From positions 1,291,306 through 1,355,305 of the forward strand of contig NC_057755.1 in NCBI RefSeq assembly GCF_004010195.1: a DNA stretch of 64,000 bases. The letters are read 5' to 3'. Positions 1 through 64,000 of the stretch are shown here, one piece after another. Positions within the stretch are counted from its first letter, which is position 1. The number at the start of each line of letters is the position of its first letter. The translations under genes were made by a program, and so were the position numbers. The notes beneath the pieces were generated by a model. The model had not been told where the DNA came from. It searched no databases and worked only from the letters and a program-made list of their open reading frames with translations. This stretch comes from Chiloscyllium plagiosum. Its lineage: Eukaryota.

Positions 1-1200
1 TGATTATGTTCTTTTTTTTACCAATTAAAATTTGGAGATCTTTCCATTCTCCAGGATCTGTTAGATCTGCAATGTCGATCCTCAGTTTCTTTTTGTTTCA
101 CATATTCTGTTAAATGTTCATTATTCTATCATGATTTATTATCGATGTAGTACTCAGTGGTATTGGTGCTAAATCCCTTTTTGGAATTTCTTCCAATATT
201 TTTTGCTCGGAAACTTGCCATATCTACCTCCTCACTGAGAGTAAGAGTCTATGCTGCAAAGAACGTTTTAGCTTCCTTGCTTCCCTTTACCACAGGAAAA
301 ACACTAAGCCTTCTTGCAGTAATTTGCATCAGAAACATTGCTTTTCAAAGCAAAGTTTCGTGCATCTGCTATCAATCAGGTAGAAATTTATTTTTAAAAG
401 GCATTGTACTCTAATTTTTTTCAATTACTTGTCCAAATGATATCTTTCACCTTGGAATATTTCATAGGTGTACTCAACTCTGGGACTTCAAAACTGGCAT
501 CGGTCTGGTTTGAGTACCCAGACGATTCAGCTGTCCAATTAAATTTCACAATTCCTCCATTTCAGTCTCTTGATAGCTGCTACATCTTTTTTGAAGTCTG
601 ACTTTGACTAATAGGAATGGAGCAAACACTTACCAATTAATATTGCTGGTGCAAAATGACACTTGATCTATTCTGCCTGATTTCCAATCCAATGTTTTTC
701 CATACTTAAAGTTTATTATTTTTGATCCTTGCCAAAGCCTTGCTCAGTCTTTTCCATTTAAAAAAAAAATCATTCTCTTTAAAATAAACCATATCTCCCA
801 GATTGAAACTAGTTTCTCCTGGCCTTGCCTTAGATGTTTCTAATCAATTTATTCAGACATGTTATGACACATCTCTGGAATAGATGGGACCGGAACCTGA
901 GTCCTTTTGGTCAGTCACAGGGATACCACCGAAGCACCACAAAACTTGCTGAATTCTTTCTTGGGCTTGTCTCTAATGGTAGCCTTAGTGTGTTCAAATT
1001 CTGTTTAAAAAGTAAAAGTGCTTGTAGTCTTCCCAGGCTGGGAGCTGATTATTACTAATGGATCTTTTAGGATTCTTACTAAAATCTAAATGATAGATTT
1101 AGCACACACCACACACCACAATGGATGGTTTTTGAACATTTCATCCACTATTGTACCATTCCTTTGACATACCCACTGCAAAAAGAACTTTCTTTTACCA
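1..1200 (-). mobile_element. Degenerate Copia-type LTR retrotransposon RT/RNase H relic
   Basis: Minus-strand translation pieces occur in Copia order: IGLEIRQN..VILHQQY (~650-692), LIGQLNRLGTQTRP..FEVPELST (~465-542), FAA*TLTLSEEVDMA..KILEEI (~185-261), YIDNKS (~130-150), KLRIDIADL (62-88). Many stops and frameshifts; the outer boundary is approximate. Confidence 0.6.
850..945 (-). mobile_element. Short tRNA-derived SINE-like fragment
   Basis: Minus strand reads tgtggtgcttcggtggt...caggttccggtccc (A-box/B-box-like); it interrupts the Copia relic. Confidence 0.35.
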
Positions 1201-1234
1201 TGTTCTGACTTAAGGAGGTATCACTAGATTATTC

Positions 1235-1408
1235 TGAGCTGAAAATGTGTTGCTGGAAAAGCGCAGCAGGTCAGGCAGCATCCAGGGAACAGGAGAATCG
1301 ACGTTTCGGGCATGAGCCCTTCTTCAGGAAGCCTGTTCCCTGGATGCTGCCTGACCTGCTGCGCTTTTCCAGCTCTGATCTCCAGCATCTGCAGACCTCA
1401 CTTTCTCC
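1235..1408. mobile_element. Penelope-like (PLE) terminal-repeat-derived hairpin insert with 14-bp TSD
   Basis: TSD tcactagattattc at 1221-1234 and 1409-1422. A forward pLTR piece is followed by its inverted copy; the same terminus flanks GIY-YIG-coding fragments at 13562 and 39056. Confidence 0.85.
1297..1330 (-). ncRNA. Minimal type-I hammerhead ribozyme motif (PLE family A)
   Basis: Minus strand ttc-CTGAAGA-a-gggc-tcat-gccc-GAAA-CG-TC-gat: catalytic core, stem II, palindromic stem III and GUC site. Confidence 0.75.
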
Positions 1409-2879
1409 TCACTAGATTATTCATCAAGCAACTCAGGTAGTTTTTTTGGGGACCTGGGTTTGAATCCTGCCATGCAAGGTGGTGAGATTTGAATCCAATT
1501 TAAACAAAGAAATCTGAAATTTGGAGTCTAATGATGATCCTAAAACCATTGTTGATCATCAGAAAAATCACCTAGTTCACTCATGTCCTTTCGGAAAGAA
1601 AACTGCTCTGATTACCTGGTCTGGCCACATGTGAGTTCACACCCACAGCAATGTGATTGACTCTTAACTCTCTTTAGAATTTAGAAAGTCAAGGATGATC
1701 TGTTTAAAGCCTTCACGAAAGTAATAGTAAAAGACAGGGTTGATTTAAAGATAAATTATTTTCACTGGCTGGGGAATCCTAGAACGAGTTAGTGTAGTCT
1801 AAGAGTTTATGTCCAGACTGTTCACTTCCACACAAGGTGGTAAATGTTTAGAACTCTCATTCCCGAGCAGAGGCGATATATGCTGGGTCAGTTGTTAATT
1901 TTGAACTTGGGGGAGAGAATTTTGTTAACCAGAAGTATTAAGGGATATGGGCCAACGCCAGGTATATGGCATTAGGTATCAAATCAGCCATGATCTCACT
2001 GAATGGTGGGACAGGCTCAAGAGGCTGAATAACTTAATTCTCTACCTATGTTAACTTTTTTGTACTCCATTATGGACTACCAGTTGAGTACAGTTGGAGA
2101 GGTACAGTCTGATCAAGGCTCAAAATCCATGTCTAAAGTTCTCTGGGAAATCATTAGCAGTTTGGGATTAAACATGGGTAGTTTTGAAAAGGTGCTGGGA
2201 GCATACGTCCAAATTTGGGAAGTTATTGACTAGAGAAAAATACAAAAGAAGAAAATAACATGGGAAATGATAAATAGAAAATAAGAGGTCGGCATGGACT
2301 AGTTGAACTGAAGGGTCTCATTCCATGCTGCATGATTCTGACAGAGAATGCAGATCTAACAGCAAATCAACAGATAACAGGAGGTTACAAAAATTTAAAA
2401 AAAAATACAGAACTTAAGGCATGCATGTAGCATTTGAAACAAAGCAGATGAACTAGTAGTGCAAATTAGAATTTGTGCTAAGTTCAGTCCAATGGTCATA
2501 GTACACATTTCCATGAAAACTATATTGATTTTAGGAGTAGAGACTACCAAACTAATGTAAGCAAAATAAAATTAATCAAGGAAATGATGGTACTGAATGA
2601 TGGGTCCCCAGGACAGGATGTTTTTAGTTCAGGGTTTGAAGGAAGTAGTTGAGATTTCTTGTATTTGACTTAAGGATGTGAGCACCACTGCCAATGTTAT
2701 TGTGCACCCTCATTTGCTCTTGAGAACGTGATGAGCTGCTTTCTTGAACTGCTGAAGTCCTTGTGATATAGGTGCCCAAATTGTTTTTGGGCCCACTAAT
2801 GGTGACAGGACAGTCTGCATGTTCCAAGTCAGGATGTTGTGATTGTTATCAAGGAGATTGCAAATGTGTAAGACAATAT

Positions 2880-3885
2880 GAAATGGACAGGCCTAGACTA
2901 TTTGGCCCCTTGACCCTCTGCCATTCAATAGGATTGTGGATGATCTGACATTCCTCACATCCACTATATTACTGCCTTTTCTTGATAACCCTTGATTGTC
3001 ATTAGTGATCAAGAATCCATCTATCTCTGTGTTCAATGTACACAGGAGTCTGCCCGCTCTGTGGGAAGGAGATCCGAAGACATTCAACACTGAGAATAAA
3101 TTCATACTCATCTCAGTCTTAAATTGGCCCTCCTTTAAACTGATTCTATGCTGTCTGGTCCTTGACTGTCTCATGAGAGTAAACATCCACTTAGTATTAA
3201 GCCTGTCAACTCCCTTAACAATGTTATAAATTTCAATGACATCAACCCTCATTCTTCTAAACTTCAGTGAGTACAGTTCCAATCTGCCTAACCTTTACTC
3301 CATAAGAAAATTCCTCCATACCAGGGATATGGGGACTAAAACTGCTCATTGTGCTCCAGATGTGGCATCACCAGAACCTGCCGCTACAACTTCAAACCCT
3401 TTTGAAATAAGGGTCAGCATTCCATTAGCCTTCCTGATTACCTGCTGCCCCTGTGTGCTAGCTTTGTATTTCATTCCCAAGTCTGTATTGCAGCTTTCTG
3501 TCATTTTTCTCCATTTAAATAGTACTTTGTTCTCCTGTTCTACCTTCCAAAAGAACAACTTCTCATTTCCAACATTGTGCTTCATTTGCCAACTTTTTGC
3601 CCACTTGTGTAACCTATCAATTTCACTCTGAACTATTTGTATTCCTCTCAAAAGTTACCTTTCACCTATTTTTGTGTTGCCCGCCAATTGGCTACAATAT
3701 ATTGGCTTCCTTTCTCCAAGTCATTGATACATATTGTAAACAGTTGCAATCCCAGTACTGATCTATATGGAACCCCACCGGTTAAAAGATTGGCAATCTG
3801 AAAAAGAACTCCCTACCCCAGTCTCTATTTCCTTTCCATTAGTCAATTCTCTATCTGTGCCAATGTGCTATCTCCAATACCTTGT
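2880..3885 (-). mobile_element. CR1 LINE 3' fragment (old)
   Basis: ORFs 2893..3282 and 3346..3651 carry CR1 RT C-terminal motifs (IDRLHKWAKSWQM; LYSLKFRRMRVDVIEIYNI). Confidence 0.8.
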
Positions 3886-3898
3886 TCCCCATAAGTAT

Positions 3899-3990
3899 TC
3901 CTGACGAAGGGCTTATGCCCGAAACATCGATTCTTCTGTTCCTCTGATGCTGCCTGACCTGCTGTACTTTTCCAGCAACACAATCTTGAC
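3899..3990 (+). mobile_element. PLE-derived 92-bp insert carrying a hammerhead motif
   Basis: CTGACGA-agggcttatgccc-GAAA-CATC at 3901-3928; flanked by ccccataa(g/t)tat at 3887-3898 and 3991-4002. Confidence 0.75.
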
Positions 3991-4589
3991 CCCCATAATT
4001 ATCACCCAGATTCAATTTCTAAGGAGCCAATATTCACTTTGATCTGTCTCTTCCACTTTTTTTATATATTTAAAGAAGCTCTTATTGCCAAATTTTATAT
4101 TCCTCACTAGTTTGCCCTTGTGTTTTATTTTTTCTCTTTATCTTTTCACTCCTTGTTTTCACGCTCCATGAGTTTTTAGCTTGGACTTAATCTTTGGTGA
4201 GACAACTTGCCTCATGCCTTCTGGAAGTCCAAACACAACACATTAGGTTAGGATAGCTAATCAGCATGGACAGGTTGGACTGAAGGTGTGTTTCCATGCT
4301 GTACATATCTATGACTCTATGATGTACTAGTTTCCTTTTTATACACACCGATTGAGACTTCTTCAAAACTCTAATAAATGAACCCGATATGATCTTTTTA
4401 TATGACATTACCTGTCAGCAATCTGATCAAGATAACAAATTACGTTTATTTTAAGTAAATGTGAGGTGTTGCATTTTGGTAAGGCAGACCAGGGCAGGAC
4501 TTGTACAGTTAACAGGGGCTTGGGCAGTGTTGCTGAACGGAGAGACCTAGGACTGCAGGTATACTGTTCTTTGGCAGTGGAGTCACAAT

Positions 4590-6475
4590 AGAGGATAGGA
4601 ACAGGCCTTTCGGCCCTCCAAGCATGCGCTGAAACATTTTTGCTTTTCCATACTAAAACTGTCTTCACTTACAGGATCCATATCCCTCTATTCCCTTCTT
4701 GTTCATATTTGTCCTGGTGCTGCTTGAATGCTGCTATTGTGTCTGCTTCCACCATCACCTGTGGCAGTGTGTTCCAGGCACCCACCAACCCTCGTTAGAA
4801 AAACTTGCTTTGCACCTCTCTTTTAAACTGCCCCCACATGCCCAACTCCCACCTTGAACCTCTGTCCTCTAGTAATTGACCCCCTCCACCCAGGGAAAAA
4901 GCCTCATTCTTTCCACTCTATCTATGCCATTCACAATCGTATAAATCGCACAAACTGACTAGTCGTCCCTCAACCTCCTGCATTCCAGTGAAAACAAACC
5001 CAGTCTATCAAACCTTTCTTCATAGCTAATATCCCCCATAAGGGGCAACATCCTGGTTAAACTTTTCTGTACTCTTCCCCAAAGCATCCACATACTTCTA
5101 TTAATAAGTGGTGACGAAAACTATATGCAATATTCAAAATATGGCCTAAGTGAAGTTCTATAAAGCTACAATATAACTTGCCTATCCTTATACTCCATGC
5201 CCCTTCCAATTGTTATGGAGCAGTCCACACTCCCTCAAAATACTTCAAGAAAGTAGCCCATAACCTAACTTTTCTAGTTGTTTTAAGTAGATATTCCAAG
5301 AGTGATGCAGCTGGCCCAACCACTTAGTTTTAAACAAAACAGAATTTATTCGCAAGATTGCCGAATGAAACACAAACAAAAGAGATCAGAATATAGAATA
5401 ACTTAACTATTAAAAAAAACCTAATCAACTCTATCGCAACTTAGTGATGCTGTTCCAAATATTTGCAACGTCCCCGTTAATGCCCCCATGGCAAAAAAAG
5501 CAGTAAAAATCAAACACTTGTTCTTATAGGAGTAATGTCTCCAAGAGAGAGAGAGAGAGAGAATCAGCATGGAACTGTCCCTTGGACCAACAGCCTCATA
5601 GGAAACCTAACTGCTTGCTAAAACCAAATCAAACCAAATCCAGAGAAAGTTTGAGCTGGGAAAATTGGACACTCCCTTTTTATTGTACAAGTGTTTTTTT
5701 TTAAAACTTGACAGCCTTTTGTCTGAGATGGTATCTGCTAGCTATAATCAAATTAGCCCAAAAACCCTTCTAAACCAGGCACATCAGAACTTGTGTTTAC
5801 AACCTCTCGGTGGGGGGAGGGAAACAAGGACAGAATAACCTTGTCAAAGCAGCAGCATCGTCACACAATGAAGGCCAGCATGTCATGGGTCTTTGTTTTT
5901 ACTATCTTCTCTACCTGTCACCTTCAGTGATATGTGGACCTGCACGCGCAGATCCCTCTGCATATCAAGACTTCTAAAGGTTCTGCCGTTCACTGTATAA
6001 TTTCCACCTGTACTTGACTTACCAAAATGCATCACCTCTCATTTGTCCTGATTTAAGTTCCATCTGCTATTTTTCTGCTCAAGCCTCCAACTGATCTATA
6101 TCCTACTGTGTCCTCTGATAATCCTCCTCACTATCTGTAACTCCACCAATCTTTGTATCATTCACAAAGTTACTAATCAGACCTCTAAAACATTTATGTA
6201 GACCACGAACAGCAGCAGTCCCAGCACTGATTTCCTGTTGAACACCACTAGTAACAACCCTCCATTCCGAAAAGCATCTTTCTACTACAAACCTCTGTTT
6301 CCTATGAGTAAGCCAGTTCTGTATCCATCTTGCCAGCTCACCCCGATATCATGTGACTTCACCTTTTGTACCAGTCTATCATGAGGGACCTTGTCAACAG
6401 CTTCACTGAAGTCCATTTAGACAACATCAACTGTTTTTTCCCTCATCAATCTCTTCATCACCTCCTCAAATAAAG
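4590..6475 (-). mobile_element. CR1 LINE 3' part, interrupted by a solo LTR
   Basis: CR1 tail (aacaggccTttcggccc) at ~4600; RT-region sequence continues on both sides of 5211-5865. Confidence 0.8.
5211..5865. mobile_element. Solo LTR (655 bp) with 4-bp TSD
   Basis: Termini TGTTATG...CGTCACA; CAAT duplicated at 5207-5210 and 5866-5869; removing it restores continuous CR1 sequence (cccttccaatgaaggcc). Confidence 0.85.
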
Positions 6476-6479
6476 TCTA

Positions 6480-6860
6480 TAGGCAGGCAGTCAGTCCATG
6501 TGACATTTTATAAAATCCTACTGTGAATATAGAACCAGTCTGACTCATGGTTGGAGTATAGGCAGACTCTAACCTCACACCCTTAGTCTGGGATTTACAT
6601 ATTAATGAATCGAAACCTGCAACCCATTCTCAGTGATTTAAAGATTTGACATCAGTGTAGATTTATTCAATAGATCACATCAATTGTATGACACCTTGAT
6701 TTTTTACTCTAAATTCGGTGTCCTATGATCTTGCCCCACTAGCTACCTGATGAAGAAGCAGCCCTCTGAAAGCTTGTACTTCTAAATAAACATGCTGGAC
6801 TGTACCCTGGTGTTCTGTGATTTTTTAACTTTGTCTATCCCAGTCCAACACCAGCACCTC
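6480..6860 (+). mobile_element. PLE-like terminal fragment (family B) with hammerhead motif
   Basis: tac-CTGATGA-agaagcagccctct-GAAA-GC-TT-gta at 6744-6778. The downstream aaataaac..ggact..gtgattttt..cccagtccaac tail is shared with the insert at 27233-27380. Confidence 0.6.
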
Positions 6861-8003
6861 TACATCACAGATCCAAAGTCGTCTGTTCCCTGTGTGGCTC
6901 CAGCCATCTGCTGTCTTTGTTGCTCAACATAGTAGAGAGCATGATGTTTAGAAGGTGCTATCTTCTCGTGCACCTTGCAGATTGTACATGCTCCTGCCAC
7001 TGTGCATGGGTTTTGGAGAAAATGAATGAACATGTGAATGAATGGAGTACTGTTCAAGCATGCTGCTTTGTTTCAGACGGCGTTAACTTGACTGTTGTTG
7101 AAGCCAAACTCATTGTAGCCAGCCAGTCATATTTGATCACTCTCCTTTCACTGCCTCCTGTCTGTGCAGGCTTTGCAACTCAGCAAGTGAGAATAGAAGA
7201 AAACTCAACCGTGTGGAGAGTTCCCATTTCCTTGCTCTTGTTATTCACACTGAGCAAGTTGGGTTTTGATTTAATAGGAGCAACCAGGATGTTATTCAGA
7301 GATTGCCTACCCTGGGAAGCTGGTTAGAAGTTAATTCTTAAATGTCAATTAATATTTGAATTAACCAGTCCAAGCTTGTTTCTTACATTCCCACATGGAC
7401 AGCCTCAGTTTTAAAAACAAACATTCACTGGATGACAACATCACTAGCTAAGCCAACATTTATGGTCCGTTCCTAATTCAATTACAAGTCAACCATATTG
7501 CTGTGGGTCTGGAGTCAATTTCTTCCCTAAAACACATTTGTGAATCAGCAGGTGTTCTTGACAGTCTCTTCAAGGTCTTGATTTTTTTTTCTGAATTGAA
7601 ATACCACTATCTGCTCTTTTGGTTTGTTTTTCTTTCATATTAGTCTATTTATCAAGGGGGGGGGGAAAGGTGATTCTTTGTGTCTTCCATTTCCTGCTCT
7701 CAGATTCTGCCCTTTTGTAATTTTGGTTTTTCTGATTTAATCCTTTATGTTCTTGCTATCCCTTTAAAATGATTACATTTCCGTAGTTTCTTGTATTCCA
7801 GGATATTGAGAGATATGAGGCAAAACTGGATAAATGCAATTGAGTCACAGAACAGTTGTGATTCCACTAATTTCTGCTGTGTCTTAAGGAGATGTTTGAT
7901 AATGTAGTTCACAGGAAGATTCAGAAATTTGTTAAAAGGAGAATTGTAACAGCCTAGGTAGAAACTTGATACTATGTTTTGTTTTGTTGATTTCTGTTCT
8001 CAG

Positions 8004-8170
8004 ATCCGATCCCTACAATCGATGAATTCCTGACAAAATGTGATGATTCCCAACTGTTCCAACTAACAAAATTCTACCAAGACAGACTTGAACAAGCAAT
8101 TGAAGAGCGGGCAGAAGGCCTCTGGCTCATGTTAATGGATGCCGACCAATTCATTGGACAGGAATATCAT
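8004..8170 (+). pseudogene. NLR gene N-terminal exon (helical, death-fold-like domain part 1)
   Basis: Acceptor ttctcag|, donor |gtgagt. Open frame PIPTIDEFLTKCDDSQLFQLTKFYQDRLEQAIEERAEGLWLMLMDADQFIGQEYH ends in phase 0, matching the exon at 21418. Resembles N-termini of shark NLRP3-like proteins as I recall them. Confidence 0.8.
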
Positions 8171-9580
8171 GTGAGTGGGAATATAGTGCTCACATAATTT
8201 GGGCAAATCCACCCCATAAATTGCCTCGGAAAATTTGATCACAGTATTGACTCAAATAAGTCTCTGGCCACACGCAAGTTTCAATTTCAACAAACGCTGT
8301 ATTTCAATTAAGCCGGCAAAAGACCAATAGTCTATGGTCCAGAGTATCTATCAAGATATCTCTGGACTAATAATAGATTTCCAATATCTAGCAAAAAGAC
8401 AGTATATTTCATAGCCCTAATGTGTGTAACTATTTTGCATGTTTAAGTCCCCACAGCGTAATGTTTCTAAGTTCTCATAATTCAAAAGTTGTTAAATCAA
8501 TATATCAATACAAAGCTATTGATTCAAATATTTTTACATCTGGTGCCATTCTCAAACGTCAAAGCAGATAAAGCCAAACAACTGTCAGTATTCTATTCAT
8601 TGAATATGATGGCAGCTTTATCTGAGGGGTAACAATTCCATGGTCTGAGATTCTATGGTCTTTAATTCATTCTCATGGTCACTATGACTGCCATTTTAAA
8701 CTTGTAAGGCAAATTATTATTGCAAAATGGAGACTTACAAATGGAGGCATTTAACTGTTGATTCCCCAATACTTTACCAACTGGGTGACCACGTAAAAGT
8801 TGTCCTTGTAAATGGAATGGAACAAAACATTCCGAGGAAGCTCCTTCAACCACAGGCTGGTTTTCTCTGTTCGCTGCTGATAGGCATATTAGTGATACAT
8901 CAAGTCCTGGCAGTTAGATCGGATTGGCTAATGGTCAATCGAGCCTACTCTGCCATTCAGTATGATCATAGTTGATCCTTTATTTAAATATCTCACACTC
9001 AATCAGATCTACATTTGAAGGAAAAACCCTACAGTCTGAAACAACTACCTAACTATTCTAATCCCGTTTTCCCATAGCCTTGTATGCCTTGATGTCGCAA
9101 GTGCACATCTAAATACTGCGAAAATATTATGAGGGTTTCTGCCTCTACCACTCTTGCAGGCAGTGAGTTCTAGATTTCCATCACCTTCTGGGTGAAAACA
9201 TTTTTCCTCACATCCTCTCTAAACCTCCTTCCCCTTATCTTAAATCAATGCCCACGGTCATTTGAATCCTCCACCAATGGGAACAGTTTCTAACTATCTA
9301 TGCCCCTCATAATTTCATGAGGCCCACCACCACCATGAGCCCAGGCTGTTAAATCTCTGTTTTGTATTTGATGGAAACTCTCCAGCCTGTGCAAATTCCT
9401 GTAAAATCTCCTCTGCACCCAATCTATTCCAATTGCATCCTTTCTATAATATGGATTCCAGAACTGCACATAATACTCGAGCTGTTGCGCAGACGGAATT
9501 TCGTGTTGGTCCCAAGGTCCTGTACTTCCCCCGGGAACCTGTGCCCCACAACCTGAGCCGCCTCCGGAATTTTAATTTTT

Positions 9581-10977
9581 AAGCATGTAGAACATAGATA
9601 GAACATAGAACAATACAGCACAGAACAGGCCCTTCGGCCCACGATGTTGTGCCGAACATTTGTCCTAGCTTAAGCACCCATCCATGTACCTATCCAATTG
9701 CCGCTTAAAGGTCACCAAAGATTCTGACTCTACNNNNNNNNNNNNNNNNNNNNNNNNNNNNNNNNNNNNNNNNNNNNNNNNNNNNNNNNNNNNNNNNNNN
9801 NNNNNNNNNNNNNNNNNNNNNNNNNNNNNNNNNNNNNNNNNNNNNNNNNNNNNNNNNNNNNNNNNNNNNNNNNNNNNNNNNNNNNNNNNNNNNNNNNNNN
9901 NNNNNNNNNNNNNNNNNNNNNNNNNNNNNNNNNNNNNNNNNNNNNNNNNNNNNNNNNNNNNNNNNNNNNNNNNNNNNNNNNNNNNNNNNNNNNNNNNNNN
10001 NNNNNNNNNNNNNNNNNNNNNNNNNNNNNNNNNNNNNNNNNNNNNNNNNNNNNNNNNNNNNNNNNNNNNNNNNNNNNNNNNNNNNNNNNNNNNNNNNNNN
10101 NNNNNNNNNNNNNNNNNNNNNNNNNNNNNNNNNNNNNNNNNNNNNNNNNNNNNNNNNNNNNNNNNNNNNNNNNNNNNNNNNNNNNNNNNNNNNNNNNNNN
10201 NNNNNNNNNNNNNNNNNNNNNNNNNNNNNNNNNNNNNNNNNNNNNNNNNNNNNNNNNNNNNNNNNNNNNNNNNNNNNNNNNNNNNNNNNNNNNNNNNNNN
10301 NNNNNNNNNNNNNNNNNNNNNNNNNNNNNNNNNNNNNNNNNNNNNNNNNNNNNNNNNNNNNNNNNNNNNNNNNNNNNNNNNNNNNNNNNNNNNNNNNNNN
10401 NNNNNNNNNNNNNNNNNNNNNNNNNNNNNNNNNNNNNNNNNNNNNNNNNNNNNNNNNNNNNNTCCTCAAAGAATTCAATCAGACTTGTAAGGCAAGACCT
10501 ACCCTTCACAAATCCGTGCTGGCTGTCCCTAATCAAGCAGTGCCTTTCCAGATACTCATAAATCCTATCCCTCAGTACCCTTTCCATTACTTTACCTACC
10601 ACCGAAGTAAGACTAACTGGCCTGTAATTCCCGGGGTTATCCCTATTCCCTTTTTTGAACAGGGGCACAACATTCGCCACTCTCCAGATGAAAAGATCAT
10701 TGCCAACGGTACTGCAATTTCCTCTCTTGCTTCCCACATAATCCAGGATAGATCCCATCAGGCCCGGGGGACTTGTCCATCCTCAAGTTGTTCAAAATAT
10801 CCAACACCTCTTCCTTCCTAACATGTATCTCCTCTAGCTTACCAGTCCGTTTCACACTCTCCTCTTCAACAATACGGTTCCTCTCAATCGTAAATACTGA
10901 AGAAAAGTACTCATTCAAGACCTCTCCTATCTCTTCCGACTCAATACACAGTCTCCCACTAAAGTCCTTGATTGGAC
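9581..10977 (-). mobile_element. CR1 LINE (5'-truncated) spanning the assembly gap
   Basis: (CATAGAA)n tail at ~9584-9610; RT motifs WRVANVVPLFKKG..PGNYRPVSLTSVVGK..SQHGFVKGRSCLTSLIEFFE and DKSPGPDGIYP. Confidence 0.9.
9734..10462. other. Assembly gap (729 N)
   Basis: Run of N. Confidence 1.
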
Positions 10978-12016
10978 CATGTATCACGCCGTCCACCTCT
11001 TCTCCCTCATCCACCACCCGGACACGCCTTAGCATGCCCATCTGCCAGTGGAGGACTCTCTATGCGGGAGTCCTCCCCCTTTCTCTCGGGATCTGGGGTG
11101 AAGGGGACCTCCGCGTGCAGCACCCTGTGATCGCAAATTGCGATGTTTCATGGACTCCCAGCCCAACTGTTTGTTCTGTGGTGCTGTGGAATCCATGGAT
11201 CATGTGTATATATGGGGTGTGGGCGTTTGCATTCCCTTTTTGATTTTCTTAAAAACCTCCTTCTCTGTTTCTGGTTGCACTTCAGTCCCACGCTCCTGAT
11301 CTTCAGGCACCCAGTACGAAAGGAGGAGGGCAGATCTGAGGACCTCCTTGTGGGTCTGTTCGTGGGCCTGGCCAAACTGGCCATAAACAGGTCCAGGCAG
11401 CGGGCCGTGGAGGGGGTTGTTAGGTTCGACTGCCTGCCCCACTTCTGCGGTTATGTTAGAGACTGGGTGTCTCTGGAGAAGGAGCACGCGGTGTCCACCA
11501 ACACCCTCGGGCTGTTCAGGGAGAGTTGGGCACCGTAGGGAGTGGAGTGTATTATTTCCCTGTTCAATTCTATTTTGATTCAATCCCTGCCCCTCCCCTT
11601 CACTGTTTGCTTATGCAACATTGCCCTTTGATGTCAAGGGCACTGCTTGTCACTGGCCACTTGGGTGTTGGAAACTGAATAAAGATTTGTGCACCTTGAG
11701 TTTTAAAAAAAATACTCTAGCTGTGGCCCTGCCAATGTTTTGTACAGTTCCAGCATCATCTCCCTGCTGTCCTGCTTTCTCCCTATATTATTTGATGCCT
11801 TTTGTCTCTGTTTGCTGAGCTGTGTATTCAGTGACCTTGGCCTTCAGGATTTCTAAAAGTTCACTACCTCGCTGAGCAAATTTATCATCTCTGTTCAAAA
11901 TGACCGTTCATAACACAAGAGACCATGACCCCTTGTGTTATACCATAGCTAAGAAAGTATTATCTCTGCATTAATTCTGTCCAAGCCTGTCAAACTTTTA
12001 TGTTTCAATAACCTCC

Positions 12017-12192
12017 CAGTCGATACAGGGCCCGCCGTGATACTTCCTTAAAAAGGATACAAAACTAAAATTCTGGAGGCACCTCAGGTTGTGAGGCACA
12101 GGTTCCCGGGAGAAGTACAGGACCTTGGGACCAACATGAAATGCCGTCTGCGCAACAGCTAGAGTATTATGTGCAGTTCTGGAATCCATATT
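12017..12192 (-). repeat. Inverted local copy of the CR1/Tx1 junction at 9448-9579
   Basis: The reverse complement matches 9448-9579 at roughly 90%, including host flank, TSD and Tx1 5' end. Confidence 0.85.
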
Positions 12193-12679
12193 TCTGAACT
12201 CCAGTAAGTACAGGCTTAGTTGGCTCAATAATCAACATTGGGCAAACTTGTGGAATGAATTGCGAGAGGAGGTAGCGGATGCAGAACATTTAGATAAGGA
12301 GATGAGTAGGAAAGGTTTGAAGGGATATGGGTCAACTGCAAGTAGGTGGGGCTAGTTTGGTTTGGAAACATGGTCAGTGTGGGCTAGTTGGACCAAAGGG
12401 TCTGTTTCCAAGACTCAGTTCCCCAGTTTTACTCACTATCATCCACATATTTACATTCATAAAATTGAATCCAGCCCTGATCTCTTTGTTGATTAGTGGT
12501 GCTGGAAAAGCACAGCAGGTCAGGCAGCATCCGAGGATCAGGAAACATTTTTGCCCAAATAATTAATTGTTTGTTCACTGCATCTTTTGAGCCTTCCTTC
12601 ACTTGCTTTTCCCCATGCCCCATCTTCTCTCTTTTACCATCATTGGTACTAAGGCAAGGCCCATTATTCAACCTGTCTT

Positions 12680-13175
12680 TCAAGTTTTAATCCACTACGC
12701 TAGTTATTCGCTCAGCAGGAGATTAGTTCCATTTCTGTGAAACTCCCCTCTTCTGAACAGCTTTCTTCTTTTCCCAAAACTGATCACAATGTCCCAAAAA
12801 TCTAGACTGCTACCTTCTACACCATCCTTCAAGTCACGAATTTACCTCCCTCATCTGCCTTTGCCTAAACTGAGAAGCTGTAAGCACCCATGGTACTTCT
12901 GTGAATACTATGCTGGATGTCTTGTGTTTCAAATTCCTCAGCTGCTGAAATCGGTCCCCTAAGATCTCCAAGCTGTTCCTCCCTATGTTGTTTGTTCTCA
13001 CATGGAAACACAACCCCTGGTTTTCATTCTCCCTTTCCAGGCATTTATCCAGTTGTTCTGTTAATGACCTGAAGCCTTCTATCTGGGAAGCAACAGACCA
13101 TATATGACTCACCATCTTGGCTGCAAAATAGACTGTGTATCCCCCCAGCTAATGAATCACCCACTGCTACGATCT
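12680..13175 (-). mobile_element. Old CR1 ORF1 (SGNH esterase) relic
   Basis: GDSL-like motif near 13150-13165; ORF 12834..13115 has FHVRTNNIGR (HVGTND-like). Confidence 0.6.
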
Positions 13176-13359
13176 TTCTAGTCTGCCTACGAGCCACCGC
13201 CTTTTTTTTATTATTGGTCTTCAAAGTAACCTTGGGTTTCTCTCAAGTGATCCACCCCGACTCAGTTGTGTAGCTCACTAAATAGGCAAGGGAGAAAACT
13301 GTGAATCATAGACAGGTTAGCCTAGCATCAACAGTGGAGAAAATACTGGGATTTCTTTT

Positions 13360-15440
13360 TATTCACTCGTGAGATGTGGGCATCACTGGCTGGCTAGCAT
13401 TTATTGCCTATCCCTAGTTGCCCTTGAGAAGGTGGTGGGGGTGTTGGTGAGCTATCTTCATGAACTGCTACAATCCATGAGCTGAAGGTAGACCCACAAG
13501 GCCATTAGAATTCTAGAATGTTTTACCCAGCAGCAGTGAAAGAAGGGGGATATATTCCCAACTGAAAATGTGTTGCTGGAAAAGCGCAGCAGGTCAGGCA
13601 GCATCCAAGGAGCAGGAGAATCGACGTTTCGGGCATGAGCCCTTCTTCAGGAATGAGGAAAGTGTGTCCAGCAGGCTAAGATAAAAAGTAGGGAGGAGGG
13701 ACTTGGGGGAGGGGCGTTGGAAATGTGATAGGTGGAAGGAAGTCAAGGTGAGGGTGATAGGCTGGAGTGGGGGTGGGGGCAGAGAGGTCAGGAAGAAGAT
13801 TGCAGGTTAGGAAAGCGGTGCTGAGTTCGAGGGATTTGACTGAGACAAGGTGGGGGGAGGGGAAATAAGGAAACTAGAGAAATCTGAGTTCATCCCTTGT
13901 GGTTGGAGGGTTCCTAGGCGGAAGATGAGGCGCTCGTCCTCCAACCGTCGTGTTGCTATGGTCTGGCGATGGAGGAGTCCAAGGACCTGCATGTCCTTGG
14001 TGGAGTGGGAGGGGGAGTTGAAGTGTTGAGCCACGGGGTGGTTGGGTTGGTTGGTCCGGGTGTCCCAGAGGTGTTCTCTGAAACATTTTGCAAGTAGGTG
14101 GCCTGTCTCCCCAATATAGAGGAGGCCACATCGGGTGCAGAATGGGGATATATTCCCAAGTCAGGATGTTGAGTGAGTTGGGAGGGAAACTTGTAGGTGG
14201 CTGTTTTCCTGTATTTCTAATGCATTTATCCTTCCATATGGAACTGATATGGGTTTGGAAGGTGTTGCGAAAGGAGCATTGGTGAATTTCTGCAGTGCAT
14301 CTTTCTGATGATAGCAGCAGGAGTATGTAGAGAGTATGGATGTTTTTTTTTTTGGAGATCAATCATCTCGGCTCCAGGATATTTATGCAGGAGCTCCTCA
14401 GGCTGATGCCCAACCATTTTCAGCTAATCCAATGACCTTCCCTCCATCATTACCATGTCCAATAAGAGGCTATTTAACCATTACTTTCTGACATTGAATG
14501 GTGTTACATTCATTGAATTCTCCACTTGCAACAACTATAGGGTTACCATTGGTGCCAGTCAAGCAGGCTACTTGTTGGGAATGATGTCAAGAATCTTGCC
14601 TGTTATTGGAGCTACACTCATGCAGGCATTGCAGGGGACGATCCCATCGCTGTCCTGACTTGTGCCTTGCAGATAGGGTGTACAGGCTTTTAGAAGTCAA
14701 GAGGTGAATTACTTGCTGAAACATTTCCAGCCTCAGGAATTCTTCATAGCTGCCATATTTATATGGTGAGTCAACTTGAGTTTCTGGTCAATAGTAACCC
14801 CTAGAGTTGATAAAAGGAGGGGATTTAGTGAATATAACACAAGTAGTTAGATAGAAGGAAGGTCATTGAAGCACCTGAAGATGGTTGGCCGTAAGACACT
14901 ATCTGGAGTCCTTGCAAAGTTGCCCTGGAACTGAGATGATTGATCTTCAGAAGCAGCAGTCATTTTACTATGTGCCAGGTTATGACTCCAACCAGTGGAG
15001 AGTGCCCCCGATTCCCATTGACTGAGTTTTCCTCTGGCTCTTTGATGCTACAGTAAGTCACATGGAGGCTTGATGTAACAAGGTCAGGAGCCGAATGGCC
15101 CTCTCAGAACCCAAACTGGGTGTTAGTGAGCAGGTTATTGCGAAGCAGGTGGTGCTTGATATAACTGTTGATGTCATGTTCCATCATTTCAGAAATTGTC
15201 TGAGTTGGGTTTGTTTTGCATTTTGTGCATAGGACATAGCTTGTCAATTTTCCATATTGTCAGGAGATGCTATTGCTGTAACTATACTGAAACAGCTTTG
15301 CTTGGGTGCTGCAAATTCTGGAGCTGAAGTCCTCTGTATTATTGATGGAATTATCAGGGCATAGTATTTGCAGTATTTAGTTCCTCCAAACATTTCACCC
15401 TATCCAATGAAATGAGTCAAATTGGCTGAAGGCAAGCTCA
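13360..15440 (-). mobile_element. Fragmented CR1-group LINE (second family, tail ttcactcgtgagatgtgggcatcactggc)
   Basis: Same tail and body as 21995-25140; interrupted by a PLE and rearranged. Confidence 0.65.
13562..14139 (-). mobile_element. Penelope-like element 3' fragment (GIY-YIG endonuclease + pLTR with hammerhead)
   Basis: CTRCGLLYIGETG and AQHFNSPSHSTKDMQVLGLLH..ERLIFRLGTLQPQGMN; hammerhead at 13619-13655 (-); TSD gaa(g/t)ggggatatattcccaa at 13542-13561 and 14140-14159. Confidence 0.9.
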
Positions 15441-15789
15441 TGTTCACTGTGGAAGGGAGACTAAATGATACTATTCTTTTTAATGGAGATGAGCTGCAAT
15501 GCAAAGTGACTTGATGGGGAGATTTGTGCTTGGAGCACATAAAACTGGCACACTGGGTGCAGTGAGAAATCAGGAAGGCTCCTGGAACTTTGGCCCTTAG
15601 TTCAAGGAGGTTGGAGTAAAAAAGTCAGGAAGTCTTACTGTAACTGTACAGGTGCTGGTGAGGCCATGTTTGGAGTACTGTGAACAGTTTTGTTCCCCTT
15701 TTATTTAAGGAAAGACATCATTCCATTAGAGAAAGTTCACTAGGATGATCCCTGATATGGCTAGTTATGATAAAGACTAAATAGATTTG

Positions 15790-16965
15790 CCAGATCTGTT
15801 CAAAGTAGGTCCTGTTTAGTACAGAGTACACACAGCATGAAGGAGGGTATCCTCAATGTGAAGGTGGCACTTTGTCTTCACAAAACTGTGTGCAATGGTC
15901 ACTCTTACTGATACTGTCATGAAGGGATGCATGTGCTGGAGGCAGATTAGTGGAAATGAGGCTGTTTTTTTCTATTCTTGGTTCCCTCGCCACCTGCTGC
16001 AGACCTCTCTTCTAGCAGCATTGTCCTGTAGGACCCAACCAACTCCGTCAATAGCACTGCTGCCAAGTTACTCTGGGTGGTGGATAATGAAAACCCTCTT
16101 CCAGTGATCTGAATAATCTGCACTCTGTGATTCCTTCTAGTGTTCTTCATGGAAGAGTCCTGATTTGCAAGGTAACAGGTGATACATGATAATCAATAGA
16201 AAGGCTCTTTGTCTGTGTTCGACCTGATGCTATGAACGTCAATGACTCTAGACCCAGTGTTGAGAACTCCAGGACATCTCCCTGCTGACTGTGTCCAACT
16301 GTGTCACCACTTCTGCAGGATTAGATTAGATTCCCTACAGTGTTGAAACAGGCTCTTCGGCCCAACCAGTCCTCACCGACCCTCCGAAGGGTAACCTACC
16401 CAGATCCATTTCCCTCTGACTAATGCACCTAACACTATGGGCAATTTAGCATGGCCAATTCATCTAACCTGCACATCTTTGGACTGTGGGAGGACCTGGA
16501 GGAAACCCATGCAGACACTGGGCGAATGTGCAAACTCCACACATAGTCGCCCGAGGCTGGAATCGAACCTGGTGCTGTGAGGCAGCAGTGTTAACCACTG
16601 AGCCACTGTGCCGCAAGATAGTGGTATCTGGGACATTGTACAGTATGATTCTGTGGGTAGTCAGGCAGTTGCTTGACTATTGTGAAACAGCTGTCCCAAT
16701 GTTGGCACAAACCCTCAGATGGTACTAAAGAGGACTTTGCAGGGTTGACAAGTATTTTTGCACTGCGGTGACCAGGTAGATACCACGTGGTCCATTGTTT
16801 TTTTTTTGTTGAGACTTCATAACAATTGTAACAACCCAGTGGCTTGCTAGCCCATTTCAGAGGGCATGTAAGAATCAACTACATTGCTGTAAGTCTGGAG
16901 TCACTTGTAGGCCAGACCAGATGAGAATAGCAGATTTCTTTAAGAGCATTAATGAACCAGATGAT
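15790..16965 (-). mobile_element. CR1-group LINE 5'/endonuclease-region fragments (second family)
   Basis: Similar to 24400-25140; degenerate and interrupted by a V-SINE. Confidence 0.5.
16319..16614 (-). mobile_element. HE1-like tRNA-derived V-SINE
   Basis: gcggcacagtggctcagtggttaacactgctgcctcacagcacc head, V-domain core gtggagtttgcacatt, (TAATC)n tail. Confidence 0.85.
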
Positions 16966-17621
16966 CTTCCTTGGTAAAAAGAAAAAGTGGTTGGTGTTTA
17001 TTTGGGTTTTCAATAAGCTTTTGATAAAGGCCTACATATTTTGGTACCCAAAATCAGCACACCTGGGATGAGTGGTAATAGTTTGAGAAATGGCTACCAG
17101 ACAGGAAACAGTAGGAATATTCAATACATAAGAATGTAGTATAGTTCTGAAGGAGGGTTGCTAGAATCTAATGTTCACTCTGCTTTCTCTCAACCGATTC
17201 TTCCAAACCTGTTGAGTTTCTTTATCAATTTATTTTGGTTGTAGGAATAGATGGGTCGTCTTCTGGATAGAAGGTGATGAAATGGGACTTACTGCAAGGT
17301 TCAGTGCTTTGAGCCGAGCTGTTTACGATATTAAGGGACACATTTGTTTCCCTCATCTGAATCAATGTTTTCTGTTTCTTAAGCATTAAGAAGAATGAAA
17401 AGAGGCTTAAGGACGACTTAAGCAAACTGAATGAATAGGCAGATGCAGAATAAAATAAATTCGGTGCCATCCACTTTGGCAGGAAAATCAGAATGGCAAT
17501 ATATTAATTGATATAGTGGGAAAAGTTAATGTACAAAGGGTACATGAGAATGTTAGTACACTGATCTTTGAAAGCAAACCTGCTGGTGCAGCAAGCAGTT
17601 TGGAAGGTAAATAATATGATG

Positions 17622-17939
17622 ATTTAGATCAGGTTACCTATAGTTGGGAAACAGGACCTTTGGCCTAACAAGTCCACACTGACCCTCCGAAGTGTGACCC
17701 ACCCAAACCCATTCCCCCTAATTAATGCACCTTACTCTATAGGCAATTTAGTATGACTAATTCATCTCATCTGCACATCTTTGGACTGTGAGAGGAAACC
17801 TGAGCACCTGGAGGAAACCCATGCAGACACGGGGAAAATGTGCAAACTCCACACATACAGTTGCCAAGGTAACAATTGAACCCGGATCCCTTTCACTGTG
17901 AGGCAGCAGTGCTAACCACTGAGCCACCATACCGCCCCC
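17622..17939 (-). mobile_element. HE1-like V-SINE
   Basis: Same head, core and tail as the other copies. Confidence 0.85.
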
Positions 17940-18464
17940 AAATAGACATACAGGCGTTCCTTGGTGGGCCTTCTTTGCAAAAGGTAAGTACTAAGATAAG
18001 AAAGTCTTACTGCACCTGCACCAGACCTTGTTGAAAAGTATAAATATAGAGCATAGGTATAGGAGTAGGCCATTTGGCCCTTTTTGAGCCTGCTCTGCCA
18101 CTCAGTGTGATCATGGCTAACCATCCAACTCCGTACCCTGTTCTTGCTTTCTCTCTGTCATTTGATTCTTAAACCCTAACTCCTTAAACTTCCAATGTTT
18201 TGGCCTCAACTGCTTTCTGTGGCAGAGAATTCCACAGGCGCACCCATTCTCTCGGTGAAGTCACTTCTTGTCTGAGTCCTAAATGGCCTACCCTTAGACT
18301 GTGATCCCAGGTTCTGCACTCCCCATTCATCAGGAACATCTTTCCTGTCTTTATTTAGTTCTGTTTAAAATTTTATGGTTTTCTGAGGTACCCCTCATTC
18401 TTCTAAACTCCATGAGTAAAGTCCTAACTGATGCAAGTCTCTCCATGTATCAGTTCTGCCATCC

Positions 18465-18680
18465 CCAGAGTTGTCATCACCACAGGAAATGACATCACCA
18501 ACCCAAAGAAACTCCAACATAAATAGAAAACAGGAATTATCAGCAGTGCTTTGCCTGGAGGCCCACTGAAGATGTTGCCCCATTGGTTGACGAAATGTTT
18601 GGAAATGAACCTTCCAGCTCAGCAAGCAAACCTACATCTAGAACCTCCACCTGAGCTACAAATCTTATCAAAACTCGCAA
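18465..18680 (+). mobile_element. PLE-like terminal fragment (family C) with hammerhead motif
   Basis: cca-CTGAAGA-tgttgccccattggttgac-GAAA-TG-TT-tgg at 18563-18602; the downstream ttccagctcagc tail is shared with 57561-57791. Confidence 0.6.
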
Positions 18681-19261
18681 AGTGAGTGAATCGCTGCAGC
18701 ATTCCTAGCCTCTAACCTTTTTTTAAAAATATTTTTTGTTTTAATTGCTTCACCAGTGGTGGCTGATGCTACAGTTGCCTCATACCAAGTGCTGGAATTT
18801 CTTTCATGACCACCCTCACCTCCTTAATCTCTTCCCTCTTTTGATGACTTTGGTCATCTGCTCTAGTATCGTTTGTCCGTGGCTGGAGTGTCACATTTTG
18901 TCAGCTAACATTTCTGTGAAGCCTATCAGGATGTTGCATAACGCTAAAATGCTGGGTAAGTGCAAATTTGATGTATCACCCATGGTACTCTGATCCTCCT
19001 TTGACCCCCCCCCAAGAACTGGCTCTCATCTCAACGTCTTTCATTATAGAAAACCAGTAAGGGTTCCCTCAGCCCAGCCAATAATCCCTGCCTGAAGCTT
19101 CTCAGTTAAAAAAGAATACTGATACTCACAGTCGAGATGTGCCCATGAATGACGGCCACTTTAATGAGATACCAAGTACTGGGCACCAGAAAAACAATCC
19201 CTTTAAACACAGGAGGTGAGCAAAATCCTGAATAAAACAGTCTGGATGACTTGATTTTTTT

Positions 19262-20710
19262 TTTCACTCATGGGACATGGTCATCGCTGAACTTTTATTG
19301 CCTGTCCCCAGTTGCCCTTTACAATGTGATGTGAACTGTCTTCTTAAACTACAGTCCACGTGCTGTAGGTTGACCCACAATATCATCAGAAAAGGAATAC
19401 TAGGATCTTGATCCAAAGACAGTGAAGGAACGGTGATATATTTTTGAGTCAGAATGGTGAGTGGCTTGGAAGAGAACTTCTGGGTGGTGTACAAGTGTTC
19501 CCATGGATCTGCTGCCCTTGTCCTTCTGGATGGAAATGGTTGTAGGTTTGGAACATGCTGTATAGGGAGCTTTAGTGAATTTATGCAGTCCGTCTTTTGG
19601 ATATACACACTGCTGCTATTGAGCATCAATGGGGAAAAGAATGGATATGGTGCCAATCAAGCAAGCTGCTTTGTTCTAGATGGTGTCAAGCTTCTTGAGT
19701 ATTGCTGGAGTTACACCAATCCAGACTGGTGCCGAGTATTCTATCACACTCCTTACTTGTGCCTTGTAAATGGTTGACAAGCTTTGGAGAGTCAGGAGTT
19801 GAGTTTCTCACCACAGTATTCCTAGCATCTGGCCCCTTTCTTGTAGCCACTGTGTTTGTGCTGTGAATCTAGTTGAGTTCTTTTCATTGGTAACCCCCAG
19901 AATGATGTTAGTGGGGGGGTCAGTTATGGTAACACTATCCAATGTCAGGGGGTATTTACTAGATAGTCATTGCCTGGCATTTGTGTCATGGGAATGTGAC
20001 TTGCTAGTTGTCAGAGAGAAAGTGAGGATGCTGGAGAGTCCACCAAATACTGCCCCATCAGTCTATTCTTGATCATTAGTAAAGTGAGGGAAGGTGTCAC
20101 CAACAGAGCTATCGAGCAGCACCTGCTCAGCAGTAACCTGTTCGCAGGATAAATAGACAAAGTCTTTTCCCTGGGGTGGGGGCAGTCCAGAACTAGAAGG
20201 CATAGGTTTAGGGTGAGAGGGGAAAGATTATAAAAGAGACCAAAGGGGCAACTTTTTCAGGCAGAGGGTACGTGTATGGAATGAGCTCCCGAAGGAAGTG
20301 GTGGAGGCTGGTACAATTGCAACATTTAAAAGGCAACTGGATAGGTATATGAATAGGAGGGGATTGGAGGGATATGGGCTGGGTGCTGGCAGGTGGGACT
20401 AGATTGGGTTGGGATATCTGGTCGACATGGACGAGTTGGACCAAAGGGTCCGTTTCCGTGCTGTACATCTCTATGACTCCATGATTTTATATTATACTGT
20501 ATTTATATAGTGAATCCAGCTCCGTTTCTGGTTAATGATAACACTCAGGATTTTGATATTGGGATATTTAGTGATGGTAATGCCATTGAATGTCAAGAGG
20601 CAATGTGTTAGATTTTCACTTACTGATGATGCCTGGTATTTGTGTGGTGCGAATATTATTTGCTATTTTCTGTCCAAGTCTTGTTGTATTTGGACATGAA
20701 TCTGCATACA
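19262..20710 (-). mobile_element. CR1-group LINE 3' fragment with a nested + strand CR1 3' end (20145-20480)
   Basis: Tail at 19262 as at 13360 and 21995; the nested piece ends in ctctatgactccatga. Confidence 0.7.
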
Positions 20711-21417
20711 ATAATTCATGTTTGGTCAACATGTGGTCCTTACCAAGGTCCTGTAAAATTGCAGCAAGATATCCCTGCTCTTGAATTAGAATCCTTTCAC
20801 TATGAAGGCTAATGAACCATTTGCCTTGTCCACTGCCTGCTGCTTCTGCATCTCTACTTTGTGACTGGTGTACAATGACACCTAAATCTCATTACTCCTT
20901 CCCTTTTCCCAACATGTTGCCATTCAGATAATCTGCCTTCCTGTTTTTGCTACCAAAACGAATAGCCTCTTCTTTTTTTCTCCACGTTACAGTTCATCTG
21001 ACGTGCATTTGGCGAAATCACGAGATTTACCCAAATCACTTTGAAGCATCTCCTTATCCTCATAGTTCATTTTGATTTCCTTGTCCAACAAGAACAAAGG
21101 TTGTCAGGGGTAGATGTGAATAATGAAGTCAAAACACAATTAATCAGACATAATCTTATTGAATGGCAGAGCAGGCTTGAGGAACCAAAATGATCTACTT
21201 CCATATCTGCATAGTATGGTTGGTTTCTTGTTTTGTATTTAGTTTATTCATTATTTATTTGATCCATTATTTATTTGATCCATTAATAACAATGGATTAG
21301 TACCTAGCTTTATATACTTAAGTGGAAAATCTCATTACTCAACGCATCCTATCATTTCTATTCACAGTGGTTATCTTTTGCTCTGCACATCAACATATTC
21401 ATTTTCATTCTTTACAG

Positions 21418-21589
21418 AAAGTCACTGAGTTTGTGGAGAAGGGAAACCGAGCAGACAGTTCCAAACTTCTCCTGAACCTGGTGATGGCGGAAAGTGCTCG
21501 GGCCCGAAGAGTGATGTGGGAATCGTTTGTGACAATGCGAAACAGGGTTCCAAAGTTGAATAAAATACTGAACGAAGCACAGTATTTTG
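21418..21589 (+). pseudogene. NLR N-terminal exon 2 (death-fold-like domain part 2)
   Basis: Acceptor ttctttacag|, donor G|gtatag; KVTEFVEKGNRADSSKLLLNLVMAESARARRVMWESFVTMRNRVPKLNKILNEAQYF; phase 0 in, phase 1 out. Confidence 0.85.
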
Positions 21590-21690
21590 GTATAGTAAAA
21601 TGACAGAATTTTATTTCAGATTCAAGTACTTCAAATTTTCCTGTGATATTATGAAGATCTTTTCTCATAAAAGTCAATTGATTTAAACAG

Positions 21691-21756
21691 ATCTGGATCG
21701 ATTTAATTATGTTACCAATGCACAAGGTTCATCTGAAGTACCCAGTCAATTGAAAG
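21691..21756 (+). pseudogene. NLR linker exon 3 (66 nt, GC donor)
   Basis: Acceptor ttaaacag|; phase 1-1; DLDRFNYVTNAQGSSEVPSQLK; donor AAAG|gcaagg. Confidence 0.7.
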
Positions 21757-21994
21757 GCAAGGAATAAGGCATATATCACACTGTTCATTTGATTTGAGAA
21801 TCTTCACGATTGACTATCTTTTGACAGCACATGACTCAAGTCAGTCAGAAAGCAAAGTCACGAGTACTGGTTGAACATTGTTTGGATTTGTCATCAATCT
21901 CCAACTGATTTGGTTTAAGTTAAAAGTCATACAAGATGATATTTCTGTTGTTTTTCCTGTAAATATGTGGATGTTGCATTATTACATTTTTGTT

Positions 21995-24900
21995 ATTTAT
22001 TCATGGGATGTGGGTGTTGCTGGCTGGCCAGCATCTGTTGCCTGTCCCTAGTTGCCCTTGAGAAGGTGGCAGTGAGCTGTTGCCTTGAAATGTTGCAGTC
22101 CACTTGCTGAGGGTTGACCCACAATGCTGTTTAGGAGGGAATTCCAGGATTTTCACCCAGCAACAGTGAAAGAATGACTATATATGTCAGATTGGTGAGT
22201 CATTGCATGCAAAGGTGTTCCCATTTTATCGGTTATCCTTGTAGATGCAAGTGGTCGTAGGTTTGGATGGTGCTCTCTAAGGAGCATTGATTAATTTCTG
22301 CAATGCATCGAGTAGATAGTGCACATGGCTGCTACTACATGCCAGTTGGGGAAGAAGTAGATGTTTGTGGATGTGGTTGCAATCAAGTGGGCTGCTTTGT
22401 TCTGGGTGATGTCGAGCTTCTTGAGTGTTGTTGAAGCTGCACCCGTACAAGCAAGTCGAGAATATTGCAATGCATTCCTAACTTGTCTGGTAGATGATGG
22501 ACAGGCTTTGGGGAGTGAGAAGGTGAGTTACTCACTGCAGTATTCAAGCCTCTACCTGCTCATGTAGCTACTCTGTGACTGGCTTGGTCAAATTTCACTT
22601 CAATAGTAACTGCAAAGATGTTGATGGTGGGGAATTCATTGAGCGTAACAACATTGAATGTCAAAGGACGGTGGTTAGATTGTCTGTCTGTCTGTCTGTC
22701 TGTCTATCTGTCTGTTATTGGAGATGGTTATTGCCTGGCATTTGTGTGGAGAGAATGTTGCTTGTCGGTCCAAGTCTGCATATTGTCAAGATCTTGGGCA
22801 TTTGAACATGGACAACTTCAGTATCTGAGGAATAACGCTGAACATTGTGCAAACCTCAGCGAATAACTTCTGACATTTTATGATGTTGGGAAGGTCATTG
22901 AAGCAGCTGAAGGTGGTTGGGCCTAGGATGCTGCCTTCGGGACCTCCCGCAGAGATGTCTTGCAGCTGAGATGACTGACATCCAGCAATCACAACCATCT
23001 TCCTATGGGCCAGATATGACTCCAACCAGTGGAGAGTTTGTCCTGCGATACCCATTTATTCCAGATTTGATAGGGTTCCTTGATGCCACACTTGATCAAA
23101 ATCAGCCTGGATATCAAGGGCTGTCACTCTCGCCTCATAATCTGGAATTCAGCTCTTTTTTGTCCATGTTTGAACCAAGGCCGCAATGAGGTCAGGAACT
23201 GGTTGGCCCCAGCAGAACCCATACTGGGTGCCACAGAACAAGTGCTGCTTGACAGCCCTGTTGAACACATTTTCCACCACTTTACCAATTTGAGCAGAGA
23301 CTGATGGAGTGGTAATTGGCTGGGTAAAATGTGTCCTACTTTTTATGCACAGGATATACTTGGGCAGTTTTCCAGTTGTTGGGTAGATGCCAGTGTTGTA
23401 ACTGTACTGGAATAGCTTGACTAGCGGGGTGGCGATTTCTGGAGCACATGTTTTCTGTGCAATTGTTGGAATATTGTCAGAGTGCATAGCCTTTGCAGAA
23501 CCCAGGGCCTCCAACCGTTTCTTGTTCTCCTGTGGAGTGAATTGGTTGATGGTTGGTATCTGTAATATTGGGGACCACTGGAGGAGGCCACAAGGGGTCA
23601 TCCATTTGGCACTTCTGGCTGAAGATTGCTGTGAATGTTTTAGCCTTATCTTTTGCACTGATATGCTGAGCTCTTTCATCACTGAAGATGGGGATATTTT
23701 GAGAGTTGTTTAATTGCAAATATCCATCAGAGCTTAGATCTGATCTGTTACTTGTGAAATCGCTTAGCATATGCTGTTTGGCACGCAAGTAGTCTTGTTT
23801 GGTAGGTTTTCCAGATTGACACCTCATTTTTAGGTATGCCTGTTCTGCTCCTAGCATACCCTCCTGCAGTCTCCATTGAACTAGGGTTGATCCCCTGCCT
23901 TGATGGTAATTATTGAGAGGAGAATATGCCAGGCCATGAGTTGCATACTGTGTTGGATTACAATTCTGCTGCTGTTGATGACCCACAATGCCTTGTGGAT
24001 GCCCAGTCCTGAGATGCTATAGCTGTTCGAAGTCTATCCCATTCAGCGTGGTGACAGTGCCACACAGCATGGAGGTTATCCTAATATGAAGACAGGAGAG
24101 ATACATCTGCAGCCAACACATTAGTAAGGATGAGGTCAAGTATGTTTTCCCTCTTGTCTGTTCCCTCACCATCGACTGCAGATCCAGTCTAGCAGCTATG
24201 TCCTTTTTAGGACTCAACCAGCTCAATCACTAATGCTACTGCTTTTATTGGTGGATGGTGAAATCACCCATCCAGAGTTCAGACTACTCCCTTGCCATGG
24301 CTTGATGGTAATGGTAGACTGTGGGTATGCTGGACCGTGAGGTTGCAAACTGTGTAGGAGTCTAATGGTAATGCTGTTAGCTCAGTGCCTCATGGATGCC
24401 CAGTCTTGTGTTGCTATATCTGTTCAAAGTCATGCCATACATTATGTTTGTATGTGGGATTTCGACTCTATAAGGACTGTGTGGTCGTTCCTCTTGCTGA
24501 TTAAATATTGGACCGATGCATCTGCAGCCAGCACATTGGTGAGGATGAGGTAGAGTATGTTTATTCATTCTTATTTCTCTCACTTGTTGTGGATACAGTT
24601 CAGTAACTTCGTCCTTTAGGACTTGACCAGTTCAGTCAGTAGTACTGCTATTGAGCCACTGTTGATGGAGGATTTTGAAATCTCCTATCCAGAGTACATT
24701 CTGCACCCTGGAGTATTGTTTCATTAGCTGAGGGAAAATATATTGAAATCAGCAGGCAATTTCTTTGCCCATGTTTGACCTGATATCATGAAACTTCATG
24801 GGGCCAGAGTCCATGCTGAGGACTCTCAGGGTGACTGCCTCCTGACTGTGTATACCACTTTGCTGCCCCTTTCACTGGGCCTGTCCTGTCTATGGGGCAG

Positions 24901-25140
24901 GGCGTATTCGGTGATGGTGGTGTCTGGGCCATAGTCCTATTATGGAATCATACCCTAATGTCAGGCTGTTGCTTGCCAAAACTGAGAGTACTATCCTAGT
25001 TTTGGTACTGGCCCCCAGTTCGTCATGTCATTTCCAATATTCGGCTGAAGCAGGTGGGCCATCTGATTTAATCACAATTGATACAGTTGGCTTGCTAGGT
25101 CATTTCAGAGGGCAGTTGAGTCGACCGTGTTGCTGTGGGT
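21995..25140 (-). mobile_element. Long degenerate CR1-group LINE (second family)
   Basis: RT motifs LHWLESYLAHRKMVV..GGPEGSILGP..FA(E/D)V (22786..23055) and KAMHSDNIP..CAPEIATPLVKLFQYSYNTG (23149..23682). Confidence 0.85.
22680..22715 (+). repeat. (TCTG)n microsatellite
   Basis: tgtctgtctgtctgtctgtctgtctatctgtctgt. Confidence 0.9.
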
Positions 25141-25476
25141 TCATTAGAGCACTTGTTGACATACAAATGATTTTAATATGTTTATATTGAGATGATTTGA
25201 GCATAGAGCAGATGAAGTGATATTAGCCATCATAGAGAAATAAAATCCTAAGTGAAATCTCCATGTTTAACACATTTTTTGGAATGAACTGAAGATTTCA
25301 AATGTGTTTTTTGCTAGTTTTCAAAAATGATTTTCATTAACTGATAGTTTTGATACAAACCTCCATTGAAACAATGATTTAATTCTTGTAATACTTTACA
25401 AATTTAATGAAATGATATTGAGAAGTTATGTCAAAACAACTAACGTCAAGAACCAATTTGTCTGTTCTAATTTTAA

Positions 25477-27200
25477 CACAAGGAAATGCTTTGTGTCCAA
25501 ATTGAAACACTGCGAGTGAACACTATCCTAATAAAGGAAAAGGTGAAAACTTTCCAGCTTGTTGATCGATACACCTGAGCTAAAGGTTATTTCTACTGTT
25601 CGAGATCAGAAACTTGTAGAACATGGACTGCTGTCAAGAGGCACAGGTCTTGAAAAGTGGAGAGAGAAAAACATCTCAGGAGAGAACTGGAAAAAATCAG
25701 AGTTGATCAATTATTCCAGAATAGTTTTTCCCAGAGAAAATTGAATTCTGGGAGTTCAGCAGCAGTGAACGGAGTCCCAGGCATTGGAAAAACAACAATG
25801 GTACAGAAGATTGTTTATGATTGTGCCACTGGGAAAAAATTCCCACAATTTCAATTTATATTCAGTTTTAAATTTCGGGATTTGAACGCTGTTAACTTCA
25901 GAACAAGCCTGAAGAATTTGATACTGGATCAGTATCCTTACTTTGGGAATGTTCTGGGAGAGCTCTGGAACAACCCAGAGGGTTTGCTGTTTATATTTGA
26001 TGGTTTGGATGAATTCAAAGGTTGTATTGATTTTTCTGACAATCAGAAAAATACAGAGCCTCCGTTGATATGCACTGATCCTGAATGCTGTTGTGAAGTA
26101 TCTGACATTGTGTATGGTTTAATCCAGCACAAGTTGCTCCCAGAATGTTCAGTGCTCGTAACCAGCCAGCCCACTGCATTCCATTTATTGGAAAAGGCTG
26201 AGATCGGGGTTGGGCTGAAATCCTGGCATTTGTTGGTGATCAGTGGAAGGAATATTTCAACAAGTTTTTTGAGGATCAGAATGTGGCAGCTGCAGTTTTC
26301 AAACACGTGGAGGAGAACGAGATCCTGTACACCATGTGCTACAACCCTTCGTACTGCTGGATCTTCTGTCTCTCACTGGGTCCCTTTTTCACAGAAGAAG
26401 ACAAGAAAAAGCAGCAAGTTCCAAAGACCATCACTCAACTATATTCCTGTTATATTTATAACATTCTGAAAAACCATGGCCGGGAGACTGGAGATCCCCG
26501 TGATGTGTTACTTAAGCTTGGTGAGATGGCCTTCGCAGGAGTCTCTGAGAAGAAGATTGTGTTTGGGGAAGGAGATTTGATCCAGCACAATCTGCAACCC
26601 TCCCAGTTCCTGTCCGGATTCCTGATGGAACTTTTGGCGAGAGATGATTCTGTCTGTTGTGTTGTTTACACATTCCCACATCTCACCATTCAAGAATTTG
26701 TAGCTGCACTCACACAATATTAATTGCACATCCTAAAAACATTCAAAACCTCCTCCTGAAGCTCGCAGCAAGGATGATGGGAGATTTGAAATATTTCTTC
26801 TTTTCATTGCTGGTCTGTCTTCCCCACAGGCAGCATGCCCCTTGCGGAAGGTTCTGGGTCCATTTCAGCATCACACAACCTGTGGAGTGATTGAGTGGGT
26901 GAAGAAAACCCTTGTCACAGTGGCTGGACGTATGATGGATCACACTGGAAAAAGAAACCTCTTGATGATGGTGCACTATCTATTTGAGTCTCAGAATAAA
27001 GCATTGGCTCAGGCCACAGTTGGATCTGTGGAAATACTTAATTTTGATGGATTGCGACTGAACCGTATTGACTGTGCGGTCCTCTCTCATGTTTTTGAGC
27101 TCTGCGACTCAATAAAACAGCTCACACTACAGAAATGCTATATACAGTGTGAAGGACTCCAGCGGCTGGTATCTGTTCTGCACAAATGCCACAACTTGCG
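25477..27200 (+). pseudogene. NACHT-domain exon of an NLR (NLRP3/NLRC3-like) pseudogene
   Basis: Walker A GVPGIGKTT (25771-25797), Walker B LLFIFDGLDE (25984-26013), CYNPSYCWI, YTFPHLTIQEFVAA, HYLFESQN, first LRR; donor CG|gtaact at 27200. Indels at ~25574 (+1), 25667-71 (+2), ~26210, ~26720 and ~26756 (-1 each). Confidence 0.92.
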
Positions 27201-27232
27201 GTAACTGCTTGTTCAGTACCTTCATTATTGAT

Positions 27233-27380
27233 TAAAGTTAAAAGTCTCACAATGCCAGCTTATAGTTCAACAGGTTTATTTGGAAGCACTAGCTTCGAAA
27301 ATAAACTTGCTAGACTATAACTTGATGTTGTGTGATTTTTAACTTTTGTCCATCCCAGTCCAACAGCAGCACCTCCAAAT
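27233..27380. mobile_element. Palindromic PLE-family-B insert with 13-bp TSD
   Basis: TSD cttcattattgat at 27220-27232 and 27381-27393; arms aaagttaaaagtctcacaa..tatagt..gtttattt / aaataaac..actata..tgtgatttttaacttt. Confidence 0.8.
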
Positions 27381-30300
27381 CTTCATTATTGATAAACCAT
27401 TTATTGTGTAGCAAAATAAGCAAAACATGTTTTTCATTTCAAAGAAGGCACAGTCAGAAAAGTTTTAGAAGATAAGACAACTGTTAAATGTGAGGTGAAA
27501 AATAGAACGATGGTTTTGCAAACCAATTGTTGCTGTACTTAGGGGTATCTTGTTGAACTTGGATGTGGAGATGAGATGAAAAGGAAAAGATGAGGTATTT
27601 AGTTATATGACTAGAATATTGATATTCTAAGAATTTTAAACAACAATGCTGTGCAAAATAAATTTTAAACAATGCTAAGAATTTAGAACATCAATTTTAA
27701 GCTACACAGTGAAGACAACTGAAGTGTCATCAGAAGTAATAGACTGGCTCCTTAGATGTGGCAAGTATTTAAATTAAGATAACTACATCCGATGATGTTT
27801 TGAAATCTAATTATTTACACAGTTCAGTAAAAATAACAATCTTCTGTTTGAAATACTCTAAATACTCCAAATCACTAATTATCCAGCACATTGATAGGAC
27901 CTTGCACGTAGTGGACAGTCTCTCTTTGAAAATTTTCAATGTTAGACAACAGGATTTTCCAATTGTCCACTCCCATATGTGAGCATCTGCTGGAAGTTAG
28001 GGACTCCCAGAAATTCCCTTGCAATACAACAATAGCTGCACCTGTAGTAAATATGTAGTCTGTTGAATGGTGAATAAAGTGGAAACTCCCCTACAAATAG
28101 AACAATGATATTTCAAGAATGTAATGACAGGGAATAAAATTTTGTCCTTGCATAAAATTGAGTGGAATGGATTTTATAGCAACAGTTAATATGGTTTCAT
28201 GATAATAGTCACACTGAAATAGTATGAAAGTTCAAATGATGTGCGGTTACAAAGTACAAGGAATTGCCGCTTTATCATTGAATTTATAGAAAATTGTGCC
28301 CTTCTCCTAAATTACCAGATTTTGGAACATCTCTGATTAAAGAAATTTTCCATAACATAGCAGGGCCAGTTGCTGACCTTCTGGAAGTTAAATGGGATTA
28401 TTCGAGGAATTATAGTAATGTAAACAGTGTTAAATTATTTTTACCTTTCTCCTCTGTATGTAATAAAGGTGTTTTAGTCTATTTTCTTATAGTCATATAG
28501 CACGGAAACGGACCCTTTGGTCCAACCAGTCCATGCTGAACAGAAACTAAACTGGTCCCATCCTGCCTGCTCCTGGCCCATATCCCTCCAAATCTTTTCT
28601 ATTTGTGTACTTATCCAAACATCTTTTAAACGCATGTACCTACATCTATCACTTCCTTGAAGTTCATTATATGTGTGAACCACCCTATGTGTTTTTAAAA
28701 AAACAATTGCCTCACATTTCGTCTTTTAAATCTCTCTCTCCTCTCACCTTCAAAATATGCCCCCTGGTCTTGAAATCCTTCATTAAAGGGAATTTCCTTT
28801 TGGATATCTCCTCCAAAAACAAAGTTTGTGAAGTTCAATTTTTAAACGACTCAAAATTGTCGAGGATTAAAACCGCTTCGTTTATACAGATGACTGGGGG
28901 ATAATTCATACTAAATGCATATGCAAGCGCACACATTCACTCGTATACAGATACAAGGAAGCAGGAAGACAAAAGTAAGTTTCAAAAATTTGAATGGCTT
29001 TTAATCAATGCCGACATCTTGTTTTTGAATTTCAATTTGAGTCCAGTAATTTAATGTCCAATGAATGTTTGGAGTTAGCTAGAAGCAGCTCTGCTGGTGG
29101 ATTACAATTGAAGGTGCAGCATTAAAATTTTTCAGTGTGGGGTATGCATTTACTTTGCAGGTTATATACATGATTCTCAGCAGAATTAAAACGTTTGAGA
29201 AATGGTTAATGTATAATTTTACTAACACTGTTACAAAGTATCTTCTATACACAAACATACAGGCAGAATTAAAAATTATGGTGTTACGGAGGGATGGGGA
29301 AAAAAACTGGATGATGGTTCATTAGCCCCTCCCCACTGAGTCCTCTGAGAATGTTTTTTTTTTACTGACCAGGACTTGCTGTTCTTCCATTGCTCTTCTC
29401 CAGGTTCACTTCCTTGCAGAAGGCACTGCATAACTCACAAATTACAAAGCCGAAAATTTCTGGCTGTAACAACTGCTCCTTTTTTTTTTTCAGGAATTTT
29501 AGATGTTGGAGTTGATTTCCTTGAATTCTCGCAGTTTTATATTACTGTCTTATATGCTGTTGCATTGTTTTGGAACTTCGGAGAAAAAAAAGTCAAAACA
29601 ACAGCACTTTAAAAAGGGAGAAGAACAGACAAAGGTAGCACATGATGAGATCAGTCCAGGGAAGAGGGAGAAAAAGAAACCCACATTGCTAACTGACAGT
29701 TACTGCCTTTGCTGTTGAATTCATGTATTGCTGAACATCCGAGTGTGTCTCGGAAAATTAAATGAACTTCAAAATTGATCTTGGAGGAATCTGTTGGGAG
29801 CGGTCACAGCACAAAAGCAGCAAGCGCGGCCTTAAAATAAGTCTGCAGCCGTGAGTAGGGTGAGTTCTTTCTTGATTCAATGTTTTATTGAGCTATGTCT
29901 CTTGATTAAAATGTAAGCCATAAGTATTCATTTAACCTGGAGCAGTGTTTTGTAGAGAAATAAGACTGCTATTTTCTCGGTCTCTAGATTGGAAGAAGCA
30001 AAAATGGACCTTAGTAGAGCGATATGCTCTTCTTATTGGATGTGGAAGTTTAGGGAGAGTTTACGGGTTACTGAGAATTATATCTGCAATGAATGCTGTT
30101 GGTTGTGAATCCTAGCAGATTGAATGGATTGATTGGAGAGGCAGTTAGAGGCAATGAGGAATTTACTAGAGGAAGGGGGTGTTTTAGATGGCAATTTTGG
30201 GAAGGGGGAAATGTCTCAGATACAGTCACATAGATGGGATAACCCCAGGAAAGGTAGGAGAGGTAGGCAGGTAGTGAGGGAGACTTCTGTGGCTATCCCT

Positions 30301-32000
30301 ATTTCAAACAAGTATGCTGTTTTCGAAAATGGAAGGGGTAATGGATTCTCAGGGGGATGTAGCGCAAGCAGACAAGTTTCTGGGATTGAGACTGGCTCGA
30401 ATGTCTTTGGGGGGGTACATCGGTTTTCAAGAGATCGATTGTGTTAGTGGAATCTCTTGTCGGAGGTACAGCCAGGCGTTTTTGTGGCCAGCAGTGAAAA
30501 ATCAGAATGGTGTGTTGCTTCCCGGGTGCCAGGATCAAGGATGTCTACGAGCAAGTGCAGAATGTTTTCAAGGGGGAGAGGGCCCAGCAGGAGGTCATCG
30601 CACACATGGGAACCAACTTCATGGGAAAATAAATGGTTGAGATTCTGAAGGGAGATTAGAGTTAGGCAAGAATTTAAAAAGGAGGTCCTCAAGAATAATA
30701 ATATCTGGATTACTACCGGTACTACGAGCTAGTTGGGGTAGGAATAGGAGGATCGATCAGATTAATGCGTGGCTGACGAGCTGGTGTATGGGAGAAGCAT
30801 TCACATTTTTGGATCATTGGAATCTCTTTTGGGGTAGAGGTGACCTATAAAAGAAGGACGGATTGCACCTAACTTAGAAGGGGACTAATATACTGGCAGG
30901 GAGATTTGCTACAGCTGATCAGGAGGATTCAAACTAGTAAAGGGGAGGGGGAGCCCCAGGAGATAGTGAGGAAAGAGATTAATCTGAGACTGGTACAACT
31001 GAAAAAAGAAGCGAACCAAACAGTCAGGGCAGGCAGAACAAGATAGGACGGATAAATTAAACTGCATTTATTTCAATGCAAGAGGCCTAAAAGGGAAGGC
31101 AGATGAACTCTGGGCATGGTTGGGAAAATGGGACTGGGATATCATAGCAGTTACAGAAGCATGGCTCAGGCATGGGCAGGACTGGCAGCTTGATGTTACA
31201 GGATACAAAAGCTACAGGAAGGGAGTCAAGAGAGGAGGGGGACTCGTTTATTTGATAAGGGATAGCATGACAGCTGTACTGAGGGAGGATATTCCCGGAA
31301 ATACATCCAAGGACATTATTTGGGTGGAACTAAGAAATAAGAAAGGGATGATCACCTTGTTGGGATTGTATTATTGACCCCTGAAAAGTCAGGGGGAAAT
31401 TGAGAAGCAAATTTGGAAGGAGATCTTAGTTATCTGTAAGAAGAAAAAATAGGGTAGTTATGGAGGGGATTTTAACTCCCCAAACGTAGACTGGGACTGC
31501 CATAGAGTTAAGGGTTCAGATGGAGAGGAATATGTTAAGTGTGTACAAGAAAATTTTCTGATTTGCCTACGAGAAAAGGTGCAAAACTTGACCTACTCTT
31601 GGGAAATAAGGCAGGGCAAGTGACTGGTGGGGGAGCACTTTGGGGCCAGCGACCATAATTTTATTTTTAAAATAATGATTGAAAAGGATAGACCAGATCT
31701 AAAGTTGAAGTTCTAAATTGGAGGAAGGCCAATTTTGACAGTATTAGCAAGAACTTTTGAAAGCTGATTCGGGGGCAGATGTTCACAGGTAAAGGGACGG
31801 CTGGAAAATGGGAATCCTTCAGAAATGAGATAACGAGAGTTCAGAGAAAATATTCTGGTTAGGGTGAAAGGAAAGGCTGGTAGGTATATGGAATGCTGGA
31901 TGACTAAAGAAATTGAGGGTTTGGTTAAGAAAAAGAAGAAAGCATATGTCAGGTATAGACAGAACAGATCGAGTGAATTCTTGATCTTCGGGCGGCCTTC

Positions 32001-32333
32001 GGGCGGCGCGGTGGCACAGTGGTTAGCACTGCTGCCTCACAGCACCAGAGGCCCGGGTTCAATTCCCGACTCAGGCGACTGACTGTGTAACGTTTGCACG
32101 TTCTCCCCGTGTCTGCGTGGGTTTCCTCCGGGTGCTCTGGTTTCCTCCCACAGTCCAAAAGATGTGCAGGTCAGGTGAATTGGCTATGCTAAATTGCCCA
32201 TAGTGTTAGGTAAAAAGGGGTACATGTAGGGTGGGTTGCGCTTCGGTGGGTCGGTGTGGACTTGATGGGCCGAAGGGCCTGTTTCCACACTGTAAGTAAT
32301 CTAATCTAAAAAAAATCTAATCTAATCTAAAAA
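32001..32333 (+). mobile_element. HE1-like V-SINE inserted in CR1
   Basis: A-box gtggcacagtgg, B-box ggttcaattcc, V-domain core, (TAATC)n tail. Confidence 0.9.
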
Positions 32334-33054
32334 AGAATAAAGGCAGTAGGAGTATACTTGAGAGAAATCAGGAGGGCAAAAAGGGGACATGAGATACTTT
32401 GGCAAATAGAGTTAAGGAGAATTCAAAGGGTTTTTACAAATACATTAAGGACAAAAGTGTAACTAGGGAGAGAATAGGGTCCCTCAACGATCAGCAAGGC
32501 AGCCTGTCTGTGGAGGCGCAGGAGATGTGTAGTTTACATTAGTGTTACTGTGGAAAAGGACATGAAAGATATAGAATGTAGGAAAATCGATGGTGACATC
32601 TTGAAAAATGCCCATAGTACATAGGAGGAAATGCTGGATGTTTTGAAATGCATTAAAAAATGGATAAATCCCTGGACTTGATCAGGTATACCCTAAACAC
32701 TGTGGGAAGCTAGAGAAGTGATTGTTGGGCCTTTTACTGAGATCTTTGTATCATCAGTAGTCACAGGTGAGGTGCCGGAAGACTGGAGTTTGGCTAATGT
32801 GGTGCTACTCTTAAGGGTCGTAAGGACAAGCCAGGGAACTATAGACCAGTGAGCCTGACGTCGGTGGTAGGCAAGTTGTTAGAGGGAATCCTGAGGGACA
32901 GGATGTGCATGTATTTGGAAAGGTAAGGACTGATTAGGGATAGTCAACATGGCTTTATGCGAGGAAAACATTGTCTCACAAACTTGATTGAATGTTTTGA
33001 AGAAGTAGCAAAGATGATTGAGGAGGGCAGAGCAGTAGATGTGATCTATATGGA

Positions 33055-33236
33055 GGAGAAAGTGAGGTCTGCAGATGCTGGAGATCAAAGTTGAAACTTT
33101 ATTGCTGGAACAGCACAGCAGGTCAGGCAGCATCCAGGGAACAGGAGATTCGACGTTTCGGGCACAGGCCCTTCTTCAGGACCCTGAAGAAGGGCCTGTG
33201 CCCGAAACGTCGAATCTCCTGTTCCCTGGATGCTGC
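33055..33236. mobile_element. PLE-derived hairpin insert with two back-to-back hammerheads and 14-bp TSD
   Basis: TSD gtgatctatatgga at 33041-33054 and 33237-33250; perfect 54-bp inverted repeat 33127-33180/33183-33236. Confidence 0.9.
33183..33215 (+). ncRNA. Minimal hammerhead ribozyme motif (mirror copy on - strand at 33148-33180)
   Basis: CTGAAGA-a-gggc-ctgt-gccc-GAAA-CG-TC-gaat. Confidence 0.75.
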
Positions 33237-33920
33237 GTGATCTATATGGACTTCAGTAAGGCATTCGACAAGGTTCCCCATGGGAGACTGGTGAGCAAGG
33301 TTAGATCTCAGTGGAATACAAGGAGAACTAGCCATTTGGATACAGAACTGGCTTAACAGTAGAAGACAGGGGGTGGTGGTGGAGAGTTTTTCAGACTGGA
33401 GGCCTTTGACCAGTGGAGTGCCACAAGGATCGGTGCTGGGTCCACTACTTTTTGTCATTTATATAAATGATTTGGATGTGAGCATAAGAGATATAGTCAG
33501 TAAGTTTGCAGATGACACCAAAATTAGAGGAGGACAGTGAAGAAGGTTACTTCAGATTACAACAGGATCTGGACCAGATGGGCCAATGGGCTGAGAAGTG
33601 GCAGATGGAGTTTAATTTAGATAAATGTGAGGTCCTGCATTTTGGAAAAGCAGATCTTAGCGGGACTTGTACACTTAATGGTAAGGTCCTAGGGATTGTT
33701 ACTGAACATAGATCTTGGAGTGCAGCTTCATAGCTCCTTTGAAAGTGGAGTTGCAGGTAGATGGGATCGTGAAGAAGGCATTTGGTATGCTTTCCTTTAT
33801 TGGTCAGAGTGTTGAGTACAGGAGTTGGGAGATCATGTTACGGCTGTACAGGACATTGGTTAGGCCACTGTTGGAATATTGTGTGCAATTCTGGTCTCCT
33901 CCCTATCGGAAAGATGTTGT

Positions 33921-36350
33921 TCTTTCTTTCTCCTCTTTCTTGCTCCTCTCTTTCTTGCTCCTCTCTTTCTTGCTCCTCTCTTTCTTGCTCCTCTCTTTCT
34001 TGCTCCTCTCTTTCTTGCTCCTCTCTTTCTTGCTCCTCTCTTTCTTGCTCCTCTCTTTCTTGCTCCTCTCTTTCTTGCTCCTCTCTTTCTTGCTCCTCTC
34101 TTTCTTGCTCCTCTCTTTCTTGCTCCTCTCTTTCTTGCTCCTCTCTTTCTTGCTCCTCTCTTTCTTGCTCCTCTCTTTCTTGCTCCTCTCTTTCTTGCTC
34201 CTCTCTTTCTTGCTCCTCTCTTTCTTGCTCCTCTCTTTCTTGCTCCTCTCTTTCTTGCTCCTCTCTTTCTTGCTCCTCTCTTTCTTGCTCCTCTCTTTCT
34301 TGCTCCTCTCTTTCTTGCTCCTCTCTTTCTTGCTCCTCTCTTTCTTGCTCCTCTCTTTCTTGCTCCTCTCTTTCTTGCTCCTCTCTTTCTTGCTCCTCTC
34401 TTTCTTGCTCCTCTCTTTCTTGCTCCTCTCTTTCTTGCTCCTCGCTCCTTGCTTTCTTGCTCCTCGCTCCTTGCTTTCTCCTCGCTTGCTTTCTTTCTTT
34501 CTCCTCGCTTTCTCTCTTTCTTTCTTTCTCCTCGCTTTCTCTCTTTCTTTCTTTCTCCTCGCTTTCTCTTTCTTTCTCCTCGCTTTCTCTTTCTTTCTCC
34601 TCGCTTTCTCTTTCTTTCTCCTCGCTTTCTCTTTCTTTCTCCTCGCTTTCTCTTTCTTTCTCCTCGCTTTCTCTTTCTTTCTCCTCGCTTTCTCTTTCTT
34701 TCTCCTCGCTTTCTCTTTCTTTCTCCTCGCTTTCTCTTTCTTTCTCCTCGCTTTCTCTTTCTTTCTCCTCGCTTTCTCTTTCTTTCTCCTCGCTTTCTCT
34801 TTCTTTCTCCTCGCTTTCTCTTTCTTTCTCCTCGCTTTCTCTTTCTTTCTCCTCGCTTTCTCTTTCTTTCTCCTCGCTTTCTCTTTCTTTCTCCTCGCTT
34901 TCTCTTTCTTTCTCCTCGCTTTCTCTTTCTTTCTCCTCGCTTTCTCTTTCTTTCTCCTCGCTTTCTCTTTCTTTCTCCTCGCTTTCTCTTTCTTTCTCCT
35001 CGCTTTCTCTTTCTTTCTCCTCGCTTTCTCTTTCTTTCTCCTCGCTTTCTCTTTCTTTCTCCTCGCTTTCTCTTTCTTTCTCCTCGCTTTCTCTTTCTTT
35101 CTCCTCGCTTTCTCTTTCTTTCTCCTCGCTTTCTCTTTCTTTCTCCTCGCTTTCTCTTTCTTTCTTTCTCCTCGCTTTCTCTTTCTTTCTTTCTCCTCGC
35201 TTTCTCTTTCTTTCTTTCTCCTCGCTTTCTCTTTCTTTCTTTCTCCTCGCTTTCTCTTTCTTTCTTTCTCCTCGCTTTCTCTTTCTTTCTTTCTCCTCGC
35301 TTTCTCTTTCTTTCTTTCTCCTCGCTTTCTCTTTCTTTCTTTCTCCTCGCTTTCTCTTTCTTTCTTTCTCCTCGCTTTCTCTTTCTTTCTTTCTCCTCGC
35401 TTTCTCTTTCTTTCTTTCTCCTCGCTTTCTCTTTCTTTCTTTCTCCTCGCTTTCTCTTTCTTTCTTTCTCCTCGCTTTCTCTTTCTTTCTTTCTCCTCGC
35501 TTTCTCTTTCTTTCTTTCTCCTCGCTTTCTCTTTCTTTCTTTCTCCTCGCTTTCTCTTTCTTTCTTTCTCCTCGCTTTCTCTTTCTTTCTTTCTCCTCGC
35601 TTTCTCTTTCTTTCTTTCTCCTCGCTTTCTCTTTCTTTCTTTCTCCTCGCTTTCTCTTTCTTTCTTTCTCCTCGCTTTCTCTTTCTTTCTTTCTCCTCGC
35701 TTTCTCTTTCTTTCTTTCTCCTCGCTTTCTCTTTCTTTCTTTCTCCTCGCTTTCTCTTTCTTTCTTTCTCCTCGCTTTCTCTTTCTTTCTTTCTCCTCGC
35801 TTTCTCTTTCTTTCTTTCTCCTCGCTTTCTCTTTCTTTCTTTCTCCTCGCTTTCTCTTTCTTTCTTTCTCCTCGCTTTCTCTTTCTTTCTTTCTCCTCGC
35901 TTTCTCTTTCTTTCTTTCTCCTCGCTTTCTCTTTCTTTCTTTCTCCTCGCTTTCTCTTTCTTTCTTTCTCCTCGCTTTCTCTTTCTTTCTTTCTCCTCGC
36001 TTTCTCTTTCTTTCTTTCTCCTCGCTTTCTCTTTCTTTCTTTCTCCTCGCTTTCTCTTTCTTTCTTTCTCCTCGCTTTCTCTTTCTTTCTTTCTCCTCGC
36101 TTTCTCTTTCTTTCTTTCTCCTCGCTTTCTCTTTCTTTCTTTCTCCTCGCTTTCTCTTTCTTTCTTTCTCCTCGCTTTCTCTTTCTTTCTTTCTCCTCGC
36201 TTTCTCTCTTTCTTTCTCCTCGCTTTCTTTCTTTCTTTCTTTCTTCTCGCTTTCTTTCTCCTCGCTTTCTCTCTTTCTCCTCGCTTTCTCTTTCTTTCTT
36301 TCTTTCTCCTCGTTTTCTTTCTCCTCGCTTTCTCTCTTTCTTTCTCCTCG

Positions 36351-36384
<34 letters not shown>

Positions 36385-36455
36385 GCTCGCTTTCTTTCTG
36401 CTCGCTTTCTCTCTTTCTTTCTGCTCGCTTTCTCTCTCACTCACTCACTCTCTCG
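33921..36455 (+). repeat. 2.5-kb polypyrimidine compound satellite (15-, 21- and 25-bp units)
   Basis: (TTTCTTGCTCCTCTC) ~34x to ~34443, then (CTCCTCGCTTTCTCTTTCTTT) ~29x to ~35160, then (CTCCTCGCTTTCTCTTTCTTTCTTT) ~42x to ~36205, then degenerate. Confidence 0.98.
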
Positions 36456-36462
36456 TCTGTAG

Positions 36463-36538
36463 ACTGAGTGAAAACAATCTCTGGGAGATTCCAGTGTGAG
36501 GGTCTAAAGAATCCCGACTGTACAATAGAGACCCTGGA
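36463..36538 (+). pseudogene. Disrupted LRR exon of the NLR pseudogene
   Basis: Acceptor ctgtag|, donor |gtaagt; LSENN[+ct]LGDSSV[deletion]GLKNPDCTIETL (ribonuclease-inhibitor-type LRR). Phase 2 matches the NACHT donor; 76 nt is out of frame. Confidence 0.8.
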
Positions 36539-37174
36539 GTAAGTCCCACAATGAGAGCTTGATTTTACAATACCCGGAAGTCTGACATTGTTTATTATCC
36601 ATCTCATCAGGAATAGTGTTGTCTCAAATGTTGTTATATTATGGGTATCTGTCATAGTAATATCAGACAGTGGTAGTGAAAATTTACATGGGGCAGCATA
36701 CTATAACAAAGATAAAATCTCATTTTGTTAGTTGTTATAGGAATACCTAATTGAGATCTAATGCTGTAATATGTTATTGCACCCATAACAAATTGCATTT
36801 GCAGACAAGGGAAAGATGAATTCAATTATTTTATGGCCTTTGTCTATTAGAGCTGACTTTCTAAGTTTTGATTAATGGTCAGCTGTGAAGAGACTAACAG
36901 GCCGAATCATTTTTACTTTTTGGCTCAGTGCCAATTTTATCATGCGTCGTACAGGGTTTATGTCTCTGAGATCTTGAATTTTCTAGTGCTATCATCCCAA
37001 TCTTGCCTCAATAACTACCTTGCCTACCCCTGCAGTGGTCTGATTACACCACCCACCACTGTCTGCATATTTTAGAATGGGCTGGCATCCCTGGTGCATC
37101 TTTAAAAAGTAATTGCATGCCCAGACAAGCAGTGTTTGTACAGAACTTCCCTTCACAGATCCTGCCATCTGTCC

Positions 37175-37810
37175 ATGAAAAGGCAGATTAGGTGAATTCG
37201 ACAATTGCAGGTCACGCTGAATGGGGTTGTGCAGAGAAAAGCCCTTCTCTTCTGTCAGAACTGACCGTAAGTCACAACACCAGACCTTGCTAGCCTGGTC
37301 TGGGTGTTCCACCTCAATCAGTGTGGTCTCCGCCATCTTGAGGAATGGTTCGCATTGTAGGAGGAAGGGAACTTACTTTCTCTGATCCACCACCGTAAAT
37401 TGCGTAATCTACTCTGCTACCTTATGCTCACTCTGCCTCTACTTCTGCATGCACCTTGCACCCATTCTAATACCCACTGTTCTTATGCTCACTCTGCCTC
37501 TACTACTGCATGCACCTTGCACCCATTCTAATACCCATGTTGCATGCACCATCTTCCTTCACTCACTATTACTCTCCCAATGTCCCTACATCATTAACTC
37601 TGCATGGCCCTGCTGCCTACTCAAAAGACCTCACCACATTTTTTTCACAAGTGCTACCCACTTCTGTTTCCCTTAGTCCGTCCTTTTCTGTAAATTTAGG
37701 AGAAATCACCCACAATAATGCAGAAAGAATGAAGACATGTGGTGGGCTGTCCAACATTCAGCTGTCTGCCCCGTATGTGGAGAGGATTCTGACTCTGACC
37801 ACTCCAAGCG
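37175..37810 (+). mobile_element. Harbinger-type Myb/SANT-like gene relic (two exons)
   Basis: LNGVVQRKALLF..TLLAW..ISVVSAILRNGSHCRRK..L*STT|gt (37395), ag|(37700) then THNNAERMKTCGGLSNIQLSAPYVERIL; resembles Harbinger Myb-like proteins (W..R...CRKK..L; HN..ER.KTGGG). Confidence 0.6.
37421..37537 (+). repeat. 61-bp tandem duplication
   Basis: cttatgctcactctgcctctact(t/a)ctgcatgcaccttgcacccattctaataccca occurs twice. Confidence 0.9.
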
Positions 37811-39024
37811 GCTGACTGACTGTACCCTAGTTCCTGGAGTAGTATTGGAAGCTGTCCTTGATCCTCCTTTGACTGTGTACTGTTGACATAAATTTCCTTG
37901 TTTTCCTTCTGCTCAAAATGACAGTGCAATATGCAGTACTGTAAATCTGGTATCTTTGGCTAAAGGGACAAAGTGCAAAAAACCCAAGCAAACCAGAGAT
38001 GCTGTAAGCATCCCAATAGCGTGTAGTCACTTTGAGCCTCAGTAGTCTGGATCGATCCATCAGCTTGGTGCCTGTCACTGAATACGAAGTGACTTTGTAG
38101 CAGCATTACGATGATAGTCTCTGGTGTGCCCTGAGATGCAGTTTTAAGTGCACAAGCAGATTGTAAATGGATGACAGTTGTCATGGAATATACTTGGAAT
38201 ATTGCGTACAGTTCTGATCACCACACTAGCAGAAAGACATGGATGCTTTGGAGAGAGTACTGTAAACGTTTGCCAGGATGTTGCCTGGTATCTGGGATTT
38301 TAGCGATGAAGAAAGGTTAGAAAGACTTTATTTAGTTTGGAAGGGCAAAGTATATCGACACAGGCTTGGAGATGGAAGGGCCTATTCCTGTGCTGCATTA
38401 TTCTTTATTCTTAACTGCCTTTTTAAAACTATACCAGCGTTGGCTGAAGCAGGACGTCCTCTCCACACTGAATGGACAGCGCTTCCTCTGTCTGCTGGCT
38501 GTTAGTTGTGCAGCTCTGACAGTCTTGCATTCATGATTACCCTACCCATGTGACCAGACTTCCTGATTCCTGTCCTGTTACCAGGATTTCATAGCTTTCA
38601 GTTATATCATGGTCCTTATCTTCAACACCAGCAGGAGCTTCATTCCTGCTCCACGGACTTAACCCATTATCCTTCCTTGTAATTCAGAGCAAGAAAGTGA
38701 GGATGCAGATATACTGTTGTGTATTGTTACCCTCTTGTCACTTAAACACTCCTGCAGTTTATTTTGTTGCATGGTTTGGGAAAGTTTATTTTGTTCTTTC
38801 ATTCACTCTGGTTTCCCCATCCCTTTCTTTGTCACTAAACCCTTTCATTTGCTGCTTTTTCCTGTTGTGATGAAAGCAGATGGTAGTCAGACATGAATTA
38901 TACAGGAGCAATCCAACTTTTCGTCTCCGTTAAATCTTGAGGACTTCACATTGTACCTTATTATTGTCATCAAGAACATTGTGGATTTACCCTCATTCCT
39001 CATTTTACTCTTGCTTATCTCCAG

Positions 39025-39055
39025 ACTGCTCCATAACGGTCTCTCATATTCTTGT
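39025..39055 (+). pseudogene. 5' stub of a second LRR exon, cut by the PLE insertion
   Basis: Acceptor ttatctccag|A, phase 2, (E)LLHNGLSYSC resembles xLxxNGLTDSC; the PLE terminus starts at 39056. Confidence 0.5.
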
Positions 39056-40118
39056 GGAGAAAGTGAGGACTGCAGATGCTGGAGATCAGAGCTGAAAATG
39101 TGTTGCTGGAAAAGCGCAGCAGGTCAGGCAGCATCCAAGGAACAGGAGAATCGACGTTTCGGGCATAAGCTCTTCTTCAGGAATAAGGAAGGTGTGTCCA
39201 GCAGGCTAAGATAAAAGGTAGGGAGGAGGGACTTGGGGGAGGGGCGTTGGAATTGCGATAGGTGGAGGGAGGTCAAGGTGAGGGTGATAGGCCGGAGTGG
39301 GGTGGGGGCAGAGAGGTCAGGAAGAAGATTGCAGGTTAGGAAGGTGGTACTGAGTTCGAGGGATTTGACTGAGACAAGGTGGGGAGAGGGGAAATAAGGA
39401 AACTGGAGAAATCTGAGTTCATCCCTTGTGGTTGGAGGGTTCTCAGGCAGAAGATGAGGTGCTCTTCCTCCAACCGTCATGTTGCCATGGTCTGGTGATG
39501 GAGGAGTCCAAGGACCTGCATGTCCTTGGTGGAGTGGGGTGGCGGGGTTAAAGTGTTGGGCTACCGGTTGGTTGGTCCGGGTGTCCCAGAGGTGTTCTCT
39601 GAAACGTTCCGCAAGTAGGCGGCCTGTCTCCCCAATATAGAGGAGGCCACATCGGGTGCAGCGGATGCAATAGATGATGTGTGTGGAATTTGTGGCGGAT
39701 ATGCAAGTGTCCCTTGGGGCCTTGGAGGGAAGTAAGGGGGGAGGTGTGGGCGCAAGTTTTGCATTTCTTACGGTTGTAAGGGAAGGTGCCGGGAGTGGAG
39801 GTTATGTTGGTGGGGGGTGTGGACCTGACGAGGGAGTCACGGAGAGAGTGGTCTTCTCGGAACGCTGAAAGGGGAGGGGAGGAGAGGGAAATATATCACT
39901 GGCGGTGGGGTCCATTTGGAGGTGGCGGAAATGATGGCGGGTGATACGTTGTACATGGAGGTTGGTGGGGTGGTAGGTGAGGACCAGTGGGGTTCTGTTC
40001 TAGTGGCAGTTGGAGGGGCAGGGCTCAAGGGCGGAGGAGCAGGAAGTGGAAGAGATGTGGTGGAGGGCATCGTCAACAACGTCTGGCGGGAAATTGGGGT
40101 CCTTGAAGAAGGAGGAAG
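39056..40118 (-). mobile_element. Penelope-like element 3' fragment (RT C-terminus/linker, GIY-YIG, pLTR with hammerhead)
   Basis: Closely matches 13562-14139 and extends further 5' (IYCIRCTRCGLLYIGETGRLLAERFREH); hammerhead at 39149-39184 (-). Confidence 0.9.
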
Positions 40119-40457
40119 ATAGTTTGATATTCTGTGTCAGGTTCCTTATGCCATAACTCTGTTCTGTTGGTGCTCTTTTTCAGAATCTGATGGATCTACA
40201 ATACATGAGGTTATTTCCTGCTTTATTTTACATCCGATCCGATGTCGTTTGACCGTTCTCACCTCGCTCTTGTAAAGTAATGACAAAGTTTCACCGTATT
40301 TATCAGACTTCCCAAATCACAGAATGGGAACAGATAATAACAGTGAAATCAAAGATAGAAGAAGGCTGCCCAAAAGTAACCGCTCGGGGAAATTTAGGTC
40401 AGTGACTTTACCCGCGACCCCCACATTGGGGAAGTGAATGGAAAAGAAAACTGGTTT

Positions 40458-40736
40458 TATAGAGTAGAATCCATACCATGCAGTAAGAGGCCCAATGTGT
40501 CTGCACCGACCCTCCAAAGAGCATTCCAGCTTATCCCCATATCCCTGCATTTACCACGGTGAATCCAGTGAACCTGCACACCTTTGGACTGTGGGATGAA
40601 ACTGGATCCTCTGGTGGAAACACCCACAGACGTGAAGAAGATGCAGACTGCACACAGACGGTCACCTGAGGCTGGGTTTGAACCTGAGTACCTGGTGCTG
40701 TGAGGTAACAGTGCAATCTGTTGAGTCACTGCTGCC
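40458..40736 (-). mobile_element. HE1-like V-SINE (diverged)
   Basis: Head, core and CR1-like tail are recognisable. Confidence 0.75.
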
Positions 40737-40984
40737 CTTCAAATATTTGGACTTTAAAACTTTTTACTGTGAGTTTTTTAATGTCAATTTCTCATCCGAG
40801 CAGAAAGTATGAGGACAAATATCCTGCAGGTACTAGGGAACTCTGTTTAAGTGGGTTGGATCTGTTGTGTCCATTTGAACAGAGGGTGCAATGAATTAGC
40901 TGCTGCTGTCACCGCTGAGGCATTCAAAGAAGAGTTGTGCAGGGTACAGTAGCATAGCCCACTGACTGTTCCCATTTTAGGCAA

Positions 40985-41670
40985 GTTCACAAATGCTGTG
41001 CAGAAGGACTTGGGTGTCCTGCACGAATCATAAAAAGTTGGTTTGCAGGTGCAACAGGTAATTAGTAAGACAAATGGAATATTGCCTTTCATTCATAGAG
41101 GGATGGTGCTTAAAAATAGCGAGGTTATGCTGCAGCTGTCCAGGGTGCTGGTGTAGAGTACTACTTGCAGTTTTGGTCTCCTTACTTAAGAAAAGATGTA
41201 CTCTCACTGGAACGAGTGCAGAGGAGATTCCTGAATTCAGAGGGTTGGCTTATGACGAGAGATTGCGTAGACTGGGACGATACTCATTGGAATTTAGAAG
41301 AATGAGCAGAATTATACAGAAACATATAAAATTATGAAGGGAGTAGATAAGCTAGAAACAGAAAGGCTGTTTCCACTGGTGGGTGAAACTAGAACTGGGG
41401 GAATAGCACCAAAGTAACAGAAGAGATTTAGGACTGAGTTGAGGAGGAACTTCTTCACCCAAAGCATTGTAAATCTGTGGAATTCCCTGCCTAGTGAAGC
41501 AGTTAAGTCTGCCTCGCGGCAAAGATAATTCCTTTCCTGTTCAAAGATCTAAAGGTTATAGTGAGTCAGTGGGTAAATGGAGCTGAGTCCACAGAAAAAT
41601 CAGTTGTGATCTTGGCAGAGCATGGTCAATGAGCCAGATGGCATACTGCTGGTCCTGTTTCTTACATTCT
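40985..41670 (+). mobile_element. CR1 LINE 3' fragment
   Basis: GLAYDERLRRLGRYSLEFRRM motif in ORF 41074..41337. Confidence 0.8.
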
Positions 41671-41784
41671 AATCAACAGCATTTGATAGACTACTGAATG
41701 GATTCAGCAACCACGGACACTGATCTAAACTATAAATTAATAATCACTTGATTTAGTGAATTCTTGCTGATGGTGACAGTAAGT

Positions 41785-44700
41785 TATAGAGTCATAGAGA
41801 TGTACAGCATGGAAACAGACCCTTTAGTCCAACCCGTCCATGCCAACCAGATATCCCAACCCAATCTAGTCCCACATGCCAGCACCCGGCCCATATCCCT
41901 CCAAACCGTTCCTATTCAAATACCCATCCAAATGCCTCTTAAATGTTGCAATTGTACCATCCTCCACCACACCCTCTGGCAGCTCATTCCATGCACGTAC
42001 CACCGTCTGCATGAAAAAGTTGTCCCTTCGATGTCTTTTATATATTTCCCCTCTGACCCTAAACCTATGCCCTCTAGTTCTGGACTCCCTGACCCCAGGG
42101 AAAAGACTTTGTCTATTTATCCTATCCATGCCCCACATAATTTTGTAAACCTCTATAAGGTCACTCCTCAGCCTCCGACGCTCCAGGAAAAATAGCCCCA
42201 GCCTGTTCAGCCTCTCCCTGTAGTTAAGATCCTCCAACCCTGGCAACATCCTTGTAAATCTTTTCTGAACCCTTTCAAGTTTCACAACATCTTTCCGATA
42301 GGAAGGAGAGCAGAACTGCACACAATATTCCAACAGTGGCCTAAACAATGTCCTATATAGCCGCAACATGACCTCCCAACTCCTGTACTCAATACTCTGA
42401 CCAATAAAGGAAAGCATACCAAATGCCGCCTTCACTATCCGATCTACCTGCGACTCCACTTTCAAGGAGCTATGAACCTGCACTCCAAGGTCTCTTTGTT
42501 CAGTAACACTCCCTAGGACCTTACCATTAAGTGTATACGTCCTGCTAAGATTTGCTTTCCCAAAATGCAGCACCTCGCATTTATCTGAATTAATCTCCAT
42601 CTGCCACTTCTCAGCCCATTGGCCCATCTGGTCCAGATCCTGTTGTAATCTGAGTTAACCCTCTTCACTGTCCACTACACCTCCAATTTTGGTGTCATCT
42701 GCAAACTTACTAACTGTACCTCTTATGCTCGCATCCAAATCATTTATGTAAATGACAAAAAGTAGAAGGCCCAGCACCGATCCTTGTGGCACTTCCACTG
42801 GTCTGAAAAGCAACACTCCACCACCACCCTCTGTCTTCTACCTTTGAGCCAGTTCTGTATCTGAATGGCTAGTTCTCCCTGTATTCCATGGAATCTAAGC
42901 TTGCTTATCAGTCTCCCATGGGGAACCTTGTCGAACGCCTTACTGAAGTCCATATAGATCACATCGACTGCTCTGCCCTCCTCAATCATCTTTGCTGCTA
43001 CTTCAAAAAATTCAATAAAGTTTGTGAAACATGATTTCCCACAGACAAAACCATGTTGACTATCCCGAATCAGTCCTTGCCTTTCCAAATACATGTACAT
43101 CCTGTCCCTCAGGATTCCCTCTAACAACTTGCCCACCACAGAGGTCAAGCTCACCAGTCTATAGTTCCCTGGCTTGTCTTTACCGCTCTTCTTCAACAGT
43201 GGCACCACGTTTGCCAACCTCCACTCTTCCGGCACCTCACCTGTGACTATTGATGATACAAAGATCTCAGCAAGAGACCCAGCAATCACTTCTCTTGCTT
43301 CCCATAGAGTTCTCGGGTACACCTGATCAGGTCCTGGGGATTTATCCACCTTTAACCGTTTCAAGACATCCAGCACTTCCTCCTCTGAAACCTGGGCATT
43401 TTGCATGATCTCACCATCTATTTCCCTACAGTCTATATCTTCCGTATCCTTTTCCACAGTAAATACTGTTTCAAAATATTCAGTTTGTATCTCCCCCATT
43501 TTCTGTGGCTCCACACAAGGTCCGCCTTGCTGATCTTTGAGGGGGCCCTATTCTCTCCCTAGTTACCCTTTTGTCCTTAATATATTTGTCAAAACCCTTT
43601 GGATTCTCCTTAATTCTATTTGCCAAAGCTATGTCATGTCCCTGTTTCGCCCACCTGATTTTCCTCCTAAGTATACTCTACTTTTTTTATACTCTTCTAA
43701 GGATTCACTTGATCTATTCTGTCTATACCTGACATATGCTTCCTTCTTTTTCTTAACCAAACCCTCAATTTCTTTAGTCATCCAGCATTCCCTGTACCTA
43801 CCAGCCTTGCCTTTCACCCTGACAGGAATATACTTTCTATGGATTCTCGTTATCTCATTTCTGAAGGCTATCTATTTTCCAGCCATCCCTTTACCTGTGA
43901 ACATCTGCCCCCAATCAGTTTTCGAAAGTTCTTGCCTAATACCATCAAAATTGGCCTTTCTCCAATTTAGGACTTCAACTTTTAGATGTGGTCTATCCTT
44001 TTCCATCACTATTTTAAAACGAATAGAATTCTGGTCGCTGGCCCCAAAGTGCTCCCCCACTGACACCTCAGGGGAAAGTGAGGACTGCAGATGCTGGGGA
44101 TCAGAGCTGAAAAATGTGTTGCTGGAAAACCTCAGCAGGTCAGACAGCATCCAAGGAGCAGGAGAATTGATGTTCGGGCGTAAGCCCTTCTTCAGGAATC
44201 CACTGACACCTCAGTCACCTGCCCTGCCTTATTTCCCAAGAGTAGGTCAAGTTCTGCACCTTCTCTCGTAGGTACATCCACATACTGAATCAGAAAATTG
44301 TCTTGTAAGCACTCAAGAAATTCCTCTCCATCTAAACATTTAACGCTATGGCAATCCCAGTTGGTGTTTGGAAAGTTAAAGTCCCCTCCCATAACTACCC
44401 TATTATTCTTACAGATAGCTGAGATCTCCTTACAAGTTTGTTTCTCAATTTCCCTCTGACTATTGGGGGTCTATAGTACAATCCCAATAAGGTGATCATT
44501 CCTTTCTTATTTTTCAGTTCCACCCAAATAACTTACCTGGATGTATTTCTGGGAATATCCTCCCTCAGCACAGCTGTAATGCTATCCCTTATCAAAAATG
44601 CCACTCCCCCTCCTCTCTTGCCTCCCTTTCTATCCTTCCTGTAGCATTTGTATCCTGGAATATTAAGCTGCCAGTCCTGCCCATCCCTGAGCCATGTTTC

Positions 44701-45640
44701 CATAATTGCTATGATATCCCAGTCCCATGTTCCTAACCATGCCCTGAGTTCATCTTCCTTCCCTTTTAGGCTCCTTGCATTGCAATTTATTCGTTCAATT
44801 TATTAGTCCTACCTTGTCCCTGCCTGCCCTGACTTTCTCAGCTGTACCCGTCTCAGGTTGATCTCTTTCCTCACTATCTCCCTGTGTCCCACCCCACCTC
44901 CACCTTACTAGTTTAAATCCTCCCAAGCAGTTCTAGCAAAGTTCACTGCCAGTATATTAGTCCCCTTCGAATTTAGGTGCAATCCGTCCTTCTTGTACAA
45001 GTCACTTCTACCCCAAAAGAGATTCCAATGATCCAAAAATGTGAATCCTTCTCCCATACACCAGCTCCTCAGCCATGCATTCATCTGCTCTATCCTCCTA
45101 TTCCTGCCCTCACTCGCTCATAGCACTGGGAGTAATCCAGATATTACTGCCCTTGTGGACATCCCTTTTTAAATTTCTGCCTAAGTCACTGTAATCCTTC
45201 AAGAGTCTCAACCTTTTCTGGTCCAATGTGCACAATGGCCTCTTGCTGGCCCCTCTCCCTGTGAGAACATTCTGCACCCTCTCTGAGACATCCTTGATCC
45301 TGGCACCAGGGAAACAATACACCATTCTGCTTTTTCCCTGCTGGCCACAGAAATGTCTGTCTGTACCTCTGACTACAGAATCCCCTAACATAATTGATCT
45401 CTTGGAAGCCAACGTATCCCTAGTTGCATTAGAGCCAGTCACACTACCAGAAACTTGGCTGTTTGTGCTACGTTCCCCTGAGAATCCATCACCCCCTACA
45501 TTTTCCAAAACAGCATAGCTGTTTGAAATGGGTGTATCCACAAAAGACTCCTGCCCTAGGTGCTGACCTCTCTCACCCTTCCTGGAGTTAACCCATTTAT
45601 GCGACTGTATCTGAGACTTTTCCCCCTTCCTGTAACTATG
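41785..45640 (-). mobile_element. Long CR1 LINE (part of ORF1 esterase + ORF2 EN-RT + 3' tail)
   Basis: ORFs 45110..45541 (LGDSVVRG, CFPGARIKDV), 44192..44392 (GDFN), 42744..43514 and 41866..42627 (RT); tail ctctatgactctata; same family as 29470-33920. Confidence 0.95.
44071..44199 (-). mobile_element. Solo PLE terminal piece with 14-bp TSD, inserted in CR1
   Basis: TSD ccactgacacctca at 44057-44070 and 44200-44213; degenerate hammerhead at 44166-44199. Confidence 0.85.
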
Positions 45641-46699
45641 ACAGTCTCTTATTCAATATGCTTTGTTCTATTTATGAATTGTATTTTATTAACGTTGCTG
45701 GGTGATACTAGGTATTTGTTCCATCTCCCTGATGTGGGATTACATTACCTCTCACACAGACAGTCACGGCATGATCCCCTCTGCTGAGGATTGACATCCA
45801 TAGTGTCCAGCAGAGGGCGTTTGCTTTTAGTAGTGTGCATACTGTAATTGACTCTGTCCTGAGTGTCAGCATGTTGAAAACCATTTGTGTCAAGCAGCTA
45901 TTTCTCAGCATTGACTATCAATGAACTATTAATGAAAAAGCAAAACAGCCTTGAAGTATCACTTGGCATATTCCTAGAAATGAAGTACATTGTTCAAAAC
46001 TGTTGTGTTCAATTCCATCATACACTTCTGTTCAATTTTGTAAACACCAACTTGTATCTATTTGTCTAATAGGCTTTGTGATCAATTGTAAATATGGTGT
46101 GTTAATTGTATACTTATCATGATTTTGGCTGAAGCTCAGTCATTAAGCTTGCTGACATGTTAGTATAAAGTTATGAAACGAAAACAAAGAATCTTTTGCT
46201 CAATTGTTCAAGAACTTTGTGTTCATTTGTGAACTAAACTTGTACCTTTTTTGCAAAAAGCTTGATGTTTGTTTGTGGAATAAATTTGTTCTCATGAACA
46301 AGTGCTCGCTCGCTTGCTGTCACACTCTCACACATGCACACATTCGCTCACACAGTTACACAGGCACATGGAATGACCAAATATATTGAGATTTTCAAAT
46401 ATTAAAGCTCCATGAAAGAATCCCTGTGTGTCAGATGAACATAGGACATTCACACACCTGCGTCACTCCCAGGACTCCCCTCCTGTATTGGAGTCAGATT
46501 CCGTGCTTGGGAGCATGACGTGGCACATGGCATTAGGAGGGCAGTTCATGGGAATGTTCAAACCCAGCAATCTAACAGGGGATCAGAACAGAGAATCAAA
46601 CCAAGAACTTGGTGATGAATTTTTGGAGTGAGTTGAAATCTGCATCTCTCGTCAGAATATACCTGCTGTTATTTTTTTTCTGAGTGTGATATAAATGAA

Positions 46700-46900
46700 G
46701 GAACTTTACTCTATCAAGCTCAATGTTTTACTTGACCAGGGAGGGAATGATGAGGACAGTGTAGAGGGAACTTCATTCTGTATCTAACTCCATGCTGCCC
46801 CTTCCCTGGAAGTGTTTAATGGAAATACAGTAAAGGAAGCTTTACTGTGTACCTAACCACATACAATCCTTGTCCTGAGACTGTTGATGAGAACAGTGTG
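46700..46900 (+). repeat. Degenerate ~66-bp minisatellite
   Basis: Units of gacagtgtagagggaacttcattctgtatctaac..ccctgggaagtgtttaatgg; same family as 50935-51150. Confidence 0.7.
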
Positions 46901-46924
46901 AGATTTAACCTGAACAACTGATCC

Positions 46925-47047
46925 AGGTATGCAATTTTGGAAAACGTAGGGGGTGATGGATTCTCAGGGGAGCGTAGCATGAACAGCCAAGTTTCTGGTA
47001 GTGAGACTGGTTCTAATGCAACGAGGGGTATGTTGGCTTCCAAGAGA
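46925..47047 (+). mobile_element. Isolated internal CR1 ORF1 fragment
   Basis: About 90% identical to the reverse complement of 45397-45520; no 3' tail. Confidence 0.75.
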
Positions 47048-47644
47048 GAGTTCCAAACCTCTCTCTCCCTTTGTGATTGAATGTGGTTCCTCACATCTCC
47101 CCTGAATGCTCTAGGCCCACATTTTCAGACACTGTTCTCTCTTGTTTGAGAATCTCCAACCAGTAGGAATCATTGCTTTGATCTACCACTTGTCCTTTTA
47201 ATATCTTGAAGCTATCGACCAGATAACCCCTCAAGCTTCTTAATTCTAAAAGAAACTGGCCACATTTATGCAATCTTTCCTCCAAATGCAACTCCTGAGG
47301 TCCAGGATAATTCTTGTATATCTCCTATGTGCTCCCTCTTTGTTCTCCAATCTGATAGCTACACACTTGCTTGCATTGAACTCCATCTAACACAGTTTTC
47401 CCCATTCACCCAGTCTATCAATCTCCCTTTGTAGTTGGTGGTACTATCTGCACTGTCTACAGTGCTGCCTAACTTTGTCACAGAGTCATTGAATCAGAGT
47501 CCTACAGCACGAAGACAGACCCTTCAGCCCCAACTGGTCCATGCTGACCAAAATGTCTATTCACACTAACCCCATTTTCTGCACTTGGTCCATATCCTCC
47601 TAATCCTTTCCTATCCATATATTTGTCCAAATGCCCTTGAAATA

Positions 47645-49790
47645 CATTACAAATACATTAAGGGCAAAAGAGTAACTGGGGAGAGAATAGGGCCCCTCAA
47701 AGATCAGCATGGCAGCCTTTATGTGGAACCACGGGAGACAGGGGAGATACTAAACAAGTGTTTTGCATCAGTGTTTACTGTGGAAAAGAACATGGAAGAT
47801 GTAGAATGCAGGGAAATAGATGGTGACATCTTGAAAAATGTCCATATAACAGAGAATGAAGTGCTGGATGCCTTGACACATATAAAAGTGGACAAATCCC
47901 CAGGACCTGATCAGGTGTACCCTCGAACACTGTGGAAAGCTAGGGAAGTGGTTGCTGGGCCTCTTGCTGAGATATGTGTATCATCAATAGTCACAGGTGA
48001 GGTGCCAGAAGTCTGGAGGTTAGCTAAGAGGGTGCCCTGTTTAAAAAGGGTGGTAAGGACAATCCAGGGAACTATAGGCCAGTGAGCCTGACGTTGGTAG
48101 CGGGCAGGTTCTTGGAAGGAATCCTGAGGGACAGGCTATGCATGTATTTGTAAATTCAAGGAATCATTAGGGATAATCAACATGGCTTTGTGCATGGGAA
48201 ATCATTTTCACAAACTTGATTGAGATTTTTGAAGAAGTAACAAAGTAACTGGGCGGCATGGTGGCACAGTGGTTAGCACTGCTGCCTCATAGCGCCAGAG
48301 ACCTGGGTTCAATTCCCGCCTCAGGCGATTCTGTATGTGGAGTTTGCACATTCTCCCTGTGTCTGCGTGGGTTTCCTCCGGGTGCTCCGGTTTCCTCCCA
48401 CAATCCAAAAATGTGCAGGTTCGGTGAATTGGCCATGCTAAATTGGCCCATAGTGTTAGGTGAAGGGGTAAACGTAGAAGTATGGGTCTGGGTGGTATAC
48501 GCTTCGGCGGGTCGGTGTGGACTTGTTGGGCCGAAGGGCTTGTTTCCACACTGTAAGTAATCTAATCTAATCTAATCTAACAGAGGATGGATGAGGGTAG
48601 AGTGGTGGACATGATCTATACGACCTTCAGTAAGGCGGTCAACAAGGTTCCCCATGGGAGACAGGTTAACAAGGTTAGATCATATGGAATACAAGGAGAA
48701 CTAGCCATTTGGATACAGAACTGGCTCAAAGGTAGAAGACATAGGGTGGTGGTACAGAGTTGTTTTTCAGACTGGAGGTCTGTGACCAGTGGAGTGTCAC
48801 AAGGGTCAGTGCTGGGTCCACTACTTTTCGTCATTCATAAAGATGATTTGGATGTGAGCATAAGAGATATAGTTAGTAAGTTTGCAGATGATGCCAAAAT
48901 TGGAGGTGTAGTGGACAGCAAAGCAGGTTACCTCAGATTACAACAGGATCTTGATCAGATGGGCCAATGGCCTGAGAAGTGGCAGATGGAGTTTAATTTA
49001 GATAAATGCGAGGTGCTGTATTTTGGGAAAGCAAATCTTAGCAGGACTTATACACGTAATGGTAAGGTCCGAGGGAGTTTTGCTGAATAAAGAGACTTTG
49101 GAGTGCAAGTTCATAGCTCTTAAAAGTGGAGTTGCAGGTAGACAGGATAGTGAAAAGGCATTTGGTATGTTTTTCTTTATTGGTCGGAGTGTTGGGTACA
49201 GCAGTTGGGAGGTCATGTTGTGGCTGTATAGGACATTGGTTAGGCCACTTTTGGAATATTGCATGCAATTCTGATCTCCTTCCTATCGGAAAAATGTTGT
49301 GCAACTTGAAAGGGTTCAGAAAACGTTTACAAGGATGTTGCCAGGGTTGGAGGATTTGAGCTATGGGGGAAGTTGAAAGGCTAGGGCTGTTATTCCTGGA
49401 GAGTCGGAGGCTGAGGGGTGACCTTATAGAGGTATACAAAATCATGACGGACATTGATAGGATAAATAGACAAAGTCTCTTCCCAGTGGTGAGGGAGTCC
49501 AGAACTAAAGGGCATAGATTTAGGGTGAGAGGGGAAAGATATAAAAGAGACCTAAGGGCAACTTTTTTATGCAGAGGGTGGTACATGTATGGAATGATCT
49601 GCCAGAGGAAGTGGTGGAGGATAGTGCAATTGCAACATTTAAAAGGCATCTGGACGGGTATATGAATTGGAAGGGTTTTGAGGAATATGGGCTGGGTGCT
49701 AGCAGGTGGGACGAGATTGGTTTGGGATATCTGGTTGACGTGGACAAGTTGGACCGAAGCGTCTTTCTGTGTTATACATCTCTATACCTC
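47645..49790 (+). mobile_element. 5'-truncated CR1 LINE (RT to 3' tail)
   Basis: ORFs 47585..48085 and 48587..49090 (GVSQGSVLGP, FADD); interrupted by a V-SINE. Confidence 0.92.
48251..48580 (+). mobile_element. HE1-like V-SINE inserted in CR1
   Basis: A/B boxes, V-domain, (TAATC)4 tail. Confidence 0.9.
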
Positions 49791-50935
49791 TTAAATGTTG
49801 TTAACGTACCTGCCTCAACCACTTCCACATCTGCGTACACCCTCTGTGTAAAAATGTTGCCCCTCAGGTTTCCTCTTATTCTTTCCCCTCTAACCTTAAG
49901 TTGAGGCCCTCTAGTCCTCGATTCCCTAACACTGGGGAAAAGACTGAGTGCATTCACCCTATCCATGCCTCTCATGATCTTATACACCTTTAAGACCCCC
50001 CCACCCCCACCCCCCTCCCCCCGCTTCTCCCAGTCTCCTATGCTCTAAAGAAAAAAGTCCTAGCTTGTCCAACCACTTCCTATAACTCCATCTCTTCACT
50101 TCTGGCAATGTTTTTGTAAATTTCTTCCCACTCTTTGCAACTTAACAACATCCTACCTGTAGCAAAGTGACCCAAACTTAACACAATACTCCAAGTGCAG
50201 CCGCACCACCGTCCTGTATAACTATAACATAACTTCCTAACTTCTATACTCAATATCCTGACTGATGAAGGACAGTGTGCCTAATGCCACCTTTCTGCCT
50301 ACCTATGACTCTCCCTTCAGAGAACCATACACCTGAACGGCAGGGTCCATCTGTTCCACTGCACTCCTTCAGACCCGACTGTTCAACATGGAACTCCTAC
50401 CTTGATTTGACTTTCCAAAAATGCAAGACCTCGCACTTATCTATATTAAACTCCATTTGCCATTTCTCGTCCCACTACCCCAGCTGATCAATATCCTGCT
50501 GTAGTTCAGATATTCACTGCCCCCGATACCGCCTATTTTAGTGTCATCTGCAAACATATTAATCGTGCCTTGTGCATTCTCATCCAAATCATTGATGTAG
50601 ATAACAAACAGCAATGAGCCAGCACCGACCCTGAGGCACTCCACTAGTCATAGGCCTCCAGTCTGATAAGCATCCTTCCACGATTACCCCCTGCTTCCTA
50701 CCATCAAGCCAATTTGAATCCAATTTGCCAGCTCCCAAGAGAAGTAGGGGGTAATCTTGGAAGGATGCTTATCAGACTGGTTCCACATGGTAAGCTGTTC
50801 TCGAAGGTTAGACCTTATCAAAGGCCTTGCTGTAATCCACATAGAACTGGTCTCCCAACCTGCCCTTGTCAACCTTTCTTGGTCACTTCATTAAAGAACT
50901 CTAACACGTGTAGGGCATGATCTCTCACGCACAAA
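49785..50935 (-). mobile_element. CR1 LINE RT fragment (tail-to-tail with the previous copy)
   Basis: [21 protein letters not shown] (50441..50644); YKIMRGMDRV (49772..49987). Confidence 0.85.
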
Positions 50936-51150
50936 CCTGTTTGTACCTCACCCCGTGCTGTCCCTGTGCTAGGAATGTTTGATGGGGGGGTCAGTTTAGA
51001 GGGAGCTTCACGCTGGATCTAACCCCATGCGTTCCCTGTCCTGGGAGTGTTCAATGGGGACAGTGTAGAGGGAGATTTACTTTGTATCTAACCCAGGGCT
51101 GTTCCTTACCTGGGAGTGTTTGTTGAGTTCAGTGCAGAGGCATCTTTATT
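50935..51150 (+). repeat. ~67-bp minisatellite (about 3 units)
   Basis: ccccgtgctgtccctgt(g/c)ct(a/g)gga(a/g)tgtt..gatgggg.cagt(t/g)tagagggag(c/a)tt repeated. Confidence 0.85.
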
Positions 51151-51420
51151 TTGTAAATACTTACACTTGGAAAGAGGATTTTTCTTTCTGGTAAAAGATG
51201 TTCAGTTTAATAATGACAGAACAGGGCTGCTAAATCTTCAATATATCAGGAGAGGAGACACCATGACAGACATTGCCTGCCGATTTGTTTTTAGCGGTTA
51301 AAAACATTATTCAATGTGCCTCATGTTCAGAGACCATAAAGGCTCATAACTGGGTGGGAACTAAAGTGTCAAATGTTAGCGGTAAGTGTTTGTTGAAGGT
51401 GTCAGCTCTTTGCCGTGTAA

Positions 51421-51462
51421 AACCACATCCTGCACCGAGCTGTCCTTTCGCAACAGGAAGTT
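51421..51462. promoter_or_regulatory. Candidate ETS:RUNX composite element plus ETS site
   Basis: The reverse complement of 51421-51433 is GCAGGATGTGGTT; ACAGGAAGT at ~51453-51461. Motif match only. Confidence 0.3.
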
Positions 51463-53046
51463 GTACATTTCTCTGCAATTAATTTTCTTGCTTTCCCTCC
51501 CTTTTGTCTTGAGATGGCATTTATGTGCAAAACAGGGAAAAGTTAACCGTTCATTCCTGTGTGAGATACTCTACTGTCTATGTGCTTCTTATTCAGAACT
51601 GGGTGTCTGAATGACTCACCCTCGATGTCCTCGTGCCAGCTCCGGTAACTCAGAATCTAGCAGTGTATACAGGGTTGTTTTGCTGTCTGTGGTACTGGAT
51701 CCATTTACTTGCAAGGCAGCTAATCCACTTCTCTATTTCTTTCTGTGGCCTTGTGCTTATAGGGTCATACAGTTGTACAGCATAGAAAAGATCCTTCAGT
51801 CGAATTTGTCGATGCGGACTGAATATCCTAAAGTAATGTAATCCCATTTCGCCCATATCCCTCTAAACCCTTTCTATTCATGTACCCATTCAGATGCCTT
51901 TTAAATGTTGTCATTGTACTAGACTCCACTACTTCCTCTGGCAGCTTGTTCCATATACACACCACCCTCTGCGTGAAAGAAATGCCACTTCAGTCCCTGT
52001 TAAATCTTTCACCTCTCACCCTAAACCTATATCCTCTAGTTCCAGTCCTGCCTGCTCCAGAGGATTGTCTTAACATCGCTGAATTGGGTTAAACTTTGTT
52101 GTTGAAAATCTGAAGCCAGGATCTAGCCCAAACAATATACAATTAAAAACACATCCTGGTGTTAAAATGTACATTAAATATGTACAGTGGATCAACCGTT
52201 TGCACAAAATTCCTTTACAAGTCTGGTCACTCACAGTCATAAGAAAACAGAAATTGTTACTTGGTCATTAATTCAGCTGCTGGGCAATATTAGGAACACA
52301 GGGTTGGGACAAGCACCAATGTTAGTTCCAAAGTAGATATTGTTGTTGAAAACAGTGGCTGAAAATGCATGACAAAGATGGTAGTGTTAATATTCACAGA
52401 AGAGTTTTGTTATAAAAGCAAATGTCAGAAAAATGCTGCAACTTTCGCTTCTGCCTTACATGCAGTGGTTAGAAGCACAGCATATGATAATTGCATTTAA
52501 AACCACAAAGGGCTTGTACGCTGTGTGAATAACAATAGAAAGTACATGTTGTAAATATTCTGTGTTGTTGATTTGAAACCACATCCTTATCACAGCTGCA
52601 AATATTATGCAGCCTGCAAAATCTTCTCATCTATGATGGAGAGTAAAGAGCACTGAGATGTTGCAAGTTCGTCTTTTTTGACTGCCTTTCTCTCTGTGAT
52701 ATCCGTATCAGGATCACTCATACTGTGGGACATGGTATGTTGCTTGCAATGATTGTAACTTTGATTGAGTCTGTAAAAAATTGTGGTATCGTTCTGGCAG
52801 CTCATTAGACTGCTAGCCTGAGTTCCATTTCAAGTAAAGGCAGGTAATTTCAAATCTCCTGTTGTACACCTTACCAAAATTTGAAAGCTCTCCAATGTTG
52901 CTGGGGAGACATGGAAGGGACCACGAAGCCAAATGTCAGGAAAAAGAAGCCAACTGGTCTGGGAAAGTGTACATTGACACCAAGGTCGTTTTTGATGAAT
53001 TTAGGAGATTCTGCTGCCTGACCACCTCCTGTCTAACTCACATGTG

Positions 53047-53520
53047 GGGTGGCAAGGTAGTTCAGTTGTTGTTAGTACTGTTGCCTGACAGCACCAGGTA
53101 TGTGGGTACAATTTCAGCCTCAGGCAACTGGCTGGATGGAGCTTGCATGTTCTCTCTCTGTCCATGTAGGTTTCCTCTGGGTGCTCCAGTTTCCTCCCAC
53201 AGTCCAAAGGTGTGCAGGTTAGGTGGACGAGGTAAAACTGAGGATTGCAGATGCTGGAAACCAGAGTTTAGATCAGAGTGGTGCTGGAAAAGCACAGCAG
53301 TTCAGGCAGCATTAGAGGAGCACGAAAATCGACGTTTCAAGCAAAAGCTATCTGGAATAGAGGCAGGGAACCTTTATAAGTGGAGAGTTAGGTGGACTGG
53401 CCATGCTAAAATGCTCATAGTGTCCAAGGATATGTAGGCTATGTGGGTTGAGGTGAAATGCTCTTTGGAGGGTTAGTGTGGGCTGAATAGCCTCCTTCTA
53501 CACTGTATAGTTTCTATGAG
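53047..53520 (+). mobile_element. HE1-like V-SINE interrupted by a PLE terminal piece (53229-53386)
   Basis: TSD gttaggtggac at 53218-53228 and 53387-53397. Confidence 0.8.
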
Positions 53521-53844
53521 ACGCTCAGTACCTCTATTCATGAAGCTCAAAAGCTCATGTGCTTTGTCAGGGGCATGTCCTCTAGGTTCCTATCTCTTTT
53601 CACATGTTTGTACTTGCCCCATCAAGTCTACCACACCGCCCTTCTGCTCAATGCAGTAATGTGCATTTCCTTGTAATAAATGTCATCCTTTGGATGTATG
53701 TCACATTCAGCTTCTCTATACGTACAACAGGGAAAATGGAGCAATTTACTCCTGTGTGTTACACCATGTGGCACCTTGATAGTTTGTGAATCTGTACAAT
53801 ATATAGGTGAGAAAAGTATTATTATTGCAACCATTCTTTTTATT

Positions 53845-54410
53845 TTTATTCACTCGTGAGATATGGGTGTCATTGGCTGGGTCCAGCGTTTATTGCCCCG
53901 TCCCTAGTTGCCCCTTGAGAAGATGGTGATGAGCTGCCTTCTTGAACTACTCCAGTCCATCTGCTGTAGACAGACCCACAATGTGCTTAGGAAGGGAATT
54001 CCATGACTCTGACCCAGCGACACTGAAGGAATGGCCGATATATTTCCAAGTTAAGATGGTGAGTGGCTTGGAGTGGAAATTGCAGGGAGTGGTGCACCCA
54101 TGTATCGCCAGCTCTTGTCCTGCTCGATGGAAGTGGTCATGGGTTTGGAAGTTTCTGCATAAAGATCTTCGGTGACATTCTGCAGTGCATCTTGTAGATA
54201 GTACATACTGCTGCTATTGAGCATTGATGATAGAGAGAGTGGATGTGGATGTGGTACCAAACAAATGTGCTGCTTTGACCTGGATGGCATTGATCCTGCG
54301 CCCACCGAGGGAAATGGGGAGTATTCCATCACACTCATTACTTTTGCCTTGTAGATGGTGGACTGGCTTTGGGGAGTCAGGAGGTGAGCTATTCATTGCA
54401 GGATTCCTCA
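53845..54410 (-). mobile_element. CR1-group LINE 3' fragment (second family)
   Basis: Tail ttcactcgtgagatatgggtgtcattggc, as at 13360. Confidence 0.75.
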
Positions 54411-54489
54411 CCGCTGAACCACTGTTGAGGACACAATATCACAATATCACAACTTCTCTGAAGTTGTATCCTCTGAATACTACTTGCCA

Positions 54490-56105
54490 ATATTCCTCTC
54501 CTGTCCCTTGTCTGCCTTCCACAGGGACCATTCCGTCTGGGACTCCCTGGTCCATTCTTCTTTCACTCCTAACAAACCCCACAGCCCCAAGACACCTTCC
54601 TCTGCAACCGCTGAAGGAGTAAAACCTGCCCATTTACCTCCTCCCTCCTCAGTACCCAAGGACCTGAACATACCTTTGACGTGTAGCAGAGATTTACCTG
54701 CACTTGTCACAATCTAGTCTACAGCATTCGCTGCTCATATTGTGGGTGAATGCTTCACAGAACATCTACGTTCTGCCTGCAAAAACGACCCTGAGCTTCC
54801 AATTGCCTGTCACTTTAACACACCATCCTGTTCCCTTGCCAACATTTCTGTCTCAAGCTTTCTGTAGTGTTCAGTTGGAAGAACAATACCTCATTTTCCA
54901 TTTGGGACCTTGCAGCCATCTGGACTCAATATCGAGTTCAATAATTTTAGGGCCTGAACTCTCCCATGTCCTTTCCCCTAACCAACATACCAGGCCTTGT
55001 TAACTAATGGTGTACTATTAGACATCACCCATTGTAAACCACTAACAGTCTCCAGTAACAGCTTTCATCCTCCCAGCCAGATTATAATCCACTCCCTTGT
55101 CTGTCCAAATCTTCTTCTCTCTTTTTGTGCTCATTCCTAGCATTTACTCCTTATCCTGCCTCCTATAGCTACCTAGACTACACGTCCTCTCACCCTACTT
55201 CCTGTAGTGACCTAGACAACACCGCATCCCCCCACCTCCTGTAGCTATCTAGACTACACCTCCTCCCAGTTTACCTCCTGTAGCTACCTAGATTATACCT
55301 CCTCCCACCCTACCGCCTGTAGCTATATAGACCACACCTCCTCCCACCCTACCTCCCTTAAAAACACCATTCCTTATTCCCATTTTCTCCACCTCTACCG
55401 CATATGTTCCCAGGATGACCAATTCCATCACATAAAGTCCCAGATAGACTCCTTTTTTCATGATTGCAACTTCCCTTCCCATGTGGTTGATGACCACACG
55501 ATGTGGTCTCCTTTACATCGGAGAGACAGGATGCTTTTTTGTGGATCGTTTAAGAGAACATCTCTGGGACACCCACACCAACCAACTCCAACACCCCATG
55601 GCTGAACACTTCAACTTCCCCTTCCACTCCGTCAAGGACAGGCAGGTCATAGGCTTCCTCCACCATCAAACCATTACCACCCGATGCGGGGAGGAGGAAG
55701 GCCTTATATTCCGCCTTAGGACCCTGCAAACACATCCACCCTGACCTATCAGCTTTACCTCACCTTCGTCCACCTATCACTTTCCCAGCTACCTCCCTCC
55801 AACCCCACCCCCTCTTATCTATCTCTCAGCCCCGACTCACAGGCCTCATTCCTGATGAAGGGCTTATGCCCAAACCGTTGATTCTCCTATTCTTCAGAAG
55901 CTGCATGACTCGGCTGTGCTTTTCCAGCACCATACTGTCGACTCCTTACCCCCTCCCCCTATACTATCTGTTGCATAAAAAACTGCCATTTTCTGAGCTA
56001 CCATGACTTCTGAGGAAGGGTCACTCGACCGGAAATATTAACTCTGATTTCTCTTCACAGACGCTGCCGGACCTGCCAAACCTTTCCAGCAATTTTTGTT
56101 TTTGT
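54490..56105 (+). mobile_element. Nested Penelope-like fragments (two families) with hammerhead motifs
   Basis: GIY-YIG remnants (TRCGLLYIGETG..LREH..AEHFN in ORF 55460..55744; EEQYLIFHLG). Hammerheads at 55852-55880 (degenerate) and 56010-56043 (CTGAGGA-agggtcactcgaccg-GAAA-TATT-aact, family D). Confidence 0.75.
55160..55355 (+). repeat. ~40-bp minisatellite (about 5 units)
   Basis: cctcctgtagctacctagactacacctcctcccacccta repeated with variation. Confidence 0.85.
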
Positions 56106-56459
56106 GAACGGAGAGTTTGTCCCTTTTTCCATCAACTCCTGTTTTGGCTGGATCCTTGATGCAACTGGTTGTCAAGGCGTATCACTCTCATCTCATCTCT
56201 GGATAACAGCTCTTTTCTCCATGTTTATGTTAACTCTGTCATGAAGTCAGGAGTAAAGTAGCTACAACAGAATGCACACAGAGTATCCGTGAGCAGATTT
56301 CTGCTAATCCAATCTTGCTCCATAACACGAGAAGCATGCTTATTAATCTATATTTAATCATACAACAATCACTGAATACCCCATATAGCCATCTCCTCAC
56401 ACTCAGCCATGATCGAATGGCAGAACAGATTAGATGGGCCGAATGATCCTTAATGTCAG

Positions 56460-56778
56460 GGGGTGGCACGGTGGCTCAGTCCTCAGCATTGCAGCCTTAC
56501 AGTGCCAGGGACCCGTGTATAATTCCAGCCTTGGGCGACTGTCTTTGTGGAGTTTGCATGTTCTCCCTGTGTCTGCTTGGGTTTCCTCTGGGTGCCCCGG
56601 TTTCCTCCCACAGTCCAAAGATGTGCAGGCCAGTTGAAATGGCCATACTAAATTGCCCATAGTGTCAGGTGCATTGGTCAGAGGGAAATGCGTCTGGAAG
56701 GGTTACTCTTTGGAAGGTCAGTGTGGACATGTTGGGCTGAAGGGCCTGTTTCCACACTGTAGGGAATTAAGTCTAATC
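56460..56778 (+). mobile_element. HE1-like V-SINE
   Basis: ggtggcacggtggctcag head, V-domain core, tail. Confidence 0.85.
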
Positions 56779-56789
56779 TTGGTCTTCTT

Positions 56790-57275
56790 ATCACTGGGAA
56801 TATCACTGAAATTGAACTCCACGAGCCATATAAATATGTTGTTTACAAGAGCAGGTCAGAGGTTGGGCATCCTGCAGTGAGTAACCCACCTCCTGACTCC
56901 CCAAAGCCTGTCCACCATCTAAAAGGCACAAGTCAGGAGTGTGATGGAATAATCCCTACTTGTCCTCGATGAGTGCAGCTCCAACAACACTCAAGACGCT
57001 TCACACCATCCAAGACAAAGCAGGCCACTTCACTGGCACAACATCCACAAAAATTCAATCCCTCCACCACCGATGCTCAGTAGCAGCAGTGTATACTCTC
57101 TACAAGATGCACTGCAGAAGTTCACCAACGATCCTCAGACAGCACCTTCCAAGCCCATGGCCACTTCCCCGTAGAAGGACAAGGGCAGCAGTTACATGGG
57201 AACATCACCCCGTGCAAGTTCCCCTCTGAGACACTTCCCATCCTGACTTGGAAATATATTGGCCATTCCTTCAGA
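56790..57275 (+). mobile_element. CR1-group LINE fragment (second family)
   Basis: Matches the reverse complement of ~22200-22600 (TIQDKA..SLHHRCSVAAVYTLYKMHC). Confidence 0.75.
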
Positions 57276-57509
57276 ATATCTCTCAGAATCCCGGGGCGCT
57301 GTAGCTAAACATGTGTCAGTGTGGGTGCCCCCAGACACAATGGAGTGTAATGATAGAAGAAGGAAGCTCATCACAACCTGCCAAAATGTCAACTGGGGAT
57401 TGCTAATAAGAATTGTAGGAGGGTCACTTTGAGAACTCTTCTCGTCTCGTTCTATCTCACTCTTACTCTCTCGGTCATCTATGACTACTCTCACCACTGA
57501 CACATTTGG

Positions 57510-58990
57510 TCTTCCTTATTCTCTTCCCTACCATGATACCTTTTCAATATGTTTATGTGTTCAAGGTTTACATAAAGATTTCTACCTCAGCTGATGGTTG
57601 CCGTGATTATGGATATGATCACTGAGCTGGGGAGTTGGTTTGCAGACATTTCGTCCTCTGTCTAGGTGACATCTTCAGAGTTTTGGAGCCTCGTTGTAGC
57701 AACTGTGAAAGCACTGAAGATGTCATCGAGACAGAGGACAAAACGTCTGCAAATCAACTTCCCAGCTCAGCTAACATACCACAACCATGGCATGTTTATG
57801 TGTCCTAACTGATTCTTATTCTTAAACAATTATCAGTCACTTTACCATCTCTCTCGATTAATTTGCATGGGCCTCTGAAATTTGCTTTCCAAGCCTATCT
57901 GAACTGAACCAGGTCTTTATAAAGTATATGCCTTGTGAAATGCTTGTTTATCAATGCCTACATTAGTCCTATATGCCCTACCATTGGAATTTTATATGCT
58001 CCTCCCAATTCCTCGTTACTCTAATTGAGCCGTAATTCTATTTAATGAATACCGTCTTTTCTTTGTTTGTATCTGTGAATACTTGCACATCAGAATTCCT
58101 TTTTTTCTGACACAGTCCCAAACTGGATCTTCTCCAGCCTCAGATTCAGTATAAGCTGACCATGCTCACTTATTCAACTCTGGATCAGCATTCAAGTAAC
58201 ACTGACTTATCAAACACTTCTGTTGAATTATCTTCAAGTCTTAATAAAGTTTCGGCTACCCTAATAACGATATTACTGTGGTCTCTGCCGATAGACTTTG
58301 TTTAGCCATTGCTCTGGTCACTACACACAAAAAACTAAAGATTTTTCCATCTCTTTAGCCTCAGCTGGATATTTTTTTTGTGATTGAAGACGCAACTATA
58401 ATCTTCATTTCTGATAAATCATTCCTCAGAAGTAAACAACGGTGTCCACAGACAATTTCTAAACTTCCTGGATTACAGCATGTTGCACTCTAATTGGACT
58501 TTGTACAATGGAACCGGGATACACTCTCCATCCATTGCATCCTTCCTGACCCTGTGTAGTTCAGTAGTTCTATTATCTTGGAGTATAGTTACAGTATGTT
58601 TTCTTTGACGAAAAGATATGTTATCGTCCCTTTCGACCAAAGCCTTTCATATTTCTCATCTCCACTCTATGTACTTCTTCGGCACTCACAGCAGTGCTTA
58701 TCTCCCGTCTCGGTAAAGGTGCAATCTGATCCATGGCCGTTTCCTTTAGAGTTTCCTTTTTGGAATCATCATTATGAACACCATTAAGTCCCATGAGTTT
58801 CCCTCATAATTTCCATCATTCTTAACAACTGTGTCCCACGTTGTTACAACGTGGCTCCAGATTTCCGTCTCCATCCTCAGTGCCTCCTTCTCCAGTCTGA
58901 ACATGAGAACTTGGCGCATTCCCAGCTCTCCATTCTTTACCCTGGCTACTTGCCTTCCTTTCGCTCCATTTGCAGTCACTTCTGACTGCA
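57510..58990 (-). mobile_element. Degenerate Gmr1-type Gypsy LTR retrotransposon (gag CCHC - protease - integrase)
   Basis: Minus strand, in order: CYNVGH..WKL (~58800-58850), VTILQD (~58575-58592), IPVPLYKV, CVVTRAMAKQ (58298-58327), ADPEL..KGILM, AYKIPMVGHIG..KHF..KDLVQF (~57900-58000), QLGHINILKRYH (across the insert at 57549-57803). Confidence 0.7.
57561..57791. mobile_element. PLE family C hairpin insert with two opposed hammerheads and 12-bp TSD
   Basis: TSD atgtttatgtgt at 57549-57560 and 57792-57803; hammerheads at 57641-57680 (-) and 57711-57750 (+). Confidence 0.75.
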
Positions 58991-59099
58991 GGAGGGTGAC
59001 TGAGAAAAAAATATTTTTTTTATTATTAGCTCCGAATCGTTAGCCATTTTCGCTGCCTGCCTACCAGTGACCTCAATGTAGATTTTTTATAGCGGGAGG

Positions 59100-59505
59100 T
59101 TAATTAATGGCTTCAGCTTTCGATGTTTGGGTTCTCTTGTCCAAATTCTTCGGCATCGTGATGAGTCTGGCGCAGGATTCCCGTGTCGAGGAGATCGGGT
59201 CCTCGACCCCAAATCCACAAAATGGACAGAGTGGATTTTGTCTTACATTTTCGTTTCTTCATTTTTTTGTTGTTGTTATATTATGATGGAAGCACGGTTG
59301 TTCTGATTTTTAAAAATACTTTATTAGTATGATTTTGTACTTGTGAACTTCTGTATTGCTGGACTTACTTTTCTGGTTTTACACTGAGAGTTTTTACTCA
59401 TGTATCTTGTACACAGGTCACTGAGATGGCACTGTATGTAGCAACTCGTAATCTTTTCACTGCATTTGTGTCAGCCCTTGTGACAATAAAGCTAATTCAA
59501 TTCAA
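59100..59505 (+). mobile_element. Non-autonomous repeat with Rex1/Babar-like 3' tail
   Basis: Ends cttttcactg..gtgacaataaagctaattcaattcaa; family assignment is from memory only. Confidence 0.35.
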
Positions 59506-60419
59506 AGTACCTTGTTTAATCCTTTCAAATTCAATATCATTTCTCCTGACTCTTTCTTTAATTTCCAGATGCTTTGTCTATATGCCTCAGGCACCATTTC
59601 CTTTGCATCTATCACAGCTTTCCTTACAGCTCTACAATCTCAAGCAACAAAGAAGCATAAATGTTCTTGTGTTTTACCTGTTAACCTACTCAGCACGAGC
59701 AAGTGCAGCTCTATTTCACCTAATTATTTTGTCTAAATATTTTCTCAATTGAAATGAGTTATGCCTCCACATTTTTTTCATCAACTAGGTACCCATGCAA
59801 ACTTCAACATTTCTTCCTGGACTTCAGATTATCTACTGTGGAGCATACCTTAGCATATGACATCTAATGTTAAGTTTATATTCATGTTCTCCCTGTTCTA
59901 TTTCCCTTTACAAATCTAAATCTAATTTTCTCCTATCCCTGTGTCTCTCCGCTCTTTTTGTTTCACCTGCCTTTCCTTGTCTTTATCTATCACCGCTCGT
60001 TTCTTCATTCTTTCGTCAAGCTCAAACTCCTTTAACAGTTATTGAAAATTACTTTATTCTGAAGTTTCACCGAGCAGAGTGCTCAGTCTTTCTTGCATTA
60101 CTTCTCAAGCCAGAAGCAGTGTTCGTACCTGAATTATTTTTGCCTTTGGATCCATTGCAAAAAATTTTAAAAAAAACTGAGCTGAGTGTTCATGTGTTGT
60201 AAGTTCATAATCATAGCAACAAATTTGGCACAAAACAGTTTCGCACTTTCTGTGACATGAAAAAAGAGACATGGTAAAACATTTCATCATTATTACAGGC
60301 GATACTGATTTTCAGGGGTATGTCAATGTCAGTGGAGCCGTTTTACTTGGATCATGGGAGGAGATAATGCTTTAATAATGGCACCAGAGCAGTAATCCTC
60401 AAATTCAGGCGAACACGAG

Positions 60420-61188
60420 GAGTGGGAGATGGAGTTTAATTTAGATGAATGCGTGGTGCTGCATTTTGGGAAAGCAACTTTGAGCAGGACATATCGACTT
60501 AAAGTTCGAGACAATGTTGCTGAGCAAAGAGACCTTGGAGTGCAGTTTCGCACTTCGTTGAAAGTAGAGTCACAGGTAGATAGGATAGTAAAGAAGGTGC
60601 TTGGTATGTTTTCATTTATTGGTCAGAGTATTGAGTATAGGAGTAATCAGGTCATGTTGCGGCTGTACAGGACATTGGTTAGGCCACTGTTGGAATATTG
60701 CGTTCAGAAAAGATTTACAAGCATGTTGCCAGAGGTGGAAGATTTGAGCAAGAGGGAGAACCTCAACAGGCTGGGGCTGTTTTCCCTGGAGCGTCTGAGG
60801 CTTAGGGGTGACTTTATAGAGGTTTACAAAATTATGAGGAGTATGGATAAGATAAATAGACAAAGTCTTTTCCCTGGGGTGGGGAGTCTAGGACTAGAGG
60901 GCATAGGTTTAGGGTCAGAGGGGAAAGATATAAAAGAGACATAAGGGACAACATTTTCTACAGAGGGTAGAATGTATATGGAATGAGCTACTAGAGGAAG
61001 TGGTGTAGGCTGATACAATTGCAACATTTAAAAGGCACCTGGATGGGTATGTAAATAGAAAAGGTTTGGCGGAATATGGGTTGGGTGCTGGCAGGTGGGA
61101 CGAGATTAGGTTGGGATACCTGTTCGGCATGGACGAGTTAGACCAAAGGGTCTGTTTCCGTACTGTACATCCCTGATTCTGACTCTGA
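60420..61188 (+). mobile_element. CR1 LINE 3' fragment
   Basis: ORF 60429..60944 ([23 protein letters not shown]); tail ctgattctgactctgact. Confidence 0.9.
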
Positions 61189-61199
61189 CTGTGTGGTCA

Positions 61200-61485
61200 A
61201 GAGTGAAAATCCTGCCGTGGGCAATGCTGAAATATACGTGTGAGTCATAAGAAAATCTGGAATTGAAAACTAGTCTTAGAAATAGTATCGAGACAATCAA
61301 CCACCTCTTGGAGAGCTAAAGTCGTTCCCAAATGGGGAAAGGATGTCATTACCTGCTGGGTGTATGTGTGACCTGGTCCACGGTAATGCGATTGACTCCT
61401 TCCAGCTATCATTGGCAGCTCAAGATGGGCAGGTGGTGGTAGATTTGATGGTTATGTTCACATACCATGAAGGGATAAAAAAAAG
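61200..61485 (+). mobile_element. Degenerate Deu-domain SINE-like repeat
   Basis: aaaatctggaattgaaa..tgtgacc..attgactc..gatgggca..cacataccatga, then an A-tail. Confidence 0.45.
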
Positions 61486-61659
61486 CCATGTTTTTGCAAG
61501 GTGAGGATCACATGAGGTAAAAATTAAGCGTAATTGCAGTTGCACTACATTAACCACCCTTATGAAAAGATGGATTGCAAAATGAATTGTGCCAAGAGTG
61601 ACAAACTGGAGCTCAAATCAAGCCTATTCATAAGACGGGACAGGAAAATAAGTGTAATA

Positions 61660-62135
61660 AGAATGTAAGAGATAGGAACAGGAGGAGGCCATTCAGCCTC
61701 TTGAGCCTGCTCCAGCATCCAATACGATCACGGCTGATCTCTACTCAGCCTGAACTCCACTTTCCTTTTCCTATCCCCATAACCCTTCAACGTATTACTA
61801 GTTAAAAATCTGTCTATCTCCTACTTAAATTTGTTCTGTGTTCCAGCATTTCTACAGGAGTGAATTCCACAGATTCATAACCCTTTTAGAGTAGGAATTC
61901 CTGCTCATCATTGTTTTATATTTGTCACCCTTTAAAACTATATGATCTCCCATTCTAGAGCGGGGACACATCCTCTCTTCATCTATTTTGTCAATTCCTT
62001 TTAGTTTCTTGCATACTTCAATTAGATCTTCCCCAATTCCCCCTAGTGAATCTGGGCCGAAGCTGTTCAGTCTCTCCTCATAAGATAAGCCTTTCATCTC
62101 TGGAATTAACCAAGTGGACTTTCTCTGAACTGCAG
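61660..62135 (-). mobile_element. CR1 LINE 3' fragment
   Basis: MKGLSYEERLN..DLIEVCK (61852..62097); tail ggaacaggaggaggccattcagcc. Confidence 0.8.
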
Positions 62136-63259
62136 TCAGTCTTATTCCAGTTATGTCCTAGTGTTCAGGAATGCCAAGTAAATTACATTTGAATGGTTGT
62201 AATCGATTCGAACTAAACTTATTTTCCATATGCCATCGAATTGCTTTATTTATTTGATGCACATAGAATTTATTGTAGAATTGAAAGATAAAACGCTGCA
62301 GGATCACCTCACATTTGCCTGGATTGAACTCCATATCTGCGACTTCTCTGCCCAACTCCCCAGTCTATCTATATTCTCCTGTATTCATTGACAGTAAAAC
62401 CATAACCCTCACCCTAATCTTATGCGTAATTGGCACAGAACCACTCTGTGATCATAGATTTCAAATCTATTGAGGTATATATTGGAATAGCATGATTTAA
62501 AATAGCAAGAGGAAACATCAACTTTCCTTGTGAAATAACTCACAGAAGAATCAACAACTAAATTTCATGTTGAAACCATTCAAAAGAAAACAAATATTAG
62601 TCAAAATTGATCACAAATGGAATGATAAAGAACATGTCTAACTCTGAACAGTACAAATTCAAGAGTTACCCTTACTTCTCTAAAATTTTGTAACTATCTT
62701 AAAAAGTGCATTCTCTGGTTTATTAACAATCATTTCACATTATGTAAACGCTGGCGCAATTGTGGAGTCTGTAATATGTAGGGAACTGTGGAGAACATAT
62801 CAGTACACAGGTGATCAGTTCAGAATTTGCAGTAGACTTAACAAACTTTACACTGTAATGAAGCAATCAAGGAGCTCACAGAATTCATCACATAAGCAGG
62901 CATTTCCCTATCCCCATAACCCTTCAACGTATTACTAGTTAAAAATCTATCTCCGACTTAAATTTGTTCTGTGTTCCAGCATTTCTACGGGAGTGAATTC
63001 CACAGATTCATAACCCTATTAGAGGAGGAATTCCTCTAAGCAATAACGTAAGCAACAACATTGTTGATTTCGAACACATAATCACAGTTCAGGAGAGGTG
63101 GTGAAAATCTTGTTTAAAATCTGGGTTTCCAAAGGAGAATGGAGGCGAGACAATGGATGGTGAAAGGGGAACCTTATAACTTAGGTCACATGCCTGGACA
63201 ATGGTGGCACAATTAAAATCTGGGACTAAAACACATAAGATGTAGAGAAGTGCGGAAAT

Positions 63260-64000
63260 AGTAGAACAAAGAACAAAACAATTTACAGCCCGGGAGCAGG
63301 CCCTTCAACCCTCCAAGCTTGTGCCAATCCCAATCCACTGTCTAAACCTATCTCCCAATTCCTCAGGATCTGTAGCCCTCTGCTCCCCACCTATTCATGT
63401 ATCTGTCCAGACGCAAGTTAAATGTATCTACCATGCCTGCCTCTACTACATCTGCTGACAATGCATTCCAGGTACCTTCCACCCTCTGTGTAAAGTACTT
63501 TCCGTGTGTATCCCCATTAAACTTTGCTCCTCTCACCTTGAATGCGTGCTCTCTCGTTATTGAATCCCCCACCCTGGGAAAAAAAAAGCTTATCTCTATC
63601 CATCCTGTTTATACCCTTCATGATTTTGTAGACCTCAATCAGGTCCTCTCTCAATCTCCTTTTTATTAATGAAATAAGCCTAACCTACTCAAACTCTCTT
63701 CATGGCTAGCACCTTCCATAGCAAGAAACATCCTTGTAAACCTTCTCTGCACCATCTCCAAACCACCACATCCTTTTGGTAATGTGACGACCAGAACCGT
63801 ACACAGTATTTTAAATGCGGCCGAACCAATGTCAGTTACAATTTTAACATGACCTAGCAACTCATATAGGCATACTCCGTCCGATGAAGGCAAACATTCC
63901 ATCTGCCTTCTTGACCACTCTATCCGCCTGTGCAGCCACCTTCACAGTACAATGGACCTGAGCTCCCAGATATCGTTCCTCATCAACTTTTTCCAAGGCT
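63260..64000 (-). mobile_element. CR1 LINE 3' fragment (runs off the window)
   Basis: LEMVQRRFTRM..LSRLGLF and YFTQRVEGTWNAL motifs; (GAACAAA)-type tail. Confidence 0.85.

What the first reader, a model, noticed from the sequence alone, without database searches (positions are those of the whole stretch)
1297..57750. Window-wide set of minimal hammerhead ribozymes from four distinct PLE-derived families
Seen: about a dozen CUGANGA-stemII-GAAA-NN-UH motifs. Family A: 1297-, 3901+, 13619-, 33148-/33183+, 39149-, 44166-, 55852+. Family B: 6747+. Family C: 18566+, 57641-/57711+. Family D: 56010+, degenerate 17146+. Stems I and II differ between families but stay paired (attc/gaat, tac/gta, gca/tgc, cca/tgg), and stem III is reduced to a loopless palindrome (AACGU/AAGCU). 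Established: Penelope-like elements carry minimal type-I hammerheads thought to cleave as dimers. Inference: several co-existing ribozyme-bearing PLE lineages have seeded self-cleaving motifs throughout this locus, including NLR introns.
Basis: partly seen in the sequence, partly recalled or inferred. Interest (0 to 1): 0.75.

Follow-up and report, generated by a model that had tools for sequence, protein, structure and literature searches.

The report
Penelope hammerhead stubs in shark DNA
The motifs are real copies of the already described minimal hammerhead found at the ends of Penelope-like jumping genes, here at genome-average density and mostly decayed, and many copies begin at the ribozyme's front edge rather than at its predicted cut, which suggests they were likely copied from uncut RNA.

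Summary
Observation confirmed. All 14 listed sites exist; 10 keep the conserved core and 6 pass a minimal-hammerhead descriptor (shuffles: mean 0.06). Each of families A-D lies 3' of RT/GIY-YIG coding sequence in longer copies, so the Penelope-like (PLE) origin holds. Stems covary between subfamilies, and a fifth family outside the window has the U3-A8 core swap. But the locus is ordinary: 96 hits in 1.34 Mb of sampled genome predict about 4.5 per window (roughly 250,000 genome-wide). No window copy is fully intact, none has an intact tandem partner, three insertions are fold-back hairpins, and the NLR is frameshifted. So 'self-cleaving motifs seeded in NLR introns' is mostly a fossil record. 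Extra finding: in families A, B and D, 5' ends pile up at the ribozyme's front edge (-37 to -23 from the cut; 38 of 70 truncated solo A copies), and 19 of 76 short solo copies carry target-site duplications. Likely cause: internal reverse-transcription start and run-off from uncut RNA. I found this pile-up in none of the papers searched; the scan's own notes report it before, on this and other shark DNA. No cleavage was tested. New member of a known kind.

The parts
1296..1331 (-). Family A minimal hammerhead (core 1327->1300, predicted cut after 1300); core and palindrome intact, 5' strand of stem I lost; one arm of inverted insertion 1226-1412 with 12-bp TSD
1332..1412 (+). Family A tail-only inverted arm, starts about 7 nt after the predicted cut
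3897..3932 (+). Family A hammerhead; core intact, palindrome decayed (ACAT), stem I with U.U; short solo copy starting at -31
6744..6778 (+). Family B hammerhead; core, AGCT palindrome and TAC/GTA stem I intact, stem II carries two substitutions relative to the family majority
13619..13654 (-). Family A hammerhead, best-preserved window copy (stem I 2 bp + U.U + 1 bp); in NLR intron, antisense to the gene
13876..14139 (-). GIY-YIG endonuclease remnant of the same family A element
   Evidence: 47% to P0004 residues 812-899, E 4e-19
17143..17180 (+). Degenerate family D motif, core bases lost; in NLR intron
18563..18602 (+). Family C hammerhead; core intact, CCA/TGG stem I, palindrome decayed (ATGT); in NLR intron, sense
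27234..27389 (.). Inverted family B tail-only insertion with 13-bp TSD, in NLR intron
33148..33181 (-). Family A (A2) hammerhead, left arm of fold-back insertion 33055-33243 (14-bp TSD); starts at -29
33182..33215 (+). Family A (A2) hammerhead, right arm; starts at -28; stem I 5' strand lost; in NLR intron
39149..39184 (-). Family A hammerhead; core intact, one mismatch in stem II; long copy
39547..40113 (-). RT C-terminal/linker/GIY-YIG remnant of the same element
44165..44199 (-). Family A motif, GAAA box damaged; short solo copy starting at -31 with 15-bp TSD
55848..55883 (+). Family A motif, GAAA box lost; nested in the upstream part of the family D copy
56006..56043 (+). Family D hammerhead; core present, first pair of stem II broken, mismatch in stem I
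54594..55735 (+). RT/GIY-YIG remnants upstream of the 55852/56010 motifs
57642..57681 (-). Family C (subfamily C2) hammerhead; core intact, stem I broken; left arm of inverted pair
57711..57750 (+). Family C (C2) motif, G12 lost; right arm, starts 6 nt before the core; GCA/TGC stem I
8000..36539 (+). NLR (NACHT-LRR) gene, broken: exons about 8000-8167, 21418-21591, 21696-21755, 25477-27201 (three frames, two stops in the first block), LRR exon 36486-36539

Best explanation
The motifs are minimal type-I hammerhead sequences in the terminal repeat and tail of several Penelope-like retroelement families, left in this window as truncated, mostly decayed insertions that are likely inactive, and likely copied from uncut RNA. 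Shown: each family lies 3' of RT/GIY-YIG coding sequence in its longer copies; the architecture matches the published minimal hammerhead; stems covary between subfamilies; copies decay largely at CpG; in families A, B and D many copies are 80-140-nt 'ribozyme + tail' stubs, solo with target-site duplications or as fold-back pairs, whose 5' end sits at the ribozyme's front edge. Inferred: in the master elements the motif works as a slow, dimer- and protein-assisted ribozyme (two RNAs pair through ACGU or AGCU); reverse transcription starts internally at the tail; when it uses the tail nearest the RNA's 5' end it runs off an end that lies just before the ribozyme, giving the stubs; short self-complementary words at that edge, or stem I complementarity, join two opposed cDNAs into fold-backs. 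The window's own copies would rarely cleave a host transcript.
For: PLE link: same-strand tblastn hits to the RT+GIY-YIG protein P0004 upstream of the motif in 15, 6, 7 and 10 of 30 loci for A, B, C, D; 7 of 10 long RT-bearing loci carry a descriptor-passing family A motif downstream of the ORF. Architecture: among 86 genome-sample hits, 85 have the extra base after A9 and 84 a 2-nt stem III insert, neither required by the descriptor; 55 have a perfect palindrome. In homology-selected copies the palindrome centre of A is CG 41, CA 21, TG 13 of 85. Covariation: stem I position 3 in family C is C-G 5, G-C 5, T-A 2 of 14, in B C-G 26, T-A 3 of 36; across 13 hand-picked representatives 8 of 11 pairs change on both sides, score 0.479 vs 0.206 shuffled and <=0.232 slid; family F has the U3-A8 core. 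5' ends: 38 of 70 truncated solo A copies, 17 of 29 young solo A copies, 26 of 64 B and 35 of 71 D arms start at -37..-23; replicate 9 of 22 A, 8 of 14 D; TSD >=8 nt in 19 of 76 short solo copies vs 0-4 in 30 shuffles. [quoted passage not shown]
Against: No cleavage or RNA 5' end was measured. Family C shows no front-edge pile-up in the sample (0 of 7 truncated), nor do the 4 B copies of the replicate. The youngest abundant subfamily A1 has a U.U mismatch in stem I (61 of 84 A copies), so activity of that master is doubtful. The double-hammerhead fold is not the computed minimum for any of four window copies (best -10.5 vs -27.3 kcal/mol; the energy model ignores core contacts). Ten arms start exactly at +1 (10 of 49 in -10..+20), so some templates may have been cut. 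Few long D references came from the random sample (2), so unsampled subfamilies could inflate the D peak. Representatives were mostly descriptor hits, so that covariation is partly circular. Rfam has no hammerhead match.
Confidence: 0.85

Rival explanations
1. The dispersed motifs are active ribozymes that cleave or regulate host transcripts at this locus, including the NLR pre-mRNA.
For: Ten of 14 sites keep the conserved core; five lie in NLR introns; domesticated intronic hammerheads exist in amniotes (PMC6155905, passages).
Against: Density equals the genome average; 0 of 14 fully intact; the three sense-strand intronic motifs are degenerate (17147+), palindrome-decayed (18566+) or inside a -149.5 kcal/mol hairpin (33184+); the NLR frame is broken; single motifs showed no cleavage in Cervera 2014.
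Confidence: 0.05
2. The stubs are copies of a separate non-autonomous SINE- or retrozyme-like RNA that starts at the ribozyme, rather than run-off products of the autonomous element.
For: Short copies with TSDs and a preferred 5' end; animal retrozymes derive from PLE terminal repeats (bioRxiv 10.64898/2026.07.22.740005).
Against: 5' ends spread over 15 nt rather than one base; short and long copies carry the same subfamily variants; no tandem array of hammerhead units in the window and only 10 of 96 hits have a same-strand partner within 1 kb.
Confidence: 0.15
3. The front-edge pile-up reflects a reverse-transcriptase stop or microhomology hotspot at the 5' edge of the folded ribozyme, not an RNA end.
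For: Self-complementary words sit at this edge and fold-back junctions centre on them (33179/33184; family F around AAGCTT).
Against: Solo copies with TSDs end at the same place without a partner arm; a structure block would be expected at the 3' side of the fold, which the enzyme meets first (inference).
Confidence: 0.25
4. The motif cluster is a chance match or an alignment artefact.
For: No Rfam hammerhead hit.
Against: 6 vs 0.06 expected in the window; 86 vs 0-4 in the genome sample; of 16 possible 3/8 base combinations, 75 of 81 hits are C-G.
Confidence: 0.01

Closest known systems
Minimal hammerheads (min-HHR) of metazoan Penelope-like elements (Cervera and De la Pena 2014, PMC4209133; read: abstract, results, discussion, part of methods; supplements not opened)
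   Same: Core, extra base between 9 and 10.1, G10.1-C11.1, palindromic 15.2-16.2, several variable families per genome, mostly single motifs from truncated PLEs, opposite-strand pairs, a U3-A8 family.
   Different: Cartilaginous fish are not among the vertebrates named in the sections read; reported counts there are about 4,000 (coelacanth) and 9,000 (Xenopus) with another descriptor, against roughly 250,000 extrapolated here; helix II is 4-7 bp here; 5' junction positions are not analysed there.
Poseidon of Anolis carolinensis, PAc (Frangieh et al. 2024, PMC11167929; read: main text and most methods; 3 text supplements searched, no hits; figures not held)
   Same: Hammerhead followed by a 30-110-nt tail with two preferred 3' ends; insertion does not need cleavage.
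   Different: That work maps 3' ends and in vitro chemistry; it does not report, in the text read, a pile-up of genomic 5' ends at the ribozyme's front edge. Families A, B and D here are of the zinc-finger-linker type, not Poseidon.
Canonical EN+ PLE insertion structure (Craig et al. 2021, PMC8557442; passages only)
   Same: 5' truncation, adjacent inverted 5'-truncated copy, optional tail, hammerhead in the pseudo-LTR.
   Different: Here truncation is strongly non-random and yields 80-140-nt stubs with 10-16-bp TSDs.
Animal non-LTR retrozymes (Li et al. 2026, bioRxiv 10.64898/2026.07.22.740005; read parts 1-3 of 5; supplements closed)
   Same: PLE terminal-repeat origin; present in the one cartilaginous fish sampled.
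   Different: Defined as tandem arrays with a hammerhead in each unit; the window's copies are solo or inverted.
Lunse, Weinberg and Breaker 2017, PLE-associated hammerheads cleaving as dimers (PMC5785218; not held; seen only as a reference and a review summary in PMC6765202)
   Same: By title and the review's summary: small PLE hammerhead variants that cleave as dimers.
   Different: Cannot say whether shark families are included; text not seen.

Membership tests
Metazoan PLE min-HHR (Cervera 2014) | CUGANGA, GAAA and UH core | tested here: met
   Family majorities have it; 10 of 14 window sites keep it
Metazoan PLE min-HHR (Cervera 2014) | Unpaired base between positions 9 and 10.1 | tested here: met
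   85 of 86 hits
Metazoan PLE min-HHR (Cervera 2014) | G10.1-C11.1 pair | tested here: met
   G-C or G-T in 76 of 84 A, 30 of 36 B, 21 of 24 C, 10 of 13 D copies
Metazoan PLE min-HHR (Cervera 2014) | No helix III; palindromic 15.2-16.2 | tested here: met
   84 of 86 with a 2-nt insert, 55 perfect palindromes; decay mostly CG to CA/TG
Metazoan PLE min-HHR (Cervera 2014) | Short helix I (4-5 bp) with compensatory changes | tested here: inconclusive
   3-4 bp with compensatory changes in B, C, D, A2, F; most A copies have a U.U mismatch (61 of 84)
Metazoan PLE min-HHR (Cervera 2014) | Located in the terminal repeat of an RT + GIY-YIG element | tested here: met
   Pfam GIY-YIG passed its cut-off only for the A peptide
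Metazoan PLE min-HHR (Cervera 2014) | Self-cleavage as dimers | not testable with these tools
   No assay; energy model does not favour the double hammerhead
Neptune/Nematis-type PLE (families A, B, D) | Zinc-finger-like linker between RT and endonuclease (Craig 2021) | tested here: met
   Read from translations: A and D, B pieced from three decayed copies; no tree built, so Neptune vs Nematis not resolved
Penelope/Poseidon-type PLE (family C) | C-terminal GIY-YIG without the linker motif | tested here: met
   L066, L069, L070 translations; weak Pfam GIY-YIG hits below cut-off; no tree built
Non-LTR retrozyme | Tandem units each with a type I hammerhead | tested here: not met
   No such array in the window; 10 of 96 sampled hits have a same-strand partner within 1 kb
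Rfam hammerhead families | Covariance-model match | tested here: not met
   No hammerhead hit at E<=1 over the window or E<=10 over 6600-6900
Domesticated intronic hammerheads of amniotes | Single-copy, conserved across species at one intron | tested here: inconclusive
   Multi-copy and decaying here; cross-species orthology not tested

The most novel reading that the evidence does not exclude
Shark PLE insertions are a genome-scale fossil map of the element's RNA: the RNA begins at the ribozyme's front edge, internal priming at the first tail produces hundreds of thousands of 'ribozyme + tail' run-off micro-insertions from uncut RNA, and a minor class starting exactly at +1 records real cleavage in the germ line. 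The palindrome (ACGU in A, C, D, F; AGCU in B) would act as a pairing code that lets some families cross-dimerise and keeps B apart.
Probability: 0.4. Interest if true: 0.55.

Novelty: new member of a known kind. Interest (0 to 1): 0.27.

Why it matters
The motif class, its PLE origin and its spread as solo copies are published. What remains useful: this genome carries on the order of 10^5 hammerhead motifs, and the junction statistics bear on an open question, namely what the PLE hammerhead does. Copies overwhelmingly keep the ribozyme whole and stop at its front edge, which fits in vitro evidence that uncut RNA is the insertion template, and gives a precise prediction for 5'-end mapping. For the window itself and its broken NLR gene there is no sign of a special role.

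Tried and rejected
Rfam scans gave no hammerhead; the microRNA-precursor hits (mir-354, mir-2007, MIR7725; all below gathering score) fall on the fold-back insertions and are not microRNAs by this evidence. First descriptor without the extra base found 1 site. Sequencing-run search: no RNA holder listed. Laying four runs on window 38950-39750: one RNA run of a coded organism that may not be this species gave 2,884 reads in both orientations, one run gave none; no place where many molecules begin or end; the library is poly(A) single-cell and the reads come from many copies, so this says nothing on cleavage or start sites; loose ends at 39184 (-31; 112 reads) fit the genomic junction class. Splicing as cause of the 5' edge: acceptor-like sequences lie near the edge in F, D and B1 but TSDs abut the edge directly with no shared upstream exon in the solo copies inspected, so rejected as the general cause. 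The +1 spike as proof of cleavage: of the 10 arms, one is an internal duplication, four are the two arms of two events or sit on a palindrome, and several coincide with stem I complementarity, so left open. Locus-specific enrichment: rejected (P of >=6 in 60 kb = 0.27). A/D heterodimer at 55852/56010 (same strand, 158 nt apart): both damaged. Paper searches; none listed a paper on shark PLE hammerheads as such or on front-edge truncation; one search returned 0 papers. The genome sample stopped at 140 loci, so the B and C junction counts remain small.


Full report
Setting. The window is G000:C46:1291306-1355305 in a 3.56-Gb genome. The closest named protein relatives of its retroelement and NLR sequences come from sharks, so I call it a shark genome by inference.

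Observation. A descriptor allowing the extra base after A9 finds 6 sites (1327-, 3901+, 6747+, 13650-, 18566+, 33179-) against a mean of 0.06 and a maximum of 2 in 300 shuffles. Copy by copy, 10 of 14 keep all conserved core bases; 17147+, 44195-, 55852+ and 57714+ do not. None of the 14 has core, extra base, stem II of 4 bp or more, perfect palindrome and stem I of 3 bp or more together. Rfam gave no hammerhead match.

Origin. Each family is a genome-wide repeat (first-look candidates 754, 3415, 4663, 1637 for A-D; 40 scored each). Longer copies carry GIY-YIG-type coding sequence upstream on the same strand; tblastn with the RT+GIY-YIG protein P0004 hits upstream in 15, 6, 7 and 10 of 30 loci (opposite strand 5, 1, 4, 5). 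Pfam GIY-YIG passed its cut-off for 1 of 9 peptides given (family A) and was weak for 2 (family C). Of 10 long RT-bearing loci, 7 have a descriptor-passing family A motif downstream of the frame. A, D and, from three decayed copies, B show a cysteine linker before the endonuclease; C lacks it, which by the definition in Craig 2021 (passages) makes A, B, D Neptune/Nematis-type and C Penelope/Poseidon-type; no tree was built. A and D share a tail segment.

Is the locus special? No. In 120 evenly placed 10-kb loci (1,154,078 non-N bases) the descriptor finds 86 hits against 0-4 in 10 shuffles; 4.7 are expected per window and six or more occur in 27% of 60-kb draws. Twenty more loci gave 10 hits in 187,222 bases. 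Extrapolated to an assumed 3.4 Gb this is about 250,000 motifs, about 77,000 at the strictest standard (26 of 86).

Is the structure under selection in the masters? Features not demanded by the descriptor recur: extra base 85 of 86, 2-nt stem III insert 84 of 86, perfect palindrome 55 of 86. In copies chosen by homology alone, stem I position 3 is C-G 5, G-C 5, T-A 2 of 14 in C and C-G 26, T-A 3, T-G 4 of 36 in B; core intact in 48 of 86 A, 19 of 36 B, 13 of 25 C, 3 of 15 D; losses follow CpG decay. Thirteen hand-picked representatives give changes on both sides at 8 of 11 pairs, score 0.479 against 0.206 shuffled and at most 0.232 slid; these rows are related and mostly descriptor hits, so this is supportive only. 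A fifth family, absent from the window, has U3-A8 in place of C3-G8, the swap Cervera 2014 reported in Schistosoma. Against: 61 of 84 A copies have U.U at stem I position 3, including two long open-frame copies.

How the copies were made. Profile search of the 120 loci gave 203 A, 75 B, 26 C and 77 D arms with tail; 3' ends are multimodal. After dropping 24, 7, 1 and 5 arms at locus edges, N gaps or without a usable alignment, 5' ends were set against the best long copy. Inverted partners: 92 of 179 A, 45 of 68 B, 4 of 25 C, 19 of 72 D. Of arms truncated within 250 nt of the predicted cut, those starting at -37 to -23 (the 5' strand of stem I and the start of the core) number 38 of 70 solo A, 17 of 29 young solo A, 26 of 64 B, 35 of 71 D and 0 of 7 C; only 7 solo A start further 3', so this is not simple decay with length. 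The window -37..-23 was chosen; the replicate used it unchanged and gave 9 of 22 A, 8 of 14 D, 0 of 4 B, 0 of 2 C. Nineteen of 76 short solo copies have a direct repeat of 8 nt or more at both ends against 0-4 in 30 shuffles, so they are insertions in their own right. In the window, 7 of the 14 sites start at -28 to -38, and four insertions show 12-15-bp duplications. Ten arms start exactly at +1 (10 of 49 in -10..+20), but most can be explained by stem I complementarity or palindromes at the junction, so cleavage in cells is neither shown nor excluded.

Mechanism. From Cervera 2014 single minimal motifs did not cleave, dimers cleaved weakly; from Frangieh 2024 a PLE protein starts reverse transcription internally at the tail, extends both nicked strands, needs no ribozyme cleavage for insertion, and the ribozyme cleaves only with the protein. 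I infer that the masters carry a slow assisted ribozyme, that priming at the tail nearest the RNA's 5' end and run-off at an end just before the ribozyme gives the stubs, and that two opposed cDNAs joined at short complementary words give the fold-backs. The RNA end itself is unmeasured; a polymerase stop is the main rival.

The window's copies and the NLR. An NLR gene on the + strand has exons near 8000, 21418, 21696, 25477-27201 and 36486; the NACHT exon runs over three frames with two stops in the first aligned block, so it is broken in this assembly. Five motif sites lie in its introns. The three on the sense strand are degenerate, palindrome-decayed or locked in a hairpin of -149.5 kcal/mol; the other fold-backs compute at -110.8 and -105.6; the double hammerhead is not the minimum-energy dimer for any of four copies tried. 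No intact tandem pair exists in the window.

Relation to earlier work. The motif class is published (Closest known systems). My seven paper searches listed no paper on front-edge truncation; Lunse 2017 could not be read, supplements of Cervera 2014 were not opened and those of the 2026 preprint are closed, and any of them may bear on whether shark families or these junctions are described. The scan's own notes report the same pile-up and the run-off reading on other pieces of this genome and on other shark genomes; I logged the pile-up before looking, my logged reading did not name run-off, and these unchecked notes are not counted as evidence.

Verdict. Real, correctly attributed to PLEs, ordinary for this genome, mostly fossil at this locus: new member of a known kind, interest 0.27.

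Noticed in passing
L276-L300 (e.g. L284:1555-1603 -), not in the window: A fifth hammerhead family with the U3-A8 core swap, perfect 4-bp stem I and ACGU palindrome; 1421 first-look candidates; most copies start at the ribozyme's front edge and inverted pairs centre on AAGCTT; long copies have a pyrimidine tract ending in AG within stem I, like a splice acceptor.
   Followed up: partly
window 8000-36539 +: Broken NLR (NACHT-LRR) gene of a large shark family; only one LRR exon found in the window.
   Followed up: partly
window 33920-36438: 2.5-kb pyrimidine-rich tandem array (15-, 21- and 25-nt units) interrupting a LINE remnant and ending just before the LRR exon.
   Followed up: no
window 55688-56118 +: Family A copy nested in the terminal repeat of a family D copy on the same strand, 158 nt between cores, both damaged.
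   Followed up: partly
L154:9490-9528, L223:2776, L230:4252: Further small hammerhead families beyond A-D and F among the 86 sample hits.
   Followed up: no
L263, L175, L165, L284: Same-strand partial tandems 210-340 nt apart, the arrangement that could form a double hammerhead.
   Followed up: no
window 30673-45630, 41781-49764 and others: Many RT-bearing LINE remnants, several as long inverted pairs.
   Followed up: no
L002-L029: N runs lie upstream of many young family A copies, so long young copies are under-sampled.
   Followed up: no
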